A DNA stretch of 64,000 nt from Candidatus Omnitrophota bacterium (GTDB lineage Bacteria > Omnitrophota > Gorgyraeia > Tantalellales > Tantalellaceae), in NCBI GenBank assembly GCA_035403965.1, contig DAONGE010000001.1, positions 85,008-149,007 on the forward strand, read 5' to 3'. The position numbers were made by a program, and so were the translations under genes. Below the pieces are notes generated by a model. It saw nothing but the letters and a program-made list of their open reading frames with translations. It made no database searches and was not told the origin of the DNA. How positions within the stretch are numbered: the stretch's first letter is position 1; each line of letters begins with the position of its first letter. Of the stretch, positions 1 to 64,000 are shown piece by piece.

Positions 1-547
1 GAACGCGGCTATCGAGGCCGCTCGGGCCGGGGAGCACGGAAAAGGTTTTGCGGTTGTCGCTGATGAGGTGAGAAAACTTGCCGAGCGCAGTGCTTCTTCC
101 GCTAAAGAAATACAGACGCTTATTATTGAAAGTTCGAAACAGGTGAAAGATGGTGTCGACCTTTCAAAGACGACCGGGGCCAATCTGATAGAAATCGTCG
201 ATGAGATCAACAAAATGGCAGAACAGATACAGGCGATCTCTTCCGCTACGCAGCAGCAGGCAGCGACGATGGAACAAAATACGTCAATAACGGAATCTAA
301 TGCTTCAGCGGCGGAAGAACTTGCGGCATCGGCAGAAGAAATGGCTGGCCAGGCCGATTCGCTGAACGCGATTGTAGGGAGATTTAAAATAGCTGGCAAT
401 AAAAGTGGGGATGAAGGTAAGGGTAATCTGCCAGGTTCAGTTGTGAATAAAACGGGTGCTACGGTAGCGACGAAGGCAAAGTCGACAGTGGCAGGAAATT
501 ATAAGAAGGGTGTGACAGGAAAAGAAGACAAATTAAAGATAGGATAA
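1..547 (+). CDS. methyl-accepting chemotaxis protein, C-terminal signalling-domain fragment (5' end lies outside the window)
   Basis: ORF is open to position 1 (same frame as the GTG at 68). Translation [41 protein letters not shown] matches the highly conserved MCP signalling hairpin. A Gln/Ala/Glu-rich helical tail follows. Confidence 0.8.
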
Positions 548-906
548 TTCGGGGTATGTTTATCTGGAAAACCCATGATTGTTGAAATGTCAGGGTTTTA
601 TTATTGCATACTTTAGGGTAGATGATACGTTTTCAGGAGAATTCTGATATAGGAACAATGGTCCGGATTTTAGGTTAATAACTCAATTTTACTGCTTTAT
701 ATGCCTATTCTGTGATGTTTTGTCCGCGTTTAGGATACACGCCTGTTAAGTATGAAAAAGCTAGTCATCTTCCTTTCCTATAGTTTAAACCATGTGATAT
801 AATAGAAGCGTCGAAGGAAAAGAAAAATAAGTTTAGACGAGGTAATTAAAGAATTTTAAAAAGACTGATTGTAACTAGTAGGAAACGAACCGATAACGAG
901 GGTGTC

Positions 907-1317
907 ATGAAGAACACAATAAAATACATAGCGGTATCTTGGATAGTGGCCGCCATGGTCTGCCCGGTGGTATATGCCGGCGCAGTTGCTTCAGTTGGGG
1001 ACACCTCAGACTCCAAATTTGTATCCCGTATAGAGAAAAAACAAGAATTCTTAATGTGTATGAGCCAGAGTATTTCCGAACTAAAAGATGCCTGTCGCAA
1101 AAGGGCGGTGGAAAGCAATAACGAAAGTGAAGCACTTTCATCGTCAAAATATGTCGAACGACTTGAAAAAAAACTGGGGGCCCTTGTTAAAGAGTCTGTT
1201 CAGGATATAGGTTATAAACAAATGCCAGCGGTACAGGCTGCCATGGTAAGCCATCTTTCGCCCGCGTCAAAGTTTGATCAAAACCCAAAAGAAGGAACCG
1301 GAAAAACCGAAGAATAA
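907..1317 (+). CDS. hypothetical secreted protein (N-terminal signal peptide)
   Basis: 136-aa ORF. N-terminus MKNTIKYIAVSWIVAAMVCPVVYAGA is a typical Sec signal peptide. No recognisable domain. Confidence 0.4.
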   Translation: MKNTIKYIAVSWIVAAMVCPVVYAGAVASVGDTSDSKFVSRIEKKQEFLMCMSQSISELKDACRKRAVESNNESEALSSSKYVERLEKKLGALVKESVQDIGYKQMPAVQAAMVSHLSPASKFDQNPKEGTGKTEE

Positions 1318-1383
1318 TGCCCGCGTTGTCTGAAAATGATCCACAAGAATTTACTTTGAGTTCGGTGCTTTGATCTGGAGAGA

Positions 1384-1884
1384 TTATTCTGTTCCGCCGA
1401 TCATGGAGGGGTTTTCTTTTATGCCGAGCTCCGATATATGCGCCAATTGTTCTATATTGGTCTTTGCGGTCTTGATATGGTCTAGAACGGCCGGATTTTT
1501 AATTTCCTTCATAGCTTCATCCAGATATTGGGTATCATACGCACACTGATTTTTAATAAAAGCCAGCCATTCATTAAGGATATTGACGCTAGTTTGCGTC
1601 GGATCGCCCTCTTGGGATATTGCCATTTTAAAAAGGCGAAAATAGGCCTCGATCGTAGTTAGCGTGGAAGTATTAAGCTCAAATATCCTTTCCAGTGTCC
1701 GCAGATCGTTGCCGACAGTTTGTTTGATGTTCTCGGGTAGCATTTTGCCCTGATTTGTGATAGCCGTCCTAAGGTCAAACATCTGTTCAATGTGTTTATA
1801 TTCCTGGCAGAAAGAGAAAGACGCCCCGCTGAAAATGACCAGGGCAGAAACAAATAGAGACTTGAGTATGTTTTTTTTTCTCAT
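1384..1884 (-). CDS. hypothetical secreted protein
   Basis: 166-aa ORF on the minus strand. N-terminus MRKKNILKSLFVSALVIFSGASFSFC looks like a signal peptide. No known motif. Confidence 0.4.
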   Translation of the reverse strand: MRKKNILKSLFVSALVIFSGASFSFCQEYKHIEQMFDLRTAITNQGKMLPENIKQTVGNDLRTLERIFELNTSTLTTIEAYFRLFKMAISQEGDPTQTSVNILNEWLAFIKNQCAYDTQYLDEAMKEIKNPAVLDHIKTAKTNIEQLAHISELGIKENPSMIGGTE

Positions 1885-2115
1885 AAACGAACGATCATTT
1901 TATAGTCGCGTGAAAACAAAATTCACAAAAGAATTATAACACATTTTCAAAAAATTACAAATTTAGATGGGGAAAAAGCTATTTGTGGGATAGTAGTGCG
2001 CACTCATGATATAATCATATTGATAGTAAGATTATTTAGTCTTTTGTGTAAAGAATAGTGTGAAAAAATGCGAGAAATAGATTTTGAAATTGAGTATTAA
2101 AGAAAGGACCATATC

Positions 2116-3165
2116 GTGAACGGGAAAAAAATAATATTTTTTGACGCTAAACCATATGATGAAGAGTTTTTCAATGCGGAGAACGAGTCTTTTCATTTTG
2201 AGCTTAAATTTCTTAAGAATCATCTCAATCCGGACACTTGTACACTTGCAAAAGGGTATGACGTTGTATGCGCGTTCGTGAATGATGATATTAAAAGTCC
2301 GGTTATCGATTGTCTTGTGAAGGGAGGGACGGAACTTATAGCTTTAAGGTGTGCGGGCTATAACAATGTTGATCTGAAATATATTTTCGGCAAATTACAC
2401 GTTGTCAGGGTCCCGGAATATTCTCCCTATGCCGTTGCTGAGCACGCTGTCAGTCTTATGATGACCCTGAACAGGAAGACGCATAAAGCGTATTCAAGGG
2501 TGAGGGATAATAATTTTACGATATCGGGACTTATGGGTTTCGATATGTTCGGCAAGACAGCAGGAATAATCGGAACGGGACGTATAGGAAAAGTGCTTAT
2601 TAATATTCTTAAGGGTTTCGGAATGCGTATATTGGCATATGATATGCGTCCGGATAATGACTACGCCGCAAAGACAGGCGTGGAATATGTTCCGCTGGAT
2701 AAGATATACGAGCAGGCGGACATTATATCGCTGCATTGTCCTCTTACGAAGGAAACGCAATATTTGATAAACGACGAAAGTATGAAAAAAATGAAGAAAG
2801 GGGTAATGATAATAAATACGGGCCGTGGCAAACTTATAGATACGAAGGCGCTTATTGATAATCTTAAGAACGGACATATCGGATCCGCTGGATTAGACGT
2901 ATATGAGGAGGAAAGCGATTATTTTTTTGAAGATTTTTCCGCATCATTCATAAGTGACGATGTCTTGGCCAGGTTGATCACGTTCCCGAATGTGCTTATT
3001 ACATCGCATCAGGGTTTTTTTACCAGGGAAGCGCTGGAAAATATAGCTGCTACGACGCTTGGTAATATAAAGGATTTTTTTGACGGTATATTCCTGAAAA
3101 ACGAGATCTGTTATAAATGTGAGCAGAAAATGTGCATGAAAAAAGAAGGGAAACGCTGTTTTTGA
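2116..3165 (+). CDS. D-isomer-specific 2-hydroxyacid dehydrogenase (D-lactate dehydrogenase-like), NAD-binding
   Basis: GTG start. Rossmann motif GIIGTGRIGKV is present. AGYNNVDL and the catalytic-domain layout are typical of the D-2-hydroxyacid dehydrogenase / LdhA family. An unusual Cys-rich C-terminal extension (CYKCEQKMCMKKEGKRCF) is present. Confidence 0.75.
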   Translation: MNGKKIIFFDAKPYDEEFFNAENESFHFELKFLKNHLNPDTCTLAKGYDVVCAFVNDDIKSPVIDCLVKGGTELIALRCAGYNNVDLKYIFGKLHVVRVPEYSPYAVAEHAVSLMMTLNRKTHKAYSRVRDNNFTISGLMGFDMFGKTAGIIGTGRIGKVLINILKGFGMRILAYDMRPDNDYAAKTGVEYVPLDKIYEQADIISLHCPLTKETQYLINDESMKKMKKGVMIINTGRGKLIDTKALIDNLKNGHIGSAGLDVYEEESDYFFEDFSASFISDDVLARLITFPNVLITSHQGFFTREALENIAATTLGNIKDFFDGIFLKNEICYKCEQKMCMKKEGKRCF

Positions 3166-4025
3166 ACATTATCCTTATTAATAAAATATGTCGGGCGGTA
3201 CTTTGTGTTTCGAGTTTTTTGACCGTCTTTTTTCTGGCAGATATGTCGTATGCCTTTTTCCCTGGTGACAGTAAAATTGAAAAGATGGCGACTGATAACG
3301 GATTTTGTCGCACGGATATTAAAACAAATAAATTCATTCTTGCGTCATGGTGGAGATTCCAGGCAGACGGCGATACGGTAAGGATATATATCGAAGGTGA
3401 CGGAAGGGCATGGAAGACAAAAAGAAAGTTGTCATCGGACCCGACTCCGAGAGATCCGTTAGCGTTTAAACTTGCTGTCGGAGATCGATTCCCTAAAATA
3501 GCTTATCTTTCTCGCCCCGGACAGTACGTCATGAAAAAAGAAATAACGTATGATCCGGAATATTGGTCAGGCAAACGATTTTCCGAAGAGGTCATCGAGT
3601 CGGAGAACGAGGCAGTTGATGAGATCAAAAGATCATCCGGGGCTAAAAACGTGGAACTTATAGGATATTCGGGTGGCGGTGCGGTGGCCGTTCTTGTAGC
3701 GGCGAGAAGAACAGATGTGGTCGGGTTGCGCACGGTCGCCGGAAACCTTGATCCCGAAGAAGTGAATAAATACCATAAGGTCGATCAGCTGGCGGGTTCC
3801 CTGGATCCGATGGGCAGTGCGTCCGATATCGCGTATATCCCACAGCGGCATTTTGCCGGAGAAAGAGACAAAACTATTCCGATATTTGTTACAAGGATGT
3901 TCGCTAGGAAAGCCGGGGATACGAATTTTAAGACTGTTACCGTTGCTGAAGGGGCAACGCATCATGACGGCTGGGTCGAGAAATGGCCGGAATTGTTAGC
4001 CGTTCCGCTTGTATCCGCCCGGTAA
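3132..4025 (+). CDS. alpha/beta-hydrolase-fold serine hydrolase (esterase/lipase-like), membrane-anchored or secreted
   Basis: GYSGG nucleophile-elbow motif (IGYSGGGAVAV). An N-terminal hydrophobic segment is present. The start is uncertain: 3132 overlaps the upstream gene by 34 nt, and an alternative start lies near 3243 (MSYAFF). Confidence 0.45.
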   Translation: MHEKRRETLFLNIILINKICRAVLCVSSFLTVFFLADMSYAFFPGDSKIEKMATDNGFCRTDIKTNKFILASWWRFQADGDTVRIYIEGDGRAWKTKRKLSSDPTPRDPLAFKLAVGDRFPKIAYLSRPGQYVMKKEITYDPEYWSGKRFSEEVIESENEAVDEIKRSSGAKNVELIGYSGGGAVAVLVAARRTDVVGLRTVAGNLDPEEVNKYHKVDQLAGSLDPMGSASDIAYIPQRHFAGERDKTIPIFVTRMFARKAGDTNFKTVTVAEGATHHDGWVEKWPELLAVPLVSAR

Positions 4026-4060
4026 ATTGTATGATACCGCTGTTTAGGCATGTAATTTAT

Positions 4061-5263
4061 CTATTCTTTTTTCACTCTAAAATGCTGATATTGTTTTGAA
4101 GGGCTATTCTGATGTGTATTTATCATATCCGTAAGAAATTTCGATTTTAACATGCCTTCCTCCCATTCTCCCAAAGGGGTGGAATCCCAGACAATGCCGC
4201 CTCCGATACCGAGCTCGCCTTTTCCGTTTTGTAACAGTATGGTGCGTATCGGTATATTAAAATAAAGATCCTTGTGTGGTGTGATATAACCGATCGCGCC
4301 GGTGTAAATTTTTCTGTCGTCGGGTTCAAGGTCTCGTATGATTTGCATAGCTTTAATTTTGGGCGCGCCGGTTACCGATCCGGAGGGGAAGAGATTTGCA
4401 AAAATTTCATAAAGTGAAAGGGGACAGTTAATGGTTCCCTTTACAGTCGATGTCATTTGGAACAATGTGCGGTAGCCTGTTATATCAAACAGCTTAGGGA
4501 CATGGATATTATGGGCGATGCGTCCGAGGTCGTTACGCATGAGATCCGCTATCATAACATTCTCGGCGCGGTTTTTCGCGTCGTACTGGAATTTGAATCT
4601 GTGAAATATATCATGTATCGGGGATTTCCCGCGCGGCCAGGTTCCTTTCATGGGTTTTGTTTCGATATTGGCTCCTGTTTTTTTTAGAAATTTTTCCGGA
4701 GAAAGCGAAAGGATCTGAAATCTCCCAGTGTCGATATACGCATTATACGGAACGGGTTGTTCACGGAAAAGAGAGGAATATAAAGAGAATCTGTCCCCAT
4801 CAAAATCGAATAAATTTTTTATGCAATACGTTATCTGGTAAACATCCCCCGATGCTATATGATCGCGGATGGTCTCTATGTCGGAAAAATATTTTTTCAG
4901 AGAAGTATTGATGCGGAGGTTTTTTATTTTGAAGCTTTTCTTGCGGCAAAATACTGGCTTTGCTCGAAAAACGGGCTTTTCATAGATCCCGAAATATAGA
5001 AGAGGGAACTCTGTCCGGTTTTTAAAATTCAGGCTTTCTTCAAAAGAGTATCCGGATTCATAGGAAAGAAAACCCGCAGCGTAAAATCCGTTACTCAGAC
5101 AACTATCGATCATGTCCAGGCAGGATTTTATTTGATCGTGGTTATGTGTGGATATTATTTGGATGGGAGAAGTAAAATAAAGATCTTTTCTGTCGAATTG
5201 TATCAATATTTGCATATCATGACCTTTTCCGGTCTGGGTGCTTCGTAAGAAGCTTAAGGTCAT
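4061..5263 (-). CDS. chorismate-utilising enzyme, aminodeoxychorismate synthase component I-like (PabB/TrpE family)
   Basis: Conserved chorismate-binding motifs: LSPEKFL, TKPMKGTWPRG (the PIKGT-like lysine favours PabB-type), SGSVTGAPKIKAMQII, GGGIVWDS. At 400 aa the N-terminal domain is short. An alternative start lies at 5215. Confidence 0.6.
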   Translation of the reverse strand: MTLSFLRSTQTGKGHDMQILIQFDRKDLYFTSPIQIISTHNHDQIKSCLDMIDSCLSNGFYAAGFLSYESGYSFEESLNFKNRTEFPLLYFGIYEKPVFRAKPVFCRKKSFKIKNLRINTSLKKYFSDIETIRDHIASGDVYQITYCIKNLFDFDGDRFSLYSSLFREQPVPYNAYIDTGRFQILSLSPEKFLKKTGANIETKPMKGTWPRGKSPIHDIFHRFKFQYDAKNRAENVMIADLMRNDLGRIAHNIHVPKLFDITGYRTLFQMTSTVKGTINCPLSLYEIFANLFPSGSVTGAPKIKAMQIIRDLEPDDRKIYTGAIGYITPHKDLYFNIPIRTILLQNGKGELGIGGGIVWDSTPLGEWEEGMLKSKFLTDMINTHQNSPSKQYQHFRVKKE

Positions 5264-5462
5264 GACCTTTGGATATATTTATGTTTCAGATGGGAAATGG
5301 TATTACATTTTTCCGTTCTTTGCTATTTCTTTTAAGATATCCCGCATTTGTTTCAAATAAGTTACGATCCTTATTTCAAAGGCGAACAAAAGAGAGAACC
5401 CGGCTAGAACTATGATGGAAACCCAAAACATAGAAAGTTCTTTCATATGACTCCTTTAAGTT

Positions 5463-5867
5463 TTACTCTTTCCGCGCATCAATACATTTTTGTAATGTTG
5501 AAATAATAATATAAGGATTGTACGGTTTTGTCAAAAAATCGTCCACGCCGTGTTGTTGGCATTCAGGCATATGTTCGGGATGAGCCGTTAAAACGATTAT
5601 AGCGACTGAATTCTTTTTCGTCACGCCGGATTGTTTTTCGGTGTTTCTGATGTTTTTAAGTACCTGTATTCCGTCAACGACCGGCATCAGTATGTCCAGA
5701 AATATGGCTATGTAGGGGCTATTAAGTTTTTTTGCCATTTGGTAGGCATCAAGGGCTACGGCGCCGTTCGGGGCCTCGTCGCAGGCGAAATCGGGGCCTA
5801 TCTGATGGCGTAATAATTTCCTGTTCGTGGCTTCGTCATCTACGATAAGGATCTTCCACATAATCAC
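5463..5867 (-). CDS. single-domain response regulator (CheY-like receiver)
   Basis: KILIVDDE at the N-terminus, an acidic pocket, the phospho-acceptor Asp in IFLDILMP, and a conserved Thr/Lys layout typical of REC domains. 134 aa with no output domain. Confidence 0.65.
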   Translation of the reverse strand: MIMWKILIVDDEATNRKLLRHQIGPDFACDEAPNGAVALDAYQMAKKLNSPYIAIFLDILMPVVDGIQVLKNIRNTEKQSGVTKKNSVAIIVLTAHPEHMPECQQHGVDDFLTKPYNPYIIISTLQKCIDARKE

Positions 5868-5948
5868 CTCCGAGAATATTATAACATATAAAATAAATAG
5901 AGGCTAATCATCAGCTGATCCTGTTGTTGTGGAGGCGAAGAGAGGATA

Positions 5949-5978
5949 TTGACATTTTGCAGGTGGAAACGGTACAAT
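5949..5978 (+). promoter_or_regulatory. sigma-70-type promoter upstream of the parvulin gene
   Basis: TTGACA (5949-5954), an 18-nt spacer, then TACAAT (5973-5978). An AAAGGAA ribosome-binding site lies 6 nt before the GTG start at 6013. Confidence 0.45.
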
Positions 5979-6012
5979 CTATCTTCTTGGCAACTAAAAA
6001 GAAAGGAATATC

Positions 6013-6294
6013 GTGAAGAAAGCTAAAGCAAGGCATATTTTAGTGTCATCCGCGGAGAAATGCGAAGAACTCAAAAAAAGGATAACCTCCGGTGAGGATT
6101 TCGCGAAGGTAGCGAAAGAATGTTCATTATGTCCGTCCGGGAGGACCGGCGGCGATCTGGGCGAATTCTGCCAGGGCGATATGGTGCCTGAGTTCGATAA
6201 AGTTGTATTCAGCGCCGAAATAGGCAAGGTCCACGGCCCCGTTAAAACCGATTTCGGGTATCACCTTATTGAGGTCACAAAACGGGTGGATTAA
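6013..6294 (+). CDS. ppiC: parvulin-type peptidyl-prolyl cis-trans isomerase (PpiC/Par10-like)
   Basis: 93-aa single rotamase domain. ARHILV...GGDLGEF...GYHLIEV are hallmark parvulin motifs. GTG start with a good ribosome-binding site. Confidence 0.75.
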   Translation: MKKAKARHILVSSAEKCEELKKRITSGEDFAKVAKECSLCPSGRTGGDLGEFCQGDMVPEFDKVVFSAEIGKVHGPVKTDFGYHLIEVTKRVD

Positions 6295-6480
6295 GCCGTA
6301 GCGGAGAGCGAAACTATCGGTGAAAAGGTGGTTTATCCGCGTATGAAAGATGCTGACTTTGAACATAGAATTTGGTAATATTATAGCGCTTTATGAGAGG
6401 GGTATTGAATTAAGACCTCTCACCCCTTCAAGGGGTTCGAGGTCCGCTTTTCTTAGTAGAGATTTTATATGTGGAAAAGC

Positions 6481-6570
6481 GGAGGAGTGGCAGAGCGGTC
6501 GATTGCGGCGGTCTTGAAAACCGTTGACCTCGCAAGAGGTCCGTGGGTTCGAATCCTACCTCCTCCGCCA
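6481..6570 (+). tRNA. tRNA-Ser (anticodon TGA)
   Basis: Acceptor stem GGAGGAG/CTCCTCC, discriminator G and an encoded CCA. D-arm GCAGAGCGG. Anticodon stem-loop GCGGT-CTTGAAA-ACCGT places TGA at positions 34-36. The long variable arm (TGACCTCGCAAGAGGTCC) is typical of Ser. T-arm GTGGGTTCGAATCCTAC. Confidence 0.85.
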
Positions 6571-7010
6571 TGAAATGCACAAAAGCGGGAGAAAACTATG
6601 TTTTCTCCCGCTTTTTTTGCATTTCATTCAAACATTGCTTCCATACATATTTTAAACGGGCAATGTTTGCGCCATTCGCTCGCAGCGGTTTTGAAAAGGA
6701 ATTTCAAAACCGCTTTTCACACTCATGCCGGGCGGAGGAGGCAGGGCACCTTCGCTCACCTTGTTCGCTTCGGGGTCCTATCTCCTCCGCCAGAAAAATG
6801 CAAAGGGCGGGTTAAGAATAAATTCTTCCCCGCCCTATTTGCATTTTTCTTAAAACATTGCCTGCCGTTTTGCCACTCGTTGCAATGTTTTGGCATCCGC
6901 TCTTTCGGTTTTTATGAATAAATTCCTAAAAACCTCATTCGCTTCTGCCGGCGGTGTCGGTAGGGCACCTTCGCTCACCTTGTTCGCTTCGGGGTCCTAC
7001 CTCATTCGCC
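6571..7010 (+). repeat. two tandem degenerate ~220-bp units, each ending in a direct repeat of the tRNA-Ser 3' end (att-like)
   Basis: The tRNA 3' end tcctacctcctccgcca (6554-6570) recurs as tcctatctcctccgcca (6776-6792) and tcctacctcattcgcca (6994-7010). A 45-nt block agggcaccttcgctcaccttgttcgcttcggggtcc precedes both copies. Each unit starts with a GC hairpin plus T-run. Confidence 0.6.
6585..6618 (+). terminator. rho-independent terminator after tRNA-Ser
   Basis: Perfect 12-bp stem GCGGGAGAAAAC / GTTTTCTCCCGC with a 2-4-nt loop, followed by TTTTTTT. Confidence 0.65.
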
Positions 7011-7271
7011 AGTTTTATTATGCAATGGGGTATCATTTTAAAGAGATACCCTTTATTATTTCAATAAACAATATCCATCTGTGAGAATACCGTGGAATAA
7101 CCCATTTCTTAACGTAATATGCTTGATACATACTGAAAAACGAGTATTATATATCATTATAATTCCCAGAGATGTCGGTTTGTCTAAAGACCAGTAGATT
7201 AAACTTATTATGGACGAAGTCGTTCATGACCGCGGTAATTAAGCTTTTGCCGCAGAAGGAAGATAATAATT

Positions 7272-8150
7272 ATGAGCGGAGAGCCGATCCATTTAAAAAA
7301 TACGGCGTTAGCTATAACCGAGCGATGCACCCTCAGGTGTAAATTGTGTTTCGCCTATATACCGTACCATGATAACCCGCAGGATATTACTATTGATGTG
7401 CTCGACACGATTTTACGGCGATATTTTTCTATTGTATCAAGCGTGGATCATTTTTGTGTAACGGGAGGGGAGCCATTAGTGCATCCGCATTTGTGCGCTA
7501 TTTTAAATATGATAAACGGGTATTCGGGACAGATAAACAAAACGATAGACATTATAACCAATGGGACATTGGACATTAAGGATGATGTACTCGGATTTTT
7601 GAAGCAGAACAAAGATAAAACACGTGTTATTATCAGTGACTACGGCAAATATTCTCCTAAAACAAAGACTTTAGAGGAACGATTGCGTTCTTCGGGGATA
7701 ATTGTCAGGATAGAAAGATATGCCGCGGATGATCCGCTTTATGGCGGATGGATAGATTGCAGGGATCATTCTTTGAAACACTTTACGCAGGAAGAAATTG
7801 ACAGACAAGGGAAACACTGTTATTTCAAAAATAAAAGAGGGTATACTATCCGTAAAGGGGAATTGCATAACTGCGGACGGTCATATTGGCGAATGCTGAA
7901 GAATATTATTCCGCGCAATCCGGAGGAATATCTGAATTTGCTGGATATGGAGACGCCGATCGAACATCAGCGCGAAATATTGAGAAAATTGCATAAAAAG
8001 GACAGTGTAACCAGTTGCGCGTATTGTTGGGGAGCGAATGCCCGGAGTAAGAGATATAAGCCGGCCGAACAACTTCCGGCCAAAGTTAATAGATGGTCGA
8101 TAAAATACATAAGAGATCGGTTTTTTTCAAAGTGGCTTAGAACCTGGTAA
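7272..8150 (+). CDS. radical SAM protein, small paralog A (CxxxCxxC near the N-terminus, C-terminal Cys cluster)
   Basis: ITERCTLRCKLC gives the canonical CxxxCxxC motif. GGEPLVHP is the glycine-rich SAM motif. A TNGTL motif is present. Four further Cys are conserved with paralog C (HCYF, HNCGR, SCAYCWGA). A ribosome-binding site AAGGAAG precedes the start. Confidence 0.7.
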   Translation: MSGEPIHLKNTALAITERCTLRCKLCFAYIPYHDNPQDITIDVLDTILRRYFSIVSSVDHFCVTGGEPLVHPHLCAILNMINGYSGQINKTIDIITNGTLDIKDDVLGFLKQNKDKTRVIISDYGKYSPKTKTLEERLRSSGIIVRIERYAADDPLYGGWIDCRDHSLKHFTQEEIDRQGKHCYFKNKRGYTIRKGELHNCGRSYWRMLKNIIPRNPEEYLNLLDMETPIEHQREILRKLHKKDSVTSCAYCWGANARSKRYKPAEQLPAKVNRWSIKYIRDRFFSKWLRTW

Positions 8151-8170
8151 AAAAGGCGAAAAGAGGAAGC

Positions 8171-8836
8171 ATGACAGACGGGCCCTTGCGTTTTAAACAT
8201 ATGGCATTGTGTATAACCGAGCGGTGTACGTTAAAATGTAAACTATGCCATGCGCATATACCGTATCATGATGATCCGCGCGACATGACGCTTGATGAGG
8301 TCGAAACCGTCCTTCATAGGCTTTTTTCGATAATAGAAAGTGTGGACGCTTTTGACATAGCGGGCGGGGAACCTTTGCTTCATCCGGACTTAGCCACTAT
8401 ATTAAAAATCGTTGATAAATATTCCAACCAAATAAACAGGACCATCGATATCACTACTAACGGCACGTTAGAAATGACGGATGAAACCGTTGATTTTTTC
8501 AGGGCCAGAAAAGACCGGACCCGCGTGATAATCAGCGATTACGGCAAATATTCCCCTAAAGCCAGACTATTAGCCGAAAAATTGAGTTCGTTGGGGATAA
8601 ATGTCCGGGTTGACCGTCACTACGGCGATTCCCCGATCTATGGCGGGTGGATAGATGACCGGGATCTTTCGTTGAAATTTTTTACACAACGCGAGATAGA
8701 TGAACACGGAAAAAATTGCTTTTATCGGGAGAAAGGGTGGCCCATAAGGAAAGGCGAGTTGCATAATTGTTCAAGGGGCTACTGGCGAATGCTTAAAAAA
8801 GTTATTCCGCGTAATCCTGTTCGCGGGGTTCAATGA
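8171..8836 (+). CDS. radical SAM protein, small paralog B (C-terminally truncated relative to A and C)
   Basis: ITERCTLKCKLC and GGEPLLHP are present. It is collinear with A and C up to IPRNP, then stops. It lacks the ~55-aa tail that carries the SCAYCxGA pair. It may be a decaying copy. Confidence 0.6.
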   Translation: MTDGPLRFKHMALCITERCTLKCKLCHAHIPYHDDPRDMTLDEVETVLHRLFSIIESVDAFDIAGGEPLLHPDLATILKIVDKYSNQINRTIDITTNGTLEMTDETVDFFRARKDRTRVIISDYGKYSPKARLLAEKLSSLGINVRVDRHYGDSPIYGGWIDDRDLSLKFFTQREIDEHGKNCFYREKGWPIRKGELHNCSRGYWRMLKKVIPRNPVRGVQ

Positions 8837-8879
8837 TAGTGAGATAGGTGTTTAATATCATACTTAAATTTGGGATAGA

Positions 8880-9557
8880 ATGAAGAACAATTCGGTTAAA
8901 TTCGGGTTTTATACGTCAAATCGGGCCACGCGGCTTCGCAAATTTCTTTCAGGCCCGCTTCGCGGGAACTCGATTATTGGAATGGTTTTGCATGACGGGA
9001 TCCCGTCCGATGAGCTTAAAAACTTATGTGATCAGAACGGGATAGACCTTATGGCCGTTGATTACGTTGAGCTTGGTGTTGACAAGAGCCGCCGTAATAA
9101 ATATTTGTCTGATGTTTTATTAGAGCAGCTTGTCGCCCGGGGAGTAGATTATTGTTTTTGTTTTGGGTCATGTATACTGGTCGGGGATCTGTTGCGGGTT
9201 TTTCGTAACAGGATCATCAATTTCCATCCTTCGCTGTTACCGGCGTTCCCCGGCATAAAAGCGGTCGATCAGGCTATTGAATACGGGGCGCGATTTCTGG
9301 GGAATACAGCCCATTTTATAGATGAAGGAGTGGATACCGGGCCCATAATAATGCAGTCCATTATTTCGGCGGAAGCGTTCAGTGGGTATGATTCGGTGCT
9401 TGACCAGCAGTTGCTCATGTTGGCCCAGATCATTAAGTGGTTGGAACAAGGACGGATCGAAGTTAGCGGGAGAAAAGTAAATGTACGCGATGCCGTTTGT
9501 GATGATTTGACCTTTATGCCTAATGTCGAGCCCGATTTGTTACAAAAATTATTGTAG
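8880..9557 (+). CDS. formyltransferase-domain protein (sugar N-formyltransferase-like)
   Basis: INFHPSLLPAFPGIKA and FIDEGVDTGPIIMQ match the catalytic N..H..D signature of the Formyl_trans_N family (PurN/Fmt/ArnA-like). The 225-aa size and glycan-cluster context suggest a sugar formyltransferase. Confidence 0.65.
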   Translation: MKNNSVKFGFYTSNRATRLRKFLSGPLRGNSIIGMVLHDGIPSDELKNLCDQNGIDLMAVDYVELGVDKSRRNKYLSDVLLEQLVARGVDYCFCFGSCILVGDLLRVFRNRIINFHPSLLPAFPGIKAVDQAIEYGARFLGNTAHFIDEGVDTGPIIMQSIISAEAFSGYDSVLDQQLLMLAQIIKWLEQGRIEVSGRKVNVRDAVCDDLTFMPNVEPDLLQKLL

Positions 9558-9603
9558 TCGGGGTAGATCAGACTGACGATGTGTTTTTAGGAGGAACAGA
9601 GAG

Positions 9604-10917
9604 ATGCGGATATTGCTTACCGGACTGATGACAGTGCACTGGGGGAGGCTGGAGAACGGGAATATCGGGAATTACTATATAACCGAAGCCACAATAAGGG
9701 AATTGCACAGGGTTTTTCCGGGAGCCGAGATCGTCACGACCTTTCAAATGTCTGATGAATTCAGCCGCCGGGAAAAAATAAAAGTTTTGCCGATGGATAT
9801 ATTCTATTCATGGAACGAATCGGATCTTGATACATGTTTTAAGGAAATGGGTATCGCCGGGGTCTTTAATTTAGCCGGACACCTGATCGCCTCAACGCCG
9901 TATATCGACGAGGTCATGAAAAGCGACCTTGTTCTGGATTTTAGCGGGGAGATGTGGGGGGATCACGCCGAACCGGTCGGAAAAGACAGGTTTCTGACGG
10001 TTTTAATGAAGGACAGGGTGGCGCAACTTTTAAAAAAACCGGTGGTGCTATTAGCCGGTTCGCAGGGGCCGTTCGATAAAACGGCACATTTGAAGGAGTT
10101 TGCTTCGGCCGTCATAAGTGATTATAAAGCTATTTTGAACAGAGAACCGTCATCGGTCAATGTGCTGAAAGAAAACGGGTTTGATATTAAGAACGTTAAA
10201 AGCTTTACGGATGTGTCTTTTCTTTTTGAGCCCGCGCCTTATGAAGAGATCAAAGAGATCTTAAGGAAGGATTCCATAGTGGCTACGGATAAAAAAACCG
10301 CGGGTTTTATCCTGTGCGGATTCAATATGTTAAGGGGGCCGTATGACGCGGAGCCACGCTCCGACGACGAATTTACGCAGTTCGCGGAGGCGGTGGAGTT
10401 TATAACGGGGGAACTGGGCGCCAGGGTGTTTTTAATGTCGCATCAGAACGGGTTTGTAAAGACCCCGGAATTTAAACTTATCAACGGAAGGGATTATCCT
10501 TACGCGCGGCAATTGTACGATGTCGTGAAAAAAAGGGGGAAAGTGAATATCAGTGACGTGATCCTTGCCAAAGGGCCGTATACGCCTAAGCAGACGATGG
10601 CTATCATCGGCCAGTTCGACATCTTTGTCACGGGCAGGATACACGCGTTTGTGGCAGCGGTTTCGCAAAAAGTCCCGACGGTTATCATCAATAGGGGGCA
10701 TGGGGGAAGGGCGCATCGGAATATAGGGTTTGCGCGAAGCGTCGGCATGGAGGACTATATCGCCGATCCGGCGTCCGCGGACGACTTAAAAACTAGGATC
10801 AAAAAATGCTGGAATAACAGGGAAAAAATAAAAGAGGAATTAAAAAACAGGATCCCGATAGTGAAAGATACCGCCAAAACGATGTTTGATGTTTTAAAAG
10901 AGGCGGTCAGGGTATAG
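9604..10917 (+). CDS. polysaccharide pyruvyl transferase family protein (CsaB/WcaK-like)
   Basis: N-terminal GN.G(N/D) motif (ENGNIGNYYI) and C-terminal TGRIHAFVAAVSQKVPTVII, which resembles the conserved TRLH...G.P motif of pyruvyl transferases. Strong ribosome-binding site AGGAGG. Confidence 0.5.
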   Translation: MRILLTGLMTVHWGRLENGNIGNYYITEATIRELHRVFPGAEIVTTFQMSDEFSRREKIKVLPMDIFYSWNESDLDTCFKEMGIAGVFNLAGHLIASTPYIDEVMKSDLVLDFSGEMWGDHAEPVGKDRFLTVLMKDRVAQLLKKPVVLLAGSQGPFDKTAHLKEFASAVISDYKAILNREPSSVNVLKENGFDIKNVKSFTDVSFLFEPAPYEEIKEILRKDSIVATDKKTAGFILCGFNMLRGPYDAEPRSDDEFTQFAEAVEFITGELGARVFLMSHQNGFVKTPEFKLINGRDYPYARQLYDVVKKRGKVNISDVILAKGPYTPKQTMAIIGQFDIFVTGRIHAFVAAVSQKVPTVIINRGHGGRAHRNIGFARSVGMEDYIADPASADDLKTRIKKCWNNREKIKEELKNRIPIVKDTAKTMFDVLKEAVRV

Positions 10918-10921
10918 AGAT

Positions 10922-11632
10922 ATGAAGATCGCCATTATGCAGCCGTATTTTTTTCCGTATCTGGGATATTTTAGTTTGATAAAACATACGGATCGGTTCA
11001 TCTTGCTGGATGAGGTTCAGTATATTCGTCACGGATGGATCGACAGGAACAGGATACTTAAACCTGGAGGAGGATGGCAGTATATCAAAGTTCCCGTAAG
11101 AAAGCACGCACGGGATACAAGTATCAAAAATATCAGGATCAATAATGATCTCGACTGGAGAACTAAAATGCTGGGGCAATTGCAGCATTATAAAAAGAAT
11201 GCTCCGAATTTCGCCCGGGTGGAAAAGATAATGGAAAAGGTATTGGTGAGTGAATATGATTCTATCGTTCAGCTAAATCTCGCCGGGCTTAAGGCGATCT
11301 GCGAATATTTAAAAATATATCCGGTTTTACAAATATTTTCCGAAGAGAGGTTTGCCATAGACCCCCCTAATGAACCGGATGAATGGGCGTTGAATATATG
11401 CAAAGCGATACCCGGCGTGAAAGAGTATTGGAATCCTCCCGGGGCACGGGATCTGTTCGATAGAAAAAAATATCGCTCCGGCTCGATAGAACTTAGGTTT
11501 CTCGAAAATCGTTTGCGCCGGTATGACCAAAAACGAACGGTTTTTGAGCCGGGTTTATCTATTATAGATGTTTTGATGTTCAATGACCCGGATCATGTAA
11601 ACTTAATGTTGGACGATTTTGTCCTTGATTGA
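10922..11632 (+). CDS. WbqC-like family protein (O-antigen/glycan cluster accessory protein)
   Basis: N-terminus MKIAIMQPYFFPYLGYFSLI...FILLDEVQY...DRNRIL...VPV matches the hallmark WbqC-like family N-terminal signature. Confidence 0.6.
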   Translation: MKIAIMQPYFFPYLGYFSLIKHTDRFILLDEVQYIRHGWIDRNRILKPGGGWQYIKVPVRKHARDTSIKNIRINNDLDWRTKMLGQLQHYKKNAPNFARVEKIMEKVLVSEYDSIVQLNLAGLKAICEYLKIYPVLQIFSEERFAIDPPNEPDEWALNICKAIPGVKEYWNPPGARDLFDRKKYRSGSIELRFLENRLRRYDQKRTVFEPGLSIIDVLMFNDPDHVNLMLDDFVLD

Positions 11633-11688
11633 CGCCGGGATTATTTTAATAATAGCAAGCGGGATAAATTGGAAAAGGTGGAGTAGCT

Positions 11689-12492
11689 ATGGGCATGATA
11701 CAATTGCAACGATCCGCGATAGCCGTAACGCAGCGTTGTACTTTAAGATGCAAGTTGTGTAACGCGTATATGCCGTATTATGTTAAACCGGCGGATATGC
11801 TTTTTGACAAGATAGAAAAAGTCCTGGATAGGTATTTTTTAATCGTGGACAAAGTGGGCATATTCGGCGTGCTGGGAGGGGAACCGTTGTTGCATCCGGA
11901 TATAGCGAAGATCCTGAAAAAAATAAATTCGTATACCGATCAAATTTCCGAACGGATAGATCTGGTGACCAATGGTACGCTGGACATGGATGATGAGACA
12001 TTCGCTTTTTTTGTCGATAACGCGCCAAAGGCCAAGGTCATTATCAGCCACTATGGCAAGCATTCCCCGAAAGCCGATATCCTCGCTAAAAAACTCGAAG
12101 CCCATGGCGCGAATTACAGGGTAGCCGTCTATCACGGAGAGGATCTGTTGTACGGCGGGTGGATAGATTATAGGGATCATTCAAAAAAACATTTTACTCA
12201 GGAGGACATTGATCGGCAGGGGCGGAATTGCATTGTAAGGAAAGGGCAGTATTATCTGATCAGCGAAGGCGAAATGCATACCTGCACAAGGGCGCACTGG
12301 CGCATGCGGCAGGGGATAATTCCCCGTAATGCGGACGAATATTTGAATCTGCTCGACGATACTATATCCGTGGAAAAACAAAGGGAGATTTTGAGCAGGA
12401 TAGACAGCCGGGTTAGCATGACATCTTGTGCTTATTGCGAAGGCGCAAGTAATGAAAGCAAGCGATATCAACCCGCAGAGCAGTTAAAATAA
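11689..12492 (+). CDS. radical SAM protein, small paralog C
   Basis: VTQRCTLRCKLCNAYMPYY (CxxxCxxC), GGEPLLHP and TNGTL are present. The C-terminal Cys (NCIV, HTCTR, SCAYCEGA) and the final KRYQPAEQL are shared with paralog A. Confidence 0.7.
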   Translation: MGMIQLQRSAIAVTQRCTLRCKLCNAYMPYYVKPADMLFDKIEKVLDRYFLIVDKVGIFGVLGGEPLLHPDIAKILKKINSYTDQISERIDLVTNGTLDMDDETFAFFVDNAPKAKVIISHYGKHSPKADILAKKLEAHGANYRVAVYHGEDLLYGGWIDYRDHSKKHFTQEDIDRQGRNCIVRKGQYYLISEGEMHTCTRAHWRMRQGIIPRNADEYLNLLDDTISVEKQREILSRIDSRVSMTSCAYCEGASNESKRYQPAEQLK

Positions 12493-12601
12493 CTCTAAAA
12501 TTTTGAGATATTGATCATTAAATTATGAATAGTGTGTTATGGCAAGGCAAATGCTAATTTGCGATAAATAAACAGATGAATGCGTAAATTTAAAATAGGA
12601 G

Positions 12602-13699
12602 ATGATGGTGAAACAAGAAAATGAGAAGATAAATGTCACCAGAACGTATTTGCCGGATAGGGGGAAATTATCCAAATATATTAATAAGGTATATGATTCC
12701 GGGTGGATAACAAACAATGGAGAGTTTTGTAAAGAACTCGAACTTAGATTAAAGAATTACTTAGGCGTTAGGAACTTAATTCTTGTAGCAAATGGGACTT
12801 TGGCGTTACAGCTTGCGTATAAGGCTTTAGATGTAAAAGAAAAGGCCATAACTACTCCGTTTAGTTTTGTCGCTACGACTAATTCGTTACTATGGGAAAG
12901 GATAGAACCGGTATTTGCCGATATAGATCCGAGGAAATGGACTATTTCTCCGGAACAGATCGAAAAAAACATGACCCCGGAGATTACCGGCATTGTGCCG
13001 GTACATGTGTTCGGGAATGCTTGTGATGTTGAGGATATAAAGAGGATAGCGGACAAAAATGGATTAAAGGTTATTTATGATGCGGCGCATGCTTTTGGGG
13101 TTAAATATAAAGGAAAGTCTTTGTTCGAATGGGGCGATGTTTCCGTTTTGAGTTTCCATGCCACTAAACTTTTTCATACTATAGAGGGAGGCGCTGTTAT
13201 TACGGCGGATGACGAGATCGCCGATAAGATCAGGCTTTTCAGGAATTTTGGCATTACAGGGCAGGAGAGCGTAAAGTGTGTCGGGATAAACGCAAAGATG
13301 AATGAATTTCAGGCCATAATGGGGCTTTGTGTTTTGGATGACATAGAGGAAATAAGTGAGAAAAGAAAGAAAGTTTGGATGAGCTATTATAATAAGTTGA
13401 AGGACATCGTAAACTTACAAGAGATAAATAAAAAAGGGAGTAACAATTATGGTTATTTTCCGATTTTATTTAAAAATGAAACGACAGCAATAAAAGCGCA
13501 GAAAAAACTGAATAATAAAAACATATTTCCAAGAAGATATTTTTATCCTTCCTTAGATACGTTGCCTTATGTTGATCACGGGCCTGAAATGGCCGTATCA
13601 AGAGACGTGGCAAGCCGGGTTTTGTGTTTGCCAATGCATGGGGAGATAACAGAGCAGACGATTGCAGTAGTTTGTAAGGAAATAGAATCCCAGAATTGA
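12602..13699 (+). CDS. DegT/DnrJ/EryC1/StrS-family PLP-dependent sugar aminotransferase
   Basis: Characteristic family layout. The PLP-binding lysine lies in SFHATKLF. Ribosome-binding site TAGGAG. Confidence 0.8.
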   Translation: MMVKQENEKINVTRTYLPDRGKLSKYINKVYDSGWITNNGEFCKELELRLKNYLGVRNLILVANGTLALQLAYKALDVKEKAITTPFSFVATTNSLLWERIEPVFADIDPRKWTISPEQIEKNMTPEITGIVPVHVFGNACDVEDIKRIADKNGLKVIYDAAHAFGVKYKGKSLFEWGDVSVLSFHATKLFHTIEGGAVITADDEIADKIRLFRNFGITGQESVKCVGINAKMNEFQAIMGLCVLDDIEEISEKRKKVWMSYYNKLKDIVNLQEINKKGSNNYGYFPILFKNETTAIKAQKKLNNKNIFPRRYFYPSLDTLPYVDHGPEMAVSRDVASRVLCLPMHGEITEQTIAVVCKEIESQN

Positions 13700-13736
13700 G
13701 GGCGTTGATAACTAGTAGGTATGTTAAAAATATTTT

Positions 13737-14915
13737 TTGTCGTTGTGTCGATCCGGGAAAAATACAAGGGCAGAGGTAATAATAACTCATTTTATGCTGG
13801 AGGGTGGGGGTGTGAATTTTTTTGAACTGTTACTAATGGAGATATTGAACAGTCAATATAACTATTTCACCGATAATTATGACCAGAATAGGTTCGGTCG
13901 AAAATCGTACAGAAGAATGGTTTACGAACAGGTTTTAAGTGTGGTCAATAGTGTCATGCGTTATCTAGGCGTGTATTATTATAGAACCGGTTACAAGAAG
14001 AATATAGGGGCTATAAGAAATATTGGCGGTTATTTTGACGCATTCAATAGTGTGTATGATTTGTTGGAAGATGATTATTCCAAGAAGTTACTTGTTAAGA
14101 TAATCGCCTACAGGATAATGGGCGAAAAAAAGGTTAAACTGCCTTTGAATAACCCGACCTATTGGGATCATATAAAGAAAATTAAGAGCATAGTTTCCAA
14201 AACTGATAAATTGTGTATAGATTTTTTAGGTTGGGAACTTAATAGGATAGATCTCAACCTGTTAAATATTCCGGTTGTCTATTTTTCACGGCCTACCGGG
14301 GCGGCCTTGTTATGGTTTCTGCGGCTCTACCAGGGAGGTCCTGGCAAAACGATAAGAGTGCGTCCGGGAGATGTAGTTATAGACTGCGGCTGTTGCTGGG
14401 GAGATACTGCGCTTAAGTTCGCTTTTGATGCGGGTAGGAAGGGACATATTTACTCTTTTGAAATTAACCAGAAAAACATTGAGGTTGCAACGAGAAATTT
14501 TGAACTTAATCCCGTACTGAAAGCTAACATTCAGCTTATTAATGCTGCGTTGTGGCATGAAAGTGACAAAGAGATTTTAGTCGACGATAATGGTCCGGGG
14601 TCAGCTTTTACGATCAAGAATACAAAGAATAACATTGTTGCAAAAACTCTAACGATCGATGATTTTGTCGAGCGATGGAATATTAGACAGGTGAATTTTA
14701 TAAAAATGGATATTGAAGGTGCGGAATTGAAGGCCCTGGAAGGTGCAAAAAAAACCATCCAGAAATTTAAGCCTAAATTGGCGATATCTCTTTATCATAC
14801 TTTGGATGATTTTGTAAATATTCCCAAGTTTGTAAAAGAAGTGAATAAAGACTATAAATTATACGTAGAACATTTTTCTATCCACAGAGAAGAAACTGTT
14901 CTTTTTGCAGGTTAA
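13737..14915 (+). CDS. FkbM-family methyltransferase
   Basis: VIDCGCCWGDTALKFA is the SAM-binding motif and FIKMDIEGAELKALEGA is the conserved FkbM/Methyltransf_21 block. The start is uncertain: 13737 is TTG, and ATG alternatives lie at 13794 and 13836. Confidence 0.6.
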   Translation: MSLCRSGKNTRAEVIITHFMLEGGGVNFFELLLMEILNSQYNYFTDNYDQNRFGRKSYRRMVYEQVLSVVNSVMRYLGVYYYRTGYKKNIGAIRNIGGYFDAFNSVYDLLEDDYSKKLLVKIIAYRIMGEKKVKLPLNNPTYWDHIKKIKSIVSKTDKLCIDFLGWELNRIDLNLLNIPVVYFSRPTGAALLWFLRLYQGGPGKTIRVRPGDVVIDCGCCWGDTALKFAFDAGRKGHIYSFEINQKNIEVATRNFELNPVLKANIQLINAALWHESDKEILVDDNGPGSAFTIKNTKNNIVAKTLTIDDFVERWNIRQVNFIKMDIEGAELKALEGAKKTIQKFKPKLAISLYHTLDDFVNIPKFVKEVNKDYKLYVEHFSIHREETVLFAG

Positions 14916-14970
14916 TGGTAGACTGGCTATTCTGTTGCTATGGGGTGTAGTGTCATTGCGAAGGGAAAAT

Positions 14971-15930
14971 ATGCTGGATAGAACGCAAGAATCAATCATG
15001 AAAAATTGGAATAGAGTGGGGCCGCCTCTGGTTAGTATTGCGTGCACAACGTTTAATCATGAAAAATTCATCGCGGAAACCATTGAAAGCTTTCTCATGC
15101 AGTGTACTAATTTCCCGTTCGAGATAATCATTCACGATGATGCTTCTACGGATTCCACCAAAGAGATAATCAAGTCGTATATGGAGAGATATCCCGATAT
15201 AATTAAGCCGATATTTCAGACGGTTAACCAAAGTTCGCAAAGAAAAAGTTGTTTTAGCATTGTTATAAGCCATGGCCGCGGGAAATATATCGCTCTTTGC
15301 GAGGGAGACGATTTCTGGGCCGACCCTGAAAAACTTCAATTGCAAGTTGACTACCTTGAGGCACATCCGGAGTGTGTTGTGTGTTATCATGATGCTATGA
15401 TAGTAAATGATGAGGGTAAATTGATCAAAGCATCCAAGATGCCGGCAAATTTCAAAAGAGATTGCACGGACTGGGAGTTAGCTAGCGGTTTTTTTATTTC
15501 TACGCTTACAATGGTTTTTAGAAATGTAATAAAGGAATTCCCGTACGAAATGTCGAATTGTAAATACGGCGATATTTTTCTCACTTCTCTTTTAGGAGGT
15601 TATGGCAAAGGCAAGTATCTTGGAAATATTAAACCGGGTGTTTATAGGGTCCACCACGGATCGATTTGTTCGACCGCTTCTCCACAGAATTTTAATATTT
15701 ATTTTTTCACTTCGCATTATTGGATCTCAGAATACTACCGTAGAATAGGCAATATTAAATTATCGCGGGTATATGGCCGATCAATGGTCAGGTGCTTATT
15801 GAACAATATGATCAGGCCTTATATGGGTCTTAAAGATATGATCTTAATCCTACTGCCGCCTTGGCTGGCAAGGCGGGCATGTAAAGTGTATGATGTTTTG
15901 TGCGGAAGATATTTTGGCCGCAGGCTTTAA
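14971..15930 (+). CDS. family 2 glycosyltransferase
   Basis: VSIACTTFNHEKFIAETIESFLMQ...EIIIHDDASTDST is the GT2 N-terminal signature with a DxD-type motif. The ORF track start at 14905 overlaps the upstream gene, so ATG 14971 is preferred. Confidence 0.7.
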   Translation: MLDRTQESIMKNWNRVGPPLVSIACTTFNHEKFIAETIESFLMQCTNFPFEIIIHDDASTDSTKEIIKSYMERYPDIIKPIFQTVNQSSQRKSCFSIVISHGRGKYIALCEGDDFWADPEKLQLQVDYLEAHPECVVCYHDAMIVNDEGKLIKASKMPANFKRDCTDWELASGFFISTLTMVFRNVIKEFPYEMSNCKYGDIFLTSLLGGYGKGKYLGNIKPGVYRVHHGSICSTASPQNFNIYFFTSHYWISEYYRRIGNIKLSRVYGRSMVRCLLNNMIRPYMGLKDMILILLPPWLARRACKVYDVLCGRYFGRRL

Positions 15931-16130
15931 CAAAAAAATCATCAGACGCTACGGATTAATTGCGCCGAATTATTCTCTTTCGCTGAAAACACGGGCGTTC
16001 AAGCCGGGGTTAGAATGCCATATGCGATGAAGGTTCGAGTAATGACTTATTTCTTGCCATACAGAAGAAAAAAGGTATCATATAACAATACTAATATACC
16101 GAGGATATTTTAATGGGTTAAAAGGTCAAA

Positions 16131-17924
16131 ATGCTGAAAGCTGCGAAACAGATATTCTATCTATTCGATAAAAAAGAGAAATATTTCATCACATTTATGT
16201 TTGTGTTGATGCTTATCGGTACATTCTTTGAGGCTTTGGGTATGGGAGCCATCGTTCCTTTTGTCACGTTACTTAGCCGTCCGGATTTTGTCAAGACCAA
16301 TGCTTTTTTCGGAGAACTTTATAATCGCACCGGGGCCAAAAACATCAATGAGTTTTTGATCATTCTTTCGGCCAGCCTTATGGGATTGTATGTGGTGAAG
16401 AACGCGTATCTTTTCGCGGTAGTGTATATACAGAGTTATTTTTGCAACAAAAAGAATCTCAAATTATCGTCCGAACTTTTTCAATTGTACCTGTACAGCC
16501 CATATACATTCCATCTTCAACGTAATACCGTAGAACTTATGCGCAACCTAAATCTTATTATGCCTATTATGTCGGGAGTCTTATACCGCATGTTGGATCT
16601 TATAACCGATGTGGTCGTAATTATCGTGATAATAGTCTGTCTTATTTGCGTTCACCCGGTATCGTCGGTGGCCATTATTTCGATAATGGCAGTTTCAATG
16701 GGTTTGTTTCATCTTTTTATCCGCAAACGTATGAAAATATACGGACAGATGTATTCCGAATATCTCAACAAAACAAGTAAGCAAATGCACCAAGGTTTGG
16801 GAAGTATTAAAGAAACCAAAATCTTTAAAAGAGAACAATTTTTTGATTTACAATACTCCTCTCATCAGAAACAACTCGTAAAAACGCTTCACTGGCAGAA
16901 GGTTATAACCGAGATTCCAAGGTATTATATTGAGACGGTTACCATGATCATGGTGATGGGGGTTATGATCTATTTTCTAAGGAGAGGCGATAATCCTCAG
17001 GTGGTGCTTTTTACATTGTCTTTTTTCTGCGTGGCCGCCGTAAGAATGATGCCGTCGATATATCGCATGGGCTCCTGCATGACGTCGATACGATTTTATC
17101 TGCCAAGCCTTGATACGGTATACAATGAATTGTTGATCGTGCGCTCGGAAGAAGAGCGGGTCACTCGGTGCGGGAATGAGGGGGCGATAACTTTCGCGGA
17201 TAAAATAACAGTAGAGGATATGACATACAGTTACGGGAACAACAGCAAATTTTTGCTGAATAAAATATCATTGGAAATAAACAAAAACAATACAGTTGGG
17301 TTTGCCGGTTCTTCCGGTGCGGGGAAAACGACTCTTGTTGATCTTTTGATCGGGCTGATGATGCCAAATTCCGGAAGGATACTCGTCGACGGTAAAGATA
17401 TTCAGACAAACGTATCTTCCTGGCAAAGACAGATCGGATATATTCCGCAGACGATATACCTGATGGATGGTTCTATAAGAGATAATATCGCTTTTGGTTT
17501 ATTTGACGAGGATATTGATGACGAAAAAGTCAGACGTGCTATAAAATTATCCCAGCTCGAGGATTTTATAAATAGCCTTCCGGACGGAATGAATACAATG
17601 GTGGGGGAACGTGGTATACGTCTATCCGGCGGGCAAAAGCAACGCATCGGCATAGCAAGGGCGCTTTATTATGATCCGGGAGTTCTTGTAATGGACGAGG
17701 CGACGGCCGCGCTTGATAACGAGACCGAACGTGCATTTATGGAGGCCGTTAAAACACTCAGCGGAGCCAAAACCATATTGATCATTGCGCACAGGTTAAC
17801 AACTATTGAGCATTGTGACGTCATTTTTTTTATAAATAACGGGACTCTTGTCGCTAAAGGGAAATATCACGAGTTGCTTGAAAAAAGCCCTGATTTTCGC
17901 AAAATGGCCGGGCGGGAAGTATAG
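16131..17924 (+). CDS. ABC transporter, fused permease/ATP-binding protein (MsbA/PglK-like exporter; candidate glycolipid or glycan flippase)
   Basis: Six-TM N-terminal domain. Walker A GSSGAGKTT, the ABC signature LSGGQKQR, and Walker B VLVMDEATAALD. No C39 peptidase domain. Confidence 0.8.
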   Translation: MLKAAKQIFYLFDKKEKYFITFMFVLMLIGTFFEALGMGAIVPFVTLLSRPDFVKTNAFFGELYNRTGAKNINEFLIILSASLMGLYVVKNAYLFAVVYIQSYFCNKKNLKLSSELFQLYLYSPYTFHLQRNTVELMRNLNLIMPIMSGVLYRMLDLITDVVVIIVIIVCLICVHPVSSVAIISIMAVSMGLFHLFIRKRMKIYGQMYSEYLNKTSKQMHQGLGSIKETKIFKREQFFDLQYSSHQKQLVKTLHWQKVITEIPRYYIETVTMIMVMGVMIYFLRRGDNPQVVLFTLSFFCVAAVRMMPSIYRMGSCMTSIRFYLPSLDTVYNELLIVRSEEERVTRCGNEGAITFADKITVEDMTYSYGNNSKFLLNKISLEINKNNTVGFAGSSGAGKTTLVDLLIGLMMPNSGRILVDGKDIQTNVSSWQRQIGYIPQTIYLMDGSIRDNIAFGLFDEDIDDEKVRRAIKLSQLEDFINSLPDGMNTMVGERGIRLSGGQKQRIGIARALYYDPGVLVMDEATAALDNETERAFMEAVKTLSGAKTILIIAHRLTTIEHCDVIFFINNGTLVAKGKYHELLEKSPDFRKMAGREV

Positions 17925-17993
17925 TTAATTTGGTACATCCGAAGAGTTTTGGATCCCGGCGTATGTAAAAAAAGATAAGGGGAAAGAAGATAT

Positions 17994-18677
17994 ATGTCGA
18001 AAGTTAATCTTTATAAACTTGTTCCGTCGGAGATAATGAAGACGTTCGATAATTACAAGATACTTAGTGTCCGGTACGGGCAGTATAGATCCATGCGGGC
18101 AAAAGAAAGTATTGATGCTTCGGGTGAGCCGGTGCCTTGGTATACATATCCGGCGATAGAATATTTAAAACAAATGGACCTGAAAGATAAAACCATTTTT
18201 GAGTATGGGGCGGGTGGCTCGACAAGATTTTTCGCTAAACGATGTAGGCGTCTTGTTTCTGTTGAAGATGATAAAAGTTGGTATGATAAGGTCAATGCAC
18301 TTCTCCCGACCAATGCCAAATGCCAGTATATAAAAGAAAGATTGGAGTACGTTAATTATTTAAATACTGTAACGGATAAGATCGATATTATTGCGATCGA
18401 CGGGAAATATAGGATGGCGTGTGCGAAAGAATCCGTTAAGAGGATAGCAGACGATGGTTTTATCATTTTGGACAATTCTGATCATAATCAAAAAACTTCT
18501 GCTTTTTTGAGGTCAGAAGGACTTATAGAAGTAGATATGTCTGGATTTACTCCGATCAATGGATTTACATGTGTAACATCGTTCTTTTTTAAAAGAGGCG
18601 TACAGCTTAAACCGCTATATGAAAAACATCCGATGTGCCCGATCGGGGGTATAGAGGTCGAGGAAGCCGTTGAGTAA
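17994..18677 (+). CDS. hypothetical protein, class I SAM-dependent methyltransferase-like
   Basis: IFEYGAGGST resembles motif I, followed by an acidic motif II (LVSVEDD) and IDIIAIDG. Weak assignment. Confidence 0.35.
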   Translation: MSKVNLYKLVPSEIMKTFDNYKILSVRYGQYRSMRAKESIDASGEPVPWYTYPAIEYLKQMDLKDKTIFEYGAGGSTRFFAKRCRRLVSVEDDKSWYDKVNALLPTNAKCQYIKERLEYVNYLNTVTDKIDIIAIDGKYRMACAKESVKRIADDGFIILDNSDHNQKTSAFLRSEGLIEVDMSGFTPINGFTCVTSFFFKRGVQLKPLYEKHPMCPIGGIEVEEAVE

Positions 18678-18735
18678 TGAAATTTTAAGATTACGGCGGG
18701 AACTTATTGAATGTAACAATAAGGAGAGGGGCAAA

Positions 18736-18897
18736 ATGTCCGGATGTGTTAGAAAGACAGAGAATTATAATACAAGAAAAATGTTATCAGACGCGTTTGG
18801 TGGGATTATTGCCAGGGTTTACGTGATCTGTAATTGGAAGAGATGCAAATGGGCGTATGCTTTGGAAGGTGAAGATATCATGTATGGATTGGAATAA
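18736..18897 (+). CDS. small Cys/Trp-containing peptide ORF (53 aa) in the gap upstream of a B12-radical-SAM gene
   Basis: Strong ribosome-binding site AAGGAGAGG 6 nt before ATG 18736. The peptide is MSGCVRKTENYNTRKMLSDAFGGIIARVYVICNWKRCKWAYALEGEDIMYGLE. An in-frame TTG at 18670 would extend it to 75 aa. Confidence 0.25.
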   Translation: MSGCVRKTENYNTRKMLSDAFGGIIARVYVICNWKRCKWAYALEGEDIMYGLE

Positions 18898-18986
18898 ATA
18901 CCGTCCCAAATGTGTTATCGTGGAACATTCCGATCTATGTGGAATCAGGGAAGTGTTTAAAGAGGAAGAGTAAACATACCTTGAAA

Positions 18987-19118
18987 ATGAAATATATGAA
19001 CTTGTCGCCAAAACATACTACAACCTTATCTTTAAGGACAAAGGATATTGTGACGGGGTTTTCTATACGAAACGGAGTTAAATGCTGGTTTTGTGAAGAA
19101 TGGAAAATAATTTTATAG
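18987..19118 (+). CDS. second small Cys/Trp-containing peptide ORF (43 aa)
   Basis: MKYMNLSPKHTTTLSLRTKDIVTGFSIRNGVKCWFCEEWKIIL, with a weak ribosome-binding site. It ends 26 nt before the B12-rSAM start. Confidence 0.2.
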   Translation: MKYMNLSPKHTTTLSLRTKDIVTGFSIRNGVKCWFCEEWKIIL

Positions 19119-19143
19119 GGAAAGCAGACAGAGGGCATGGTTC

Positions 19144-20586
19144 ATGAATGATGTTAAACGCGGTCGAGTACTTCTTGTATATCCGGCATACATAGGGGAG
19201 ATCGGAAAACCTGATCGTCCGCCGCTTGGCCTTTTGACGATTGCGGCCCCTCTTGTGGAAAAAGGGGTTGAGGTATGCCTTCTTGATGAGAGGGCGGATA
19301 GAGAGGATTTTGATTCTAAGCTTGTAGCAGAACTCAAGAAAAATCCAATTTGTGTCGGTATTAGTTCAATGAGCGGCCGCCACATAGCGGGTGCGTTGCG
19401 TGTTAGTAAACTTGTCAAAGAAAATTCAGATGTGCCGGTTGTTTGGGGTGGGGTGCATCCTTCTCTTGAACCCGAATCTACCATTCGACATCCGCTGGTG
19501 GATATTATCGTTAGAGACGATGGCGAGGAAACATTCCAGGAACTTTTGGAAGCACTTAAAGATCCCAATTGCGATCTAAGTAAGATCAACGGAATAGGTT
19601 TCAAGGATAGCGACGGTAAGGTCGTGCTTACGGAGCTATCGTCCCCCGCGGATATCTCTAAAATACCGTATATACCATATCATCTTGTTGATTTTGACAG
19701 GTATGAATCTAAGGATCCATGGACAATCGGCCGCGGCCTTATCCCGATGGAAACGAGTCGCGGATGTCCTTTTAGGTGTTCTTTTTGCACCGAATCCGTC
19801 AGGAAGAAGAAATGGCGCTCCCTTCCTCCGGAACGAGTTATCAACGACATAAAGTACTATATTGAGAAGTACGGGATATATAATTACACCTTTATTGATG
19901 ATAACCTTTTCGGAAATATAAAACGTGGTGAAGATCTGATAGATCTTTTGGCGAAAGAGGATCTTGGTATCAGATGGTATACGAACATCCGCACGGATTA
20001 TATGTCCAGGGCAACGCCTGAATTTCTGCAAAAACTTGAGAAAGCGGGATGTTGTATGCTGACATTCGGTGCCGAGTCCGGGTCGGAGCGGATACTGAAA
20101 ATGATAAGTAAACATGCCACTCAAGAGCATGTAATAAAGACAAATTTGAATTTAAACAGAGTGAATATCTCCCCGCACTATGTTACGATCCGTGGGTTCC
20201 CGACGGAAACCGGCAAGGACATGCTGGATACTTATCTATTGCTTATTCGTTTGGTCCTGGATAATAAAAAGGCTATTTGTGATTCGCCTTTTTTAATACC
20301 TACTCCGGGTACGCAGATATTCAGACAGTGTTTTCAAGACGCATCGGAGAGAGACCGGGATCTTACCCTTGAAAAATGGGCGGAGGCCTTTGACCTTGAG
20401 AAAATGGGATGTCCGATGTGGTTGGATCCAAAAACGTTCAGCGTGATAAAACACTATAAATGGCTGGTAGGGATCATACAAAAAACTAACCGGCGAAAAA
20501 CGGGGTGGCTGAAAAATGGCATCTATCGATTGTTTCTCAGACTTATGTATAAGGTGATCTATCTGCAAAGGGGCTTTTTAAAATGA
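19144..20586 (+). CDS. B12-binding-domain radical SAM protein (class B)
   Basis: An N-terminal cobalamin-binding-like Rossmann region (RVLLVYPAY...GISSMSG...VVWGGVHPS) is followed by ETSRGCPFRCSFC (CxxxCxxC). Confidence 0.75.
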   Translation: MNDVKRGRVLLVYPAYIGEIGKPDRPPLGLLTIAAPLVEKGVEVCLLDERADREDFDSKLVAELKKNPICVGISSMSGRHIAGALRVSKLVKENSDVPVVWGGVHPSLEPESTIRHPLVDIIVRDDGEETFQELLEALKDPNCDLSKINGIGFKDSDGKVVLTELSSPADISKIPYIPYHLVDFDRYESKDPWTIGRGLIPMETSRGCPFRCSFCTESVRKKKWRSLPPERVINDIKYYIEKYGIYNYTFIDDNLFGNIKRGEDLIDLLAKEDLGIRWYTNIRTDYMSRATPEFLQKLEKAGCCMLTFGAESGSERILKMISKHATQEHVIKTNLNLNRVNISPHYVTIRGFPTETGKDMLDTYLLLIRLVLDNKKAICDSPFLIPTPGTQIFRQCFQDASERDRDLTLEKWAEAFDLEKMGCPMWLDPKTFSVIKHYKWLVGIIQKTNRRKTGWLKNGIYRLFLRLMYKVIYLQRGFLK

Positions 20587-21668
20587 AGTTTCTTCTGGTG
20601 AACACGGATTATGACGGTTTCCTGAAGTGGCTTTACGGGCGGGAGGATAGATTAGCCGGTAAGTCTTACGAGGAACAAATGCGTGTCAGGAACGATAGCC
20701 TGTTCGGGACCGCGGATTTTTATTCGACGAACCTTAAAAAATTAGGGCACGAAGCCATTGATATTCACGCGAACAATGTTCCTTTACAGACAGCATGGGC
20801 CAAGGAGCAAGGTTTTGATCCTAAAGAGAGCGTTCTGAAAAAGCTTTTCTGTTCCGGCGGCGCTAAAAAGAAAGTGTTAATGGGAATATTAGCCGAGCAG
20901 ATAAAATATTATAGGCCGGATATAATATTGAGCCATGATATTACGATATCGGGGAATTTTTGGAGAAGTACAAAGCCATATTATAAATTGTTGATAGGGC
21001 AGCACGCTTCTCCTATGTCAAAAAAATGTGACATTAAAGAATATGACCTGCTACTATCGTCTTTACCGAACCTTGTGCAGTATTTCCAGCGAGAAGGGGT
21101 TAAAAGCCGTTTGTGGAGGTTAGGTTTCGAAGAAACGGTTCTTGAAAAGCTGGGGGAGGTTAAGGACGAGTATCAGGTTTCATTTATTGGCAGTGTATCT
21201 TCAGCTCACGAGACACGAAAAAAATGGTTGGATAAGATAAATAAAAAGATACCGGTGCATATTTGGGGTGAAGGTGATATTCGGGGATATCAGCATTATC
21301 ACGGGGTCGCCTGGGGCAAGGAGATGTTCAGGATACTTAAGGCGTCAAAGATAGTGTTGAATTGTCACATAGATATGGCTGGGGATTATGCGAACAATAT
21401 GCGTTTATTTGAAACGACCGGATGCGGGAGTTTGCTAATGACTGACAGCAAAAAAAACATGTCCGATATGTTTGAACCGGGGAAAGAGGTCGTGTGCTAT
21501 AACTCGGCGGAGGACTGCTCGGAATTTATTGAATATTATTTGAGCCATGAGGAGGAACGGAAAAAGATCGCTATCGCGGGGCAGTCGAGGACATTGAGGG
21601 AGCATACGTACTACAATCGTATGGAAGAATTGGTGTTTATTGTCAAGGAGACTATCGATGGGAAATAA
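20583..21668 (+). CDS. CgeB-family / GT1-like glycosyltransferase
   Basis: The C-terminal block MRLFETTGCGSLLMTD...EEERKKIAIAGQSRTLREHTYYNRMEEL resembles the CgeB/Glyco_trans_1_2 family. ATGA overlap with the upstream rSAM gene. Confidence 0.5.
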   Translation: MKFLLVNTDYDGFLKWLYGREDRLAGKSYEEQMRVRNDSLFGTADFYSTNLKKLGHEAIDIHANNVPLQTAWAKEQGFDPKESVLKKLFCSGGAKKKVLMGILAEQIKYYRPDIILSHDITISGNFWRSTKPYYKLLIGQHASPMSKKCDIKEYDLLLSSLPNLVQYFQREGVKSRLWRLGFEETVLEKLGEVKDEYQVSFIGSVSSAHETRKKWLDKINKKIPVHIWGEGDIRGYQHYHGVAWGKEMFRILKASKIVLNCHIDMAGDYANNMRLFETTGCGSLLMTDSKKNMSDMFEPGKEVVCYNSAEDCSEFIEYYLSHEEERKKIAIAGQSRTLREHTYYNRMEELVFIVKETIDGK

Positions 21669-22545
21669 GAAATTGAATAATATAAAGCGGTTCGTAAAAG
21701 CGGTAGTTCCGCCGATCTTTATAATTTTGTTAGATAAAGTGAAAAAATATTTTGCGGATCGCGGCAAAACGGAATTTGAGTATATACCGGAAGGGTGGTC
21801 GTATGTCGCTAAGCCCGGCGCAATGGATGGGTGGAATGAAAAGTCGATCTTAGAGGTTTATAAAAAAGAATGGCCTAAATATTTGTCGATGACGAGCTCC
21901 ACCGCGCCCTTATACAGCAATCCAGCCGCTCCTTATAGTAGTGATATAAATACCCGGGTAAAAGGCCATAATGTGATAATGTCGTTCGCGTATTCTGTTT
22001 TGACCGCGGCCGGCGGAAAGAAGTCGCTATCACTGTTTGATTGGGGGGGCGGGATCGGATTTTATTCTTTATTTGCCAAGGCCATACTTCCCGGGGTTGA
22101 TATACAATATAGTTGTCGTGATATGGATGTGTTCGTTAAACATGCGAACGAAAATACGCCCAACGCTTTATTTTACTCGGATGATTCGTGGATAAAGAAT
22201 AAGTATGATTTTGTCATGGCGAGCGCCTCGGTCCAGTATAAAACGGAATGGAAGGAACTGCTCAGGGATCTGGTCAGCGTAGCGTCGGGTTATGTATACA
22301 TCGCGCAGCTGCCGGTTGTTCCGAAAGAAAAATCGTTCGTGTTCATACAGCGCCCTTATAAATACGGTTATAACACGGAGTATCTGGGGTGGTGTCTGAA
22401 TAAGAAAGAATTTCTTTCGTGCGCGAAAGACCTCGGGCTGGAATTAGTCAGGGAATTCACGTATGGATATGAATTGCCTATTTTAAACGCCCCGGAACAA
22501 AACGAGTATTCGGGGTTTTTATTTTTTAAGAAGGGAACAGCATGA
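21640..22545 (+). CDS. hypothetical protein, putative methyltransferase-like
   Basis: LSLFDWGGGIGFYSLFA is glycine-rich and motif-I-like, and YDFVMASASVQY is present. Weak assignment. Overlaps neighbours at both ends. Confidence 0.35.
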   Translation: MSRRLSMGNKKLNNIKRFVKAVVPPIFIILLDKVKKYFADRGKTEFEYIPEGWSYVAKPGAMDGWNEKSILEVYKKEWPKYLSMTSSTAPLYSNPAAPYSSDINTRVKGHNVIMSFAYSVLTAAGGKKSLSLFDWGGGIGFYSLFAKAILPGVDIQYSCRDMDVFVKHANENTPNALFYSDDSWIKNKYDFVMASASVQYKTEWKELLRDLVSVASGYVYIAQLPVVPKEKSFVFIQRPYKYGYNTEYLGWCLNKKEFLSCAKDLGLELVREFTYGYELPILNAPEQNEYSGFLFFKKGTA

Positions 22546-24101
22546 GAATTATCTCAGGCAATGTGACAGGGCCGGTTGTTTTGGTTTCTCGTCCTATAAA
22601 GTATACGTTCCCGCTGTCGTATGCGTACCTTGCGGGGTATTTGAAAGAACAGGGAGAGGAAGTAAAAATCCTCTTTAGGCCCACGGTCGATAAAGCTGAA
22701 GATTTTGCCAAAGAGATAATCGGTATGAATCCGGTATTGGTAGGGTTCGGGAATTTATATCCAGAGTTGAAAGAAATATCGGCGTTTATAAAATGTCTGG
22801 ATAATGCGGGACGAAAATTTCCGATAGTTATCGGCGGGCAAATGGTATCTCCCATACCGGAATTTGCGGTGCGTATTACCGGGGCGGATATAGGAGTAAT
22901 AGGTGAAGGTGAAATAATTTTGCACAATGTAGTAAAGGCCCTGAGGGAAGGAAGTAACATAAAAGAAGTAAAGGGGTTGGCGGTCAGAGAGGGAAACGAG
23001 GTTTTTTTGACAGGACCGGGAGAGGTGATCCCGGATCTGGATAAACTTCCGAAAATACCGTATGAATTTTTCCCGGAAAAAGAGTGGCTTAATATAGGCC
23101 GATGGTATACGCGATATCATCAGCAACCTCATTGGCATTTTGACGACAGGGTGATAAACGCCCATTCCGGAAGAGGCTGTCCGTACACATGTAATTTTTG
23201 TTATCACCATAGTAAGCCCAGATATAGATCCATGGGCGTCGTGATGGATGAAGCCCGGGAAGCGTTAGAGAGATTTAACGGTAACATGCTCTATTTTTCG
23301 GACGAGACCGCGCTCGCTTCCCCGAAACGTGTAAGGGAAATGATAGACGGTATAAGAAATTTGCCCCGGCGCATAGAGTTTTCGGTGTCGTGCCGTTTCG
23401 ATATCTTAAGCAGAATAGACGATGCGGTGCTTCGGGAAATGAAAGACGCGGGATGTCGGATAATGGGGCTTGGAATAGAATCCGGATCGGACCGTATTCT
23501 GCAGATAATAGGAAAAAGATATCCCGCGAATATTATACGGGAAGGATTGGATCGGCTTAAAAAGGCAGGGATCTTACCGACGGTATCAATAATGGTAGGG
23601 CAATACACCGAGACCGTGGAGGATGTCGAAATGTCGATCGATCTGATGCGAGAGTCGGTAAGAAATAATCATAACATACAGTATGCGTTCACGGTCACGA
23701 CGCCGTTTCCGGGGTCAGCCCTATATGAGCATATATTCAAAACAGGTTTATTAAAAGACGACCGGGAATTTTATGATATATATTTTAAAAGTAGAAAAGA
23801 GTTTCAGTATGTGGTTAATTTATCAAAAATGAGCGACGCGGAGTTAATGCGGATGTATCAGAAGATACTGGAAGAGTATAATAAGGAAAAAGAGAAGGTA
23901 TTAAATAAAAAAGCCGTAGTTGTGGAAAAAACAATGATAAATGTGAGTAAAGCGTACGAGATATTTATGACGCGTTTATTCGGGGGATTAGCCGCTAAAA
24001 ATGCGATAGCCGACAAATTCTGCCGTTTTTGCGAATTTTTATTTGTGGCGATCGAAGTGTGGCTTGACGGGATACGGCTTAAGATCAGGGGGCTGAGGTG
24101 A
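22542..24101 (+). CDS. B12-binding-domain radical SAM protein (class B), second copy
   Basis: N-terminal B12-like region (PVLVGFGNLY...VIGGQMVSP) and HSGRGCPYTCNFC (CxxxCxxC). ATGA overlap with the upstream gene. Confidence 0.75.
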   Translation: MRIISGNVTGPVVLVSRPIKYTFPLSYAYLAGYLKEQGEEVKILFRPTVDKAEDFAKEIIGMNPVLVGFGNLYPELKEISAFIKCLDNAGRKFPIVIGGQMVSPIPEFAVRITGADIGVIGEGEIILHNVVKALREGSNIKEVKGLAVREGNEVFLTGPGEVIPDLDKLPKIPYEFFPEKEWLNIGRWYTRYHQQPHWHFDDRVINAHSGRGCPYTCNFCYHHSKPRYRSMGVVMDEAREALERFNGNMLYFSDETALASPKRVREMIDGIRNLPRRIEFSVSCRFDILSRIDDAVLREMKDAGCRIMGLGIESGSDRILQIIGKRYPANIIREGLDRLKKAGILPTVSIMVGQYTETVEDVEMSIDLMRESVRNNHNIQYAFTVTTPFPGSALYEHIFKTGLLKDDREFYDIYFKSRKEFQYVVNLSKMSDAELMRMYQKILEEYNKEKEKVLNKKAVVVEKTMINVSKAYEIFMTRLFGGLAAKNAIADKFCRFCEFLFVAIEVWLDGIRLKIRGLR

Positions 24102-24104
24102 TAT

Positions 24105-25040
24105 ATGTATAAACGCGACGCAATGTCGGATATCCTGAAAAAAACCGATATAAAACCGGTTCTTTTTGATGTCGGGGCGGCAGGTGGCACTCCGCATATT
24201 TGGAAAAAGATAGCAAAACGATCGGTGTATGTCGGTTTTGATCCGGACGCGAGAGAGATCAAAGAAATATCCGACGGGGCGTTCTATAAGTCCATCATAA
24301 TAAATAAAGCTGTTTCCGCCGAAGTTAAACAAAAAACATCCTTTTATTTAACGAAATACCCGTATTGTTCCAGTACTTTGGAGCCGGATTCCGCCGCGCT
24401 GGATAATTATGGTTTTGCCGATTATTTTAAAGTTTTAGGTAAGGCCGAAGTCGGATCCGTCACATTGAATGAAGTGATAAAAGAGATATCGCTTGGCGGT
24501 ATAGATTGGCTGAAGATCGACACGCAGGGCACGGATCTCAGGATATTCAAAAGTCTCAACGACGAGACGAGAGAAAAGGTATTGGCTCTTGACGTGGAGC
24601 CCGGACTGATAGACGCTTACAAGGGAGAGGATCTTTTTACGGCCACGCATGAGTATCTTACGAAGAACGGGTTTTGGCTGTCGGATATGCGTATAGGTAA
24701 AACCGTACGCATTAAACGGACCTCGGTCAATCATATGGAGTCTCCGGATAAAGCGGTATTAAATATTCAGAAGAATGTCAAAGCCTCTCCGGCATGGTGT
24801 GAAGCCAGATATTTGCGGACATTGGATCGGTTATCATTAAATCGGCCGGATAAACGGTCGTATATCCTTTTGTGGATATTCGCGATGTTGGATGGCCAGT
24901 TCGGTTTCGCGTTCGATGTTGTATGCGAATATGGGAAGTTTTTCGGGGAAGACGGGGAATATATGCACATGAAAAAGAATGTTCTTTCCGCCCTGAACAT
25001 AGGGATCGGCAGAAGATTCCTTAACATGTTGCGTAAATAA
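24105..25040 (+). CDS. FkbM-family methyltransferase, second copy
   Basis: LFDVGAAGGT is motif I and IDWLKIDTQGTDLRIFKSL is the FkbM conserved block. Ribosome-binding site GAGGTGA. Confidence 0.55.
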   Translation: MYKRDAMSDILKKTDIKPVLFDVGAAGGTPHIWKKIAKRSVYVGFDPDAREIKEISDGAFYKSIIINKAVSAEVKQKTSFYLTKYPYCSSTLEPDSAALDNYGFADYFKVLGKAEVGSVTLNEVIKEISLGGIDWLKIDTQGTDLRIFKSLNDETREKVLALDVEPGLIDAYKGEDLFTATHEYLTKNGFWLSDMRIGKTVRIKRTSVNHMESPDKAVLNIQKNVKASPAWCEARYLRTLDRLSLNRPDKRSYILLWIFAMLDGQFGFAFDVVCEYGKFFGEDGEYMHMKKNVLSALNIGIGRRFLNMLRK

Positions 25041-25067
25041 GAGTATATCCGATAAGAGGAGAAACTT

Positions 25068-26054
25068 ATGGCCAAAGAAACGTTCCGGGACAGTAAGGTT
25101 GTTATTACCGGTGGATTAGGTTTTATAGGATCGAATCTCGCCCGTACCCTGGTGAATATGGGCGCGCGAGTTTTTATTATAGACAGCCTTATCCCCGAGT
25201 ATGGAGGCAACCTGTTCAACATAAAAGGCATAGAGGATAAGGTGACCGTAAATATATCGGATGTGCGTGACGAGCATAGCATGAAATATCTGATACAGGG
25301 GCATGATTATCTTTTTAATCTCGCAGGGCAGACAAGCCATATGGATTCCATGAGTGATCCGTATGTCGATTTGGAGATAAACGCAAAAGCGCAGTTGTCC
25401 ATTCTGGAAGCATGCCGTAAGTATAATTCTAAAATAAAAATAGTTTTCGCCAGTACGAGGCAATTATACGGGAAACCGCAGTATTTGCCGGTGGATGAGA
25501 AGCATCCGGTCAATCCGGTGGATGTTAACGGGATAAATAAATTGTCGGGGGAGATGTACCATATCTTATATAACAATGTTTATGGGATTCGTTCTACGGT
25601 ATTGAGACTTACGAATACCATCGGGCCGTGCATGCGTATAAAAGACGCGCGCCAGACGTTCTTGGGTATATGGGTAAAAATGCTGGTTGAGGGGAAGCCT
25701 TTTGAGGTGTGGGGCGGGGAACAGCTCCGTGATTTCACTTATGTAGATGACGCCGTCAATGCGTTCGTGACCGCCGCGTCGGACAAACGATCGGACGGAA
25801 AAATTTTCAATATAGGAGGGGACAAGGTAATTAAATTGAAAGTACTCGCGGATCTTTGTATCAAGGCCAACGGTGGAGGGAAATATGTCATAAAAGATTT
25901 TCCTGAAGAGAGGCGATCTATCGATATAGGGGACTATTACTCTGATGACGGCCTTTTTAGAAAAACTTTCGGCTGGAAGCCCGGAGTCTCTCTGGGCGAG
26001 GGACTGAAACGGATAATCGCGTATTATAAGGAACATATAGTGAAATATGTTTAG
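25068..26054 (+). CDS. NAD-dependent nucleotide-sugar epimerase/dehydratase (short-chain dehydrogenase/reductase family)
   Basis: VVITGGLGFIGSNLARTL is the Rossmann motif, and an extended-SDR layout with a YxxxK region is present. 328 aa. Confidence 0.8.
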   Translation: MAKETFRDSKVVITGGLGFIGSNLARTLVNMGARVFIIDSLIPEYGGNLFNIKGIEDKVTVNISDVRDEHSMKYLIQGHDYLFNLAGQTSHMDSMSDPYVDLEINAKAQLSILEACRKYNSKIKIVFASTRQLYGKPQYLPVDEKHPVNPVDVNGINKLSGEMYHILYNNVYGIRSTVLRLTNTIGPCMRIKDARQTFLGIWVKMLVEGKPFEVWGGEQLRDFTYVDDAVNAFVTAASDKRSDGKIFNIGGDKVIKLKVLADLCIKANGGGKYVIKDFPEERRSIDIGDYYSDDGLFRKTFGWKPGVSLGEGLKRIIAYYKEHIVKYV

Positions 26055-26072
26055 TTTCGACAGGATGGTTTT

Positions 26073-27683
26073 ATGAGCATGAAAAGATGCATGAAAGAAA
26101 ATATTATCGCCGTGATGTTTTTTACGGTGTTTTTTTTAGCCGTTCTTTTCGGCGCGAAAGTATATTTTTCCGGTTTTCATCTTACAGACGATTTTAAAAC
26201 ACTGAACATTATCTCGGGATTCAGGGAGCAACCATTCTTTAAGGAGATGGCCAAGCAGATATCTGAAAACACGAGCAGACGGTTTAATCCGCTTAACAGC
26301 GTTCAGTATGTGGTCAGGGCGAAATTGTTCGGGGATAATTTTTCTTTATGGTTTTTAAGCCAGATATTTATTTTTGTGCCGACATGTTTTTTCCTTTACG
26401 GATTCGCCAGGAAGATAGGGGCTACGTTCTGGCAATCCGTGTTTTTCCCGTTCTTTACTTTGTTGGGGCAGCAGATGCTGACATGGTGGATGCTTTGTAC
26501 CGCCGAACCGATCGCGATGTTCTTTGTGTCTTTAGCCATGTACCTGATGGCGAAGGCGTCACAACGGGAAGGGGATATCCTCTCTGTAACCGGTTTTGTT
26601 GTCAGCATAGCGTTGAGCACGTTATGTAAAGAAAGTTTCATATTGTTCATTCCGGCCGCGGTGGTTATGTGGTGGGCGCTTTTGTGCTACGGTAAGATGA
26701 AACCTGACATGGCGAACATTTTTTTTAAAGCGTTGTTACCGTCGGTTACGCTTTTGATCGTTATGCTGTTCGATCTATGGGTGATATTATATGTCGTAAA
26801 GACCACGACTGAAGGATATAACGGTATCGACGGGCAAATGCCCTTGATAGGGTTATTGAAAGACCCGCATATGTTCTTAATGCGGCTTAAGGTGGATATA
26901 TGGGTGCTTTTAGACATGTATACTTTCGGGGTGATATTATTCGGTATTTTTTTAATAATGAATGCTTTGTCGGAGAAAAAAGACGAATTTCTGCGGATCA
27001 TTCGCAAAATGTCTTTATTCGGGTTTGTTTTCGCGATGATATTTATTCCGCAGGTTATTCTCTATGATAAATCTGGAATGCAAACAAGGTATTGGTTGCC
27101 GGCGTTTTTGGCTTTTTCTATAGCGGCCGTATATCTATTAAAAACCATATCGAAATCGAAAGAAATCTCTTTTTTCGGGAAACGGGTCTTTTTGGTGTTG
27201 ATCATCATCGCGTTTATACCGCGTGTTGAGCACGCGGTCTCGAGAGCGAAGGATTTCGCGTCCGAAGGTTTAGCGACACGGGATCTATTTCGGGCGGTTC
27301 TGTCGGGGGATATACATGATCCTAAGATACTGGTTGTCGGGGATCCTATCGTAAATTATGAATGGTCGGTAGCCCTAGTGAAATATTTCAGTTTTTACGG
27401 GGATGTGAAAAAAATAAGTTTTTTTGAGGTGGGTACCGATCGCGGCGCCGAACTCAGACCGGACTTTGTGGAAATGGTGTCGAAATCATTCCGGGAAGTG
27501 TTCGGGAACAATACGGTTAAAACGGTGAACAAAGGAGATTATGATTTTATTATCATAATGCCTAACGCCGAGAGCGGTTTTGCGCCGGTTGCTCGGAATG
27601 CCGATATATTTGCGCAGTACAAGAGAAGCGGATATTTTTGGGGAAGGGGCGAGTTCGTTCTTTACTCGAGAACGGTTAAATAG
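26073..27683 (+). CDS. polytopic membrane protein, putative GT-C-type glycosyltransferase/polymerase (paralog 1)
   Basis: About 11 predicted TM helices plus a ~150-aa C-terminal soluble domain. It is a paralog of 30883-32466 (shared FSGFHL, WQSVFF..FTLLGQQ, RYWLPAFLAFS). Function is inferred only from architecture. Confidence 0.45.
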   Translation: MSMKRCMKENIIAVMFFTVFFLAVLFGAKVYFSGFHLTDDFKTLNIISGFREQPFFKEMAKQISENTSRRFNPLNSVQYVVRAKLFGDNFSLWFLSQIFIFVPTCFFLYGFARKIGATFWQSVFFPFFTLLGQQMLTWWMLCTAEPIAMFFVSLAMYLMAKASQREGDILSVTGFVVSIALSTLCKESFILFIPAAVVMWWALLCYGKMKPDMANIFFKALLPSVTLLIVMLFDLWVILYVVKTTTEGYNGIDGQMPLIGLLKDPHMFLMRLKVDIWVLLDMYTFGVILFGIFLIMNALSEKKDEFLRIIRKMSLFGFVFAMIFIPQVILYDKSGMQTRYWLPAFLAFSIAAVYLLKTISKSKEISFFGKRVFLVLIIIAFIPRVEHAVSRAKDFASEGLATRDLFRAVLSGDIHDPKILVVGDPIVNYEWSVALVKYFSFYGDVKKISFFEVGTDRGAELRPDFVEMVSKSFREVFGNNTVKTVNKGDYDFIIIMPNAESGFAPVARNADIFAQYKRSGYFWGRGEFVLYSRTVK

Positions 27684-27695
27684 CGGGAGAGGATA

Positions 27696-28802
27696 ATGGC
27701 AAAAAAAATACCTCAATGCGATCCGAAAGCCAACTACCTTTTTTACAGGGAAGAGATAGAAAAGGCTATAAAAAGGGTATTAGAGGCCGGCAGATATATA
27801 CTGGGCGGGGAAGTGGAAAAATTTGAAAAGGACTTCTCTTCCTACATAGAGGTCAAATACGGGATAGGGGTTGGTAGTGGCACGGATGCCATTCAATTGG
27901 CTCTTCGGACATTGGCTATAGGGCAGGGAGACGAGGTTATTACCGTATCGCATACCGCGGTAGCGACTGTGGCGGCTATCGAACTCGCCGGAGCGTTACC
28001 GGTGCTTGTCGACGTAGATCCCGTAACATATACGATGGATCTTGATATGATGGAAAAAGCGGTCACGTCCCGGACTAAGGCTATAATCCCGGTACATCTG
28101 TATGGTCATCCCGTGGAAATGGATCGTGTAATGGCTTTTGCCCGTCGTAATGGGCTGAAGGTGATTGAGGATTGCGCTCAATCTCACGGAGCGGTCTATA
28201 AAAATAAAAAAACCGGATCGTTCGGGGATATGTCCGCGTTCAGTTTTTATCCCACGAAAAATCTTGGGGCGATAGGCGATGCGGGGATGCTGATCACGGA
28301 TGATAAAACGCTGGCCGAAAAAGCGAAAGCGTTGCGTGAATATGGATGGGAAGAAAGATATATAAGCAGTATTCCCGGCTTGAATACAAGATTGGATGCG
28401 ATACAGGCCGCCATTTTAGGGGTAAAATTGCGGGGGCTTGATAACGATAATAAAAAACGGCGGAATATATCCGAGGTATATAATTCCGGATTATCCGGAT
28501 CAGATATTATATTGCCGGTTCAGAAAAAAGACAGCATTCATGTTTATCATCAGTATGTCGTTCGCGTAAAAGACAGGGATAAAGTGCGGGAATCTCTTAA
28601 GACGGAAGGTATAGATACTTTGATACATTATCCCGTTCCGGTACATCTGCAGCCGGCCTATTTTAAAAGAATAAAATATTTCGGAAAAATGAACGCGACG
28701 GAAAAAATATGCTCCGAAATATTGAGCCTGCCGATATATCCGGAACTCTCTTTGGATGAGGCCGGAACAGTGTGCGATGTAATTAGGAAAAAACTGAAAT
28801 GA
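27696..28802 (+). CDS. DegT/DnrJ/EryC1/StrS-family PLP-dependent sugar aminotransferase, second copy
   Basis: Family-typical layout. The PLP lysine lies in [10 protein letters not shown]. Confidence 0.8.
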
Positions 28803-30808
28803 GACATTTTTGTACATATTTTGACTCAAACTATTTGTCCAAAGGGATCGCTTTGTACAGATCCCTTAAGCGGTTCGCGTCGCCTTTCATACTTTGGGTC
28901 TTATGTTTTGATGACCTGGCATACAGGATATTGAAAGAACTGGATTTGCCGGGAGTGAAACCCGTTTCCCTGACGGATTTCGAGCGGGAGAACAAAGAGC
29001 TTTCCGATATTAAAAATTCCAGGACGAAGATAGAATATTATTTCACCTGTTCGCCTTTCTGGCCGGCATATGTATTCAAAAAAGATGAAAGTGTAGATCT
29101 GTTAACGTATGTTGACGCCGATCTTTTCTTTTTTTCCGATGTAACCCCGATATTCAAAGAATTGGGGAATAATTCGATTTTGATCATTGAACATCGGTTC
29201 CCCAAATGGCGGACTGGAATGGATAAGTTCGGCAAGTATAATGTCAGCATTCTTTGCTTCAGGAGGGACGATATCGGGTTTAGATGCCTCAAATGGTGGC
29301 AGGAGAGGTGTATAGAATGGTGCCATGATAGAGTGGAAGACGGGAAATTTGCCGACCAAAAATATCTGGATGATTGGTGTGAAAGGTTCGGGAGGGTAAC
29401 TGTTCTTCGGCATAAAGGTGCAGGACTGGCTCCGTGGAACGTGATGAATTATGAATTATCGGAATGGCACGGGGAAGTGTTCATAGATGATATTCCGCTT
29501 ATTTTTTTTCATTTTCACCGCCTTGAGGAAATAAAGCAGGGGGTTTATGCTACCGGGCTTGAGATGTACAATGCCCATAAAAATGGAGTACTGCGGAAAC
29601 ATATTTACTTACCGTACGTGACTGAATTAGACCGTATCTCGGCCTATCTGAACGAAAAGGCAGCTCATAGAGACGAAGATATACGGAGTAAGACTATCCG
29701 GTCATGGGATAAGGATTGGAAGATGGATGCTGGTGCAATTAAGTGGATGATCCAATATATGATGGGGAGACTGTTCGGATGGTTCGTGTCTGTGAAAAGG
29801 GGAGGGAAACCATTCGATATTATTGAGGATGAAATGACTTTCGCCGATAATTTGCCAGGAAAATCGAGCGAGAAAGAACATCGCAAAATTTTAAAAGTTG
29901 GATATAGATTTAAAATCCGGTCTGAATACAACATGGATGTTATATCTAAACACGATACGCGATATCCGAGAATGTCCGTGATCATGCCGACTTATAACCA
30001 GGGTGCTTTTATTGAAAGAGCCATACTAAGCATTCTTAATCAGAATTATCCAAATTTGGAATTTATTATTATCGATGGTGGGTCTACGGATGATACGATC
30101 AATATCATAAAAAAATATGAACGATATATTTCGTACTGGCAAAGTAAACCTGATAACGGTCAGGCGGATGCTATCAATCAGGGGCTTGCGAAGGCCACCG
30201 GGGTATATGTGTCATGGCTTAATTCGGATGATTTTTATTTAAGCGGTGTTTTGAAAAATGTGGCGGGCTTTTTTGAGAAAAGCGGAGCTGATATAGTGCA
30301 CGCCAATGAGTATGTGGTAGATACGAAAGATATGATAATAGGGGAAAATAGGGGGCTGCCTTTCCCGGAAATGATGGGTTTAGCGTTTTTCATATATGGT
30401 GGATATTGGACGTTCCAGACCACTATGTTCTGGAAAAAGGAACTTCATGATAAGTACGGGTTTTTGGACACCAAGTATAATTTTGCTTTAGATCTCGAAC
30501 TTTTTTCGCGTTTCGCCGTTAACGGTGCGAAGTTTAGATATATGAACCAGCATGTGGCAGGCTTTAGGTATCATGCGTTTTCAAAGAATTGTACATTGCA
30601 GGAGGTCAGAGCTCGGGAACGTAAAATAATAATGATGGAGTACGGCAAATATATCCCGCGTATTTTTCGAAATAAGTTTTTAATGGGCAAATTGAGCGAG
30701 TTGTATTTTTTGCGACATTTCTTTATTGGTAATGCCGATTTTGAATTGTCGGAAATCGCCAAAAAAACAGGGTTAATAAAACGTCATCCGATAATACCGT
30801 ATAAGTAA
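28799..30808 (+). CDS. two-domain glycosyltransferase (N-terminal nucleotide-sugar-transferase-like domain plus C-terminal GT2 domain)
   Basis: The C-terminal half has [24 protein letters not shown]...[12 protein letters not shown] (GT2). The N-terminal half has a DxD-like motif DADLFFFSD and a nucleotide-diphospho-sugar-transferase-like pattern. Confidence 0.65.
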
Positions 30809-30882
30809 CGGGAAGGATAAAAGTTGTTTGTGATATAGAATCCCGGGCGGGATGTATCCCGGGGGCAAAGTGAGGAGGTACT

Positions 30883-32466
30883 GTGCGAGGACATGTTAGA
30901 GTGATTTTATTATTTGCGGCGTATTTTTTGATATTCTTTATCTCCACGAAATTTCTGTTCTCCGGTTTTCATCTTTATGATTATCCAAAATTCGGTTTTG
31001 TTGAGAGTTTGAACAAAAAAGGTCTTGTGAAAACGATTGATGAACGCATAGGGATAACATTAAAGGCTCGATTTGTGCCTATGCGGGAGATCGATATGAC
31101 TTTAAGATCCTGGTTTTTCGGGCTGGTCCCGTACAGGTACTATCTTTATATGTGTTTTCTGCTTGTATTGTGCAGTTTTCTTTTATATCGGTTTGCAGAA
31201 ACGATAGGGTTTACCAGATGGCAGTCTGTATTTTTTGCGCTTTTTACACTGACAGGACAGCAGGCTGAATGTTGGTGGTGGATGGGGACTGCCGAGCTTA
31301 TGGGGATGGTATTCCTAAGTATTGCGTTTTATGCGCTTGCAATGGCTGCTAGGACGCGACAGAAGATGCTATTTGACATGATTTTTATGGTTGGGTTAAT
31401 AGGAGGGTCTTTCTCGAAAGAGAGTTTTATTATTGTGATCCCGGCGGTTCTTTTTTTAAAGATATGGATCGATGCGTATCTTAACGAGAAAAGTTTTTTA
31501 AAGGCGTTTTTCGGAAATATTTTGCCGGTGATATTAATGATGTCCCTTATGGTATGGGAAGTTACATATATCTTACGGCATATCGGGACAAAGAGCGAGC
31601 TTTTGGCCACGGTGAATATCGAGGTCGGCACCGGGGTTGTTAAAACTTTGATTAACATGCTTAGGAATTTCAACCTTTCGTTTTTTGTGCTACTGGAGAC
31701 TGTTACGTTTTTTGTGATCATTTTTGGCTGTTTTCTTATATTGCAGGCGTCTTATGACGGGCATAGACTTTGGCATGATGCAAAAAGAAAAGTGATGCCG
31801 CTTATTTTATTCTTTCTTCTGTTTGTTGTGCCGCAATTTATAATGTATAGCGGGACGGGGATACGCCAAAGATGGTGGCTTCCGGCTTTTCTGGCTTTTT
31901 CATTTGCCGTCACATATTTACTCAGAGAGATCATCGTGAACCGTGGCATAAACAAGTTCACAAAAGTATTATTTATCATGCTTGTGGTAATGGTGGCTTT
32001 GCCGCGGCTTGGGCACGCATATTTCCGGGGCAGCATTGTGGCGGAAAGAGGGCTGCAAAACAACGCAATGATAGCCGCGATCACCGCACATACGTCGGTC
32101 GATTCGAACATCGTTATAGTCGGCGACCCGGTTATGAACGCTGAAGCAATGGGGGGCGGGGTTCCGGCCTTTTTAAAGAATATAGCGCATAGGGATAATT
32201 GCTATTTTATTTTGATCGATACGGGACGTATATTCCATACTGCCGAGATAACGGAATGTTTGAGGCGGAACAGTAAAACAGAATTAAAGAACAGAGATAT
32301 TACAAATGATGTCCCGCAGGGATTTCAGACCGACAGTGTTTTTGTGTTTCCATATATTGAAGATGCTTTCCTCCGCGTGTCGTCAGGATGGTTCCATAAA
32401 GAGGAATATGAGCGCGTTGTTTTTAAACATTTTGATGGGGATTTTGTTTGTTACTTTAAAAAATAG
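30883..32466 (+). CDS. polytopic membrane protein, putative GT-C-type glycosyltransferase/polymerase (paralog 2)
   Basis: GTG start with a GAGGAGG ribosome-binding site. Same architecture and conserved blocks as 26073-27683. Confidence 0.45.
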   Translation: MRGHVRVILLFAAYFLIFFISTKFLFSGFHLYDYPKFGFVESLNKKGLVKTIDERIGITLKARFVPMREIDMTLRSWFFGLVPYRYYLYMCFLLVLCSFLLYRFAETIGFTRWQSVFFALFTLTGQQAECWWWMGTAELMGMVFLSIAFYALAMAARTRQKMLFDMIFMVGLIGGSFSKESFIIVIPAVLFLKIWIDAYLNEKSFLKAFFGNILPVILMMSLMVWEVTYILRHIGTKSELLATVNIEVGTGVVKTLINMLRNFNLSFFVLLETVTFFVIIFGCFLILQASYDGHRLWHDAKRKVMPLILFFLLFVVPQFIMYSGTGIRQRWWLPAFLAFSFAVTYLLREIIVNRGINKFTKVLFIMLVVMVALPRLGHAYFRGSIVAERGLQNNAMIAAITAHTSVDSNIVIVGDPVMNAEAMGGGVPAFLKNIAHRDNCYFILIDTGRIFHTAEITECLRRNSKTELKNRDITNDVPQGFQTDSVFVFPYIEDAFLRVSSGWFHKEEYERVVFKHFDGDFVCYFKK

Positions 32467-32504
32467 ACAGGTAGAGTATCATGTGGCTTTAGGGAAATAC
32501 TAAA

Positions 32505-32545
32505 ATAAAAAAGGCGCTTACAAAGCGCCTTTTTTATTTTTCGAT
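32505..32545. terminator. bidirectional rho-independent terminator between convergent genes
   Basis: Stem AGGCGCTT/AAGCGCCT with loop ACAA, flanked by an A-run upstream and a T-run downstream. Confidence 0.6.
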
Positions 32546-32556
32546 CAAAAAGAGAA

Positions 32557-33069
32557 TTATTTTTTTCGTCTTGCGAAAGCTAAGATACCTCCGCCGAGAA
32601 CAAAAAGCGCGGAGGAGATCGGCTCAGGTGTAGTTGAACTAATGCCGCGGTATTCATTCCACTGGGTATCTGTTAATGCATTAAAAGATAGTCCGCCGGC
32701 ATTTGAAAAAGTTACCAGCCAACGCCCCATGATATCGGAATTATTGGACGTTTCATAGAGTAAGGTGCTTGAATAATTCGAACCGGAGAAATTTAAAGTG
32801 TAATTTATGTTATCATAGGTAGAAGTTCCTGTAAAAAAAGCGTTTGTATCTGAGAGGTTCTGATTTGTCCATGCTGAATTGTTTGTGAAAAACGGATCTG
32901 CGAATTTGTCTCCGGACATCCACCACATGCCAATGGTGTTTACAAGACTATCGCCGTTTCTTCCGGTGGTATCTTCTGCGCCGCTCCATGTCCAGTCTGC
33001 AGCCATTGAGATGCCTGCGAAACAAAAAACGCTCGCTATTATGACCAAAACACTAAGTAATTTTTTCAT
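32557..33069 (-). CDS. PEP-CTERM sorting-domain protein (putative exosortase substrate)
   Basis: Signal peptide MKKLLSVLVIIASVFCFAGISMA. The C-terminus TPEPISSALFVLGGGILAFARRKK has the PEP motif, a hydrophobic helix and a basic tail. The mature region is rich in N-x-S/T sequons. Confidence 0.8.
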   Translation of the reverse strand: MKKLLSVLVIIASVFCFAGISMAADWTWSGAEDTTGRNGDSLVNTIGMWWMSGDKFADPFFTNNSAWTNQNLSDTNAFFTGTSTYDNINYTLNFSGSNYSSTLLYETSNNSDIMGRWLVTFSNAGGLSFNALTDTQWNEYRGISSTTPEPISSALFVLGGGILAFARRKK

Positions 33070-33242
33070 CTTTATCTCCTTGGGTTATTTTAAAAAAGTA
33101 AGCTTTTACTAACTTAACTAAAGATATTATCCACAAAAAAACCAGAACGTCAACAAAAAGCTCAAAGTTTTGATTTAGAGTAGTAGTTGTTGTGGTCATA
33201 ACAATGATCGGAACGTTTTATGTTTCGTGAGCCTAGTTATGT

Positions 33243-34628
33243 GTGCTAAAATCCATATCAACAAAGGTTATGTTTATTCTGAGAATGAAGTATCGAACGA
33301 AAGAGATAACTGATTGCAATATGGGAACCGAAAAGAACGAAAAAATAGAATTTAATGAGGATTTCAGCGCGGCGTTTGCCGAAATGGAATATACGAAAAA
33401 CCACGTTTTTGTCACCGGCAAGGCCGGTACCGGAAAATCCACGCTATTGAGGTTCTTTAAAGAAAATACAAAAAAGAAAGTGGTTGTTCTTGCGCCCACC
33501 GGGGTTGCCGCTGTCAACATCGATGGACAGACTATTCATTCTTTTTTCGGCTTCCCGCCGAAATACATAGATGTCAGAAGCGTCCGTAAGGTTCGAGGGA
33601 GAAATCTCATGGAAAAATTAGACGCTGTCGTGATAGACGAGGTGTCTATGGTAAGAGCGGATCTTATGGATGGGATAGATCAGGCGCTGCGGGTTAACAG
33701 GGACGAGCCCGGTAAAAAATTCGGCGGTGCACAGATGATATTTTTCGGGGATCTTTATCAGCTTTCACCCGTTATAGACAGGGAATCACGGGAGCTTATG
33801 GAGGAACAGTACAAAAGCCCGTATTTTTTCAGCGCCGATGTGTTCAAAGGATTATCGTTACGTTTTTTTGAGCTTCAGAAAGTGTACAGACAGTCCGATA
33901 AAAAATTTATTGAAATGCTTAATAGATTCAGGGATAACGGTAATACAAAAGAGGATATCGAGCGGCTTAATGAAAGGGTAGACCGGACCGCGGATGACAG
34001 GAAAGATGGAACGGTCATTCTTACGGCCACGAACAGCGTCGCCGGGGCGATAAACGCGAAAAGGCTTTCTGAAATAAAAAGCGAACAGTTTGAGTATAAA
34101 GCCACCGTTACCGGTGAGTTTGAAGAAAAATCTTATCCTACCGAATCGTCTCTTATGCTTAAAAAAGGCGCGCAAGTGATGCTCATCCGGAATGACCCCG
34201 GGAAAAGATGGGTGAATGGGACTATAGCGGAAATAACGGCATTGACCGAGCGATCTATTGAGGTGAACATTAATGGCGAGAAATATGAAGTATCACCTGT
34301 GATATGGAACAAAATAAGATATGTTTATAACCGTCTTGAGGATAAAGTGGATGAGGAGATCGTCGGAACGTTCTCGCAATATCCTATAAAACTTGCCTGG
34401 GCCATCACTATTCATAAAAGTCAGGGGCAGACATTCGATAAGGTGATCATAGAATTGGGCAAAGGCGCGTTCGCGCACGGACAGGTATATGTGGCTCTTA
34501 GCAGATGTACGGCGCTTCAGGGGATCACTTTGAAACGTCCCATACTTCGGGAAGATGTGATCTTCGATCAGCGGATACATTATTTTCAAAAGGGGCTTTT
34601 GGGAGAGATAGTAAGGGAGGAAATATAG
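33243..34628 (+). CDS. PIF1/RecD-like superfamily 1 DNA helicase
   Basis: Walker A GKAGTGKST, Walker B VVIDEVSM, and the C-terminal IHKSQGQTF...VALSRC motifs are typical of the Pif1/RecD family. The true start may be ATG 33321. Confidence 0.7.
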   Translation: MLKSISTKVMFILRMKYRTKEITDCNMGTEKNEKIEFNEDFSAAFAEMEYTKNHVFVTGKAGTGKSTLLRFFKENTKKKVVVLAPTGVAAVNIDGQTIHSFFGFPPKYIDVRSVRKVRGRNLMEKLDAVVIDEVSMVRADLMDGIDQALRVNRDEPGKKFGGAQMIFFGDLYQLSPVIDRESRELMEEQYKSPYFFSADVFKGLSLRFFELQKVYRQSDKKFIEMLNRFRDNGNTKEDIERLNERVDRTADDRKDGTVILTATNSVAGAINAKRLSEIKSEQFEYKATVTGEFEEKSYPTESSLMLKKGAQVMLIRNDPGKRWVNGTIAEITALTERSIEVNINGEKYEVSPVIWNKIRYVYNRLEDKVDEEIVGTFSQYPIKLAWAITIHKSQGQTFDKVIIELGKGAFAHGQVYVALSRCTALQGITLKRPILREDVIFDQRIHYFQKGLLGEIVREEI

Positions 34629-34672
34629 GTTGTAGGGTCGAGGGTGAAGGGGGTAGGGCAGGGTGGAGGGTT

Positions 34673-35095
34673 ATGAGATTTAGTGTAAGCATGGAAAAAG
34701 AAGAGGCGTTGAAAAAAAAGATGGATTCTCTCGGGATCAAGGAAAACGATATCGAGGAAAAATTCATTCTTTCAGGCGGCAAAGGCGGGCAACATGTGAA
34801 CAAGACGTCGTCCTGTGTTTATTTAAAGCATGGCCCTACGGGTATCGAAGTGAAATGCCAAAAAGACCGCTCGCAGTCTTTGAACCGTTTTCTGGCGCGG
34901 AGGATGCTCGCCGAAAAAATAGAATCCATGGTACTTGGAAGAGCGTCTGAGGAACGGCGAGCGATAGAGAAGATCAGGCGCCAAAAAAGGAAAAGATCGA
35001 AACGGGCAAAAGAAAAAATGCTCAGGGATAAAAAAATAAATTCCGAAAAGAAAGAACTCCGTCAGTTCGATGTGTCTGAGACGGATGTCGAGTAA
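34673..35095 (+). CDS. arfB: ArfB-like GGQ-domain peptidyl-tRNA hydrolase (alternative ribosome rescue factor)
   Basis: GGKGGQHVNKTSS is the GGQ motif. The size is ~140 aa, and a Lys/Arg-rich C-terminal tail is present as in ArfB/YaeJ. ATG 34673 is preferred because the upstream 34505 start would overlap the helicase gene. Confidence 0.65.
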   Translation: MRFSVSMEKEEALKKKMDSLGIKENDIEEKFILSGGKGGQHVNKTSSCVYLKHGPTGIEVKCQKDRSQSLNRFLARRMLAEKIESMVLGRASEERRAIEKIRRQKRKRSKRAKEKMLRDKKINSEKKELRQFDVSETDVE

Positions 35096-35099
35096 TAAT

Positions 35100-36060
35100 T
35101 CGGCTGTGGGAACATGTGCGATACTACTTTTAGGATATAGTTAAGAAATGGGCAATCGGCAAGTTTTGTCGTTCAGACGATTTCCTTTTTCGGAGAATTT
35201 TCTGACAATTTTGGCGCTTGCGGAACTCGCCTTAACGTGACATCCGTTCTTTACCAGAACGTATGCCACGTTAAAGCTCAAACAGTCCTCGGCGGCCTTG
35301 TCATTCACATTCCAAGCCTCCCCAAAATAGTCATAAAATTCTCCGGGAAATCGTATTCATTCCAAAACTTACCGACGGCCCATTCTTAGCCAGAGTCTAA
35401 ATGAAGGATAGTGTATGCTTTCCGATCCGCCTGTTCGGAAGTTCTGCGCGCTTTTAATATGGGAGCGAAGGAGGAAGCGGGAATCTACGGCGTCATTGCG
35501 AGGAGCGAAGCGACGAAGCAATCTTTGGGTAGCGAATAGAGCATTACGCATAGATTGCTTCGCTTCGCTCGCAATGACAGCTAAGAGATGCTTCATCCTA
35601 CGTCAAATTACTTTATATTATTTGGCTTCGGAGGAATAGTCGTTGCTTTGCTCCTCGCTGTGGCGTGGAAAGAGAAGTTTGTGTTCTTTCGTGCGGGGGC
35701 ATCGGGAGGCCGAGCGGGCACGGTTCCGGCGGAGCGACATTTATTTTAATTGTATGGATCCCCGCCTAAAGCGTGCGGGGATGACATTTTTGGCGACGCC
35801 GGAGAGCGAGGCCGAACGTTGAGCGAAGAAATTCGGCCTCGTCCGGTGGCCTCGGCACTCCCTCGGACATTTCGTCCTCGGTCGCAGGGGATTTCAAGCA
35901 GCCTGTCCGCCGTAGCCAAATAATATAAAATAGTTCGGCGAAGGTGGATCCCCGGCAGAAAGAACACAAACTTCTCTTTGAGGTGCCCAAGGACAAAAAA
36001 ACCTTTTTTTTAGAATAAAAGGTGTGATATATTAAGCGTATTGTTTTTAAAAAATTAACG
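35100..36060. repeat. mosaic intergenic repeat locus 1 (modules shared with 41.1-41.6 kb and 56.8-57.2 kb)
   Basis: Contains cggagaattttctgacaattttggcgc (35192-35218), gtcataaaattctccgggaaatcgtattcattcca (35330-35364) and gcctgttcggaagttctgcgcgcttt (35429-35454). A long imperfect hairpin lies at 35482-35578. tattatttggcttcggagga and agaaagaacacaaacttctc each occur in both orientations. The overlapping ORFs (35369-35596, 35415-35639, 35746-35967, 35766-36083) are judged spurious. Confidence 0.6.
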
Positions 36061-36073
36061 AACAGGCATACAA

Positions 36074-37180
36074 ATGTCGTCACATGATAATGCAGATCTA
36101 AAAAGGACTCCGCTTTACGAAGAGCATGTAAAGCTTAACGCGCGCATGGTACCGTTCGCCGGATGGGAAATGCCGGTGCAGTATCCACAAGGCATCATCG
36201 AGGAGCATCTGCATACCCGAACCAAAGCCAGTATCTTTGATATCTGCCACATGGGTGAGTTCATTATCGGAGGGCCAGCGGCGTTCGATGACGTGAACAG
36301 GATTGTTACATGCCGTATAGATGATCTTCCGGACGGAAAAGCAAGATACGGTTTTTTGCTGAACGAAAAAGGCGCGATCATTGACGATCTGATAGTGTTC
36401 AGGTTGTCTAAAAATGATTATATGCTGGTCGTGAACGGCGGAACTATAGACAAAGACGCTGAATGGGTGGAGTCGCAGTTATCTTCAGGGACACACTTTC
36501 GTAATGAGTCGGAAAGTACGGGTAAGATAGACGTGCAGGGTCCGTTATCGACCGGGATAGTACAGGAAGCATTAAAACTGCAGGATGTATCAGGGATAAA
36601 ACGTTTTTCGTTCAGATATGATAAATGGGAAGGCGTAGATCTCTTGATAAGTTGCACGGGATATACCGGTGAAAAAGGGTATGAACTTTTTATGCCGGCT
36701 CCCGGAGTGAAAAAAGTCTGGGAACGTCTTTTAGAGTTCGGAGACCTAAAACCTGCCGGTCTTGGTGCCAGGGATTCTCTCCGGCTCGAGATGGGATATT
36801 CGTTATATGGGCATGATATAGATGATAAACGGACGCCTGTCGAAGCGGGCCTTGAGAGGTTTGTCCATTATGGAAAAGATTTTATAGGTAAACCGGCGCT
36901 TCTTACGCAAAAAGAAAAGGGTACAGAAAATATCCTGTCCGGATTTATATGTGAAGGGCGGCGTGCCGCGCGTGATAATTTTAATGTTATTCGCGATGGA
37001 AAAATATCAGGAAGAGTGACGAGCGGTGTTTTCTCGCCGTGTTTAAAATTGGGTATCGGGCTTTGCTATATAAAGAAGGAATTGTCGGCTGAGGGAACCG
37101 ATATTCAGCTTGGCGATACCGACGGTAAAATAATTATAAATGCTAAAATTAAAAAGCCGCCTTTCGTTCAGAAGGCATGA
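36074..37180 (+). CDS. gcvT: glycine cleavage system T protein (aminomethyltransferase)
   Basis: Typical GcvT sequence throughout (MPVQY..., ASIFDISHMG-like block ASIFDICHMGEF). 368 aa. Confidence 0.9.
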   Translation: MSSHDNADLKRTPLYEEHVKLNARMVPFAGWEMPVQYPQGIIEEHLHTRTKASIFDICHMGEFIIGGPAAFDDVNRIVTCRIDDLPDGKARYGFLLNEKGAIIDDLIVFRLSKNDYMLVVNGGTIDKDAEWVESQLSSGTHFRNESESTGKIDVQGPLSTGIVQEALKLQDVSGIKRFSFRYDKWEGVDLLISCTGYTGEKGYELFMPAPGVKKVWERLLEFGDLKPAGLGARDSLRLEMGYSLYGHDIDDKRTPVEAGLERFVHYGKDFIGKPALLTQKEKGTENILSGFICEGRRAARDNFNVIRDGKISGRVTSGVFSPCLKLGIGLCYIKKELSAEGTDIQLGDTDGKIIINAKIKKPPFVQKA

Positions 37181-37192
37181 AAAGGAGAAAAT

Positions 37193-37573
37193 ATGGTCCC
37201 GGCAAATCTTAAATATTCGAAAGAACATGAATGGGTGAAGATCGAAGGGCAGGAAGCCGTTATGGGTATAACTGATCACGCTCAGTCGGCTCTGGGAGAT
37301 ATAACGTTCATAGATCTCCCGAAAAAAGGGCGGGACGTAAAATCCGGGGATAGTATATCGACGGTAGAGTCTGTTAAGGCCGCCAGCGATATTTACGCGC
37401 CGGTGACAGGCAAAATAACATCGGTTAACGATGCGCTTAACGGCGCTCCGGAAATTATCAATAAATCACCGTATGGAGATGGATGGATATGTAAAATTTC
37501 CGTTCAGTCCGTAGACATGTCGCATCTTATGGACGCCGCTGCGTACGAATCATATCTGAAAGGTCTTAAATAA
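37193..37573 (+). CDS. gcvH: glycine cleavage system H protein (lipoyl carrier)
   Basis: 126 aa. The lipoyl-lysine motif lies in VESVKAASD. Typical GcvH N-terminus (KYSKEHEWV). Confidence 0.9.
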   Translation: MVPANLKYSKEHEWVKIEGQEAVMGITDHAQSALGDITFIDLPKKGRDVKSGDSISTVESVKAASDIYAPVTGKITSVNDALNGAPEIINKSPYGDGWICKISVQSVDMSHLMDAAAYESYLKGLK

Positions 37574-37574
37574 A

Positions 37575-38918
37575 GTGAATTACGTATCTAATACCGCTCA
37601 GGATAAAAAAGAAATGCTGGATGTTATCGGCATAAAATCGGGGAACATTGACGAACTGTTTAAATTTATCCCTGCGGCGCTCAGAACAAAATCTTTCAAT
37701 ATCCCTTCCGGCAGATCCGAATTCGAGGTGGAAAAATATCTGCGTTCGCTCGGGGAAAAGAATGTGACTGATCTCATCTATTTTGTAGGCGGAGGTTTTT
37801 ATGATCATTATATCCCTTCGGCGGTAGATGCTTTAGTTTCGCGTTCGGAATTTTATACCGCATACACACCGTATCAGCCGGAGGCTTCGCAGGGAACATT
37901 ACAGGCCATATATGAGTACCAGAGTTGCATATCGCGGCTTACAGGGATGGATGTCGCGAATGCGTCTTTGTATGACGGCGGAACCGCTCTTTATGAGGCT
38001 GCGATGATGGCGATACGTATAACGGGCCGGAGAAAAATAATTATGGACGGTGGAGTAAGCCCGATATACCGGAAAATGATGTATTGTTACACAAGTAATC
38101 TGTCGATAGATTTTGTAGAGATACCAGTAAGCCACGGACAGAGTAATCGTAAAGAGATAGAAAAATATATTGATGAAGATACGGCCGCGGTTATAACGCA
38201 AAATCCGAACTTTTTCGGCGCCGTGGATGATTTTTCGGATATTACGGCGATGTGCCACAAAAAGGGTGTGCTTGTTATCGGCAGTGTCTATCCGATAGCG
38301 CTTGGTATTTTGAAAAGTCCGAGGGAGATGGGAATAGATATAGTAACCGGAGAAGGACAAAGTCTCGGTATCCCGCTTTCTTTTGGGGGCCCATATCTGG
38401 GTTTTATGGCTACGACAAAAGAACATGTAAGGAAAATGCCGGGAAGGATAGTTGGCGCTACCGTGGATAACAAAGGCCGCCGGGCTTTTGTTCTTACGTT
38501 ACAGGCCAGAGAACAGCATATCAGGCGAGAAAAGGCGACATCGAATATTTGTTCAAATCAGGCGTTATGCGCGCTTCGCGCTCTTATCTATATGTCGCTG
38601 ATCGGGGACGAAGGGCTTATCGATCTGGCTAAACTCTGTTACGATAAAACGGAATTCGCTAAAAATCGTTTAAGCGAAATAAAGGGAGTAGAGGTTAAGA
38701 GAAGTTCGCCAACGTTCAACGAGTTCACGGTGAAGCTTCCGAAAGATTCGAATGAGGTCATAGGAAAACTTATAGACAAAGGTATTGCTGCGGGGTTCCC
38801 GCTTGGAAGATATTATCCCGAAATGGAAGAGTATCTTCTTGTGGCCGTTACTGAGAAAAGGACGAAACATGAGATCATCATGTTTGCCGATGCTTTGGAG
38901 GACGCGTTATGGAGTTGA
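37575..38918 (+). CDS. gcvPA: glycine dehydrogenase (decarboxylating) subunit 1
   Basis: GTG start 2 nt after the gcvH stop. N-terminal P-protein half with typical motifs (YTPYQPE). Confidence 0.88.
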   Translation: MNYVSNTAQDKKEMLDVIGIKSGNIDELFKFIPAALRTKSFNIPSGRSEFEVEKYLRSLGEKNVTDLIYFVGGGFYDHYIPSAVDALVSRSEFYTAYTPYQPEASQGTLQAIYEYQSCISRLTGMDVANASLYDGGTALYEAAMMAIRITGRRKIIMDGGVSPIYRKMMYCYTSNLSIDFVEIPVSHGQSNRKEIEKYIDEDTAAVITQNPNFFGAVDDFSDITAMCHKKGVLVIGSVYPIALGILKSPREMGIDIVTGEGQSLGIPLSFGGPYLGFMATTKEHVRKMPGRIVGATVDNKGRRAFVLTLQAREQHIRREKATSNICSNQALCALRALIYMSLIGDEGLIDLAKLCYDKTEFAKNRLSEIKGVEVKRSSPTFNEFTVKLPKDSNEVIGKLIDKGIAAGFPLGRYYPEMEEYLLVAVTEKRTKHEIIMFADALEDALWS

Positions 38919-40366
38919 TATTCGAAAGATCTAAAAAGGGGAGAAGGGCTTTCAAGCTTCCGGTAAGCGATGTCCCGGAAGCGAAACAGCTTGATAAAAA
39001 ATTTTTGAGGGATAAGTCAGCCGCACTTCCTGATCTTTCAGAACTTGATGTCGTAAGGCATTTCACAAATCTTTCGCAGCAGAATTTCGGAGTAGATTCT
39101 AATTTTTATCCGCTCGGTTCGTGTACGATGAAATATAATCCTAAATTTCTTGAAAAGATAGCTAATCTAGAATGTTTTACGTCGTTGCATCCGCTTCAGC
39201 CGCAGCTTATTAAAGGGGCTATGCTGACGCAGGGGGCACTTGAAATAATTTTCAATCTTGAATCCGTGCTTGCGGAAATAACTGGGATGGATGAGTTTAC
39301 CACTCAGCCTATGGCGGGGGCGCACGGCGAGCTTACGGGTGTTATGCTGATAGCGGCTTATCATCGCAACAAAGGGAACAGAAGAAAATATGTGCTTATC
39401 CCGGATTCGGGGCACGGGACAAATCCGGCATCTGCGGCTATAGCCGGGTATGAAGTCCTGTCAGTCAAAAGTGATCCCCGTGGTTGTGTGGACATGGAGG
39501 ATATTAAAAGGCTTATGAACGACGAAGTCGCGGCCGTTATGCTGACGTGTCCGAATACGTTGGGTATATTCGAAACCAACATAAAAGCGATAGCCGATCT
39601 CGCTCATTCGCATGGCGCGCTTATGTATTACGACGGAGCGAATCTAAACGCGATTTTAGGTAAGGCCCGTCCGGGGGATCTGGGTTTTGATGTTGTACAT
39701 ATCAATGTTCATAAATCATTCGCCACGCCTCATGGTGGCGGCGGACCCGGGGCAGGTCCGGTGGGAGTGAAAAAGGAACTTGCGCCTTTTATGCCGACGT
39801 CGCGTATCGTGAAAAGGAAAGACGGTACGTTCTTTCTTGATTATGACAGACCGCTTTCGATCGGTTATATTTCTCAGTTCTACGGGAGTTTTCTGGTTCT
39901 TCTTAAGGCATACGCGTATGTCCTGCTTTTAGGAAAAGAAGGGTTGATAGAAGCCGGAGAGAACGCGGTACTGAACGCGAATTACATAAAAAAACGGCTG
40001 GAAAAATATTACGACGTGCCGTACGCTGAGAATTGCATGCATGAATTCGTTATCTCCGCGGACAAACAGGCGCAAAAGGGCGTTCACGCGATAGATGTCG
40101 CGAAAGCCCTGATAGATAAAAAGATACATCCGCCTACGGTATATTTTCCTTTGATAGTCAAAGAAGCTATCATGGTCGAACCGACCGAGACGGAATCGAA
40201 AGAAACGCTTGATAAGTTCATCGATATAATGATAGATCTCGCTAAATTGGCCGATTCAGATCCGGCGGTATTCAAGGATTTCCCGGCGACTACCCCAGTT
40301 GGGCGAGTTGACGAGTTTAAAGCCGCCAGGGATATGGATCTTGCCTGTCTTGATCAGAATCAATAA
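38909..40366 (+). CDS. gcvPB: glycine dehydrogenase (decarboxylating) subunit 2
   Basis: C-terminal P-protein half. The PLP lysine region is NVHKSFATPHGGGGPG. Overlaps gcvPA by 10 nt. Confidence 0.88.
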   Translation: MELIFERSKKGRRAFKLPVSDVPEAKQLDKKFLRDKSAALPDLSELDVVRHFTNLSQQNFGVDSNFYPLGSCTMKYNPKFLEKIANLECFTSLHPLQPQLIKGAMLTQGALEIIFNLESVLAEITGMDEFTTQPMAGAHGELTGVMLIAAYHRNKGNRRKYVLIPDSGHGTNPASAAIAGYEVLSVKSDPRGCVDMEDIKRLMNDEVAAVMLTCPNTLGIFETNIKAIADLAHSHGALMYYDGANLNAILGKARPGDLGFDVVHINVHKSFATPHGGGGPGAGPVGVKKELAPFMPTSRIVKRKDGTFFLDYDRPLSIGYISQFYGSFLVLLKAYAYVLLLGKEGLIEAGENAVLNANYIKKRLEKYYDVPYAENCMHEFVISADKQAQKGVHAIDVAKALIDKKIHPPTVYFPLIVKEAIMVEPTETESKETLDKFIDIMIDLAKLADSDPAVFKDFPATTPVGRVDEFKAARDMDLACLDQNQ

Positions 40367-41086
40367 ATGAAGATAATCACTGCCGATATATTATCGCCGG
40401 AAGAATTGATCGCCGCGGACGAATATATTCTTACGAAGGCCGAGAGCGGGGACATGGGAGAGACTCTCAGGTTCTGGGGATCCAAAAAATATTTTGTGGT
40501 GCTCGGGCGTTCCGGGAAAGCCGGTGAAGAATGTTTTTTGGAGCGTTGTAAATCTGACGGCATCCCGGTGATAAGGCGTATATCCGGCGGGGGGACTGTT
40601 CTTCAGGGGCCGGGGTGCCTCAATTATTCGCTCATACTTTCCAATAAAAATATAAATTCGCGAGAGATCCGTTCATCTTTCGAGGCGGTACTTGGAAAAA
40701 TTATAGGCGCTTTAAAAGATAAAGGCATTGACGCGGAATTCTTTCCTGTATCAGACCTTGCGGTGTCAGGAAAGAAATTTTCAGGTAACGCTCAGGCCCG
40801 GAAAAAAGATTTTTTTCTGCAACATGGGACCTTTCTGCTCGATTTTGATATAAATAAAGCCACTCTATATCTTAAACATCCACCTAAGGAACCGATATAC
40901 AGAAAAGGTAGAGAACATGGGGCCTTTATGGATAATATCGGGTTATCCGAAAACGAAATAAAAGAAATGATCCTGTCTATCTGGCCTGTTGACGGTGAGT
41001 ATAAACTTTTCAGCCACGACCTATCCTCGATAAAAGAACTTGTTCTGATAAAATATTCTCAAGACGCGTGGAATCTGGTGTTTTGA
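40367..41086 (+). CDS. lipoate-protein ligase / octanoyltransferase-family protein (BPL_LplA_LipB domain)
   Basis: RRISGGGTVLQGPG and GKKFSGNAQARKKDFFLQHGTFLLD match the LplA/LipB catalytic domain. It starts 1 nt after the gcvPB stop, so it is co-operonic with the glycine cleavage genes. Confidence 0.7.
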   Translation: MKIITADILSPEELIAADEYILTKAESGDMGETLRFWGSKKYFVVLGRSGKAGEECFLERCKSDGIPVIRRISGGGTVLQGPGCLNYSLILSNKNINSREIRSSFEAVLGKIIGALKDKGIDAEFFPVSDLAVSGKKFSGNAQARKKDFFLQHGTFLLDFDINKATLYLKHPPKEPIYRKGREHGAFMDNIGLSENEIKEMILSIWPVDGEYKLFSHDLSSIKELVLIKYSQDAWNLVF

Positions 41087-41089
41087 GCG

Positions 41090-41560
41090 GAGAGCTTCAT
41101 TCGGAGAATTTTCTGACAATTTTGGCGCCGAGGAACAGTCCCTCCCATGATGTTTCCGGACCTGCCTGTTCGGAAGTTCTGCGCGCTTTAGAAAAATACC
41201 CTGTTATTTTTGATCTCCAGGCGTTTGATGCTTCGCTGAAGCGTAAAATAATTTTATCTTTTGCGGGTATTTTTCTTAAGTGCTCGAACATTCCGAATAG
41301 GCGGATCGACGGGAAAACGTTTTTAAGGTTTAGTATGGGGTGAATCCGTGAATGACGCGCGACATCTAAGAGATAGAAAGTATATATTTTGTAGAGATTG
41401 CTTCCTCCTGCGCCAAATTACTTCATACTATTTGGCTTCGGAGGACGTCCCCACAACGGTTGGTGCCCGATAGAAACATTCGGAATGAAATAGGGCGAGC
41501 GTCCACGGTAGAAAGAACACAAACTTCTCCGAAAAAGGAAATCGCCTAGGACAGAACGTC
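41090..41560. repeat. mosaic intergenic repeat locus 2
   Basis: cggagaattttctgacaattttggcgc (41102-41128) and gcctgttcggaagttctgcgcgcttt (41165-41190). A ~105-bp block at 41190-41295 is near-identical to 56907-57010. caaattacttcatactatttggcttcggagga (41416-41446) and agaaagaacacaaacttctc (41508-41528). ORF 41068-41343 is spurious. Confidence 0.6.
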
Positions 41561-41588
41561 TCGTTCGCAAGGTAAAGCAAAATGGGAA

Positions 41589-42053
41589 TTATTTATTTTC
41601 AGTTAGTTTAATGGTCCCCACCGCTACCGAAGACGGGATCTTTCCGGCAAGTCCGTCATTTATGATCTTTTCGGCTTTTTGGAGTGCTGTCGCGCTTGCC
41701 GAACATATGGTCATAACGGTTTTGCTGTCGCTTGAAGCGGCAAAAAAGAAACCCACTTGTGTGGTGTTGGTCTGCTTGGGATAATCCATCGATACGATAT
41801 AACCTTTTGCGAGACTTTTGCGATATATCATGATATCGTTACCTTGCAATATATTTACGATCTTGTCGAATGCGTCTTTGATGGGCATATCGAGTTCTTT
41901 TTTTATCCCTTTATCGCGTGTTTTTTCGAGATCCGACAGGCTTATTCCAAGGACGTCACTGAAACTTTCCGGATAGGAGACGCAGCCGGATAATCCAAAT
42001 GATGATATGATCAGACACATGGCCAAGGCTAACGCAGTTCCGGAACGTTTCAT
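41589..42053 (-). CDS. hypothetical lipoprotein
   Basis: Signal peptide with a lipobox (SSFGLSGC). 154 aa. No known domain. Confidence 0.5.
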   Translation of the reverse strand: MKRSGTALALAMCLIISSFGLSGCVSYPESFSDVLGISLSDLEKTRDKGIKKELDMPIKDAFDKIVNILQGNDIMIYRKSLAKGYIVSMDYPKQTNTTQVGFFFAASSDSKTVMTICSASATALQKAEKIINDGLAGKIPSSVAVGTIKLTENK

Positions 42054-42332
42054 TGCAGGATCCTTTCAATAGTTAAGATTTTTATAAATTATATCTCCTC
42101 AAAACATAAAACACAAGCGGCAAAATATGGTGGATGTGAATCAGCGCAACAATAAATGCAATTTGCATTAAAGCCCCATTTGTATTATCATATCGGATAT
42201 TTAAAGAAAGGGTTGAAAAAAACAACAACCTTTTTCTTGAATTAACAGTAGTACTGTGATAAAATGTTTCCATAATCGAGCGTATTGTTAACAAAATAGC
42301 ATCTTAAATTTGCTGCAACGAAAGGAGAAGTA

Positions 42333-45300
42333 ATGTTCTCTTCACTTAAACGGTATGTAAGCGCGATTATAATCATCGTTTTTACATCAACAAATTCTTG
42401 TTATGGTCTTGATACCTCAAGTTTACTCAATTCGCAGGATATTTCTACGGATTATCGTTTTGGCGCAAAACCTCTTACGCCCGAAGGAGAAGCGGCACAG
42501 CAGGTGACAAGTTACAGCATATCTTTCACTGCGCTCGCCGAAGAAATAGCAAAGTATTATCTGGGTGATGTGAAAGGTGTAAAAAACGCGGCTGGTCTTC
42601 GTAAAGTTCTTAGGGAGGGTTTTAATGTTGAAGAATCGGAACAGGCGATACGTTTACTTGAGGGGCAGGTATTCGATCTTAATGATATAAAAATAGAAAA
42701 CGGCATAGTTAGTATCAAATTTGAGGAAAAGTTTAAACTGAAAGAAGCGTTGATTTGTAAAACTAGCGAATTATATGCATACCCCGCAAAAGATATGACT
42801 TGGTCCACTATCGGTGAGTATTCTATCAGTATCAGAGAGTATCAGGAGAAAGGTGCTAATGGAGAAAAAGATTTTAAAGGCACATATGCTCCGTCCACAG
42901 ATCCCGAAATATTAGAGTTGATCAAACGTGGGCAAGTAGTGGAAGTTTATCCGGATAGTCAAACGGGGCATCTTAAAGCAAATCGTATAAAACTTACAAA
43001 AGATTACGCTCCTATAAGAACCCCGGCCGACATTTATCGCGGACAGGATGTGGATCTGAGACAGTTGTTTACGGAAAAAGAGATTGCCAAACTTGAGAAC
43101 TGGATAAGATCCAATTATGTAAGAGGTTCTCCCGTAAAATTCAGGGTGATAATGGGAGATATCGCGCTAGGCTGGAGGGATGACGTGGATCATTCGATCA
43201 TAGGCCATGCGGCCGTACGAGATAAGGCGATATATATAGGGAGTTTACTTTTGTCCGAGGCATTGAAAGAAGAGAATAATTCATTGTGGCACAGCATAAT
43301 AGAAGAAGACGAGCTGCGTCATTTGCGTGGTTTGGATCATGGTGACGAAAATGCATATAAGGACAGGCTGAATAAAGTAGCCGGGGTCGTAAAAGACGCG
43401 CAGTTAGTGGAGATACGTCAGGCGATGATGAATAGAGATGTGTATTTTATAAAAGGGCTTTTGGAAAAGCACATTAGCCAGAATGATACAAAGAGTCTTT
43501 TAAAAACGATATTTATCGCGAATAATTCGGCACTTAGTTTATATACCGCCCCGTTAGAAAGCCGGTATCCATTCAAGCAAGCCGTCGCGCTTTTGTCGCG
43601 TGATGAGCAGAATAAACTTTTGAATGCGCTGGAAAGCGAAGAAGCGAAAGAATACAGAAATCTTATACTTGTTGACGAGATTTTTCTTATGCTCGTCGAT
43701 AATGAATTTGAATATTTGAAAGATTGGATAAAGAACAATGCCGCTAATTTAGAAGGTCGTTCCATATGGGAAGTGTCTCCCGAAATATGGCATGAAGCGG
43801 GAGGACTCGCGAGGGTTATGCAGTATCATGGCGCTGAAATGAGGGCACTCATCAGTGAATCGAATATACGATTTAGGCAATTGGAACCGCACTATCAGAA
43901 CCGTATAGATGCTTTTGGAAACGCATCTCCGTTCGATTATAGGAAAGATATAACACATCCGATACAGTCGTTGGAGGAAGTGGATAGTTTTTATGTAAAC
44001 GTTGGAGGGCGTGAGGTTAAGGTGGTAGTAAGCCGCGGGATCAATGATCTGGGGATAGAAGTATACCTTATTAGAGATATACAGGATGATGGAACAAGTT
44101 ATTATACTCATTCGTTATACAACTATTCCGATGCTTCTCCATGGGGTAATCACGCCAATATCCCGACCTGGGAAGAGTTCTCTGTTTTTTATTCGAAAGC
44201 GGCTCTCAAGTTTATAGAAAGACAGGAGAACAAAGAAAGAAAAACAGATCTTAAATGGAAGGCCCCTGTGGTCCATTTAAACGATTCGCAGGTGGCGTTA
44301 GTCTCGGTGTATGCCAAGATAGAGTTGGATAAAGAAATAGAAAAAGCTGAAAAAGACAACTCATACATAGTTAACCCGGTTTTAGACGATATGGTCATGT
44401 GTTTTACAACCCATACATACGCGAACCGTAAAGAGTATTCTCTTGAGGGTGGGGCAAACGATTACAGCGAAGGGATAATGAGTTTTATGGATATTCCTTC
44501 CAAATATCGAGGGTTGTTTGTGAATTATAAACAGGGCGGGTATAGATATGATATGGCATCCGGTGGTTTAAGAACGGCGGATTGGCAGGGCGCGGTAGCA
44601 AGAGCGCACAGAGATGACGTCGCTATCTGGGATGAGTGGATTAATGATCCGTATAACGATATTGCCAATCAATTGAAAGCACAAGTTAATGGATATGACA
44701 TTGAAGTAAATGTTACAGCTGTTTCCAATGGGGATCATCGGGCCCTGACGGCCAGATATTTCAGGGATATATTAAATAAACTTTTCGGTAGTCAAGTCGA
44801 TGTAGAACAGCCTACAGGAGAGCAGATATTTGGTGAAAAGAGAGAAGCAAAAAAACAACTGAAACTTGCGAAAGGAACTTTTTATTCGACACATGATTTT
44901 GAAGTAGATGAAGAAGGTATGTGTACTATACTAGATCCCAATCAAATGGTAATTACATATTCCGGAAGGGGTGTTCCTGAAAAAGTCGGTATGGGTATGG
45001 ATTTTAGAGAATACATTGTTACGGGTACCGATGGAAGAGGGGCCTTTGATCATTATGCGATTGAAGAAGCGCTTAAACGCGGAGCACAAATTGTTTTGTA
45101 TGCGAATGTTCAGACAAAACATGAGTTAAGTAGGCGAATTCAGAAAGACATGATCAAATTTATCGATGATATGAGATCTATGAAATACCCCGGTCGGTGT
45201 ATTTTTGTGCCTCGTTTTAGTCAGGATGATCAACGAAAACTTTTAGCTGCTTCGGATGTTCAGGTCCAAGATTCATATCCTAAAAGCGAGGCTGCGGGTT

Positions 45301-47858
45301 TTACGGAGTGTGATATGGCTGACTGTGGTGGGATAGAGGTCTGTACATTGCGAACTGATAATAACGGTGTTGGTGAGGGGTTACTTCAGGCGCAGGGCAT
45401 GTTGATGGATCTCGGTAGACTTGGAGAATTGAGTATAGAAGAATTGGATCAATTGACAGACGAACAGATTTTGGAGTATCTTGGGGATGCTCCGGGGCGC
45501 GGTAATACGATATTACCTAAAGAGCTTAGTGCCAAGGGATATTTGCACGCATATGTGATCCTTTTAAAAATATATCAGGTAAAACAATTAAAGGCGTATC
45601 AAGCGACATCGGTGCGTTTAAGTCGTGTTCTTGACGCGCGTTTGACATCGGCTGAATATCTCAGGCAGTTCAGTTATGCCGTCAGCAGAAAAGAGACAAA
45701 GAAAAAGATAGGTGAGAAGATAAAGGAGTTGGAGGATATGCAGAGGGCAAGAAAGACGCTGTTGGCGCAGTTATTTACAAATCAAAAAGACGAACCAAGG
45801 GGGTATGCGATACGTAATATTGCGAAGGATGTTTTGTATGGACAGATAGAGTCAGCCCTGATGTTGTTTTTTACTTCGGCGTCATTCCAAGGAGCAGATG
45901 AAAATTTGAGTACCGTCGCAGAAATATTTGATAAATTGATAGAAGCGTATAAAGGCGATAAGGCTACGGGCGAGTATATTATCAGATTTTTAAAGGCTGT
46001 TATTGCGCAGAGCGTTAATATGGCCGAAGAAGACGAAAACCAGAAGAAGGTATCTCAAAATCTCCAGGTTTTGGCCGGCCAGACTTTGACCATAATTTCA
46101 TGGATGAAAGATGGCGTTCCAGAGGCTGAGAATATGCGTGTTTCAGCCGAAGAGAATAAAATGATCGCCAACGATAAATATGGAAAAGGTTTTATCAGTA
46201 TAGATACGAATGCCCTGCCGGTAGGATTGTCGCATACGCAGAAAGAAGGAAAGATAGGCCTTTTCTGGCGAGGTATCGAGAAAATAAAGAAATTAGCAGA
46301 TAATATTTGCAAGTTATTAATGATTGATGACAATATTTTTAAAAAGGCGAAAGAAAAAGTCGTTATGTATTTAATGGATCATGGCTTTATAAAAGTCCCG
46401 CACGGACTCAGAAAAGCTACTGATGACGGAGATGTCAGTACAATACATTATACTGCTTTTATTAATGACAAGTTGCCGGGTTTTGTTCAAACCACAAGTA
46501 CTGGTGCCGGGCATTTTCAGGCCGACAAATTAGATATTAAATATGTGCCCGAAGGAAAAGGGATACAAGTCTGCGTGCGATATGATATGTCCGGTAATAT
46601 CGTGGATAAGAAATGTTTTGAGGTTGAGGCCGGTGACTGGTGTGTGGCTTTGCCGGGCTACGTGGATTATTTTATAAATAAAGGAGGTCTTCGTTTCTAC
46701 GATTTTTCGATAAAGTTATCTCCTGAAATGGCAAAAAAATTTAACCCGCATATGGATTTTACGCCGGAAAACATAGCTGCTATGAAAAAGGTTGTTGAGG
46801 AACATGCTAGGGCCCCGTATTTAGGTGCTTTGATCGGTGGCCAATCATTTATTGTGAAGACAAGGCCGGAAGATGATAATAACACAGAATGGTTAAGCCT
46901 GACTGAGGAGATTCTTCCGGAGTTGGCTGCGAATTATTCGCTTGTAAAAATTTATGCCGAACAATTAACTTCGATGGAAAAATTGAACGCTTTTGTCGAA
47001 GGGTTTGCCGATGCTTATAATAAAAGTTTGGTATCCCCCAAAAAGGGACCTTCTAGCCCGTTGATCATCGAGGATGAAGCAAAAAAAATGATCGATTCGG
47101 AACAACCGGTTCCGGATAAGGGTTATATGGATAAAGTGGAAGGTGTACTGGCGTTTTTGGATGATAACGGTACTTTTATTAAAGAGCTTTTTGACGAAAA
47201 AACAGGACAGGATAAACTTATACGTGTATCTGTTGAATCGATAAGTTCGATAGGAAAGGAAAATGTAGTTGGATTTTTGCAGGCGATACAAACAGGCCGT
47301 GGATATGTAGAGCTTTTCTCGACTGAGAATCCGGGGGAGATCTCGGAAAATGTGTATAAAAATATGGGACTAGTTAAAAAGGCACTTCCGGCATCTCTTC
47401 AAGAAGGGAACAGAAGTAAATCCAATACGATCACCATTTTCCCGGTATTTAAAGGGGAGTCCTTGCCGGAGAGTTTGGTTAATGCCAGATGGGGTGTTGT
47501 CAAACCGGGCGAAACCATTATCGCGCCTGTCGGGTTTAACTATGACGCTGCGGGACTGGCGAGGAGTGTTATGCTTGGATTTCGGTTGTCGGAGATTGCC
47601 AGGAAGAATCTTGATAGTGACAGTCATTTCGTAGAATATACTTTAGCGCAGTACATGGACTTGTGCTTATCTCAAGGTGAAACGGCGGAAAATTTTGATC
47701 TGACGAAAGAAGATATCGTTAATATCGCCTTGGGGAATATTGATGTAATGGTCAGGTCTTTGAATAAATTAATAAGGTTACTTCCGATAATGCCGATCAA
47801 CGTTGAGCAGCTTCATGAGATATACGAGAGGGCCAGAGAGATTGCGATACGCGCGTAG
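42333..47858 (+). CDS. giant (1841 aa) signal-peptide protein with an embedded glycogen/starch-synthase-like GT-B glycosyltransferase domain
   Basis: N-terminus MFSSLKRYVSAIIIIVFTSTNSCYG is a signal peptide or anchor. Residues ~470-520 (VSPEIWHEAGGLARV...RQLEPHY) align by eye with the GT5 N-terminal KTGGLADV block. Residues ~975-1000 (EAAGFTECDMADCGG) align with the GT-B C-terminal E..FG....EAMA.G.P motif. The rest is of unknown function. Confidence 0.7.
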   Translation: MFSSLKRYVSAIIIIVFTSTNSCYGLDTSSLLNSQDISTDYRFGAKPLTPEGEAAQQVTSYSISFTALAEEIAKYYLGDVKGVKNAAGLRKVLREGFNVEESEQAIRLLEGQVFDLNDIKIENGIVSIKFEEKFKLKEALICKTSELYAYPAKDMTWSTIGEYSISIREYQEKGANGEKDFKGTYAPSTDPEILELIKRGQVVEVYPDSQTGHLKANRIKLTKDYAPIRTPADIYRGQDVDLRQLFTEKEIAKLENWIRSNYVRGSPVKFRVIMGDIALGWRDDVDHSIIGHAAVRDKAIYIGSLLLSEALKEENNSLWHSIIEEDELRHLRGLDHGDENAYKDRLNKVAGVVKDAQLVEIRQAMMNRDVYFIKGLLEKHISQNDTKSLLKTIFIANNSALSLYTAPLESRYPFKQAVALLSRDEQNKLLNALESEEAKEYRNLILVDEIFLMLVDNEFEYLKDWIKNNAANLEGRSIWEVSPEIWHEAGGLARVMQYHGAEMRALISESNIRFRQLEPHYQNRIDAFGNASPFDYRKDITHPIQSLEEVDSFYVNVGGREVKVVVSRGINDLGIEVYLIRDIQDDGTSYYTHSLYNYSDASPWGNHANIPTWEEFSVFYSKAALKFIERQENKERKTDLKWKAPVVHLNDSQVALVSVYAKIELDKEIEKAEKDNSYIVNPVLDDMVMCFTTHTYANRKEYSLEGGANDYSEGIMSFMDIPSKYRGLFVNYKQGGYRYDMASGGLRTADWQGAVARAHRDDVAIWDEWINDPYNDIANQLKAQVNGYDIEVNVTAVSNGDHRALTARYFRDILNKLFGSQVDVEQPTGEQIFGEKREAKKQLKLAKGTFYSTHDFEVDEEGMCTILDPNQMVITYSGRGVPEKVGMGMDFREYIVTGTDGRGAFDHYAIEEALKRGAQIVLYANVQTKHELSRRIQKDMIKFIDDMRSMKYPGRCIFVPRFSQDDQRKLLAASDVQVQDSYPKSEAAGFTECDMADCGGIEVCTLRTDNNGVGEGLLQAQGMLMDLGRLGELSIEELDQLTDEQILEYLGDAPGRGNTILPKELSAKGYLHAYVILLKIYQVKQLKAYQATSVRLSRVLDARLTSAEYLRQFSYAVSRKETKKKIGEKIKELEDMQRARKTLLAQLFTNQKDEPRGYAIRNIAKDVLYGQIESALMLFFTSASFQGADENLSTVAEIFDKLIEAYKGDKATGEYIIRFLKAVIAQSVNMAEEDENQKKVSQNLQVLAGQTLTIISWMKDGVPEAENMRVSAEENKMIANDKYGKGFISIDTNALPVGLSHTQKEGKIGLFWRGIEKIKKLADNICKLLMIDDNIFKKAKEKVVMYLMDHGFIKVPHGLRKATDDGDVSTIHYTAFINDKLPGFVQTTSTGAGHFQADKLDIKYVPEGKGIQVCVRYDMSGNIVDKKCFEVEAGDWCVALPGYVDYFINKGGLRFYDFSIKLSPEMAKKFNPHMDFTPENIAAMKKVVEEHARAPYLGALIGGQSFIVKTRPEDDNNTEWLSLTEEILPELAANYSLVKIYAEQLTSMEKLNAFVEGFADAYNKSLVSPKKGPSSPLIIEDEAKKMIDSEQPVPDKGYMDKVEGVLAFLDDNGTFIKELFDEKTGQDKLIRVSVESISSIGKENVVGFLQAIQTGRGYVELFSTENPGEISENVYKNMGLVKKALPASLQEGNRSKSNTITIFPVFKGESLPESLVNARWGVVKPGETIIAPVGFNYDAAGLARSVMLGFRLSEIARKNLDSDSHFVEYTLAQYMDLCLSQGETAENFDLTKEDIVNIALGNIDVMVRSLNKLIRLLPIMPINVEQLHEIYERAREIAIRA

Positions 47859-47890
47859 TTCACGCATACGCGAAAAATATATGTATCGAA

Positions 47891-47935
47891 GGGGCGGAGG
47901 ACATCAAAAGATGTGCGCCGCCCCTTTTGTTTGGT
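47891..47935. terminator. bidirectional rho-independent terminator
   Basis: Stem GGGGCGG...CCGCCCC with a 20-nt loop, followed by TTTTGTTTGGTGTTTTT. It lies between the giant gene (+) and the EF-hand gene (-). Confidence 0.5.
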
Positions 47936-47939
47936 GTTT

Positions 47940-48320
47940 TTAAAGACTTTCTTCGATCTCCTGCGATTCCTGCAGATCCAGCATTCCGTCATTGTTTGTA
48001 TCGAATTTTTTCTCGTGAACTGACTCAACTTTTGCTTTGCCTCTGGCGTGAATAAGTGAGTTCTTATGTTGCAGTAACAGTTTGATCTCATCCAGGTTAA
48101 GCGAGCCGTTTTTGTTTTTGTCGAATTTCTTCTCGATCGGTGTCACGGCCGGGGTTTCGGTCTGAGCCGGTTTTGCTTCCTCTTTCGCGGCGGGCGCCGT
48201 TTGTTTGGCTTTGTGCGCCGGCTCAAAATTCACATTTTCGCCTTTTGAAGGGGCTGAAAAGGCCGCAGAAGGGGCGAGCGTGAGTGAAAACATGATAAAA
48301 AAAGATAGAAGTTTTGCCAT
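47940..48320 (-). CDS. secreted EF-hand calcium-binding protein
   Basis: Signal peptide MAKLLSFFIMFSLTLAPSAAFSA. Two canonical EF-hand loops: DKNKNGSLNLDE and DTNNDGMLDLQE. Confidence 0.65.
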   Translation of the reverse strand: MAKLLSFFIMFSLTLAPSAAFSAPSKGENVNFEPAHKAKQTAPAAKEEAKPAQTETPAVTPIEKKFDKNKNGSLNLDEIKLLLQHKNSLIHARGKAKVESVHEKKFDTNNDGMLDLQESQEIEESL

Positions 48321-48428
48321 GATTTTGTCCTTTCGTTTTAAAGTTATGATATTACTAACAGTCTATATCTTGTCCGGCGGGAAGTCAAATCACGCTTTTT
48401 AAGGTATAATTTATCGGAGTGAGAGCGG

Positions 48429-49868
48429 GTGCTATTTGCGTTTTGTCGTGAGATGACAATTGGGAGAACAATGGTCGGTTTTTTAAAATATAATATGATC
48501 CGTATCAGTGCGATATGTTTAGCGGTGATGTTTTGTGTAAGCGCCTGCGGCCGTCGCGAGGTTGGTTTATTTGAATATGTGCGTAAAGGGCAGAAGTTCA
48601 TAGAAGAAGGAAAATACCAAAAAGGGCTTATGCTTCTACATAAGGCATACGAAGAAGCCCCGGACAGTAAGGATATCGCCGAAAACCTTTTTTATGGATA
48701 TTTGAAATATGCCGAAGTTCTTGAGAGTGACGGTGAGTTGGATAAGGCCATAGATTATCTTTCGATGGCGTATGAGATGGAACCTTCAAACATGGTGGTT
48801 TCGAATAATTTAGCGGTTCTCATATGCAAAAAAGCCGTAAACGAGACGGAAAATGGCGATTATACGCGAGCTATGGAGCTTTTGAAACAGGCCGTTGGAA
48901 TGGTGCTCGAATTCAAAAAGCCGAGAGAGAACGTATCAGCGTTTCTTTTTAATTCGTCAGTGGAGGCGTATAACCGGCGTGATCAGAAAGCCGCGTTTAT
49001 GTTCCTGACGGCGTCACATTTGCTGGTGAACAGGTTCGAGACACATTATATGCTGGGACAGTATTTTTACGATATTGGGAAGCTGGACAAGGCCGAATTC
49101 TACTGGGAGAAAGCTCTTAAAATGAAACCGGGCAATACAGAGGTGAAGGATAAACTTGATAAAGTATACAAAGAGAGAAATATCAAAAGTGAAATGATAG
49201 GGATGGATACGGCGCATTTCAAGATACAGTTTTATCGTGATTATGACATCGATGCCGCTAAACTTGACGAAATATTTGTAAGGATATATAACGGGGTCGG
49301 CGATGATCTGGATTATTTTCCGGCAACTGATACCGGTGCGATATTTTATTCCGAGGATGATTTCCGGAAAATATTTAATCAGAGCGGCATAGTAAGGGCA
49401 TTCTATGACGGTAAGATAAGGATGTTCCTTTCTTCCGGAATAGACGATCCGAATTTCCCCGGTCTGATGGCGCATGAATATACGCATGCCGTTCTTTCGA
49501 TGATGACAAATAATCATTGCCCCGTATGGCTTCATGAAGGGATCGCGACATACGAGCAAAGTAAGTATATGCCGGTTAACAGCGGTTTTGTCAGGGCCTT
49601 TCTTGCGTCCGGGGAACGTGTGGAACTCGCGAAACTTGAAACGGGTTTTTCCAGCAAAGAGGTAAGGATCTTGGGGCTGAGTTACGAAGGTTCTTATTTC
49701 GCCGTAAGTTTTGTGATAAATAAATGGGGATGGTCCGGATTACGGGGGCTTTTGGAAAGAATAAAAGACGGCGAGCATTATGCTAACGCGATAGATGAGG
49801 AATTCCTTATATCGACGGAATCCTTTGAAGCTATGATGAATTACTACATAAAAAAGAAACTGAAATAA
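48429..49868 (+). CDS. TPR-repeat lipoprotein with an HExxH zinc-metallopeptidase-like motif
   Basis: Probable lipoprotein start near 48471 (MVGFLKYNMIRISAICLAVMFCVSACG). TPR-like repeats occur at residues 60-250. HEYTHAV (HExxH) plus a downstream HEG fits an MA-clan-like domain. Confidence 0.55.
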   Translation: MLFAFCREMTIGRTMVGFLKYNMIRISAICLAVMFCVSACGRREVGLFEYVRKGQKFIEEGKYQKGLMLLHKAYEEAPDSKDIAENLFYGYLKYAEVLESDGELDKAIDYLSMAYEMEPSNMVVSNNLAVLICKKAVNETENGDYTRAMELLKQAVGMVLEFKKPRENVSAFLFNSSVEAYNRRDQKAAFMFLTASHLLVNRFETHYMLGQYFYDIGKLDKAEFYWEKALKMKPGNTEVKDKLDKVYKERNIKSEMIGMDTAHFKIQFYRDYDIDAAKLDEIFVRIYNGVGDDLDYFPATDTGAIFYSEDDFRKIFNQSGIVRAFYDGKIRMFLSSGIDDPNFPGLMAHEYTHAVLSMMTNNHCPVWLHEGIATYEQSKYMPVNSGFVRAFLASGERVELAKLETGFSSKEVRILGLSYEGSYFAVSFVINKWGWSGLRGLLERIKDGEHYANAIDEEFLISTESFEAMMNYYIKKKLK

Positions 49869-49914
49869 GTGGATATCCAGCAAATGTCCGGTAAAGACGC
49901 GTATTTTTCACGAT

Positions 49915-51348
49915 TTGCCGTATAAAACATATTTCTGGCGGTTAACGGCGCTAAAGAGAAATAGAGAGGGGTACACTGTGGATAAAAAGGGTTTAATATG
50001 TATGATGTTAATATTTTGTTTATCGTCGTCGGCTATCGCCGCCGTGAATATTTCGCGTGAAGAAGCCAGCAAAGATCCGAGAAAATGCGCGCTTCTTCTA
50101 GCATATAGAATAACGGATATTTATTATAAGCCGTGGATGCTTTCAGAAGTAGTCCTGAAATTTCTAGGGACAAAAGACAGTGCGGTGATCCCGGAGGTGC
50201 TTTCCGACGCGGAAAAAATAGCACGGGGACTGGACAACGCATCATACCGATCTGATGCCTTGCTTGAGGTCGCCCGCGGATATGCCAAAACCGGAGAGTT
50301 CGAAAAGGCTTTGAATATCGCCGGTAGTATAGAGGCGCTGTTGCCGAGGGTTAAAACTTATTGTCTGATATCGCGTTTATATGTCGAAGGGGGCAAGGCC
50401 AAAGAGGCGCGCGATGTCCTGACGGTCGGGCTTAGAACGACGGAAGGCAGTACGGATCAGAACATGGATGTCGCGCTTCTTGAAACAGTATCGGCTTTTG
50501 TGAATGCGGACGGACTTGACGAGGCCGTTTCGGTTTCTGAAAAAATAAATAGCGGCGCAAAAAAAACCGAGGCGCGGTGTAAGGTATCAGTTGCGTTTTA
50601 CCGTAAGAACGACGCAAAACAGGGAGACATCGTTTTAGCCGAGGCCGAGACCGTGGCAAAAAATATAGAAGACAGGATAGATACTTCTAACGCATATGTT
50701 GAGATATCTCGCGTGTATCTGGCCAAGGGCGACAAAGCAAAAGCGCTTGGTTTTGTCGGAGAGGCTTTCGATATATCCGAGAAAATAGATTCAAAATATC
50801 TGAAGCCGGAACTATTATCTCGCATAAGCGCGGTGTACGCGGAACTTGGCGAAATAGATCAGGCTATTATTATCGCCGAGTCTATTTCAGACAAGAATTA
50901 CGGGCCGCGCGCGCTGGCGGAAGTGGCTTCTTATTGCGCTTCGACCGGGAATAAAGAGGAGGCGAATAAGATATTGATGGCGGCTTTGGGGAATACAAAA
51001 GGGATACGTTCCGTTTATGCGCAGGCTAACGTAATGGCGGATATAGCCGATAGCTATGCGGGGCTTGGAGATTTTGAGTCTGAACTTTCGGTTTCTGAAA
51101 GCATGAAGGACGATTATAATAAACCGCGTGCATTGGCCAGAACAGCGGTGAATTTTTCAAAGTCAGATAATAAAGAAAAAGCGCAGGAAATATTCTGCAA
51201 GGCCATAAAAGCCGCCGATGCGATCGAAGATGATTTTTATAAAGCATGGGCGTTATCCGAAATATCCGCGGAATATGACAGGGCAGGGCTGGCCCCTGAT
51301 AGGCAGGCATGCACGATATTAAGAAAAATAGTGAATGAGGGGAAATAG
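49915..51348 (+). CDS. hypothetical secreted alpha-helical repeat protein (TPR/HEAT-like)
   Basis: Signal-peptide-like segment LICMMLIFCLSSSAIAAVN. Repeated ~35-aa units follow the pattern Y..A...VA..YA..G....A. The start is uncertain; GTG 49978 is an alternative. Confidence 0.45.
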   Translation: MPYKTYFWRLTALKRNREGYTVDKKGLICMMLIFCLSSSAIAAVNISREEASKDPRKCALLLAYRITDIYYKPWMLSEVVLKFLGTKDSAVIPEVLSDAEKIARGLDNASYRSDALLEVARGYAKTGEFEKALNIAGSIEALLPRVKTYCLISRLYVEGGKAKEARDVLTVGLRTTEGSTDQNMDVALLETVSAFVNADGLDEAVSVSEKINSGAKKTEARCKVSVAFYRKNDAKQGDIVLAEAETVAKNIEDRIDTSNAYVEISRVYLAKGDKAKALGFVGEAFDISEKIDSKYLKPELLSRISAVYAELGEIDQAIIIAESISDKNYGPRALAEVASYCASTGNKEEANKILMAALGNTKGIRSVYAQANVMADIADSYAGLGDFESELSVSESMKDDYNKPRALARTAVNFSKSDNKEKAQEIFCKAIKAADAIEDDFYKAWALSEISAEYDRAGLAPDRQACTILRKIVNEGK

Positions 51349-51351
51349 GTT

Positions 51352-51735
51352 TTATTCGCTGTATTTTTTCCAGAGTTCGACCAAAGTGTCTTTATCTTTT
51401 TCGTTCATGTCGCGGAAATGAACCCCAAGTATAAAATATTTTTTGTATTTGCCTTTTACCTGTTTGAACCATTTTATAGTTCCGTTGGCTTTCATCAGAT
51501 TGAGTCCGGTATCGTCCGGGATGAGCATCTTCATCTGGATCTTCGATTCTGGCGGAAGTGTTTTTGAGCACATGATCTTTACGCCGTCCGGAGAAAAATC
51601 AAGGCCGGATTCGTCATAAAACTTCGGATGCCTTTTTATATTATCGAAACGAAGACTTTTGCCGTTAGTGTCGACCGAGACTATGTTGACGGCGAAGTAT
51701 TTTAAAGCTCTTTTTTCTTTTCTCCGTTCTTTCAT
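51352..51735 (-). CDS. PilZ-domain protein (putative c-di-GMP effector)
   Basis: N-terminal RRKEKR (RxxxR-like) and DFSPDGVKI (D.S..G) are the two PilZ c-di-GMP-binding motifs. 127 aa. Confidence 0.55.
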   Translation of the reverse strand: MKERRKEKRALKYFAVNIVSVDTNGKSLRFDNIKRHPKFYDESGLDFSPDGVKIMCSKTLPPESKIQMKMLIPDDTGLNLMKANGTIKWFKQVKGKYKKYFILGVHFRDMNEKDKDTLVELWKKYSE

Positions 51736-51737
51736 AA

Positions 51738-52451
51738 TTATTCTCCGATCAAGTGTTTTAGTGTGTTCAAGATCTGCTCCAACGCAAAGGGTTTTTCTAT
51801 ATATCCCTCTATGTGCAGTTCGTTCAAGTGTATATCCACCACGTCTTCGGGATGCCCGGTTATTATCAGTACCGGGACATTGCTGACTTTACGGATTATT
51901 TTCAGGACCTCTATCCCGTCTATATCCGGCATGGTAAGGTCAAGAAGTATGACGTCGGGTTTTATCTCGTTGAAGTACTCTAGCCCCATCTGCCCGTTAA
52001 AAGTCAGGAATACTTTATAGTTGTGGGGGACAAGGTAGGAGTAAAGTGTTTCACAAATTTCCTGTTCATCGTCTATGATGAGTATTTTTTTAGGTTTTGA
52101 TCCGGATTTTCTGTCTATTCCGGAGGGTTTCGATTTTTTTTCGGATTTTAAGGAGTTCACCAGCTTAACGATTTGTTGAATGTCCTTGACGTCGAGTTCT
52201 TCCACCTTTTGTCCGTCGACGTACAGGGCATCGTTCGTTATCTCTACTTTCTGCTGATTATCACTTATAAGGCGTTCCACTGTTATATTGAGGACCAGGG
52301 CCATACGGCGCAGTTCATGAAGTTTAGGCGTCCGACGTCCCGTTTCCCACATCCCCACGGCAGACTGGCGTACTTCCAGTATCGCAGCCAGTTCCTGCTG
52401 GGTCAGTTTTTTTTCAAGGCGTATCTGTCTAAGATTCTCGGCAAAACTCAT
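51738..52451 (-). CDS. transcriptional regulator with an N-terminal XRE-type HTH and a C-terminal receiver (REC) domain
   Basis: LRQIRLEKKLTQQELAAILEVRQSAVGMWETGRR is an XRE HTH. The C-terminus KILIIDDEQ...DVILLDLTMPDIDGIEVL...VPVLIITG is a REC domain. The start was set at the MSFAENL Met, whereas the ORF track extends to 52499. Confidence 0.6.
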   Translation of the reverse strand: MSFAENLRQIRLEKKLTQQELAAILEVRQSAVGMWETGRRTPKLHELRRMALVLNITVERLISDNQQKVEITNDALYVDGQKVEELDVKDIQQIVKLVNSLKSEKKSKPSGIDRKSGSKPKKILIIDDEQEICETLYSYLVPHNYKVFLTFNGQMGLEYFNEIKPDVILLDLTMPDIDGIEVLKIIRKVSNVPVLIITGHPEDVVDIHLNELHIEGYIEKPFALEQILNTLKHLIGE

Positions 52452-52618
52452 AGTTATCTGTACCGTCCTTTGTGTTAATGTACAACTAAAAGTGTACATG
52501 ACAAGGTGGGTCGAGTCAACACATAAAGTGGTTTTTTATCACATTGACATAATCACCAAAAGTGATATAATAATAGGTGAAATTTAGGGGGTAAGATCAT
52601 AACCCATGAGGGGGACAT

Positions 52619-52858
52619 ATGAAGATCTTGGCACGGAAGTGTAAAAACAGTGGTAAATATGTCTTGCTATCTCTACGTGGGGAAAAAGCTCATAAAAGGG
52701 TTAAAAAATATCTTACGGCAGGAAAGTATGCACATGCCATGTCGGAGATACTCTCTAAAGGTGAATCGCTGGGTGAAGTAACATATTATGACGGCCGAAC
52801 AGTGAACGCCGATCTGATCCTCACCGAAAAAAATGTTCATTGGGACCTTACCGCGTGA
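52619..52858 (+). CDS. small basic hypothetical protein (79 aa)
   Basis: ORF with a plausible ribosome-binding site GAGGGGGACATATG. No recognisable motif. Confidence 0.3.
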   Translation: MKILARKCKNSGKYVLLSLRGEKAHKRVKKYLTAGKYAHAMSEILSKGESLGEVTYYDGRTVNADLILTEKNVHWDLTA

Positions 52859-52954
52859 TAAAACACTATTTCCCGGTGCATACGTAAACGGTCTTGCTTT
52901 TTACGGCAGAAAGATATATATCTTACAAAGCGGATCCTGAAAGGGGGATACATA

Positions 52955-53719
52955 ATGTTGTTCAGATTCAGCAGGGTGCTTTGTACGGCATTGATTTTAA
53001 CGGCTTTTCATGAGGAACTATTTTCCGAGGAGTTCTCTGCTAGGGAAAACCATTCTATATCTCAGGTGAAAGAGATCGCGACAAAAATAATAAGACAAAT
53101 AGAGATACCAAAGGGATATCATGAGGGGCTTCTTCTTTCAGGTGGCGAGATATGGGTGAATAACGGAGAAGAAGGGGAAACATGGGTGATAGATGTTTCG
53201 ACTGGAACTAAACTTCGCGATATTAAACCGATAGGGAGTTTTTCTGAAGGAATATCATGGGTGTCCGGGAATAAATATTGGGTTACGGATTGGCGAGAAG
53301 GGGCATTGTATCTTGTGCATATTTCGGCCGATATTACGATCGCCGAAAAAGAGTACAGGCTGGGACAGATGTACCCCGCGGGTGTTGTGTGGACCGGGCA
53401 ATATATTTTCGTGATTTTGTGGGGCCGGGGGCCTGAAGGCACATACGATATCCTTAAAATGGACGGTGAAGGGAATATTATCCGGGTCGACAGGCTAAAG
53501 GAGATCAATGAACCGTCGCAGTTGACATGGGACGGGAAGAATCTATGGATAACCAGCTGGTGCGATAAAAAAGCGTACAAGCTGGATCCCGACACTTACG
53601 AAATACTGGGTTTTTTTGAGACACCGATGAATGACGCTACGGGGATAGCATGGGACGGGAAAAGTTTTTGGATAACGGGGACAAGGTCCGATTTGTATCA
53701 GGTAGAATTGGTCGAGTAG
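52955..53719 (+). CDS. secreted beta-propeller protein, glutaminyl-peptide cyclotransferase-like
   Basis: Signal peptide. YHEGLLLSGGEIWVNNG, FSEGISWVSGNKYWVTDW and GIAWDGKSFWITG resemble the bacterial/plant-type glutamine cyclotransferase five-bladed propeller family. Confidence 0.45.
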   Translation: MLFRFSRVLCTALILTAFHEELFSEEFSARENHSISQVKEIATKIIRQIEIPKGYHEGLLLSGGEIWVNNGEEGETWVIDVSTGTKLRDIKPIGSFSEGISWVSGNKYWVTDWREGALYLVHISADITIAEKEYRLGQMYPAGVVWTGQYIFVILWGRGPEGTYDILKMDGEGNIIRVDRLKEINEPSQLTWDGKNLWITSWCDKKAYKLDPDTYEILGFFETPMNDATGIAWDGKSFWITGTRSDLYQVELVE

Positions 53720-53933
53720 GGGTGGGGGAATTGTGCCAGAGTGTCATGTGTCAGGTGTCATGAAGCAGAAAACAAAATTGTCATTCCCGCATGTCTTTAG
53801 TGGGAATCTATGATATGAAATATTTTAATTTTACAGATCCCCGATAAAAGCGTTCGGGGATGACAGGGTTGAGAAATTCGAGATTCGAAATTCGATGATA
53901 ACGTAGGGGCGAACATCGTTCGCCCGAATCTTT

Positions 53934-53960
53934 GGCGGAGGCGGGTGTCCGCCTTTTTTA
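53934..53960 (+). terminator. putative rho-independent terminator
   Basis: GGCGG-aggcgggtgt-CCGCC followed by TTTTTTAA. Confidence 0.4.
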
Positions 53961-54016
53961 ATATGTGAGATGTTGATTAATTATAAAATAAATATTGATA
54001 AAAAGGAAATATACGA

Positions 54017-54394
54017 ATGAGTATGGATATTGGGAAAACAGAGAAAGCCGCGATAATGATACTGACGATCTTGTTGTTCGCCGGCACGGTTCTCTTTGCG
54101 GTGCGTCTCAGGGCCACTGAAAATAGAATAGAAGTTATAGAGGGGGGGATATCCCGCATGTTGTCATTGATTGAGGTGGAACGGATCCTGGACGAAAAAA
54201 GAAAAATTAATATGAATACCGCCTCGATAGCCGACATTGAACTATTGCCCGGAGTAGGTCCGGGACTTGCCCGACGTATTGTCGAATACAGGGAACTTGT
54301 CGGAAAATTCAGGTCACCCGAGGATCTAAAGTCGGTCAAAGGGATAGGAGAGAAAAAGCTTGAGGTAATACGGCCTTTTCTGAAGTTCCAATGA
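54017..54394 (+). CDS. comEA: competence protein ComEA (helix-hairpin-helix DNA-binding)
   Basis: N-terminal TM segment. The C-terminus INMNTASIADIELLPGVGPGLARRIVEYRE...GIGEKKLE has tandem HhH motifs typical of ComEA. Confidence 0.8.
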   Translation: MSMDIGKTEKAAIMILTILLFAGTVLFAVRLRATENRIEVIEGGISRMLSLIEVERILDEKRKINMNTASIADIELLPGVGPGLARRIVEYRELVGKFRSPEDLKSVKGIGEKKLEVIRPFLKFQ

Positions 54395-56805
54395 AAAAAT
54401 ATTTATTGATATGCCCGTTTATCTCTTTTCTGATGGGGATAATAGCGGTTAAATGTTTTTCGGTTTTCCGATGTCTGTCGGAGCCCCTGATGATCTTTTT
54501 GATCTTATCGGTGCTTATCGTTTTGCAGGTTGTTTTGTTTCGGATAAATAGATGGTTTTATCTGATCGTATGTACATCATTCTTTCTTTTAGGTTTTTCC
54601 AGATATATGGTCTCAATGGAATATGGAAGTGACCATATATCGCGGTATATTCACGATATACCGGAAAAAACTTTGATCTATGGTACGGTGTCGGGCTATC
54701 CCGAGATCAGAAAAGGCCGGTTTTCAGAATATCATGTTTTTCCTCTGACTGTCGATAAGATCGCGGTAAACGGTGAATTTGTCAGGGTTGAAGGAAAGAT
54801 CATGGTAAAACGATACGGTGTTTTTTCGATATCAGCGAGTGACAAGATCGTTATCGGGGGAGAGCTTGTGTCCCCTGCGAATGTTCGGAATCCGGGAGGG
54901 TTCGATCAGAGAGAATATATGCGTAGCGTTGGTATAAGCGGTGTTTTGCGTTCAAGGGATCTCGACCGGTATATGAAAGTCGGTACTTCAAATGCTTTTG
55001 CGATGGGGATCGTTCGAGTGCTGTTTTTCGCGCGTGAAAAAGCTAAAAAAATAGTGGAACAATATGTGCCCGATGATATGGCGCGAAGTATCATAGTTTC
55101 CATTATTATCGGCGCCAGAACTGACATCCCTCCTGAGCTGAATGATTTGTTCATAAGGACCGGGACTTTGCATATACTCGCGGTGAGCGGCCTCCACACA
55201 TGTATCGTTGGTCTTGTGCTGCTGTGGTGTCTGAGGGGCATAAATGTTCCGTGGAAAATGGTGTACATAATATCGTCGATGGGAGTGTGTCTTTACGCGG
55301 TGTTTACGGGATGGGCCCCGTCGAGCTTGCGCGCGGCGATAATGACATCATTAGCTTTTTTAACGAAGGCTATCGGGCGGAATGTCCCGTTGATACACGC
55401 ATTATTTTTGTCGGCGTTCATTATTTGCTTCGTCTCTCCAGGGCAACTTTTTCAGCCGGGTTTTATACTTTCATACGCGGCGGTGCTAGCTATTTTATGG
55501 CTTGTTCCGTACAGTGACAGGCTTTTAAATATTCCAAGCGAGAAAGTTACGGACCTGCCCGGGAAAATATGGGTTGGCGCGCGAAGGTCTTTCTCGTTGT
55601 CTCTTGCCGTGTGGATAGGCATGATGCCGATCATAGCTTTTTATTTTAATCTGGTAACGCCGGTCGTGGTTCTCGCTAACTTAATAGCTGTTCCAGTTTT
55701 TTTCGTTATTTTGATACTCGGAGGGGCACTTATTTGTGCGGGATCGATCGGTGTAATGAGTTTTCTGTCCGCCGCGTTAGGCACGGTAGTGGTTTGGGTG
55801 ATAAATTTTTTTATTTATTCATTGCGGATATTCGATAGTGTACCGTTCTCAAGTACGCAGATATCTTCCCCGGGAGCCGGTTTGATAGCGGCATATTATC
55901 TTTTACTGTGCGGGTGTGCCGTTATTTACGCCGGATCCGGTCGAAAAAGGATCGCTATAATCTTTATCCTTTTCGCGTGCAATCTTTTTTTATGGAAAGA
56001 AATTTTTGTTTCAGGCCCGCCTGAAAATACGAGGATCACCTTCTTTGACGTCGGGAAGGGGGATGCCGCGCTTATCGAAACGGCTAAAGGAGGGGTTGTG
56101 CTTATTGATGCGGGGCCCGGCGGTGAAAAGGGCGACGCGGGAAGGAACATTATAGCGCCGTACCTTCGGAAACATGGGATACGTTCCGTAGATTGTGTCG
56201 TTGTGACCCATCCGCATGACGATCATTATGGGGGCATGGACTACATCCTTGATAATTTCGATGTGGAGATGATGATATCCCCGCCTCAGGCGTTTGATGT
56301 GGATGGGGGATTCTCCGACATGGTCAACAAGGCGAAGAAGAAAAAAATATCATGTAAACCGGTTTCGGCCGGAGCTGTTGTTTCCGGTATCCCCGGGGTA
56401 GGTTTATACGTTTTGGGGCCGGATGGCAAAAAGAAGGATACGGGATATAATGAGATGTCGGTGGTGCTTAAGGCCGTGACAGATAAAGGCAATAGCGTTC
56501 TTTTTTGCGCAGATGTTATGGGTGAGGCTTTAAAGGATGTCGCGGGGTATCAGAAAATGCTTGTGTCGGATGTCGTAAAAATCCCGCATCACGGCGGGAA
56601 TGTAGGAGAGTTAAAGACGATAGAATATTTTCTGGAGACTACACAAAGTAAATATGTTGTGGTATCGAACAATGACAAGAAGTACGTCAATAAGGAGATC
56701 ATGCGTATTTTGTCTATGCAGGGGGCGGAGATCTGCACGACATATGAAAGAGGGGCGATTGTGTTCGAAGAAGGCGATAAACTAAAAGCGCGTCATTTTC
56801 GTTAA
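54391..56805 (+). CDS. comEC: DNA internalisation competence protein ComEC/Rec2 with a C-terminal metallo-beta-lactamase domain
   Basis: Polytopic competence domain (LHILAVSGLH). The C-terminus has VVVTHPHDDHYGG and FFDVGKGDA, a metallo-beta-lactamase fold. ATGA overlap with comEA. Confidence 0.85.
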   Translation: MKKYLLICPFISFLMGIIAVKCFSVFRCLSEPLMIFLILSVLIVLQVVLFRINRWFYLIVCTSFFLLGFSRYMVSMEYGSDHISRYIHDIPEKTLIYGTVSGYPEIRKGRFSEYHVFPLTVDKIAVNGEFVRVEGKIMVKRYGVFSISASDKIVIGGELVSPANVRNPGGFDQREYMRSVGISGVLRSRDLDRYMKVGTSNAFAMGIVRVLFFAREKAKKIVEQYVPDDMARSIIVSIIIGARTDIPPELNDLFIRTGTLHILAVSGLHTCIVGLVLLWCLRGINVPWKMVYIISSMGVCLYAVFTGWAPSSLRAAIMTSLAFLTKAIGRNVPLIHALFLSAFIICFVSPGQLFQPGFILSYAAVLAILWLVPYSDRLLNIPSEKVTDLPGKIWVGARRSFSLSLAVWIGMMPIIAFYFNLVTPVVVLANLIAVPVFFVILILGGALICAGSIGVMSFLSAALGTVVVWVINFFIYSLRIFDSVPFSSTQISSPGAGLIAAYYLLLCGCAVIYAGSGRKRIAIIFILFACNLFLWKEIFVSGPPENTRITFFDVGKGDAALIETAKGGVVLIDAGPGGEKGDAGRNIIAPYLRKHGIRSVDCVVVTHPHDDHYGGMDYILDNFDVEMMISPPQAFDVDGGFSDMVNKAKKKKISCKPVSAGAVVSGIPGVGLYVLGPDGKKKDTGYNEMSVVLKAVTDKGNSVLFCADVMGEALKDVAGYQKMLVSDVVKIPHHGGNVGELKTIEYFLETTQSKYVVVSNNDKKYVNKEIMRILSMQGAEICTTYERGAIVFEEGDKLKARHFR

Positions 56806-56809
56806 TGAT

Positions 56810-57150
56810 GCTGTTGGATTGAATTGTCATATTCGATCACTTCGGAGAAGTTTGTGTTCTTTCTTCCGGGTATTTCCCTCCGACTGTTCGGAAGTTCTGC
56901 GCCCTTTAGAAAAATACCCTGTTATTTTTGATCTCCAGGCGTTTGATGCTTCGCTGAAGCGTAAAATATTTTTATCTTTTGCGGGTATTTTTCTCAAGTG
57001 CTCGAACTTCCAAACAGGCGGATTGTGGGAAAAGTGTTTTAAGGTGCATGTATTTTTCTGTTCTTTTCAAAATAGTCATAAACTTCTCCGGGAAATCGTA
57101 TTCACTCCATTCCTTCTCGTTTCGCCAAGTCAACTAATGGGTGATTACTT
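56810..57150. repeat. mosaic intergenic repeat locus 3
   Basis: gagaagtttgtgttctttc (56850-56868) is the reverse complement of the module found at 35957 and 41508. gactgttcggaagttctgcgccctttagaaaaataccc... (56883-57010) is near-identical to 41165-41295. gtcataaacttctccgggaaatcgtattcactcca (57077-57111). ORF 56819-57211 is spurious. Confidence 0.6.
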
Positions 57151-57358
57151 CCATAGCTATGCAGAAAGAACAAATGGATCAACATTTACTGGTGTGAAAA
57201 GATGCGCATGATAAGGTTCTGATCTGACATTCGTGTCGGATTTGGTGGCATTTTTTAAATTGCATGAGATGGTTGACTGGGTATTTTTTATGTGATAACC
57301 TAACTTTTGAATAAAAACTGTAATATATAGTAAACATATGTGTTTATAGGAGGATAAT

Positions 57359-58153
57359 ATGAGAAGAAGTTTTTTGATGTGGATCGTCGCTGTGGCGGTT
57401 ATGTTCATCGGGATCATTAAGGCGGAAGCCGGTGTTGACGCCGAATTCGAGGCGGCCATTATTTCCGTAAATGGCGATGTTCAGATCGATATGAAAGCCG
57501 ATAATAACTGGGTACAGGCTAAGGTCGGTATGAGGCTTAAGGTAGGGGCTAAACTTAAAACAGGACGGGGATCCGAAGCGGATATCGTGTATGACGCTGA
57601 GGGTTTAAACGTAGTTAACATTAAATCTGAAAGTGAGATAGTCATAAGATCATCGGAGATGGATCTGCCGGAAGGCGCGGTGCTTGTAAAATTCGATAAT
57701 TTGAAAAAAGGATCGCAATTCGTTGTTAAAACCCCGATTGCGGCCTGCGCTATAAGGGGTTCCGGTATGGGGATTGAACATATTGCTGAGATAACTGAAG
57801 TTTACGCGTTCGAAGACAAGGTATATGTCACGGGTTTTGATAAGAACGGGACCCAGGTGTCGGCGCAAGTGACCGTTCCCGAGGCATGGATGGTTCAGGT
57901 AAGAGGAGGCAATATTACCCCTCCCTCCGAATTTGACGAAAGGGAACGTGGAATATGGGATAAGTGGGTGACGAAGGTTACAAAGGGGGCCGGCTCTAAG
58001 AGCGATCAAGCGGGAAATAAGAAAAAAGATCTAAATAAAATTGAGAAAGACGCCGCAGATGAGAACGAAATATTGGATACGAAAGATATAGCGGATAAAA
58101 AGGGAGGCACGTCACCACAACCCGAGATCAGTCCGTCGGGACACGACAAATAA
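57359..58153 (+). CDS. secreted FecR-domain-like protein carrying a conserved C-terminal tail shared with the next two genes
   Basis: Signal peptide MRRSFLMWIVAVAVMFIGIIKAEA. FecR-like beta region (AKVGMRLKVGAKLKTGRGSEADIVYDAEGLNVVNIKSES). The C-terminus is DENEILDTKDIADKKGGTSPQPEISPSGHDK. Confidence 0.55.
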   Translation: MRRSFLMWIVAVAVMFIGIIKAEAGVDAEFEAAIISVNGDVQIDMKADNNWVQAKVGMRLKVGAKLKTGRGSEADIVYDAEGLNVVNIKSESEIVIRSSEMDLPEGAVLVKFDNLKKGSQFVVKTPIAACAIRGSGMGIEHIAEITEVYAFEDKVYVTGFDKNGTQVSAQVTVPEAWMVQVRGGNITPPSEFDERERGIWDKWVTKVTKGAGSKSDQAGNKKKDLNKIEKDAADENEILDTKDIADKKGGTSPQPEISPSGHDK

Positions 58154-58332
58154 AAATACAGGGTGGTCACAGTATAGCGCATAGTTTGAATTGTTAACGG
58201 CGGAATGATGGAAAAACTGAAGAATTGTTTGTTGAATCCCGTGTTTACGTGTAAGATAATCTGCGGACTTTGTGTAGTAAAATTCGGATAGACGCGTGCA
58301 TGGTAAAACAAAATAAGAGGGAAAAGGACTAT

Positions 58333-60096
58333 ATGAAAAAAATAACCGTGGCTTTGATCTTCTTTTTTCTGGCGAATGTAATTTATTTTACTACCGGGAG
58401 CGTTACTGCGTATGCGGTGGATGAATCAAATTCACGCGATGCGGCTACTGCGAAAACTACGCTTAAGAGATCAGCGATGGCGGCGGAAGCGCTGAAGCAT
58501 TTGGGAGATACTGAGAAGTATGATCCGAGTGCCGCGTACCAGGGAACAGGTGGTAAAGCGGCAGCAGATAAAGCGGCAGCAGATAAAGCGGCAGCAGATA
58601 AAGCGGCAGCAGGTGAATCAAGTATATCCGAGTTTGCCAAGATGAAGAAAGCGGAGGCGGCGGCAGTGAAAAAGCAGATTGAAAACTATAGTAAAAGAGA
58701 GGATACGATTGATTACGGTGCAAACTTGACTCAGGCGAATTCCTCGGCACTTAAAAGGCCGACGGGTGCAACCTTTAGAGACAAGTATAAAGACTATACC
58801 GCCGAGACCCAAGATAAAGGGGAAAAGGCCTCCCAAGCGGGCTTTTATGAGGGAACAAAACAAGGATCCGGTTACAGTAAGCCAAAGACAGAGGCTTCCA
58901 AAACACAGATAATGCTAAACAATGTGGGTAAAGCACCTGAGGCGGCGCAGGAGAGAAATTTGACAGACGCGAAACAATTGATCGTTGGAAACGCCACAGC
59001 GGGAAAAACGGCAGCGGATAAAGCAGCAGCAGATAAGGCAGCAGCGGAAAAAGCGGCAGCTGAAAAAGCCGCTGCTCAGAAGGCAGCCACTGACGCAAAA
59101 GCTCTAGCGGCGGAAAAACAGGCTGCGGCGGAAAAAGCCGCGGTTTTGGCGGCAAAAGCCGCCGCTGACGCAAAATCTGCCACCGTGATAAGGGAACATG
59201 CGGATAGAAGATTAAGCGGAACAAAAAGTGCAGTCGAAAAGGCGAAAAAAGAAGGGATTCCTTCGGGTACACAAAATACCATGGACGATGTTGTGAAAGT
59301 AAGAGAGAAATACAAACAGGAAAAGTCTACAGAAGAGAACGCGGCGAAAAAAGCCGCAGAAGACGCGGCAAAAGCGGCGGAAGCAGCTGAAAAAGAGGCA
59401 AGGGAAGCGGCGGAAAAAGCCGCGGAATTAGAGAAAGCCGCCGGAATATCGTCGGGGGATAAAACGGTAAGTCAGGCTGAAGAAGAAGCCAAAAAAGCAA
59501 AAAATTCCGTCGCCGCTGCGAAAAAGGCGCTAGAAAAAGCGATAGAAAAAGTAAAAACAAATAAAGCGGACGCCGAGACAAACTCGCTTGAAATAGAAGC
59601 AGCGAAAAAGACAGCGGATGATTTTGAAAAAAGGGCGGAAGATTATGCCAGAGAGGCGCAAAGGCTGAAAGAAGAAGCTGAAAAGAAAAAAGGAACTAGT
59701 GATGAAGCAGCTGCTAAACGGCGAGCAGATCTGGCAGCACAGGAAGCGGATAGAGTAGCTAAAGAAACTGCCGGACCGAAACAAAAGGTGAAAGATCATA
59801 TGGTCAAAGCCGCATCCTTGGACCGCGCGATAAAATCAGCGGAAGAAGAAATAGAAAAAGCGGCAAAGGCTTTATCAGCTGCGAAAGCCGCAGCGGCGGC
59901 GGCGGATAGGGCGGTAGCTGACGCCACCGAGCGCGAAAAAGCGACATCGAAAAATAACGATAAGGGGGAAAATCAATCCGCTAATAACGATCTAAAGTCT
60001 CTGAAAGATGACATGGCGAATGATAACGAGATATTGGATACAAAAGATATACAGGCGCAAAAACAGGCACAAAACGAGATAAGTCCGTCACGATAA
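58333..60096 (+). CDS. secreted Ala/Lys/Glu-rich low-complexity protein (predicted long alpha-helical; TolA-domain-II-like composition) with the conserved C-terminal tail
   Basis: Ribosome-binding site GAGGGAAAAGG precedes ATG 58333. Signal peptide MKKITVALIFFFLANVIYFTTGSVTAYA. Contains (AADKA)n and EKAAKEAAE repeats. It ends DDMANDNEILDTKDIQAQKQAQNEISPSR. The ORF track's upstream start at 58270 was rejected. Confidence 0.6.
   Translation: MKKITVALIFFFLANVIYFTTGSVTAYAVDESNSRDAATAKTTLKRSAMAAEALKHLGDTEKYDPSAAYQGTGGKAAADKAAADKAAADKAAAGESSISEFAKMKKAEAAAVKKQIENYSKREDTIDYGANLTQANSSALKRPTGATFRDKYKDYTAETQDKGEKASQAGFYEGTKQGSGYSKPKTEASKTQIMLNNVGKAPEAAQERNLTDAKQLIVGNATAGKTAADKAAADKAAAEKAAAEKAAAQKAATDAKALAAEKQAAAEKAAVLAAKAAADAKSATVIREHADRRLSGTKSAVEKAKKEGIPSGTQNTMDDVVKVREKYKQEKSTEENAAKKAAEDAAKAAEAAEKEAREAAEKAAELEKAAGISSGDKTVSQAEEEAKKAKNSVAAAKKALEKAIEKVKTNKADAETNSLEIEAAKKTADDFEKRAEDYAREAQRLKEEAEKKKGTSDEAAAKRRADLAAQEADRVAKETAGPKQKVKDHMVKAASLDRAIKSAEEEIEKAAKALSAAKAAAAAADRAVADATEREKATSKNNDKGENQSANNDLKSLKDDMANDNEILDTKDIQAQKQAQNEISPSR
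58556..58611 (+). repeat. tandem 15-nt coding repeat (aaagcggcagcagat x ~3.7) encoding (AADKA)n
   Basis: Direct inspection. Similar imperfect 15-nt arrays lie at 59010-59060 and 60913-61003. Confidence 0.7.
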
Positions 60097-60241
60097 AGGA
60101 TATGGTTTTAAAAGACGAGGGAACGAATAATTATACGTTTTAATTTTGATATGCGGAATAATGTGTGGTACTGTTGTAAAGATATTCTGACGGAAAGGAA
60201 GCGGTGAAGATGAATCTTTGCAACAACAATTTGAGGAGCTT

Positions 60242-61975
60242 ATGAAAAAACTTACCATTAGCATTGCCTGTTTTTTTCTGATGAACATTATATGTTGTAC
60301 GGCTTCGGATGTCAGTGTGGCCGATGAATCAAAAAATATAATCACTCCGGGGAATTCTAACTTGACAACAGGATCAGGGACAGGCGCGGCATCAAAAGAC
60401 GAGACAAAAAAAGGAGCTTCTGGCGCAAATGTTCGCGCGGGTGCAGGCGCAGGTGGATCCGCAGCTGCTGGACTAACAAGTGGAAAGCTTGCAGGCATTT
60501 CCAGTGGAGTAGCCGCAGTAGCTGCTGGAATAGCCGCAGCGTCTGGAGCCGGAGGAGGTGGTGGAGTAGTACCATCATCAGGAGCAGGTGCGAAATCAAC
60601 CGCTGCAGCGGATAAAGCGGTAATAGCCGCAGCCGCAGCAGCAGTAACAGTATCAGATCAAGCGGCAACGTATAAAGCAGCAGCGGGTGTATCTGATCAA
60701 AACGATGGGGCTACTACGAAAACTACGTCTCAGAAATCAGCGGCGGCGGAGGCAGCACTGAATCAGCTGAAAAATTTTGGTAAAGATAAGAAAAAATATG
60801 ATCCAGGTGCCGCCTTGACTAAGGCGGATTCCTCGGCAATAAAAAATGCGTTGGGTTCAACTGATGCGAAACAACAAGCCTTTAGTACCAAGTACCAGCA
60901 ACCAGGTGAGAAGTCGGCAGCAGAAAAAGCAGCAGCGGATAAAGCGGCGGCAGATAAGGCAGCAGCAGATAAAGCCGCGGCAGATAAAGCAGCCGCAGAG
61001 AAGTATTCAGCCGCGGAAAAAGCCGTAGTAGAGAAGGCTAAAGCTTCTGTCGCGTTAACCGCGGCGGAAAAGGCGCAAGCCGAGGCGGAAAGCGAATTGA
61101 AGAAATTGGAAAGTATGGACTCCGCAACGCGATTTCTACTCTTTGGTGTAGCTAGGGAGGGGGATCAAAAATATAAGGGAGCTCTAAAAGAAGCGGAAGC
61201 GAAAGTTGCCGCGGCAAAAGAGGCGACAGAGAAAGCTGAAAAGACGGCAGAGGAAACTAAAGAAGCGGCGGATAAAGCTGAAAAAGAGGCGATAGACGCC
61301 GCTAAAGCGGTAAAAGCCCTTACAGTCGGGGCTACAGGAGAAAAAACAGCGACGGAAAAAGCGGCAGCGGCGGAAAAAGCGAAAAAGGAAGTTAGCGAAG
61401 CAAAAGACAATGTTAAGGCGACGGAAAAAGCCGCCGCTTTGGCGGTAGAAAAAGCAGCCGAAGCCGTGGCAAAAATAAAAGCGAATAAAAAAGCGGCGGA
61501 AGAAGCCAAGTTAGCGGCAGAACAAAAGACAAACGATGCAAAGGAAATAGCAAGAAAGTTAGAGGCGGCAAAAGAAGTTAAGGAAAAAGAAAATAAAAGA
61601 GGGAACACCAATCGTGCAACCGATCTGGTGATCACAAGGAATACAGCATCCCTTGAAGAGTATAAAGCAGAAGCAAAAAAATTCCAGCAGGAAGAGGCTG
61701 ATAGGTTAGCGGAGATAAAAAAATTAGAAGCAGAGGCAAAATTAGCTGAAGAAGAAGCCGAAAAAGCGGCATTAGCGGCATTGTCGGCAAGAAAGGTGTT
61801 AGCTGACAAATCATATGAGGCAGAAAGAGCGGAAGAAGCCGCGAAAGGTACGTCAAGTAAAACAGGTTCGGCGGATAAAGACCTAAAGTCTTTGGAAGAA
61901 GACATGGCGAATGATAACGAGATATTGGATACAAAAGATATACAGGCACAAAAAGAGATAAGTCCGTCACGATAA
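60242..61975 (+). CDS. secreted Gly/Ala-rich then Ala/Lys/Glu-rich low-complexity protein, paralog of 58333-60096, with the conserved C-terminal tail
   Basis: Ribosome-binding site GAGGAG precedes ATG 60242. Signal peptide MKKLTISIACFFLMNIICCTAS. Shares KKYDP.AA and (AADKA)n with the upstream paralog. It ends EEDMANDNEILDTKDIQAQKEISPSR. Confidence 0.6.
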   Translation: MKKLTISIACFFLMNIICCTASDVSVADESKNIITPGNSNLTTGSGTGAASKDETKKGASGANVRAGAGAGGSAAAGLTSGKLAGISSGVAAVAAGIAAASGAGGGGGVVPSSGAGAKSTAAADKAVIAAAAAAVTVSDQAATYKAAAGVSDQNDGATTKTTSQKSAAAEAALNQLKNFGKDKKKYDPGAALTKADSSAIKNALGSTDAKQQAFSTKYQQPGEKSAAEKAAADKAAADKAAADKAAADKAAAEKYSAAEKAVVEKAKASVALTAAEKAQAEAESELKKLESMDSATRFLLFGVAREGDQKYKGALKEAEAKVAAAKEATEKAEKTAEETKEAADKAEKEAIDAAKAVKALTVGATGEKTATEKAAAAEKAKKEVSEAKDNVKATEKAAALAVEKAAEAVAKIKANKKAAEEAKLAAEQKTNDAKEIARKLEAAKEVKEKENKRGNTNRATDLVITRNTASLEEYKAEAKKFQQEEADRLAEIKKLEAEAKLAEEEAEKAALAALSARKVLADKSYEAERAEEAAKGTSSKTGSADKDLKSLEEDMANDNEILDTKDIQAQKEISPSR

Positions 61976-61997
61976 AAATAAAAGGGAGCCAAGACTA

Positions 61998-63161
61998 ATG
62001 AGAAAATATCTAATCAGATCAGTTGTCGCGTTGATAGTGGGGATAGGCATGATCTCGCCTGATACCGGTTTCGCATGGGAAAAGGGCGCGGTCAAGGTTG
62101 ATTCTTTCTTTAAAACACAGGAACAGTGGGACAGTAACGTTTTCTACGATCATGACGACCCGCAACACGATTTTATAACGATACTTACGCCCGGGATAGC
62201 CGGTGAATATGGTTTTGGGGTGGGGAAAAAACATAAAATTTGGACAAAATATCTTTGTGAAATGGGTATCTTTGGAAAATATGATGAGCAGAACTATGGA
62301 AACCATGATGCTCAAGGCGGCATATTCCTGGATATGGACAAATATACGGTCGATGTGAATAACCGTTTTCAGTTCACTTCAGACAGGGCCGGCACGGAGT
62401 TTGAAAACAGAACCTTGCGAAAAATAGATACATTGAACGCCGTTGTGGGGTGGAATTTCAATAAATTCAGTTTTGATACGGGCTACCAATTTTATATTGT
62501 GAATTTTTTAAGCGATGTTCTTGATGGTTTCAATAGATATGAGAACACGGGTTTTATTACCGGCTATATCGAGATAGCTCCAAAGACCAAAGGCCTTTTG
62601 GAGTTCACTTATACAAATTTGCAATATCCCGACGCCAGCGGTAGGAATGGTAACGCGTACAGGGGTATGGCCGGTGTAAAAGGTGACATAACGGCCAAAC
62701 TGACGGGTATCGCCAAAGCGGGTTATAAGTACAAAGCGTATGAGAATTCTACGATGGAAGATTATTCAAACGCGGCGGCAGAGATCGCCCTTGTATACGC
62801 CATCAACGACAAAATGGATACCACGTTTTCTTATACAAGGGAACCGTTCGAGTCGACGTATAGCAACAACAACTATTACATCGGTGACCATTTTCTTGGC
62901 GCTTATAATTACAGGTTCGGGAACGGTTTTTTATTTAAGACGGAAGGCATGTATTTCCATAACGATTATCCGAATGTGGGATCAGGCGAAACTAAAAAAA
63001 GACGGGATGACGAATGGGCCGTTGGCCCCCGGCTTGAATACGCCTGGAAAGAGTGGATAGTGGTAGGGATTGAGTATAAATTCCATCAGAGACATTCGAC
63101 TATTACCTTGCGTACTTATGATGAGAACGTTGTAAGCAGCGATGTGATGTTTAAGTTCTAA
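61998..63161 (+). CDS. putative outer-membrane beta-barrel protein
   Basis: Signal peptide MRKYLIRSVVALIVGIGMISPDTGFA. Alternating hydrophobic/polar strands rich in Y/F/G/N. The C-terminal residue is Phe (…DVMFKF), typical of OMP beta-barrels. It follows the stop of the preceding gene by 22 nt. Confidence 0.5.
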   Translation: MRKYLIRSVVALIVGIGMISPDTGFAWEKGAVKVDSFFKTQEQWDSNVFYDHDDPQHDFITILTPGIAGEYGFGVGKKHKIWTKYLCEMGIFGKYDEQNYGNHDAQGGIFLDMDKYTVDVNNRFQFTSDRAGTEFENRTLRKIDTLNAVVGWNFNKFSFDTGYQFYIVNFLSDVLDGFNRYENTGFITGYIEIAPKTKGLLEFTYTNLQYPDASGRNGNAYRGMAGVKGDITAKLTGIAKAGYKYKAYENSTMEDYSNAAAEIALVYAINDKMDTTFSYTREPFESTYSNNNYYIGDHFLGAYNYRFGNGFLFKTEGMYFHNDYPNVGSGETKKRRDDEWAVGPRLEYAWKEWIVVGIEYKFHQRHSTITLRTYDENVVSSDVMFKF

Positions 63162-63189
63162 AAAACATATAAACAATTATCAGGGACTG

Positions 63190-63228
63190 AAGGGGCAAAA
63201 GGCAGTAACTTGCCCCTTTGTTTTTTAT
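63190..63228 (+). terminator. rho-independent terminator after the beta-barrel gene
   Basis: Stem AAGGGGCAA / TTGCCCCTT with an 11-nt loop, followed by TGTTTTTTAT. Confidence 0.55.
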
Positions 63229-63232
63229 ATCG

Positions 63233-63261
63233 TTGACAACCTCGAACCGATAGGTACAATA
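63233..63261 (+). promoter_or_regulatory. consensus sigma-70-type promoter for the polysaccharide-export gene
   Basis: TTGACA (63233-63238), a 17-nt spacer, then TACAAT (63256-63261). The predicted transcription start lies almost at the annotated ATG 63270. Confidence 0.5.
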
Positions 63262-63269
63262 AACTTACT

Positions 63270-63887
63270 ATGATGCTGAAAAAACTGTGTTTTATCACAA
63301 AAGCGGCGATGTTTTTTGCGATCGTAACGGCATGTAACTGTGTGTATTGCGATACGTCCGGGAACAACTCCAAAGTAAAAGTATCGGATGATTACCAAAT
63401 AGGGCCGGAGAATGTGCTGGTCATAGATGTGTATTATGGGAAGGATATGAACCTTTCCCGTAAGGTACGAGTTTCGCCGTCCGGAAAAATGAACTTTCCA
63501 CTTCTTGGCGAAGTAGAAGTGAAAGGGTTGACTGTATCTTCCTTGGAGAATAAACTTCGTGAGCTTCTTGAAAAAGACTATCTTGTAAATCCGCAGGTTT
63601 CCGTATTTATCGAAGAATACAGCAATGTTTCGATCCTGGGACAGGTAAATAAACCCGGGGTATATCCCCTAAAAGGGAAGATGACCGTAATAGAACTTAT
63701 TTCTCTTGCCGGTGGATTCACTAAAATAGCCGCTCCGAACGATGTTAAGGTAATACGCACGAACGATGACGGTTCGAAAGCTGCGATCAACGTCAAGGCG
63801 AACGATATAATAAACGGCGGTAAACAGGAAGAAGATGTGATTGTCAAAGCCGGGGATATAGTTACTGTCCCGGAAAGTTTTTTCTAA
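63270..63887 (+). CDS. polysaccharide biosynthesis/export protein (Wza/EpsE-like: Poly_export plus SLBB domains), probable lipoprotein
   Basis: NPQVSVFIEEYSNVSILGQVNKPGVYPLKGKMTVIELISLAGGFT is the Poly_export/SLBB signature. A lipobox-like VTAC lies near the N-terminus. A downstream alternative start at 63309 is possible. Confidence 0.7.
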   Translation: MMLKKLCFITKAAMFFAIVTACNCVYCDTSGNNSKVKVSDDYQIGPENVLVIDVYYGKDMNLSRKVRVSPSGKMNFPLLGEVEVKGLTVSSLENKLRELLEKDYLVNPQVSVFIEEYSNVSILGQVNKPGVYPLKGKMTVIELISLAGGFTKIAAPNDVKVIRTNDDGSKAAINVKANDIINGGKQEEDVIVKAGDIVTVPESFF

Positions 63888-63898
63888 GGCGATGAAAG

Positions 63899-64000
63899 AT
63901 GAATAGACATTTAGAGACGGAAATAGATCTTAAAAAATACGCGGACATTTTATACGCTCGCCGGTGGATAATATTCGCCTCGATGACGGTCGCATGCGTG
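63899..64000 (+). CDS. polysaccharide chain-length determinant (Wzz-like) protein, N-terminal fragment (continues beyond the window)
   Basis: MNRHLETEIDLKKYADILYARRWIIFASMTVACV. The DL..Y..IL.RR.WII plus TM pattern is the characteristic Wzz-family N-terminus. Confidence 0.5.
   Translation, partial: MNRHLETEIDLKKYADILYARRWIIFASMTVACV

Follow-up and report, generated by a model that had tools for sequence, protein, structure and literature searches.

Two tandem units ending in copies of a tRNA-Ser(UGA) tail in an Omnitrophota genome, a possible recombination relic resembling the E. coli tyrT/RtT repeats

It is known that integrases leave direct repeats of the 3' end of tRNA genes. Fragments of tRNA genes as footprints of integration have been described as a general phenomenon (PMC9897764). 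Repeats of a tRNA end are also found at the tyrT/tyrV locus of Escherichia coli K-12 (the accession number: NC_000913.3), where 178-nt tandem units each end in the terminal 19-mer of tRNA-Tyr (AATCCTTCCCCCACCACCA). One such unit, as far as its own CCA, is covered by the annotated rttR sRNA, and the spacer that separates the intact tyrT and tyrV genes is itself a diverged RtT unit. According to the passage of PMC3318445 that cites Bosl and Kersten (1991), the tyrT repeats yield the rttR sRNA.

The locus described here lies in a 64-kb stretch of DNA from a Candidatus Omnitrophota bacterium, which was analysed as a whole and is called the window below. A tRNA-Ser(UGA) gene with encoded CCA is located at 6481-6570 (+), as recognised by ARAGORN and by Rfam RF00005 (54.8 bits), and consists of acceptor strands GGAGGAG/CTCCTCC, T stem GTGGG/CCTAC, T loop TTCGAAT and discriminator G. 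Its 3' terminus, the 17-mer TCCTACCTCCTCCGCCA at 6554-6570 (+), spans the last T-loop base (T60), the 3' strands of the T stem and the acceptor, G73 and the CCA up to A76, as placed by the Rfam alignment. This 17-mer recurs at 6776-6792 with one mismatch (16/17), at exactly the coordinates proposed in the first-pass annotation, and at 6995-7011 with two mismatches (15/17), a copy which does exist as had been claimed but had been placed one nucleotide off, at 6994-7010. In addition, an inverted copy with three mismatches is present at 6730-6746. When up to three mismatches are allowed, six matches to the 17-mer are found in the whole window against 0.19 expected, and the three direct copies, spaced 222 and 219 nt, are far beyond chance. 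At up to two mismatches, the copies at 6776 and 6995 are the only ones in the 64 kb beyond the tRNA tail, and 3' of 7011 the only matches, at 41399 (+) and 52024 (-), have three mismatches and fall within the chance range. Among 47 tRNA genes in ~1 Mb of sequence, only tyrT, tyrV and this tRNA-Ser have their own terminal 17-mer copied downstream. The motif ACCT[CT]NT[TC]CGC, which was composed after the sites had been seen and whose count is descriptive only, occurs five times in the window, always within 6554-7011, and the exact 11-mer ACCTCATTCGC is present twice, at 6932 and 6999. These occurrences and the duplicated 11-mer suggest that the tRNA end may have been partially re-duplicated in a nested manner.

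Each downstream copy closes a unit of ~220 bp, as had been noticed before: unit 1 occupies 6571-6792 (+; 222 nt, MFE -99.5 kcal/mol, z = -9.4) and unit 2 occupies 6793-7011 (+; 219 nt, MFE -83.0 kcal/mol, z = -7.85), both with the same layout of four hairpins (H1 to H4), which are near-perfect palindromes at positions conserved between the units. The units are ~70% identical and align over their full length (local score 115; shuffled sequences scored 17 on average and 43 at most), and the words TTTGCATTT and AAACATTGC, rightly listed earlier as shared blocks, are common to both. They are decayed and gene-less, and ~205 bp with no credible ORF separates consecutive 17-mers, twice. A protein-coding reading was rejected because the ORF frames and start codons differ between the units; visual inspection of one start, the ATG at 6725, showed nothing like a Shine-Dalgarno sequence upstream. 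A third unit at 7012-7230 was rejected as well, since its alignment scores are no better than those of shuffles, and what is left there is a terminator-like hairpin just past the last 17-mer (7028-7051, +; GGGTATC..GATACCC with a T-rich tail). This hairpin may be the original or a third terminator, and its homology to H1 is not significant. The Rfam model of the RtT repeats (RF00391) matched nothing in 6000-7600 at E values up to 10 and nothing in the whole window at the gathering score (45 bits); the positive control, E. coli, was matched four times with 133-137 bits. No other Rfam family was found over the units at E values up to 10. The lack of an RF00391 match in the window argues that the units are, at the level of their sequence, an analogue of the RtT repeats and not a homologue.

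H1 of unit 1 is a 58-nt palindrome (6570-6627, +; detected by inverted repeats and terminator scan), whose core at 6581-6615 with its T-run stands directly after the tRNA CCA, is like an intrinsic terminator and passes the terminator scan. H1 of unit 2 is a 59-nt palindrome (6792-6850, +) with the GC hairpin GGGCGGG (6805-6811)/CCCGCCC (6829-6835), which differs from unit 1 by five compensatory pair changes, has an interrupted T tail and fails the scan. The earlier description of both units as opening with a GC hairpin plus T-run is right as to the two GC hairpins. H2 consists of CAAACATTGC, a 21-nt AT-rich loop and GCAATGTTTG in unit 1 (6629-6669, +), and of AAAACATTGC, a 20-nt loop and GCAATGTTTT in unit 2 (6852-6891, +), with stems conserved at 90%, loops at 39%, and one compensatory pair at the base. 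H3 is a perfect 13-bp palindrome in unit 1 (AGCGGTTTTGAAA / TTTCAAAACCGCT, 6684-6714, +) and stays palindromic in unit 2 (GGTTTTTATGAAT / ATTCCTAAAAACC, 6907-6934, +) despite changes on both arms, including indels. Double-sided changes number eight among the RNAalifold pairs, as counted from two sequences only, the units themselves. That the pairing of H1 to H3 is kept through changes on both arms could reflect function.

The last hairpin carries the tRNA tail. H4 of unit 1, a tRNA-Ser 'minihelix' (6731-6792, +; inverted repeats with 20-nt arms of 80% complementarity, and fold), reads GGC + GGAGGAG + GCAGG + a 31-nt expanded T loop + CCTAT + CTCCTCC + GCCA, so that a 5' arm composed of the acceptor and T-stem 5' strands pairs with the copy of the tRNA 3' end. 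H4 of unit 2 (6950-7011, +; direct repeat and fold) reads GGC + GGTGTCG + GTAGG + the identical 31-nt loop + CCTAC + CTCATTC + GCCA, and its acceptor-like stem is decayed, with three of seven pairs left as read from the sequence. The decay forms a gradient, from unit 1 with 16/17 and an intact 7-bp acceptor helix to unit 2 with 15/17 and 3/7 pairs. A 38-nt core of H4, containing TTCGCT twice, is 100% identical between 6743-6780 (+) and 6962-6999, within a 63-nt stretch of 89% identity (6731-6793 versus 6950-7012); the remainder of the units is 39-90% identical. A 45-nt near-identical segment (6743-6787 versus 6961-7005) had been proposed here, which is approximately right, the exact identity being these 38 nt. 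A core without any change amid such surroundings points to gene conversion or selection, neither of which would be expected if the array were purely a relic.

The order of strands in H4 is also what could be expected from an origin without any mobile element, in which the units would be scrambled tandem duplicates (pseudogenes) of tRNA-Ser and its flanking terminators. Template switching or unequal crossing-over would have produced them, the D, anticodon and variable arms being lost from the interior and the T loop enlarged. The elements of H4 indeed follow one another as the acceptor and T-stem 5' strands (the latter GCAGG or GTAGG where the tRNA has GTGGG), the loop, the T-stem and acceptor 3' strands, and GCCA. 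Furthermore, the segment 6676-6697, reaching the 5' side of H3, matches the D-arm/anticodon-arm segment of the tRNA (6499-6520) at 18 of 22 positions (gapped alignment, p ~0.024), by which H3 of unit 1 may be an anticodon arm made palindromic by a 12-nt insertion. The E. coli tyrT-tyrV spacer demonstrates that duplication of a tRNA plus unit occurs, and there are no mobile-element genes in the window. On the other hand, similarity to tRNA-Ser is significant for the 17-mer only; beyond it the similarity is weak, and for unit 2 not significant (431 of 500 shuffles score as well), and the 5' arm of H4 is equally explained as the simple complement of its 3' arm. We consider such a purely local origin rather unlikely, also in view of the following phage contig.

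An exact copy of the 17-mer is found in the IMG/VR phage contig 3300037067_017970 (L088), outside any tRNA, in an AT-rich intergenic region 383 bp upstream of a Phage_integrase (PF00589) gene, and its similarity starts at the same base as in the units. The contig is the sole instance and belongs to an unrelated AT-rich element, and two of the three non-tRNA matches to the 17-mer resemble chance matches in GC-rich coding sequence. No similarity of the L088 attP arms to the units beyond the core was found, and no relatives of the L088 integrase were found in IMG/VR. The presence of the 17-mer near this integrase and outside a tRNA argues that the block is a real att-type core, and an att-type origin of the 17-mer repeats is plausible. 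If the units had arisen locally, the coincidence of the block boundary with that of the phage attP core would be an accident with a ~1-in-8 chance.

Considering these data, we prefer the reading, which we give about an even chance, that the array is a recombination relic, an att-flanked tRNA-Ser remnant that was duplicated once and resembles the E. coli tyrT/RtT repeats. The order of events and the involvement of an integrase are what we infer. A recombination breakpoint at the T loop/3' end of tRNA-Ser would have left two 17-nt blocks with ~205 bp of DNA, foreign or rearranged, between them, the block being the att identity block of one class of tRNA-targeting tyrosine integrases; unequal crossing-over between the flanking repeats would then have duplicated the remnant once, and the copies would have diverged, the distal one decaying more. 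At present the array might do little more than place a stack of hairpins ahead of the glycan operon, after the tRNA, with H1 of unit 1 serving as the tRNA terminator. The first-pass annotation had offered integration scars or a duplicated element derived from the tRNA 3' end, and it is true that direct repeats derived from the tRNA bound two homologous units; however, a simple attR scar predicts neither the 5' strand nor the palindromes, nor the possible anticodon-arm remnant of unit 1. Such a scar should hold only sequence 3' of the crossover, and H4 holds the 5' strand, so a rearranged tRNA duplicate fits at least as well. Serial insertions, which were mentioned there as a known source of arrays, are the less likely course, as two scars of equal size and the same layout are better explained by one remnant duplicated later, and the homology of the units throughout argues for this duplication and not for two insertions.

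It may be asked whether the units are RtT-type functional sRNA genes, which would be transcribed by read-through from the tRNA or from a promoter of their own and processed by RNase P and 3' trimming into a stable CCA-ended tRNA mimic or regulator. Both units fold with very high stability (z = -9.4 and -7.9), the hairpins hold their positions although both arms have changed, the 38-nt H4 core shows no difference where the background identity is ~60-67%, the units end in CCA followed by a terminator-like hairpin as tRNA genes do, and the E. coli analogue gives the rttR sRNA. However, no Rfam family including RtT is matched, and the near-perfect palindromes fold equally or better on the minus strand (-109.4 versus -99.5 kcal/mol for unit 1, -87.4 versus -83.0 kcal/mol for unit 2) and bear no strand-specific sign of an RNA; a strand preference was sought via G-U pairs and the folding energies of both units, and none was seen. 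Moreover, the acceptor helix of unit 2 is destroyed, and a strong terminator precedes unit 1 while no promoter-like site was found on the + strand within 6571-7011, which argues against an rtT-like co-transcription with the tRNA. Bacterial RNase P normally uses a free RCCA tail, and the 5' GGC of H4, which pairs with G73-C75, would occlude it. A present role as sRNA genes is thus improbable in our judgement. With read-through, tRNA-processing enzymes could release a CCA-ended RNA from unit 1 by analogy with the E. coli rtT RNA, the substrate being the 7-bp acceptor helix stacked on a T-like helix and followed by GCCA. A related and more speculative idea, to which we give little credence, is that the units are a second, independently evolved case of RtT-type 'tRNA-tagged' RNAs outside the Enterobacteria, relics that would have been co-opted as sRNAs. 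In that case the minihelix and CCA would attract RNase P together with the 3'-trimming and CCA enzymes, perhaps also SerRS or the machinery of the stringent response, and the functional part would be the invariant 38-nt loop.

A dispersed intergenic repeat, that is, a REP-, MITE- or PATE-like palindromic element which stands beside the tRNA by chance, would account for four near-perfect palindromes per unit, as these are typical of DNA-level repeat elements. The H4-loop scan of metagenomes gave one match, 24 nt identical to the hairpin loop in an unrelated low-GC contig (L009), which bears other palindromic repeats. However, exact, 3-mismatch and nhmmer searches found no further copy within the 64-kb window. 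The H4-loop scan of viral contigs gave zero matches, and phage and plasmid records searched by blastn with the array gave none. When collections of 5.8 billion and 1.8 billion proteins were searched with six-frame pseudo-proteins for ORFs over related units, only the locus itself was returned, as P0233, a gene call reading TGA as Trp. Both units are, in addition, phased exactly on the tRNA 3' end, with 15-16 of 17 nt in common. From the 64 kb and the collections searched, a dispersed repeat is judged very improbable.

As for the surroundings, a rotamase gene lies upstream of tRNA-Ser (6013-6294, recognised by the Pfam annotation of its identical counterpart in locus L001), and the hairpin GACCTCTCACCCCTT/AAGGGGTTCGAGGTC followed by CCGCTTTTCTT (6414-6454, +; inverted repeat) is likely its terminator. 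Downstream, a sigma-70-like promoter match, TTGATA-16-TATTAT (7123-7150, +), is located upstream of the first glycan gene (ATG 7272). In the independent metagenome assemblies L001, L002 and L079 the locus is 100% identical, and all recovered assemblies, at 99.8-100%, represent one species-level lineage. When the chorismate-binding protein was used for synteny across 185,579 species genomes, the nearest relatives were Omnitrophota MAGs with 56% amino-acid identity and no tRNA nearby. Synteny of rotamase homologues was set aside, the protein being too conserved to inform and four relatives having unrelated neighbourhoods; only L070 keeps the rotamase followed by tRNA-Ser(UGA), and the units are absent downstream. 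The radical-SAM neighbour was likewise dropped as a synteny probe, as homologous cassettes occupy other contexts. Four contigs start at 7203 (L003, L005, L006, L007), which was considered as strain polymorphism and downgraded, because a coverage gap explains it equally if they come from one read set, as is suspected from the sample identifiers only. An invertible promoter or inverted repeat at 7203 was rejected, as the 17- to 20-mers on either side of it recur nowhere in the window, in either orientation. The start of L008 at 6970 is accounted for by the internal 38-nt repeat at k = 31.

The array had been taken for the left boundary of a mobile glycan island, and this claim could not be upheld. 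An intact tRNA is present at one end; there is no direct repeat at the far end, the glycan cluster from 7272 to ~32466 not being bracketed by a repeat of the tRNA 3' block, and there is no integrase or mobility gene. The GC content lies between 0.39 and 0.47 all along and shows no step at 7272, being flat at 40-47% over the junction. By Pfam, no integrase, transposase or phage domain was detected in the ORFs of the window, in a scan covering ORFs of at least 150 aa judged to be genes and few shorter ones, with opposite-strand ORFs inside larger ones excluded, which agrees with the earlier statement that no integrase is present. The sole domain in the window that is loosely like a mobile element belongs to a PIF1-like helicase at 33243-34628. 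Moreover, the cassette 7272-12483 has ~70%-identical counterparts in other lineages, in which the ATG is precisely where the homology sets in and neither a tRNA nor a unit stands close by, so that the relatives' cassettes stand in tRNA-free contexts. The array is thus not demonstrably the edge of a mobile glycan island, and the present evidence does not justify annotating the glycan cluster as a tRNA-integrated island.

The locus joins two textbook phenomena which are usually kept apart, the repeats of tRNA 3' ends left by integrases and the unexplained tyrT/RtT repeats of E. coli. Their common anatomy, namely a breakpoint in the T loop, units ended by CCA and a helix closing onto the tRNA tail, is now found in a phylum that is distant and uncultured, and the identical 17-nt core is borne by a phage attP. 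If such arrays are common, the origin of RtT-like RNAs would be accounted for, and annotators would gain a class of gene-less tRNA-tail repeats which should not be called island boundaries. If, furthermore, the reading as co-opted sRNAs were true, att-type scars at tRNAs would be a recurrent source of tRNA-mimic regulators.

Compared with known systems, the array shares with attL/attR repeats and CIME-type remnants the direct repeats of the tRNA 3' end through CCA beside an intact tRNA, and, as in the latter, a segment without recombination genes lies between att-like direct repeats. It differs from tRNA-integrating elements in that the repeats are ~205 bp apart with no gene between them and no integrase in 64 kb, that the units add a complementary 5' strand and conserved palindromes, and that the adjacent glycan cluster is not bracketed by the repeats. 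With a tRNA minihelix (the 'top half' of the molecule), H4 of unit 1 has in common a 7-bp acceptor helix identical to that of tRNA-Ser and directly adjoining a T-stem-like helix, and a GCCA end. In contrast to the minihelix, the loop is of 31 nt with a short stem of its own instead of a 7-nt T loop, a mismatch and a wobble pair stand at the helix junction, three extra pairs sequester G73-C75, and H4 of unit 2 is degenerate. From the RtT repeats the units differ in host and tRNA (tRNA-Tyr and Enterobacteria there, tRNA-Ser and Omnitrophota here), in number and identity (three units at 95% in E. coli, two at ~70% here), in the size of the enlarged loop (~95 nt against 31 nt), in a helix which here extends over G73-C75, in the absence of a tpr-like ORF, and in the hairpin like an intrinsic terminator with which each unit opens, so that co-transcription is doubtful. 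The likeness lies in the plan of the units, which in both cases stand head to tail after a tRNA with ~180-220 nt each and end in its 3' block plus CCA (19 nt in E. coli, 17 nt here), in the start of the tRNA similarity within the T loop, after GGTTCG in E. coli and after GGTTCGAA here, and in a closing helix formed by a 5' segment, which retains parts of the acceptor and T-stem 5' strands, and by the copy of the tRNA end around an enlarged 'T loop'.

The only tRNA in the window is a tRNA-Ser(UGA) at 6481-6570 on the plus strand, predicted by ARAGORN and confirmed by Rfam (54.8 bits), and its terminal 17 nt (TCCTACCTCCTCCGCCA, 6554-6570) recur downstream as direct copies at 6776-6792 with one mismatch and at 6995-7011 with two, and as an inverted one at 6730-6746 with three. 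The first-pass annotation had reported both direct copies; the first is borne out as described, and the second exists but had been placed 1 nt off. The 17-mer gives six matches with up to three mismatches in the whole window against 0.19 expected, and among 47 tRNA genes in ~1 Mb only E. coli tyrT and tyrV and this tRNA-Ser are followed by copies of their own terminal 17-mer. Since the locus is 100% identical across independent metagenome assemblies (L001, L002 and L079), the repeat array is genuine and an assembly artefact is excluded. The two units, 6571-6792 and 6793-7011, are homologous end to end, with a local alignment score of 115 against a mean of 17 and a maximum of 43 for shuffled controls, and they share a 38-nt block of 100% identity (6743-6780 and 6962-6999) within 63 nt at 89%. 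The hexamer TTCGCT occurs six times in the array (0.16 expected), and all five occurrences in the window of the degenerate tRNA-end motif ACCT[CT]NT[TC]CGC fall within it, a count that is descriptive only because the motif was written once the sites were known. To our knowledge, no tandem units terminated by a tRNA tail have been described before in the phylum Omnitrophota; the present array, seen as two diverged copies in one lineage, appears from its sequence to be of this kind, either RtT-like or an att relic. In a public assembly (L079), a 150-aa 'protein' (P0233) is called over the tRNA and unit 1 (6469-6921), but the call depends on reading TGA 6571-6573 as Trp and reflects faulty gene calling, with no real gene behind it.

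Folding of the plus strand gave four hairpins (H1-H4) at matching positions in unit 1 (6571-6792, MFE -99.5 kcal/mol, z = -9.4) and unit 2 (6793-7011, MFE -83.0 kcal/mol, z = -7.9). The first base of H1 is the A of the preceding CCA, and in unit 1 H1 includes a terminator-like hairpin of 16 pairs followed by a T-run. The 10-bp stems of H2 are 90% conserved between the units whereas the loops are just 39% identical, and H3 is palindromic in both units although both arms carry substitutions and indels. H4 reads GGC, GGAGGAG, GCAGG, 31 nt, CCTAT, CTCCTCC and GCCA in unit 1, and GGC, GGTGTCG, GTAGG, the same 31 nt, CCTAC, CTCATTC and GCCA in unit 2. By comparison with the acceptor (GGAGGAG/CTCCTCC) and T stem (GTGGG/CCTAC; T loop TTCGAAT) of the tRNA-Ser, H4 is an acceptor/T-arm minihelix of this tRNA with an enlarged loop. 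Outside the 17-mer, similarity of the units to the tRNA is weak; 6676-6697 of unit 1 agrees with the D/anticodon-arm segment in 18 of 22 nucleotides (gapped alignment p ~0.024), H3 of unit 1 looks like that anticodon arm turned palindromic, and no comparable match to this segment is present in unit 2. Both the 5'-strand content of the tRNA in H4 and this anticodon-arm remnant favour a scrambled, purely local duplication of the tRNA in which a mobile element was never involved, an origin that we consider rather unlikely. Within the H4 loop, 24 nt (CTTCGCTCACCTTGTTCGCTTCGG, 6747-6770 and 6966-6989) recur unchanged on the minus strand (1095-1118) of L009, an unrelated low-GC 1.1-kb metagenome contig, where they make up the loop of the hairpin AGATTTCTCC...TCGAAATGACA; a small ORF on this contig is surrounded by several palindromic repeats of similar type, and well below one match to a 23-mer is estimated to arise by chance in its metagenome collection.

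The invariant 38-nt core and the maintained hairpins might point to an expressed RtT-like small RNA. However, a terminator precedes the units, no sigma-70-like promoter was detected on their plus strand, the palindromes are strand-symmetric (the minus strand folds as well as the plus strand), and the acceptor helix of H4, intact in unit 1, is broken in unit 2 with three of seven pairs left; we thus regard such an RNA as improbable. Apart from tRNA, no Rfam family matches. That the units belong to a dispersed repeat family is very improbable, as no other copy was found in any sequence searched. The hypotheses on origin and function do not exclude one another, and RtT of E. coli could itself be a relic that was later exapted.

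To the left of the tRNA-Ser lie genes for a 2-hydroxyacid dehydrogenase, a hydrolase, a chorismate-binding enzyme, a response regulator and a rotamase, and to the right, behind a promoter-like site at 7123-7150, a glycan cluster extends from 7272 to ~32.5 kb, followed by housekeeping genes. This cluster encodes radical-SAM enzymes, a formyltransferase, a pyruvyl transferase, WbqC, DegT aminotransferases, glycosyltransferases, an ABC exporter and B12-radical-SAM enzymes. The array had been interpreted as att-like repeats at the left edge of a glycan island. The att-like part is plausible, but the boundary is not shown and has no support: no additional 17-mer copy brackets the cluster, GC content is flat along the window, and the counterparts of the cassette 7272-12483 in other lineages (~70% nucleotide identity) lie within larger glycan loci, with homology that begins right at the ATG and with neither a tRNA nor a unit close by. 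The reported absence of an integrase is upheld by domain searches, which found no integrase, transposase or phage-type domain among the window ORFs taken as genes, nearly all of them of at least 150 aa. The first 5 kb of the cluster contain three small radical-SAM paralogues (7272-8150, 8171-8836 and 11689-12492), the first two adjoining with ~67% nucleotide identity, and relatives have one or two of the three. At its right end (33243-35095), a 170-aa minus-strand ORF without Pfam match precedes a PIF1-like helicase ORF that overlaps an RF-1-domain ORF (34505-35095). Farther on, two adjacent ORFs without Pfam match (58270-60096 and 60218-61975) carry 15-nt tandem repeats coinciding with a strong AT skew (~0.4) at 58-62 kb; the translation of the former is Ala/Lys/Glu-rich, its repeats encoding (AADKA)n, and next come a beta-barrel porin gene and one for polysaccharide export.

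The host is an uncultured Omnitrophota bacterium: among genomes, the chorismate-binding protein has its best relatives in Omnitrophota MAGs (56% amino-acid identity), the neighbouring radical-SAM protein is assigned to an Omnitrophota bacterium by NCBI, and GCA_035352475.1 contains the same species. The order rotamase, tRNA-Ser(UGA) is kept in only one relative, L070, where neither units nor 17-mer copies follow the tRNA. Its intact tRNA (2683-2770) is preceded, 105 nt upstream across a hairpin-rich spacer, by 42 nt that repeat the 5' half of the tRNA (2537-2578) and end in the anticodon loop (CTTG), so this locus is recombination-prone in the group. Four metagenome contigs (L003, L005, L006 and L007), suspected from sample identifiers only to share one read set, all have their first base at 7203, which is 69 nt before the radical-SAM ATG, and contigs on the left side stop at 6354, 6421 and 6517; the break at 7202/7203 reflects a population variant or else a gap in coverage. 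Two Logan contigs (L077 and L078) from a species whose cassette is 73% identical similarly begin 65 nt before the homologous radical-SAM gene, whereas a JGI contig (L076, ~2424) reads through; a recurrent junction may exist just upstream of the cassette.

The best-supported reading, held with moderate confidence, is an att relic produced by recombination at the tRNA-Ser 3' end, one duplication and divergence. Recombination at the T loop/3' end, probably integrase-mediated, would have left ~205 bp between two 17-mers; this repeat-flanked remnant would then have been duplicated once by unequal crossing-over, and the copies would have diverged, the distal one more. At present, the array may mainly supply a tRNA terminator and a hairpin stack before the promoter-like site at 7123-7150. 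Fragments of tRNAs are well documented as integration footprints (PMC9897764). The exact 17-mer has eight matches in IMG/VR, five in complete tRNA-Ser genes of phage tRNA arrays, two in GC-rich coding sequence, probably by chance, and one outside any tRNA, in an AT-rich intergenic region of L088 (UViG_3300037067_017970). A PF00589 tyrosine integrase gene (1262-2434, minus strand), of which no relatives were found in IMG/VR, starts 383 bp downstream of this last copy (2818-2834), which is flanked by two short direct repeats GTGTTTTAAG on one side and TTTTGT-type repeats on the other; these look like arm-type sites. The layout, that of a classical attP, makes this a candidate phage attP for tRNA-Ser(UGA) and shows that some integrase genuinely uses the 17-nt block as an att core. 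The tRNA similarity starts at the same base as in the window units, whereas the arms are unrelated to them.

In layout, the array also resembles the 178-bp repeats that lie downstream of tyrT in E. coli. In E. coli NC_000913.3, on which the comparison was made, three 178-nt units of 95% mutual identity come after tyrT and tyrV, and the tyrT-tyrV spacer is a fourth (66%). Every unit closes with the terminal 19-mer of tRNA-Tyr (AATCCTTCCCCCACCACCA), the tRNA similarity starting in the T loop with an offset of 2 nt relative to the present array, and a 5' segment (GGGGAAGGAT...) pairs with the tRNA-end copy as the closing helix of the Rfam RtT consensus. The annotated small RNA gene rttR covers one unit: it starts 8 nt past the CCA of tyrV and ends at the CCA of the unit itself. 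Since RF00391 matches E. coli at 133-137 bits but not the window, the resemblance is one of shared architecture without homology.

Follow-up and report, generated by a model that had tools for sequence, protein, structure and literature searches.

A radical SAM-rich gene cluster of an uncultured Omnitrophota bacterium as a candidate pathway for a cell-surface glycan

Introduction

What does a bacterium build with a run of sugar genes that encodes five radical SAM enzymes? This question is raised by positions 7272-32466 of the window, i.e. the whole 64-kb stretch of DNA analysed here, from an uncultured Candidatus Omnitrophota bacterium, which is the name that NCBI gives for the identical proteins. 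An original prediction, made without database searches, described the region as a glycan biosynthesis island, and the Pfam and NCBIfam profile searches that it called for uphold nearly all of its domain calls, including five genuine radical SAM enzymes as well as functions for amino sugars and for N-acyl, pyruvyl and methyl tailoring. Building on established domain identities, folds, paralogy, synteny and fusions, we read the region as a cell-surface glycan biosynthesis cluster of three modules, and we give this explanation, with its proposed chemistry and assembly, a probability of about 60%. The chief interest lies in three copies of an unstudied enzyme family with a predicted O2-independent sugar oxidation, which accompanies pyruvyl transferases in many anaerobes.

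Results

The ORF listing of 7272-32466 contains 21 ORFs, all on the + strand and each of at least 220 aa. Of the 22 co-directional genes originally counted, the twenty-second corresponds to a small and uncertain ORF of 53-75 aa in the 466-nt gap at 18678-19143; its 53-aa version (18736..18897, +) starts with an ATG at 18736 that is preceded by a strong Shine-Dalgarno sequence (AAGGAGAGG), and an Rfam search of the gap matched nothing. Start and stop codons overlap, as had been noticed, at 14905/14915, 20583/20586, 21640/21668, 22542/22545 and 28799/28802. A tRNA-Ser(tga) gene with a terminator (6481..6570, +), itself outside the pathway, forms the upstream boundary. Wzx, Wzy, phosphoglycosyltransferases and nucleotidyltransferases are absent from the scanned window ORFs of at least 100 aa, in agreement with the earlier reading, and the 64-kb window holds no ligase or polymerase gene and no priming phosphoglycosyltransferase.

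Module 1 (7272-15930) carries the three small radical SAM proteins of 292, 221 and 267 aa, on which Pfam and NCBIfam agree. These paralogs comprise a Cys-type copy with a GGWID-C-RD loop (7272..8150; Radical_SAM E 9e-11), which is 53-60% identical to the other two, a C-terminally truncated copy (8171..8836) and the core copy, of the aromatic type (11689..12492). The AF2 model of the latter (pLDDT 94.5) has SpeY as its best Foldseek match (E 2e-13, TMq 0.71-0.77), followed by BtrN. Family members share a CX3CX2C motif and four C-terminal cysteines, each of the seven being present in 214-218 of 218 sequences, with gaps in the remainder. In BtrN, four cysteines ligate the auxiliary cluster and the enzyme catalyses a two-electron oxidation (PMC9012708). 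Based on the modelled fold, we assign the three proteins as BtrN/SpeY-like twitch dehydrogenase/epimerase types and not as methylases. According to alignment A1, the truncated copy, which is identical in two independent assemblies, is without the third and fourth cysteines of the auxiliary cluster and is probably impaired. The Cys-type paralog may epimerise instead of oxidising; a Cys-type copy lies beside an aromatic-type copy in six further loci.

At a threshold of E <= 1e-30, this twitch family comprises 1,105 representatives (clusters at 50% identity), it belongs to no curated family in the NCBIfam search, and its named hosts are anaerobes. In 22 of 29 independent loci, a homolog of the pyruvyl transferase is encoded no more than 10 kb away, and fused forms exist as PS_pyruv_trans-rSAM (for example P0052), FrhB-rSAM, GNAT-rSAM and rSAM-GT2. 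With BtrN, SpeY and HygY, the twitch-domain radical SAM carbohydrate dehydrogenases and epimerases of aminoglycoside pathways, the family shares a length of about 250-300 aa, the CX3CX2C motif and a twitch region at the C-terminus whose four cysteines suffice to ligate an auxiliary cluster fully, and the fold of the 11689..12492 protein matches SpeY and BtrN over the full length. BtrN is paired with its aminotransferase, and the twitch genes described here likewise pair genomically with a DegT-family aminotransferase. However, sequence identity to these enzymes is only 15-19%, and the family belongs not to antibiotic clusters but to anaerobes and their glycan loci of the cell-envelope type. 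It comes with 1-3 (up to 4-5) paralogs in tandem and is linked to pyruvyl transferases through synteny and fusion.

The partners of the twitch enzymes were largely identified as expected. A PurN-like N10-formyl-THF formyltransferase of 225 aa (8880..9557; Formyl_trans_N 79.5 bits) has PurN (2ywr, 99.6 bits) as its best PDB match, whereas no sugar formyltransferase exceeds 42 bits; in other loci, this slot is occupied by a GNAT or hexapeptide acyltransferase. The adjacent polysaccharide pyruvyl transferase family protein of 437 aa (9604..10917; PS_pyruv_trans 85.6 bits, CsaB 54.8 bits) resembles CsaB and WcaK in matching PF04230 over its full length, but it scores well under both cut-offs and its subfamily adjoins WbqC and twitch radical SAM genes, sometimes fused to the latter. 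It is followed by the predicted WbqC family protein of 236 aa (10922..11632; PF08889 221 bits), for which a PDB sequence search gave no match and whose relatives adjoin the pyruvyl transferase in type-A loci. The remaining genes encode a DesI-like aminotransferase (12602..13699; PF01041 311 bits, DesI 283 bits and under cut-off), an FkbM methyltransferase that is extended at its N-terminus by about 200 aa (13737..14915; Methyltransf_21 69.6 bits at residues 216-369) and a GT2 glycosyltransferase (14905..15930; Glycos_transf_2 79 bits) with no TM segment in a hydropathy scan. Both DegT proteins of the cluster are confirmed by Pfam and have the PLP lysine, which lies in SFHATK in the DesI-like one.

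By gene content, module 1 appears to be a cassette for sugar tailoring that is met again in many strict anaerobes, assembled from one to three twitch radical SAM enzymes, pyruvyl transferase, WbqC, DesI-like aminotransferase, N-acyltransferase, FkbM and GT2. DegT adjoins the module in 10 type-A loci. In none of the 27 genome loci did the 10 kb around module-1 relatives yield a homolog of the SDR from the window, and an SDR is missing from the compact L. phytofermentans operon. Type-B relatives combine pyruvyl transferase, hexapeptide transferase and an FrhB-like protein and have no aminotransferase, so that the twitch enzyme need not be coupled to transamination.

Module 2 (16131-24101) starts with an ABC half-transporter (16131..17924; ABC_membrane and ABC_tran) scoring 336 bits with PglK against a cut-off of 1000, 285 with HepA and 278 with MsbA, the latter two also under cut-off. 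The claim of an MsbA-like exporter thus stands for the half-transporter but not for polymer export, as the best match PglK is a flippase of lipid-linked oligosaccharides; these scores suggest a lipid-linked-sugar flippase type. The two methyltransferase-like proteins keep some support: one of 227 aa (17994..18677) matches the 'methyltransferase-like' PDB entry 3cvo (E 8e-5) and has an FEYGAGGST motif, with no match in Pfam and NCBIfam searches, and the other (21640..22545) scores 58.9 bits with TIGR04325 (cut-off 80). Between them lies a CgeB-like glycosyltransferase (20583..21668; Glyco_trans_1_2, PF13524 126 bits).

Pfam also confirms the two B12-binding radical SAM proteins, at 19144..20586 (B12-binding 67.6, Radical_SAM 81.8 bits; nearest PDB entries 9ccb, OxsB, TokK and AprD4) and 22542..24101 (49.8 and 79.9 bits; nearest the diol dehydratase AprD4, entry 6fd2). 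Like the TokK/GenK-type C-methylases, OxsB and AprD4, they combine an N-terminal B12-binding domain with a radical SAM core, but they reach no curated NCBIfam family. Methylation, dehydration and rearrangement are candidate reactions. Of the "heavily C-methylated" product originally envisaged, C-methylation survives as one option for this pair, which could be predicted to methylate or to dehydrate; it does not extend to the three small enzymes, and the second B12 protein is nearest to AprD4.

Module 3 (24105-32466) opens with the second FkbM methyltransferase (24105..25040; Methyltransf_21 33.5 bits), both FkbM calls being correct, and an extended SDR of the epimerase/dehydratase family (25068..26054; Epimerase 155 bits). 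Here the original call needs a correction: Asn replaces the catalytic Tyr (NGINK; aligned to GalE 4zrm), as it does in 120 of the 120 best homologs. The second DegT-family aminotransferase (27696..28802; PF01041 393 bits) is PseC/ArnB-like (234 and 213 bits, under cut-offs). The order methyltransferase-SDR-DegT is found again in L042 and L043, with FkbM one gene further upstream in L042; the genomes concerned are one of Microcoleus and a MAG of Desulfobacterales. The GT2 and CgeB-like calls hold, but the 669-aa glycosyltransferase (28799..30808), listed before as two-domain GT2, shows a single GT2 domain (residues 393-518); its N-terminal 380 aa gave no HMM or PDB sequence match and contain a DxD-like 'YVDADLFFF'. 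Neither GT2 protein has, in the hydropathy scan, the TM helices typical of the polyprenyl-phosphate sugar synthases ArnC and GtrB.

The two polytopic membrane proteins of 536 aa (26073..27683) and 527 aa (30883..32466) are paralogous, as proposed (30% identity over 528 aa), but an exporter role does not fit. For the AF2 model of the first (pLDDT 82.8), which has an invariant SG.H..D after TM1, the top 26 Foldseek PDB matches are all GT-C (STT3, DPY19, ArnT, AglB, PglB, AftA, Pmt4), at moderate TM-scores of 0.43-0.50. The modelled fold thus identifies both as probable GT-C-fold glycosyltransferases working at the outer face, and a PMT_2 match in one homolog is in line with this. In sum of its parts, module 3 would be a conserved amino-sugar cassette of FkbM, Asn-type SDR and DegT, interleaved with the two-domain and the two GT-C-fold glycosyltransferases.

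Downstream, a convergent gene on the - strand (32557..33069), lying 90 nt beyond the island, encodes a PEP-CTERM protein (PF07589 21.3 bits, cut-off 20.7) with a signal peptide, an S/T/N-rich composition and a PEP..TM..RRKK tail.

Discussion

For the cluster as a whole, we infer the following substrates, order of steps and acceptor. The aromatic-type twitch enzyme (11689-12492) would take hydrogen from a sugar C-H, its four-cysteine auxiliary cluster would receive the second electron, and a keto sugar would arise with neither O2 nor 4,6-dehydration involved. Aminotransferase and formyltransferase could turn this into an N-formyl amino sugar, and the pyruvyl transferase would put on a pyruvate ketal. 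Most probably, polyprenyl phosphate serves in the cytoplasm as the carrier for such N-acylated, pyruvylated and methylated amino sugars, which after flipping would be passed on by the two GT-C enzymes at the periplasmic face. The acceptor would be encoded outside the island, with a glycan, lipid A-core and a protein as candidates.

Parts of this scheme are comparable to known systems. As in the pgl system of Campylobacter jejuni (PglK flippase, PglB GT-C transferase, PglDEF amino-sugar tailoring), an ABC half-transporter whose best match is PglK is combined with SDR, DegT and N-acyltransferase tailoring, cytoplasmic glycosyltransferases and a GT-C-fold enzyme proposed to act after flipping. 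However, the PglK score is far from its cut-off, a priming enzyme of the PglC type is missing, the GT-C proteins fall outside the PglB/STT3 family, and pgl has no radical SAM, pyruvyl or methyl tailoring. The set of DegT, formyltransferase, SDR, GT2, flippase and GT-C also mirrors ArnB/A/C/EF/T of the L-Ara4N modification of lipid A, and a GT-C homolog in L039 lies within a GT2, small EamA-like and GT-C arrangement as in Gtr-type three-component systems. In contrast to these, none of the Arn equivalog scores comes near its cut-off (ArnA 20.5 and 49.8, ArnB 213 versus 631), the GT2 proteins have no TM helices, the flippase is an ABC protein and not ArnE/F or GtrA, and there are two GT-C paralogs.

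Other explanations have to be weighed against this surface-glycan pathway. It is hardly credible that the small radical SAM proteins just happen to lie among sugar genes and act as peptide (RiPP) maturases or as cofactor enzymes of the MoaA kind: NCBIfam models of MoaA and of numerous RiPP maturases match partially, over the first ~100 residues, i.e. the shared radical SAM core, and far below cut-offs, whereas over the full length the fold agrees with SpeY and BtrN, the family is fused to and tightly syntenic with sugar enzymes, and no precursor peptide is evident. Very improbable, too, is a secondary-metabolite cluster for an aminoglycoside-like pseudo-oligosaccharide with an efflux pump, even if several enzymes have their nearest characterised relatives (BtrN, SpeY, AprD4, TokK/GenK-type, DesI, FkbM) in antibiotic pathways. 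A cyclitol synthase or another scaffold gene is missing, the two GT-C, GT2/CgeB-like and pyruvyl transferase proteins point to lipid-linked surface glycans, and in Clostridia the twitch module adjoins cell-wall or flagellar glycosyltransferases.

The original prediction of a heavily C-methylated, formylated and pyruvylated polymer, exported by the ABC and two membrane proteins and tied to the PEP-CTERM protein as in exosortase-type EPS, we consider rather improbable. The PEP-CTERM protein next door is genuine and adjoins polysaccharide genes as in PEP-CTERM/exosortase EPS loci, and the B12-domain pair could be C-methylases. Nevertheless, the proposed link comes down to adjacency: the gene is convergent, no exosortase was found among the ORFs scanned across the 64-kb window, and the usual EPS export genes are missing, Wza/Wzc-like proteins and EpsH not being found among scanned ORFs in or beside the island. 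Moreover, the membrane proteins have a GT-C fold, the ABC protein is of PglK/MsbA type and the small radical SAM enzymes are not methylases. Protein glycosylation, in which GT-C enzyme(s) transfer an oligosaccharide flipped by the PglK-like ABC protein to a surface protein, as in Campylobacter pgl or actinobacterial PMT, is unlikely. It is in line with STT3, PglB, AglB and Pmt4 among the GT-C fold matches, with PglK as the best ABC match, and with flagellin genes that lie near twitch-module relatives (L007, L036) or a GT-C homolog (L041). Against it, the GT-C proteins have no WWDYG-type motif or large periplasmic domain of PglB/STT3, their C-terminal soluble part being only ~140 aa, PMT_2 is the sole Pfam match among GT-C homologs (1 of 13), and N-x-S/T sequons of the neighbouring PEP-CTERM protein are no commoner than its composition predicts (P = 0.21). 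Flagellin, pilin, S-layer and the PEP-CTERM protein are candidate acceptors for such a transfer.

As for the surface-glycan cluster that we favour, five radical SAM genes in one sugar locus are uncommon, as had been remarked, yet the pattern recurs in anaerobes (four further loci), and the anaerobes that combine the twitch family with pyruvyl transferases include human gut bacteria.

Gene content and boundaries of the glycan island

The region 7272-32466 (+ strand) is a real glycan biosynthesis cluster that was correctly spotted from the sequence, with several functions now reinterpreted. Its ORF listing comprises 21 co-directional + strand ORFs of 221-669 aa, which are mostly separated by short gaps and show five start/stop overlaps. 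Two gaps are longer: 200 nt upstream of the ABC transporter gene (16131-17924) and 466 nt at 18678-19143. Within the latter, an ORF of 53-75 aa follows a strong Shine-Dalgarno sequence and explains the 22nd gene of the original prediction; the 53-aa ORF is located at 18736-18897 (+), with AAGGAGAGG upstream. Using Pfam and NCBIfam, we could confirm nearly all domain calls. These comprise five radical SAM proteins (three small ones and two with a B12-binding domain), a pair each of FkbM methyltransferases and DegT aminotransferases, and the domains Formyl_trans_N, PS_pyruv_trans, WbqC, GT2 and a CgeB-like Glyco_trans_1_2, along with an SDR of the extended type and an ABC half-transporter. For the two weaker methyltransferase-like proteins, support comes from TIGR04325 (58.9 bits, below cut-off) and from the PDB entry 3cvo. 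Likewise, no Wzx, Wzy, priming phosphoglycosyltransferase or nucleotidyltransferase domain was detected among the ORFs scanned in the 64-kb window, and Polysacc_synt, Wzy_C/O-antigen ligase and ABC2_membrane gave no domain match in this set. Neither the flippase and polymerase of a Wzx/Wzy-dependent locus nor the ABC-2 permease and Wzt ATPase of a Wzm/Wzt-dependent locus were found there.

The upstream boundary of the island is formed by tRNA-Ser and a strong terminator. Downstream, there is a PEP-CTERM gene in convergent orientation, together with a gene for a Pif1-like helicase and with the glycine cleavage operon. The same island is present in independent ENA, JGI and Logan assemblies, identical proteins are deposited with generic names as ‘Candidatus Omnitrophota bacterium’ MAG proteins, and a related Omnitrophota contig retains the first module (7272-15930) with variations. 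Comparing the intergenic gaps with the island proteins by blastx revealed no pseudogene remnants. An Rfam scan of the whole window returned tRNA-Ser only, with no cobalamin or SAM riboswitch, and the 466-nt gap preceding the first B12-binding radical SAM gene (19144-20586), scanned with permissive settings, yielded neither a riboswitch nor any other match.

The leader of 700 nt that separates tRNA-Ser from the first gene of the island (6571-7271) harbors two copies of a 63-nt element (6731-6793 and 6950-7012), 219 nt apart and 89% identical with an identical core of 37 nt. Each copy can form a hairpin with 20-nt arms that are 80% complementary (RNA MFE -34.9 kcal/mol, z -3.2), and no further copies occur in the rest of the window.

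An uncurated family of twitch radical SAM enzymes

The most useful lead of this analysis is a family of uncharacterised twitch radical SAM enzymes that is linked to pyruvyl transferases. It is represented in the island by three paralogs (7272-8150, 8171-8836 and 11689-12492) with pairwise identities of 50-61%. As their NCBIfam matches are restricted to the first ~100 residues and remain far under every cut-off, these proteins fall outside all curated families. A word-indexed search yielded 38 relatives, and an exhaustive profile search 1,105 representatives (E <= 1e-30, counted as 50% identity clusters), mostly 260-290 aa in length. The confident AlphaFold model, built from 30 sequences (pLDDT 94.5), has the twitch radical SAM dehydrogenase SpeY (7wzv) as its best PDB fold match (E 2e-13, TMq 0.71-0.77), followed by BtrN and then MoaA, BlsE, anSME and EpeE; SpeY is also the best match by sequence.

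The CX3CX2C motif (C17/C21/C24 in the numbering of the copy at 11689-12492) is found in 214 of 218 family sequences, with gaps in the other four, and the C-terminal cysteines C181, C199, C247 and C250 are near-invariant (each in 214-218 of the 218 sequences, the rest being gaps). BtrN catalyses a two-electron alcohol oxidation and has an auxiliary cluster fully ligated by cysteines (PMC9012708), which these four residues match. The family thus has a short C-terminal twitch domain with the cysteines for one auxiliary [4Fe-4S] cluster, in a fold that matches SpeY/BtrN over the full length. The 221-aa copy (8171-8836) ends after IPRNP and lacks the final two of these auxiliary-cluster cysteines, and this truncation is the same in independent assemblies.

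Twitch enzymes and pyruvyl transferases in anaerobes

Scanning one genome per species, we obtained 27 twitch loci, and all named hosts are anaerobes: Lachnoclostridium phytofermentans KNHs2131, Kineothrix alysoides, Roseburia, Faecalimonas, Faecalibacterium, Flavonifractor, Anaerovorax, Marinisporobacter, Anaerobacterium and Ruminiclostridium. In addition, the family occurs in MAGs of Spirochaetaceae, Synergistaceae and Dysgonamonadaceae. A tblastn comparison of the window proteins with all loci revealed two recurrent layouts. Type A combines one to three twitch genes with a pyruvyl transferase and WbqC, usually together with DegT as well as an N-acyltransferase, which is either a formyltransferase or a GNAT. 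In type B, DegT is absent, and the pyruvyl transferase and its one to three twitch genes are accompanied by a hexapeptide transferase and an FrhB-like iron-sulfur flavoprotein. A pyruvyl transferase homolog is located within 10 kb of the twitch gene in 22 of 29 independent loci, compared to a chance expectation that we estimate at ~1 percent. This link is reinforced by fusion proteins (PS_pyruv_trans-rSAM, FrhB-rSAM, GNAT-rSAM, rSAM-GT2 and tandem rSAM-rSAM; P0052, P0095, P0196, P0071, P0173, P0182), some of which could be gene-calling artefacts. Our literature searches on WbqC, on pyruvyl transferases with radical SAM enzymes, on twitch enzymes with polysaccharides and on Omnitrophota with radical SAM enzymes found nothing relevant.

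For enzymes of the BtrN/SpeY/HygY kind, a sugar or cyclitol would be the predicted substrate, and a two-electron oxidation or epimerisation at a C-H carbon the predicted reaction; the synteny and the fusions with sugar enzymes would fit this. Since homologs of the window's SDR were detected by tblastn within 10 kb of the twitch gene in none of the 27 genome loci, and the compact operon of L. phytofermentans (in this order: pyruvyl transferase, WbqC, GNAT, twitch rSAM at L013 9989-10792, GT2, DegT and methyltransferases) also lacks an SDR, the gene content fits the idea that the twitch enzyme generates the keto group needed by the aminotransferase. In type B loci, such a keto group could be re-reduced by the FrhB-like reductase. 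A different reading, which we regard as improbable, is that twitch enzyme and pyruvyl transferase form a new sugar-building device of anaerobes, in which the sugar radical would act with the enolpyruvyl/pyruvyl group and not by simple oxidation of a hydroxyl carbon. PolH and NikJ form a C-C bond on enolpyruvyl-UMP, and a reaction of this kind, or alternatively a radical decarboxylation or rearrangement of the ketal, would have to be assumed, with each tandem twitch paralog catalysing a distinct step; all of this shares the same low likelihood. If true, the products would be branched or higher-carbon acidic sugars, which have not yet been described in surface glycans.

A conserved loop with the sequence GGWID-x-RD might separate the paralogs. 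At its variable position, one copy has Cys and another Phe/Tyr in multi-copy type A loci, and the window's copies have C, D and Y. In HygY, a cysteine hydrogen donor (Cys183) makes the enzyme an epimerase, and its C183A variant is reported to act as a dehydrogenase instead. By analogy, the Cys-type copy (7272-8150, with Cys163) may epimerise and the aromatic type (11689-12492) may oxidise, which is an idea only.

Flagellin genes are located a few kb from twitch modules (L007 and L036) and from a homolog of the island's membrane proteins (L041), which hints at flagellin glycosylation in some carriers.

Additional tailoring enzymes

Both DegT proteins retain the PLP lysine. The formyltransferase (PF00551, 79.5 bits) contains the catalytic Asn-His-Asp motif region, and its NFHPSLLP and DTGPI segments align with PurN. 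It shares the core of sugar N-formyltransferases of the WlaRD/VioF/ArnA-N kind, but is closer to PurN (99.6 bits with 2ywr) than to sugar formyltransferases (23-42 bits), although its PurN equivalog score of 81.9 is below the cut-off of 150. In other loci, its slot is occupied by a GNAT. WbqC has no sequence match in the PDB, and the same applies to the N-terminal half of the 669-aa glycosyltransferase (28799-30808).

The polymer had been proposed to be heavily C-methylated or otherwise radically tailored. Both candidate enzymes (19144-20586 and 22542-24101) indeed combine an N-terminal cobalamin-binding domain with a radical SAM core (PF02310 and PF04055). All their NCBIfam matches are below cut-off, and their PDB neighbours comprise the methylase TokK, OxsB and the dehydratase AprD4: the first protein is nearest to 9ccb, OxsB, TokK and AprD4, the second to AprD4. 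Therefore, methylation is not the sole candidate reaction.

The SDR (25068-26054) has the typical fold and the GxxGxxG motif, and carries Asn in place of the catalytic Tyr of Tyr-x-x-x-Lys (NGINK). The 120 best homologs, at ~70% identity, all share this exchange. Proteins from cyanobacteria, Desulfobacterales and Omnitrophota are among them; judged by these sequences, the protein is part of a large, highly conserved Asn-type subfamily. In both genomes examined, Microcoleus (L042) and a Desulfobacterales MAG (L043), the SDR gene lies between an upstream methyltransferase gene and a DegT gene directly downstream; in Microcoleus, the next gene upstream of this methyltransferase encodes FkbM. Because of this shared arrangement, FkbM2-SDR-(GT-C)-DegT2 looks like a second conserved cassette.

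A PglK-like candidate flippase and two predicted GT-C transferases

The two polytopic membrane proteins (26073-27683 and 30883-32466), which had been regarded as exporters together with the ABC protein, are 30% identical, and each has ~9-11 TM segments followed by a soluble C-terminus of ~140 aa. They have few relatives (n = 13), with PMT_2 in one of the 13 as the only Pfam match, and a PDB search with the membrane protein sequence gave no match. In Foldseek, the 26 best PDB matches of the AlphaFold model (pLDDT 82.8) are exclusively GT-C proteins (E-values as low as 4.5e-5, TMq 0.43-0.50), including STT3, DPY19, ArnT, AglB, PglB, AftA, Pmt4 and AftB. GT-C enzymes carry a catalytic acidic residue in the first extracytoplasmic loop after TM1. 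A motif SG.H..D (S33, G34, H36 and D39; SGFHLTDD) directly follows TM1, in a predicted loop, and is invariant in the 13 homologs. Based on fold and motif, both proteins are therefore predicted periplasm-facing transferases and not exporters. From the model we infer that they would use polyprenyl-linked donors. The PMT_2 relationship and one locus (L039), in which the homolog is part of a GT2, small EamA-like and GT-C arrangement, slightly favour single sugars on polyprenyl monophosphate (ArnT/PMT/Gtr style) over a diphosphate-linked oligosaccharide (PglB style). A further glycan locus rich in radical SAM genes is located in a Deltaproteobacteria MAG (L040, GCA_016234925.1). Here, two tandem GT-C homologs are flanked by a GT2, a Wzx-like flippase and six radical SAM proteins, four of the radical SAM/SPASM and two of the B12-radical SAM type.

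Among 188 ABC families (NCBIfam), the ABC protein scored best with PglK, followed by HepA and MsbA, all under cut-off. PglK is a lipid-linked-oligosaccharide flippase, and the window protein is closest to it, yet reaches only 336.5 bits compared to the equivalog cut-off of 1000. Equivalogs of the Arn pathway were not recovered either, with 20.5 and 49.8 bits for ArnA (cut-off 777), 213 for ArnB (cut-off 631), no ArnC match listed and a similarity to ArnT at the fold level only.

The tie to the neighbouring PEP-CTERM gene (32557-33069, - strand), which was part of the original prediction, is unsupported. It encodes a typical PEP-CTERM protein of 170 aa, but the gene is convergent to the island, the exosortase expected for a PEP-CTERM/exosortase EPS system was not found among the window ORFs scanned, and N-glycosylation of the protein was rejected as its sequon count is not above the composition expectation (P = 0.21).

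Proposed assembly route and implications

Most likely, cytoplasmic tailoring would generate at least two unusual amino sugars, with substrates deduced from gene content: one from the twitch/pyruvyl module, N-formylated and pyruvylated, and one from the Asn-SDR/DegT cassette. The FkbM, TIGR04325-like and B12-domain enzymes may contribute extra methylation or deoxygenation. GT2, CgeB-like and two-domain transferases would then build on a polyprenyl carrier, the PglK-type ABC protein would flip the carrier-bound intermediate, and the two GT-C paralogs would pass it on to an extracytoplasmic acceptor, the acceptor and the order of steps being presumed. The combination of a PglK-type flippase and two divergent GT-C transferases in a cluster that lacks Wzx/Wzy represents an under-described assembly layout.

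To our knowledge, aminoglycoside antibiotic pathways are the source of every twitch radical SAM carbohydrate enzyme characterised so far. Our data point to a sizeable, uncurated sister family of ~1,100 clusters (50% identity) within cell-surface glycan loci. The carriers are strict anaerobes, among them cultured Lachnospiraceae and other Clostridia as well as common gut genera. If the enzymes of this family indeed provide keto, amino or epimerised sugars independently of O2 and of the usual 4,6-dehydratase route, this would explain anaerobe sugars that standard pathway rules miss and give new tools for predicting glycans from genomes. Cultured carriers such as L. phytofermentans KNHs2131, Kineothrix alysoides and Marinisporobacter balticus make this role directly testable.

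Other features of the window

Besides the island, a 1,841-aa protein is encoded at 42333-47858, with a weak starch-synthase catalytic domain (PF08323) as the sole domain match. A ‘giant protein, sugar-metabolism module’ has been described for Omnitrophota (preprint 10.64898/2026.06.07.730766), and the protein matches this description. Two paralogous Ala/Lys/Glu-rich secreted proteins of 608 and 585 aa (58270-60096 and 60218-61975) have nearly identical C-terminal tails and no Pfam match, and the coding strand of their genes is strongly purine-rich (AT skew ~0.4). The pair is preceded by a FecR-like protein and followed by a BBP2_2 beta-barrel porin (61998-63161). Since the GC skew is positive throughout the window (0.08-0.29) and nearly all long genes are located on the + strand, the whole stretch is consistent with the leading strand of one replichore.

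Follow-up and report, generated by a model that had tools for sequence, protein, structure and literature searches.

Three radical SAM paralogs in a glycan gene cassette of an Omnitrophota bacterium

The 64-kb stretch of Candidatus Omnitrophota DNA analyzed here (the window) carries three related genes for small radical SAM proteins, called A, B and C, interspersed with genes for sugar-modifying functions. The locus raises the questions of which reaction these proteins catalyze, and of why one of them is shortened.

Radical SAM genes of the window

The paralog is present in exactly three copies in the window (Table 1). The initial annotation had described three collinear radical SAM paralogs flanked by formyltransferase, pyruvyl transferase, WbqC and DegT genes. 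ORFs and neighbors are as reported, the latter matching Formyl_trans_N, PS_pyruv_trans, WbqC and DegT. Pairwise identity measures 60–61% for A and B, 53% for A and C, and 50% for B and C (tblastn E 1e-72 to 1e-96). Each ORF is preceded by a Shine-Dalgarno-like sequence, and the copy A product is identical to P0018, a Candidatus Omnitrophota MAG entry named 'radical SAM protein' at NCBI. The formyltransferase scores under the cutoff of the NCBIfam PurN-like model, and a homolog is fused to a pyruvyl transferase in Lachnospiraceae 28-4. The gap upstream contains a tRNA-Ser and a hairpin repeat; as stated initially, no precursor peptide lies nearby.

Table 1. Features of the cassette and of its surroundings (positions in the window)
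Feature	Coordinates	Strand	Length (aa)	Remarks
Radical SAM copy A, full length	7272..8150	+	292	CxxxCxxC C19/C23/C26; auxiliary Cys C183, C201, C248, C251; 24-aa basic C-terminal extension
Radical SAM copy B, truncated after IPRNP	8171..8836	+	221	SAM-cluster motif and first two auxiliary Cys present; lacks CxxC pair and R..PAEQ tail
PurN-like formyltransferase, N-terminal domain type	8880..9557	+	225	NFHPSLLP and DxGxII motifs; PF00551 3.5e-22
Polysaccharide pyruvyl transferase family protein	9604..10917	+	437	PF04230 7e-24
WbqC family protein	10922..11632	+	236	Predicted fold resembles the catalytic domains of class-I aminoacyl-tRNA synthetases, as well as BshC and MshC (Cys:amino-sugar ligases)
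Radical SAM copy C, full length	11689..12492	+	267	CxxxCxxC C17/C21/C24; auxiliary Cys C181, C199, C247, C250; AF2-modelled
DegT/DnrJ/EryC1 sugar aminotransferase	12602..13699	+	365	PF01041 1e-92
FkbM-family methyltransferase	13737..14915	+		PF05050 4.6e-19; conserved cassette part, also in L001, L004 and L030 cassettes
Family 2 glycosyltransferase (GT2)	14905..15930	+		PF00535 4.9e-22; directly 3' of cassette
SDR epimerase/dehydratase	25068-26054			Possible alternative keto-sugar source

On the evidence of the CxxxCxxC and GGE motifs, and of matches to Pfam PF04055 above the gathering threshold (42.7–45.5 bits, cutoff 29.5), A, B and C are members of the radical SAM superfamily. The radical SAM core, spanning the N-terminal ~100 aa, is the sole Pfam match in each. 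The motifs are less uniform than first described. CxxxCxxC occurs in all three copies, but the stretch given as ITERCTL reads VTQRCTLRCKLC in copy C; the GGE motif is present, but GGEPLLHP is GGEPLVHP in copy A. Similarly, KRY.PAEQL, thought to terminate both A and C, is followed in copy A (KRYKPAEQL) by 24 further residues, PAKVNRWSIKYIRDRFFSKWLRTW, unique among aligned members.

Auxiliary cysteines and the shortened copy

Four cysteines following the core in A and C (numbered as in copy C: C181, C199, C247 and C250) are 100% conserved in an alignment of 156 family sequences, copy B alone lacking the last two. A lack of conservation of these residues in orthologs, which would have spoken against the initial proposal, was not seen. 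All 7 Cys, Y122, W158, the GGE motif and Q265 are 100% conserved in the 156 members. In the AF2 model of copy C (pLDDT 95.2) the core is a partial TIM barrel. C181 precedes and C199 follows a beta-hairpin (E188-192, E195-197), and C247 and C250 reside in the terminal helix. The best fold matches of the model are twitch enzymes. As modelled, A and C have the features of twitch-domain proteins, namely a short C-terminal extension, a Cys-flanked beta-hairpin and one candidate auxiliary-cluster site. The model supports the prediction that the four cysteines form a twitch-type auxiliary [4Fe-4S] site, arranged as in BtrN and SpeY. The NCBIfam model NF033640 ('twitch domain-containing radical SAM protein') is matched partially, at 22–30 bits against a cutoff of 170.

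Of the twitch/SPASM-like site first suggested, the SPASM half is abandoned. A SPASM domain is expected to feature a seven-Cys motif for two auxiliary clusters; here only four Cys follow the core, with no CX2CX5CX3C, and SPASM NCBIfam models all score far under cutoff, with matches confined to the N-terminus.

Copy B, correctly described at the outset as ending right after IPRNP, lacks the last ~50 residues, the CxxC pair among them. The missing segment was deleted rather than frameshifted, since the protein ends IPRNPVRGVQ-stop and the next gene lies only 43 nt further on; no relic of the segment was found elsewhere in the window. At least 7 contigs, obtained from different samples, encode an identical protein, and the nearest relatives, at most 66% identical, are all full length. 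As an allele, copy B is genuine and lineage-specific; conservation of a short form in relatives, which had been proposed as a check, was not observed. Apart from B, a single short form was found, P0131, which is interrupted by inserted foreign DNA and looks accidental.

In line with the early suspicion of decay, copy B is probably a degenerate copy, recently disabled in one lineage. A minority view, to which we give perhaps one chance in a few, is that B still functions, either as a variant devoid of the auxiliary cluster or as a non-catalytic subunit partnering A or C. The ORF is intact, starts 20 nt after A with a good RBS in an operon-like array, and retains 40 of the 43 strongly conserved positions that its length covers; B may accordingly be expressed and useful. 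Fixation of the allele in different samples points the same way, as do tandem fusions of two radical SAM domains, which suggest that paralogs act jointly. Against a function stand the full-length state of all B relatives, the retention of CxxC in all other 155 aligned members, the accidental look of P0131, and three substitutions at otherwise conserved positions (0–2 in B relatives). In BtrN, moreover, the Cys4 auxiliary cluster is catalytically essential (PMC10337720).

Hosts and genomic partners of the family

At 50% identity, the family numbers at least 1176 clusters (E<=1e-30), and the hosts found are all anaerobes. Cultured hosts include Clostridia, both gut and cellulolytic (Lachnoclostridium phytofermentans, Kineothrix, Flavonifractor, Ruminiclostridium); further members reside in MAGs assigned to Roseburia and Faecalibacterium. 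Neither a curated model for the family nor literature on it was found, and no NCBIfam HMM places A, B or C in a characterized non-glycan family; such a placement would have overturned the initial proposal of novel carbohydrate radical chemistry. The family is uncharacterized but large, neither rare nor restricted to this genome.

Members almost always lie in glycan clusters. This was seen at ~50 loci in several phyla and gene fusions reinforce it, in agreement with the early preference for a glycan over a RiPP context. Within 8 kb, partners at 42 genome loci are GT2 (32 loci), pyruvyl transferase (29), NTP-transferase (21), FkbM (15), WbqC and FrhB-like proteins (11 each) and DegT (10). Pyruvyl transferase, found beside the family also in 6 of 8 metagenomic contexts, is its most constant enzymatic partner; 13 of the 42 loci lack it within 8 kb, and type 3 cassettes are composed of NTP-transferase, GT2, FkbM and radical SAM. 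Cassettes hold one to five radical SAM paralogs. Members are fused to pyruvyl transferase (P0041), to an FrhB-like protein, GT2, GNAT or a second copy of themselves, and distant ones carry a PglD_N/C2185-like N-terminal domain. A cassette made of DegT, two to three radical SAM genes, formyltransferase, pyruvyl transferase, WbqC, FkbM and GT2 recurs in further Omnitrophota-like contigs and in Lachnospiraceae 28-4. The L. phytofermentans cassette is compact (8 kb), includes DegT, and has no SDR dehydratase or dehydrogenase apart from the radical SAM protein.

A distinct radical SAM family emerges as a standard part of cell-surface glycan cassettes of strict anaerobes, outside antibiotic pathways. 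If its members turn out to be sugar oxidoreductases or epimerases that need neither oxygen nor NAD, they represent an unrecognized way of making modified sugars for the surface polysaccharides of anaerobes, and the tight link to pyruvyl transferase points to undescribed glycan structures. The question is open to direct test, given hosts in culture and a compact cassette of 8 kb.

Candidate reactions and known sugar-acting enzymes

It is very probable that these proteins are radical SAM enzymes of the twitch type and that they tailor sugars for glycans. As to the specific chemistry, oxygen-independent oxidation of an alcohol to a keto-sugar is the leading candidate, proposed tentatively. The reading as a whole, a minimal (~270 aa) twitch radical SAM family that tailors sugars for anaerobe surface glycans by dehydrogenase chemistry, with B disabled, has in our judgment an even chance of being right. 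The reduced SAM cluster would cleave SAM to a 5'-deoxyadenosyl radical, which would take a hydrogen off a carbinol carbon in a (probably nucleotide-activated) sugar; the second electron would pass to the auxiliary cluster, leaving the keto-sugar. In cassettes of the window type, the adjacent DegT would aminate the keto-sugar, the BshC/MshC-like WbqC acylate the amine, and a formyl- or acetyl-transferase cap it; further groups would be added to the sugar by pyruvyl transferase and FkbM methyltransferase, and GT2 would transfer it. Multiple paralogs may serve different positions or intermediates, or act jointly, and copy B, having lost two of four auxiliary-cluster ligands, would most likely be recently disabled.

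For a two-electron reaction that turns a secondary alcohol into a ketone, SAM being the co-substrate, support is circumstantial: the adjacent DegT, and the L. phytofermentans cassette with no other oxidoreductase. Several observations weigh against the dehydrogenase assignment. Fold similarity at 19% identity leaves the chemistry unfixed; DegT is near only 10 of the 42 loci, and supply of ketone for transamination cannot therefore be what the family does in general; pyruvyl transferase, its most constant partner, is left unexplained; and the SDR epimerase/dehydratase of the window could itself supply keto-sugar. In addition, according to the title of a paper cited in PMC10991966, the twitch-type epimerase HygY becomes a dehydrogenase by one Cys mutation.

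Since that title makes the twitch fold common to epimerases and dehydrogenases, the family could instead consist of sugar epimerases like HygY and NeoN, which would abstract a ring C-H hydrogen and return it to the opposite face, paralogs inverting several centers to give rare sugars. The one to five paralogs per cassette fit such multi-center inversion, invariant Y122 could donate the hydrogen, and PMC10991966 describes NeoN as a radical SAM enzyme that epimerizes an aminoglycoside sugar. We consider epimerization unlikely: beyond the seven cluster ligands no Cys is conserved family-wide in the 156-member alignment, the position of an A-clade Cys varies (F/Y/L/C) across the family, and the nearest solved structures, SpeY and BtrN, are dehydrogenases.

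Less likely still is chemistry on the pyruvyl or enolpyruvyl group provided by the partner transferase, for example a radical reaction that bonds a sugar carbon to the enol-ether carbon, or redox tailoring of the ketal. PolH forms a C-C bond by radical chemistry on enolpyruvyl-UMP. The constancy of pyruvyl transferase, its direct fusion to a radical SAM domain in P0041, and the FrhB-like Fe-S flavoproteins, recurrent as neighbors and fusion partners, suit this idea, but 13 loci lack the transferase, no relative with such chemistry is among the top fold matches, and P0041 is a putative fusion with a single representative. With marginally lower probability, radical SAM and pyruvyl transferase might make a two-enzyme module, sometimes one fused polypeptide, in which successive radical steps by paralogs on an enolpyruvyl- or pyruvyl-sugar would, for example through a C-C bond, yield a branched, bicyclic or higher-carbon acidic sugar. 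If so, gut Lachnospiraceae, Roseburia, Faecalibacterium and environmental anaerobes would make a sugar type undescribed in bacterial surface glycans.

We think it improbable that the substrate is an aminoacyl group attached by WbqC to an amino sugar, modified for example by L-to-D epimerization or oxidation, in the manner of peptide-modifying twitch/SPASM enzymes. RiPP or protein maturases, or glycyl-radical-enzyme activases, lying in a glycan cluster by chance are hardly credible, even if the best sub-threshold NCBIfam matches include peptide maturases, MoaA and NrdG, and JGI labels one homolog 'organic radical activating enzyme': the upstream gap has no conserved small ORF, CxxxCxxC begins at residue ~17 and hence leaves no N-terminal extension for a peptide-recognition (RRE) domain, and the glycan context is conserved. 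Assignment to activases (PFL-AE, NrdG), which would call for an above-cutoff model match and a cognate glycyl radical enzyme nearby, was rejected, as was MoaA (GTP 3',8-cyclase), the best NCBIfam match, which would call for a full-length match above the TIGR02666 cutoff.

Sugar-acting radical SAM enzymes have been described almost entirely from antibiotic pathways (BtrN, SpeY, DesII, NeoN, HygY, BlsE). In HygY and NeoN, a catalytic Cys is the hydrogen donor; it has no family-wide counterpart in the alignment. The two, as described in PMC10991966, illustrate a sugar-acting scaffold able to epimerize rather than oxidize. SpeY is a twitch radical SAM dehydrogenase of actinomycete spectinomycin biosynthesis. 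The closest solved structures to the modelled family are SpeY (PDB 7wzv, 7wzx, 7x0b) and BtrN (PDB 4m7t, 4m7s), which it resembles in predicted overall fold and in size. Sequence-level membership in SpeY/BtrN-type dehydrogenases was rejected: SpeY is 17–19% identical to the family, with an HMM match covering only profile positions 15–102 (first ~100 residues), and BtrN has no HMM match to the family profile. In contrast to the antibiotic pathway of SpeY, the family occurs alongside pyruvyl transferase, WbqC and GT2 in surface-glycan cassettes of anaerobes.

BtrN (2-deoxy-scyllo-inosamine dehydrogenase, butirosin) is, like the family, a minimal twitch enzyme (~250 aa). Its ketone product goes to a DegT-family aminotransferase, a pathway logic like that of the window, where DegT is adjacent to the putative ketone maker. 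The radical SAM Cys of BtrN are residues 16/20/23 (PMC9012708), against 17/21/24 in copy C, and its Cys4-ligated auxiliary [4Fe-4S] cluster, for which a role in electron transfer has been proposed, matches the four invariant Cys of the family (PMC10337720, PMC9012708). DesII (TDP-4-amino-4,6-dideoxyglucose deaminase) and DesI likewise are a radical SAM enzyme and a DegT-family aminotransferase that work as a pair on a nucleotide sugar, and the best named relative of the DegT in the window is the DesI-type 4-keto-6-deoxyhexose aminotransferase (TIGR04427, 283 bits, below the cutoff of 650).

Three radical SAM paralogs in a glycan gene array

The radical SAM (rSAM) copies A, B and C are collinear paralogs on the same strand, as first annotated, and share 60–61% (A-B), 53% (A-C) and 50% (B-C) identity (tblastn E 1e-72 to 1e-96). 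No fourth copy of this family was found in the window. All three feature CxxxCxxC about 17 residues from the N-terminus, plus GGEPL and TNGT; the initial annotation had given these motifs in a stricter wording, which is not kept in all copies, C having VTQRCTLRCKLC and A GGEPLVHP. Four additional Cys and a R(Y)xPAEQ tail are found in A and C. Both had been said to end at PAEQL, which is not true of A. Its basic/aromatic extension, PAKVNRWSIKYIRDRFFSKWLRTW, is absent from all other aligned members. The C-terminus of B reads IPRNPVRGVQ. A protein identical to A (P0018) is deposited at NCBI from a Candidatus Omnitrophota MAG.

The formyltransferase (Formyl_trans_N, FormT), polysaccharide pyruvyl transferase (PS_pyruv_trans, PyrT), WbqC and DegT neighbours read from the sequence were all recognized by Pfam. 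DegT is followed by a FkbM methyltransferase, and this by a family 2 glycosyltransferase (GT2). Genes of the array are separated by 4–109 nt and a RBS precedes each rSAM, so the array looks, as judged from its layout, like a single operon.

Coordinates of the rSAM genes and of surrounding features in the window
Feature	Position	Strand	Length	Remarks
tRNA-Ser(tga)	6481-6570			~700 nt upstream of A, at start of ~25-kb glycan region
63-nt direct repeat, two copies	6731-6793 and 6950-7012		63 nt	between tRNA and A
rSAM copy A	7272-8150	+	292 aa	
extension of A	8079-8150		24 residues	beyond PAEQL
rSAM copy B	8171-8836	+	221 aa	
rSAM copy C	11689-12492	+	267 aa	
two B12-binding (class B) radical SAM proteins	19144-20586 and 22542-24101			same glycan region
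SDR epimerase/dehydratase	25068-26054			downstream
second DegT aminotransferase	27696-28802			downstream
large GT2	28799-30808			downstream

The glycan region extends to about 32.5 kb. The tRNA, the sole element found by an Rfam scan of the whole window, may be an island boundary. The repeats are 89% identical, each may fold into a hairpin with 20-nt arms, and further copies were not found elsewhere in the window. The B12-binding radical SAM genes adjoin a Glyco_trans_1_2 protein and another FkbM methyltransferase; added to A, B and C, they bring the radical SAM enzymes of the locus to five.

Family assignment, hosts and predicted fold

Curated libraries recognize only the generic radical SAM core in the first ~100 residues of the copies (PF04055, 43–46 bits). 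NCBIfam matches all fall far under cutoff, the top one being MoaA (46–55 bits vs 284), and the generic twitch model NF033640 scores 22–30 bits vs 170. PDB sequence and profile searches similarly gave N-terminal matches only. MoaA, NrdG, QueE, viperin and the SPASM maturases were ruled out as families, since in Pfam, NCBIfam and PDB the matches are limited to the generic N-terminal core.

Homologs were aligned in sets of 32 and then of 156 sequences, the latter made by the three window copies and 153 full-length representatives. Across the 156, seven Cys are 100% conserved, and this holds for the C-terminal ones, whose variability would have counted against the initial annotation; B alone departs from it, through loss of its last two. 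In copy C numbering, Y122, G157-W158, GGE and Q265 are likewise invariant or almost so in both alignments. The variable position of GGWID[C/Y/D]RD (Cys in A, Tyr in C, Asp in B) was considered as a possible hydrogen-donor site that would tell epimerase paralogs from dehydrogenase ones, and discarded as a general rule, because F, Y, L or C is found there family-wide.

A word-indexed search returned about 34 relatives only. This small size is an artefact of the word index, as 1176 clusters at E<=1e-30, and 3786 when the cutoff is relaxed to E<=1e-10, were recovered by searching 1.84 billion representatives exhaustively with a profile. Members are nearly all 260–290 aa long, align end to end, and carry at source no label beyond 'radical SAM protein' or 'organic radical activating enzyme'. 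Among species-representative genomes, a scan identified 42 loci, and every host is anaerobic. Cultured hosts include Lachnoclostridium phytofermentans, Kineothrix alysoides, Marinisporobacter balticus, Lachnospiraceae 28-4, Flavonifractor, Anaerobacterium chartisolvens and Ruminiclostridium cellobioparum; MAG hosts have been assigned to Roseburia, Faecalibacterium, Spirochaetaceae, Synergistaceae, Gastranaerophilales/Melainabacteria and Dysgonamonadaceae.

Copy C was modelled with AF2 from the 32-sequence alignment, giving a confident structure (pLDDT 95.2, pTM 0.92). C181 is placed before a beta-hairpin (188–197), C199 after it, and C247 and C250 in the last helix. We take this layout to be that of a twitch domain, as in the structure of BtrN, a known twitch dehydrogenase. 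Twitch domains are truncated SPASM domains which bind one auxiliary cluster, held in BtrN by four Cys ligands (PMC9012708). With Foldseek, one structure stands out as nearest to the model: SpeY (E 4e-13, TM 0.75/0.68), which bears the PDB title 'Twitch Radical SAM Dehydrogenase'.

Cassettes, fusions and the truncated copy

A glycan cluster surrounds the rSAM genes at nearly all loci read. Within 8 kb on either side (phmmer, 42 genome loci), GT2 was found at 32 loci, PyrT at 29, NTP_transferase at 21, FkbM at 15, WbqC and a FrhB-like Fe-S flavoprotein at 11 each, DegT at 10, hexapeptide acyltransferase at 9, GNAT at 7. Three cassette types recur: DegT-PyrT-WbqC-(GNAT/FormT)-rSAM, which is that of the window, NTP-GT2-(Hexa)-FrhB-rSAM(1-3)-GT2-PyrT, and NTP-GT2-FkbM-rSAM. 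One rSAM copy is present at 25 loci, two at 10, three at 6, five at 1.

The gene set of the window is repeated in three related contigs, L001, L004 and L030. The order in L001 is FkbM, DegT, rSAM, rSAM, FormT, PyrT, WbqC, rSAM, then four GT2, and L004 resembles it. In L004, a low-coverage long-read contig, the middle rSAM (5590-6006, 138 aa) and PyrT (7034-8459, 195 + 278 aa) are split, probably by sequencing frameshifts rather than decay. L030, from Lachnospiraceae 28-4, carries DegT, WbqC, a PyrT::FormT fusion, three rSAMs, FkbM and GT2. PyrT and FormT, separate adjacent genes in the window, are joined here in one 658-aa protein (4384-6360), and the three rSAM paralogs, all full length, come after it.

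The family is tied to its cassette partners by gene fusions: PyrT+rSAM (P0041), FrhB+rSAM (P0081), rSAM+GT2 (P0180, P0187) and GNAT+rSAM (L007, P0062). Tandem rSAM-rSAM proteins also occur (P0043, P0166, P0167, P0184), and distant members (P0035-38) feature an N-terminal PglD_N/C2185-like domain. C2185-like_N (PF22674; PglD_N-like) is found on FkbM, TylF, GT2 and distant rSAMs (L007, L015, P0036), and resembles a common module for binding a substrate or carrier. In the distant locus L008, a flagellin gene resides 3 kb downstream (9804-11471) of a cassette with three rSAMs, PyrT, hexapeptide acyltransferase, GT2 and a FrhB-like protein, a hint that this organism may glycosylate its flagellin.

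In a neighbour-joining, distance-based tree without bootstrap, the Lachnospiraceae triplets of L030 and L026 form three orthologous pairs. The window copies group apart from them, C branching first and then A from B; a cassette thus came to hold several paralogs on more than one occasion. Such repeated origin suggests distinct rather than redundant roles.

The truncation of B after IPRNP and the loss of its CxxC pair, both noticed at first reading, are borne out by an identical 221-aa ORF, in the same A-B-FormT arrangement, on at least seven contigs from different samples and assemblers; all alleles are identical. About 50 codons are missing, just 43 nt remain ahead of FormT, and no relic of the C-terminal part was found in the window. 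The missing part was thus deleted, not frameshifted, and an assembly error is rejected on the same grounds. Nor does B belong to a conserved subfamily of short forms: its nearest relative (P0019, 66% identity) and 70-odd others are full length, contig-end fragments excepted. The sole other short form, P0131 (226 aa; L060-L062), is an independent truncation ending near the same point, cut by unrelated DNA in which a GC-rich hairpin and the start of a new gene lie. All four contigs bearing it are <3 kb, and the three that were read end 38–208 nt past the stop codon, a pattern suggestive of a repeat or mobile element.

Within its length, B retains 40 of the 43 positions conserved in >=90% of members; A, C and three relatives show 0–2 changes at such positions. 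As the auxiliary cluster of BtrN is catalytically essential (PMC10337720), B is most likely a recently disabled copy, a reading held with some confidence. A role as partner subunit, for which the intact ORF and the tandem rSAM-rSAM fusions leave room, is rather unlikely.

Candidate chemistry and known relatives

Members of the family are very probably twitch-domain radical SAM enzymes which tailor sugars during glycan synthesis. The wbq genes take their names from E. coli O121, the O antigen of which contains amide-linked N-acetylglycine (PMC7685785), and on this basis DegT, WbqC and FormT/GNAT are placed in that order. DegT would make an amino sugar, WbqC would acylate its amine with an amino acid, and FormT or GNAT would cap the product.

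The compact L. phytofermentans cassette (PyrT-WbqC-GNAT-rSAM-GT2-DegT-MT-GT) is flanked by housekeeping genes and contains no SDR dehydratase or dehydrogenase; its single rSAM (P0319; L019 7989-8792) is thus the sole in-cassette candidate to provide the keto substrate of DegT. The ketone formed by BtrN is reportedly aminated by a DegT-family enzyme. The proposed keto supply mirrors the oxidation of an alcohol to a ketone by BtrN (PMC10337720, PMC9012708). Against this fit, DegT is absent from most loci, the constant partner is PyrT rather than DegT, and the window has both a SDR and a second DegT. The rSAMs are only tentatively viewed as alcohol dehydrogenases, in which the auxiliary cluster would accept the electron. 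That they are epimerases is unlikely, and chemistry directed at the (enol)pyruvyl group is less likely still; action on the aminoacyl substituent is highly improbable. RiPP maturases or activases can hardly be envisaged: a precursor peptide, absent at first reading too, is not evident, the ~700 nt before A containing the hairpin repeats, with the tRNA just before.

Neither Pfam nor NCBIfam has a curated model for the family, matches being to the generic core, and PDB, where matches are N-terminal only, has no structure of it; in the literature searched, no paper was found on SpeY, on the family or on a radical SAM-pyruvyl transferase link. Twitch radical SAM enzymes with carbohydrate substrates are already known, and in this sense the kind is not new; the family of A, B and C itself is, and so is where it occurs, in surface-glycan cassettes of anaerobes as opposed to antibiotic pathways.
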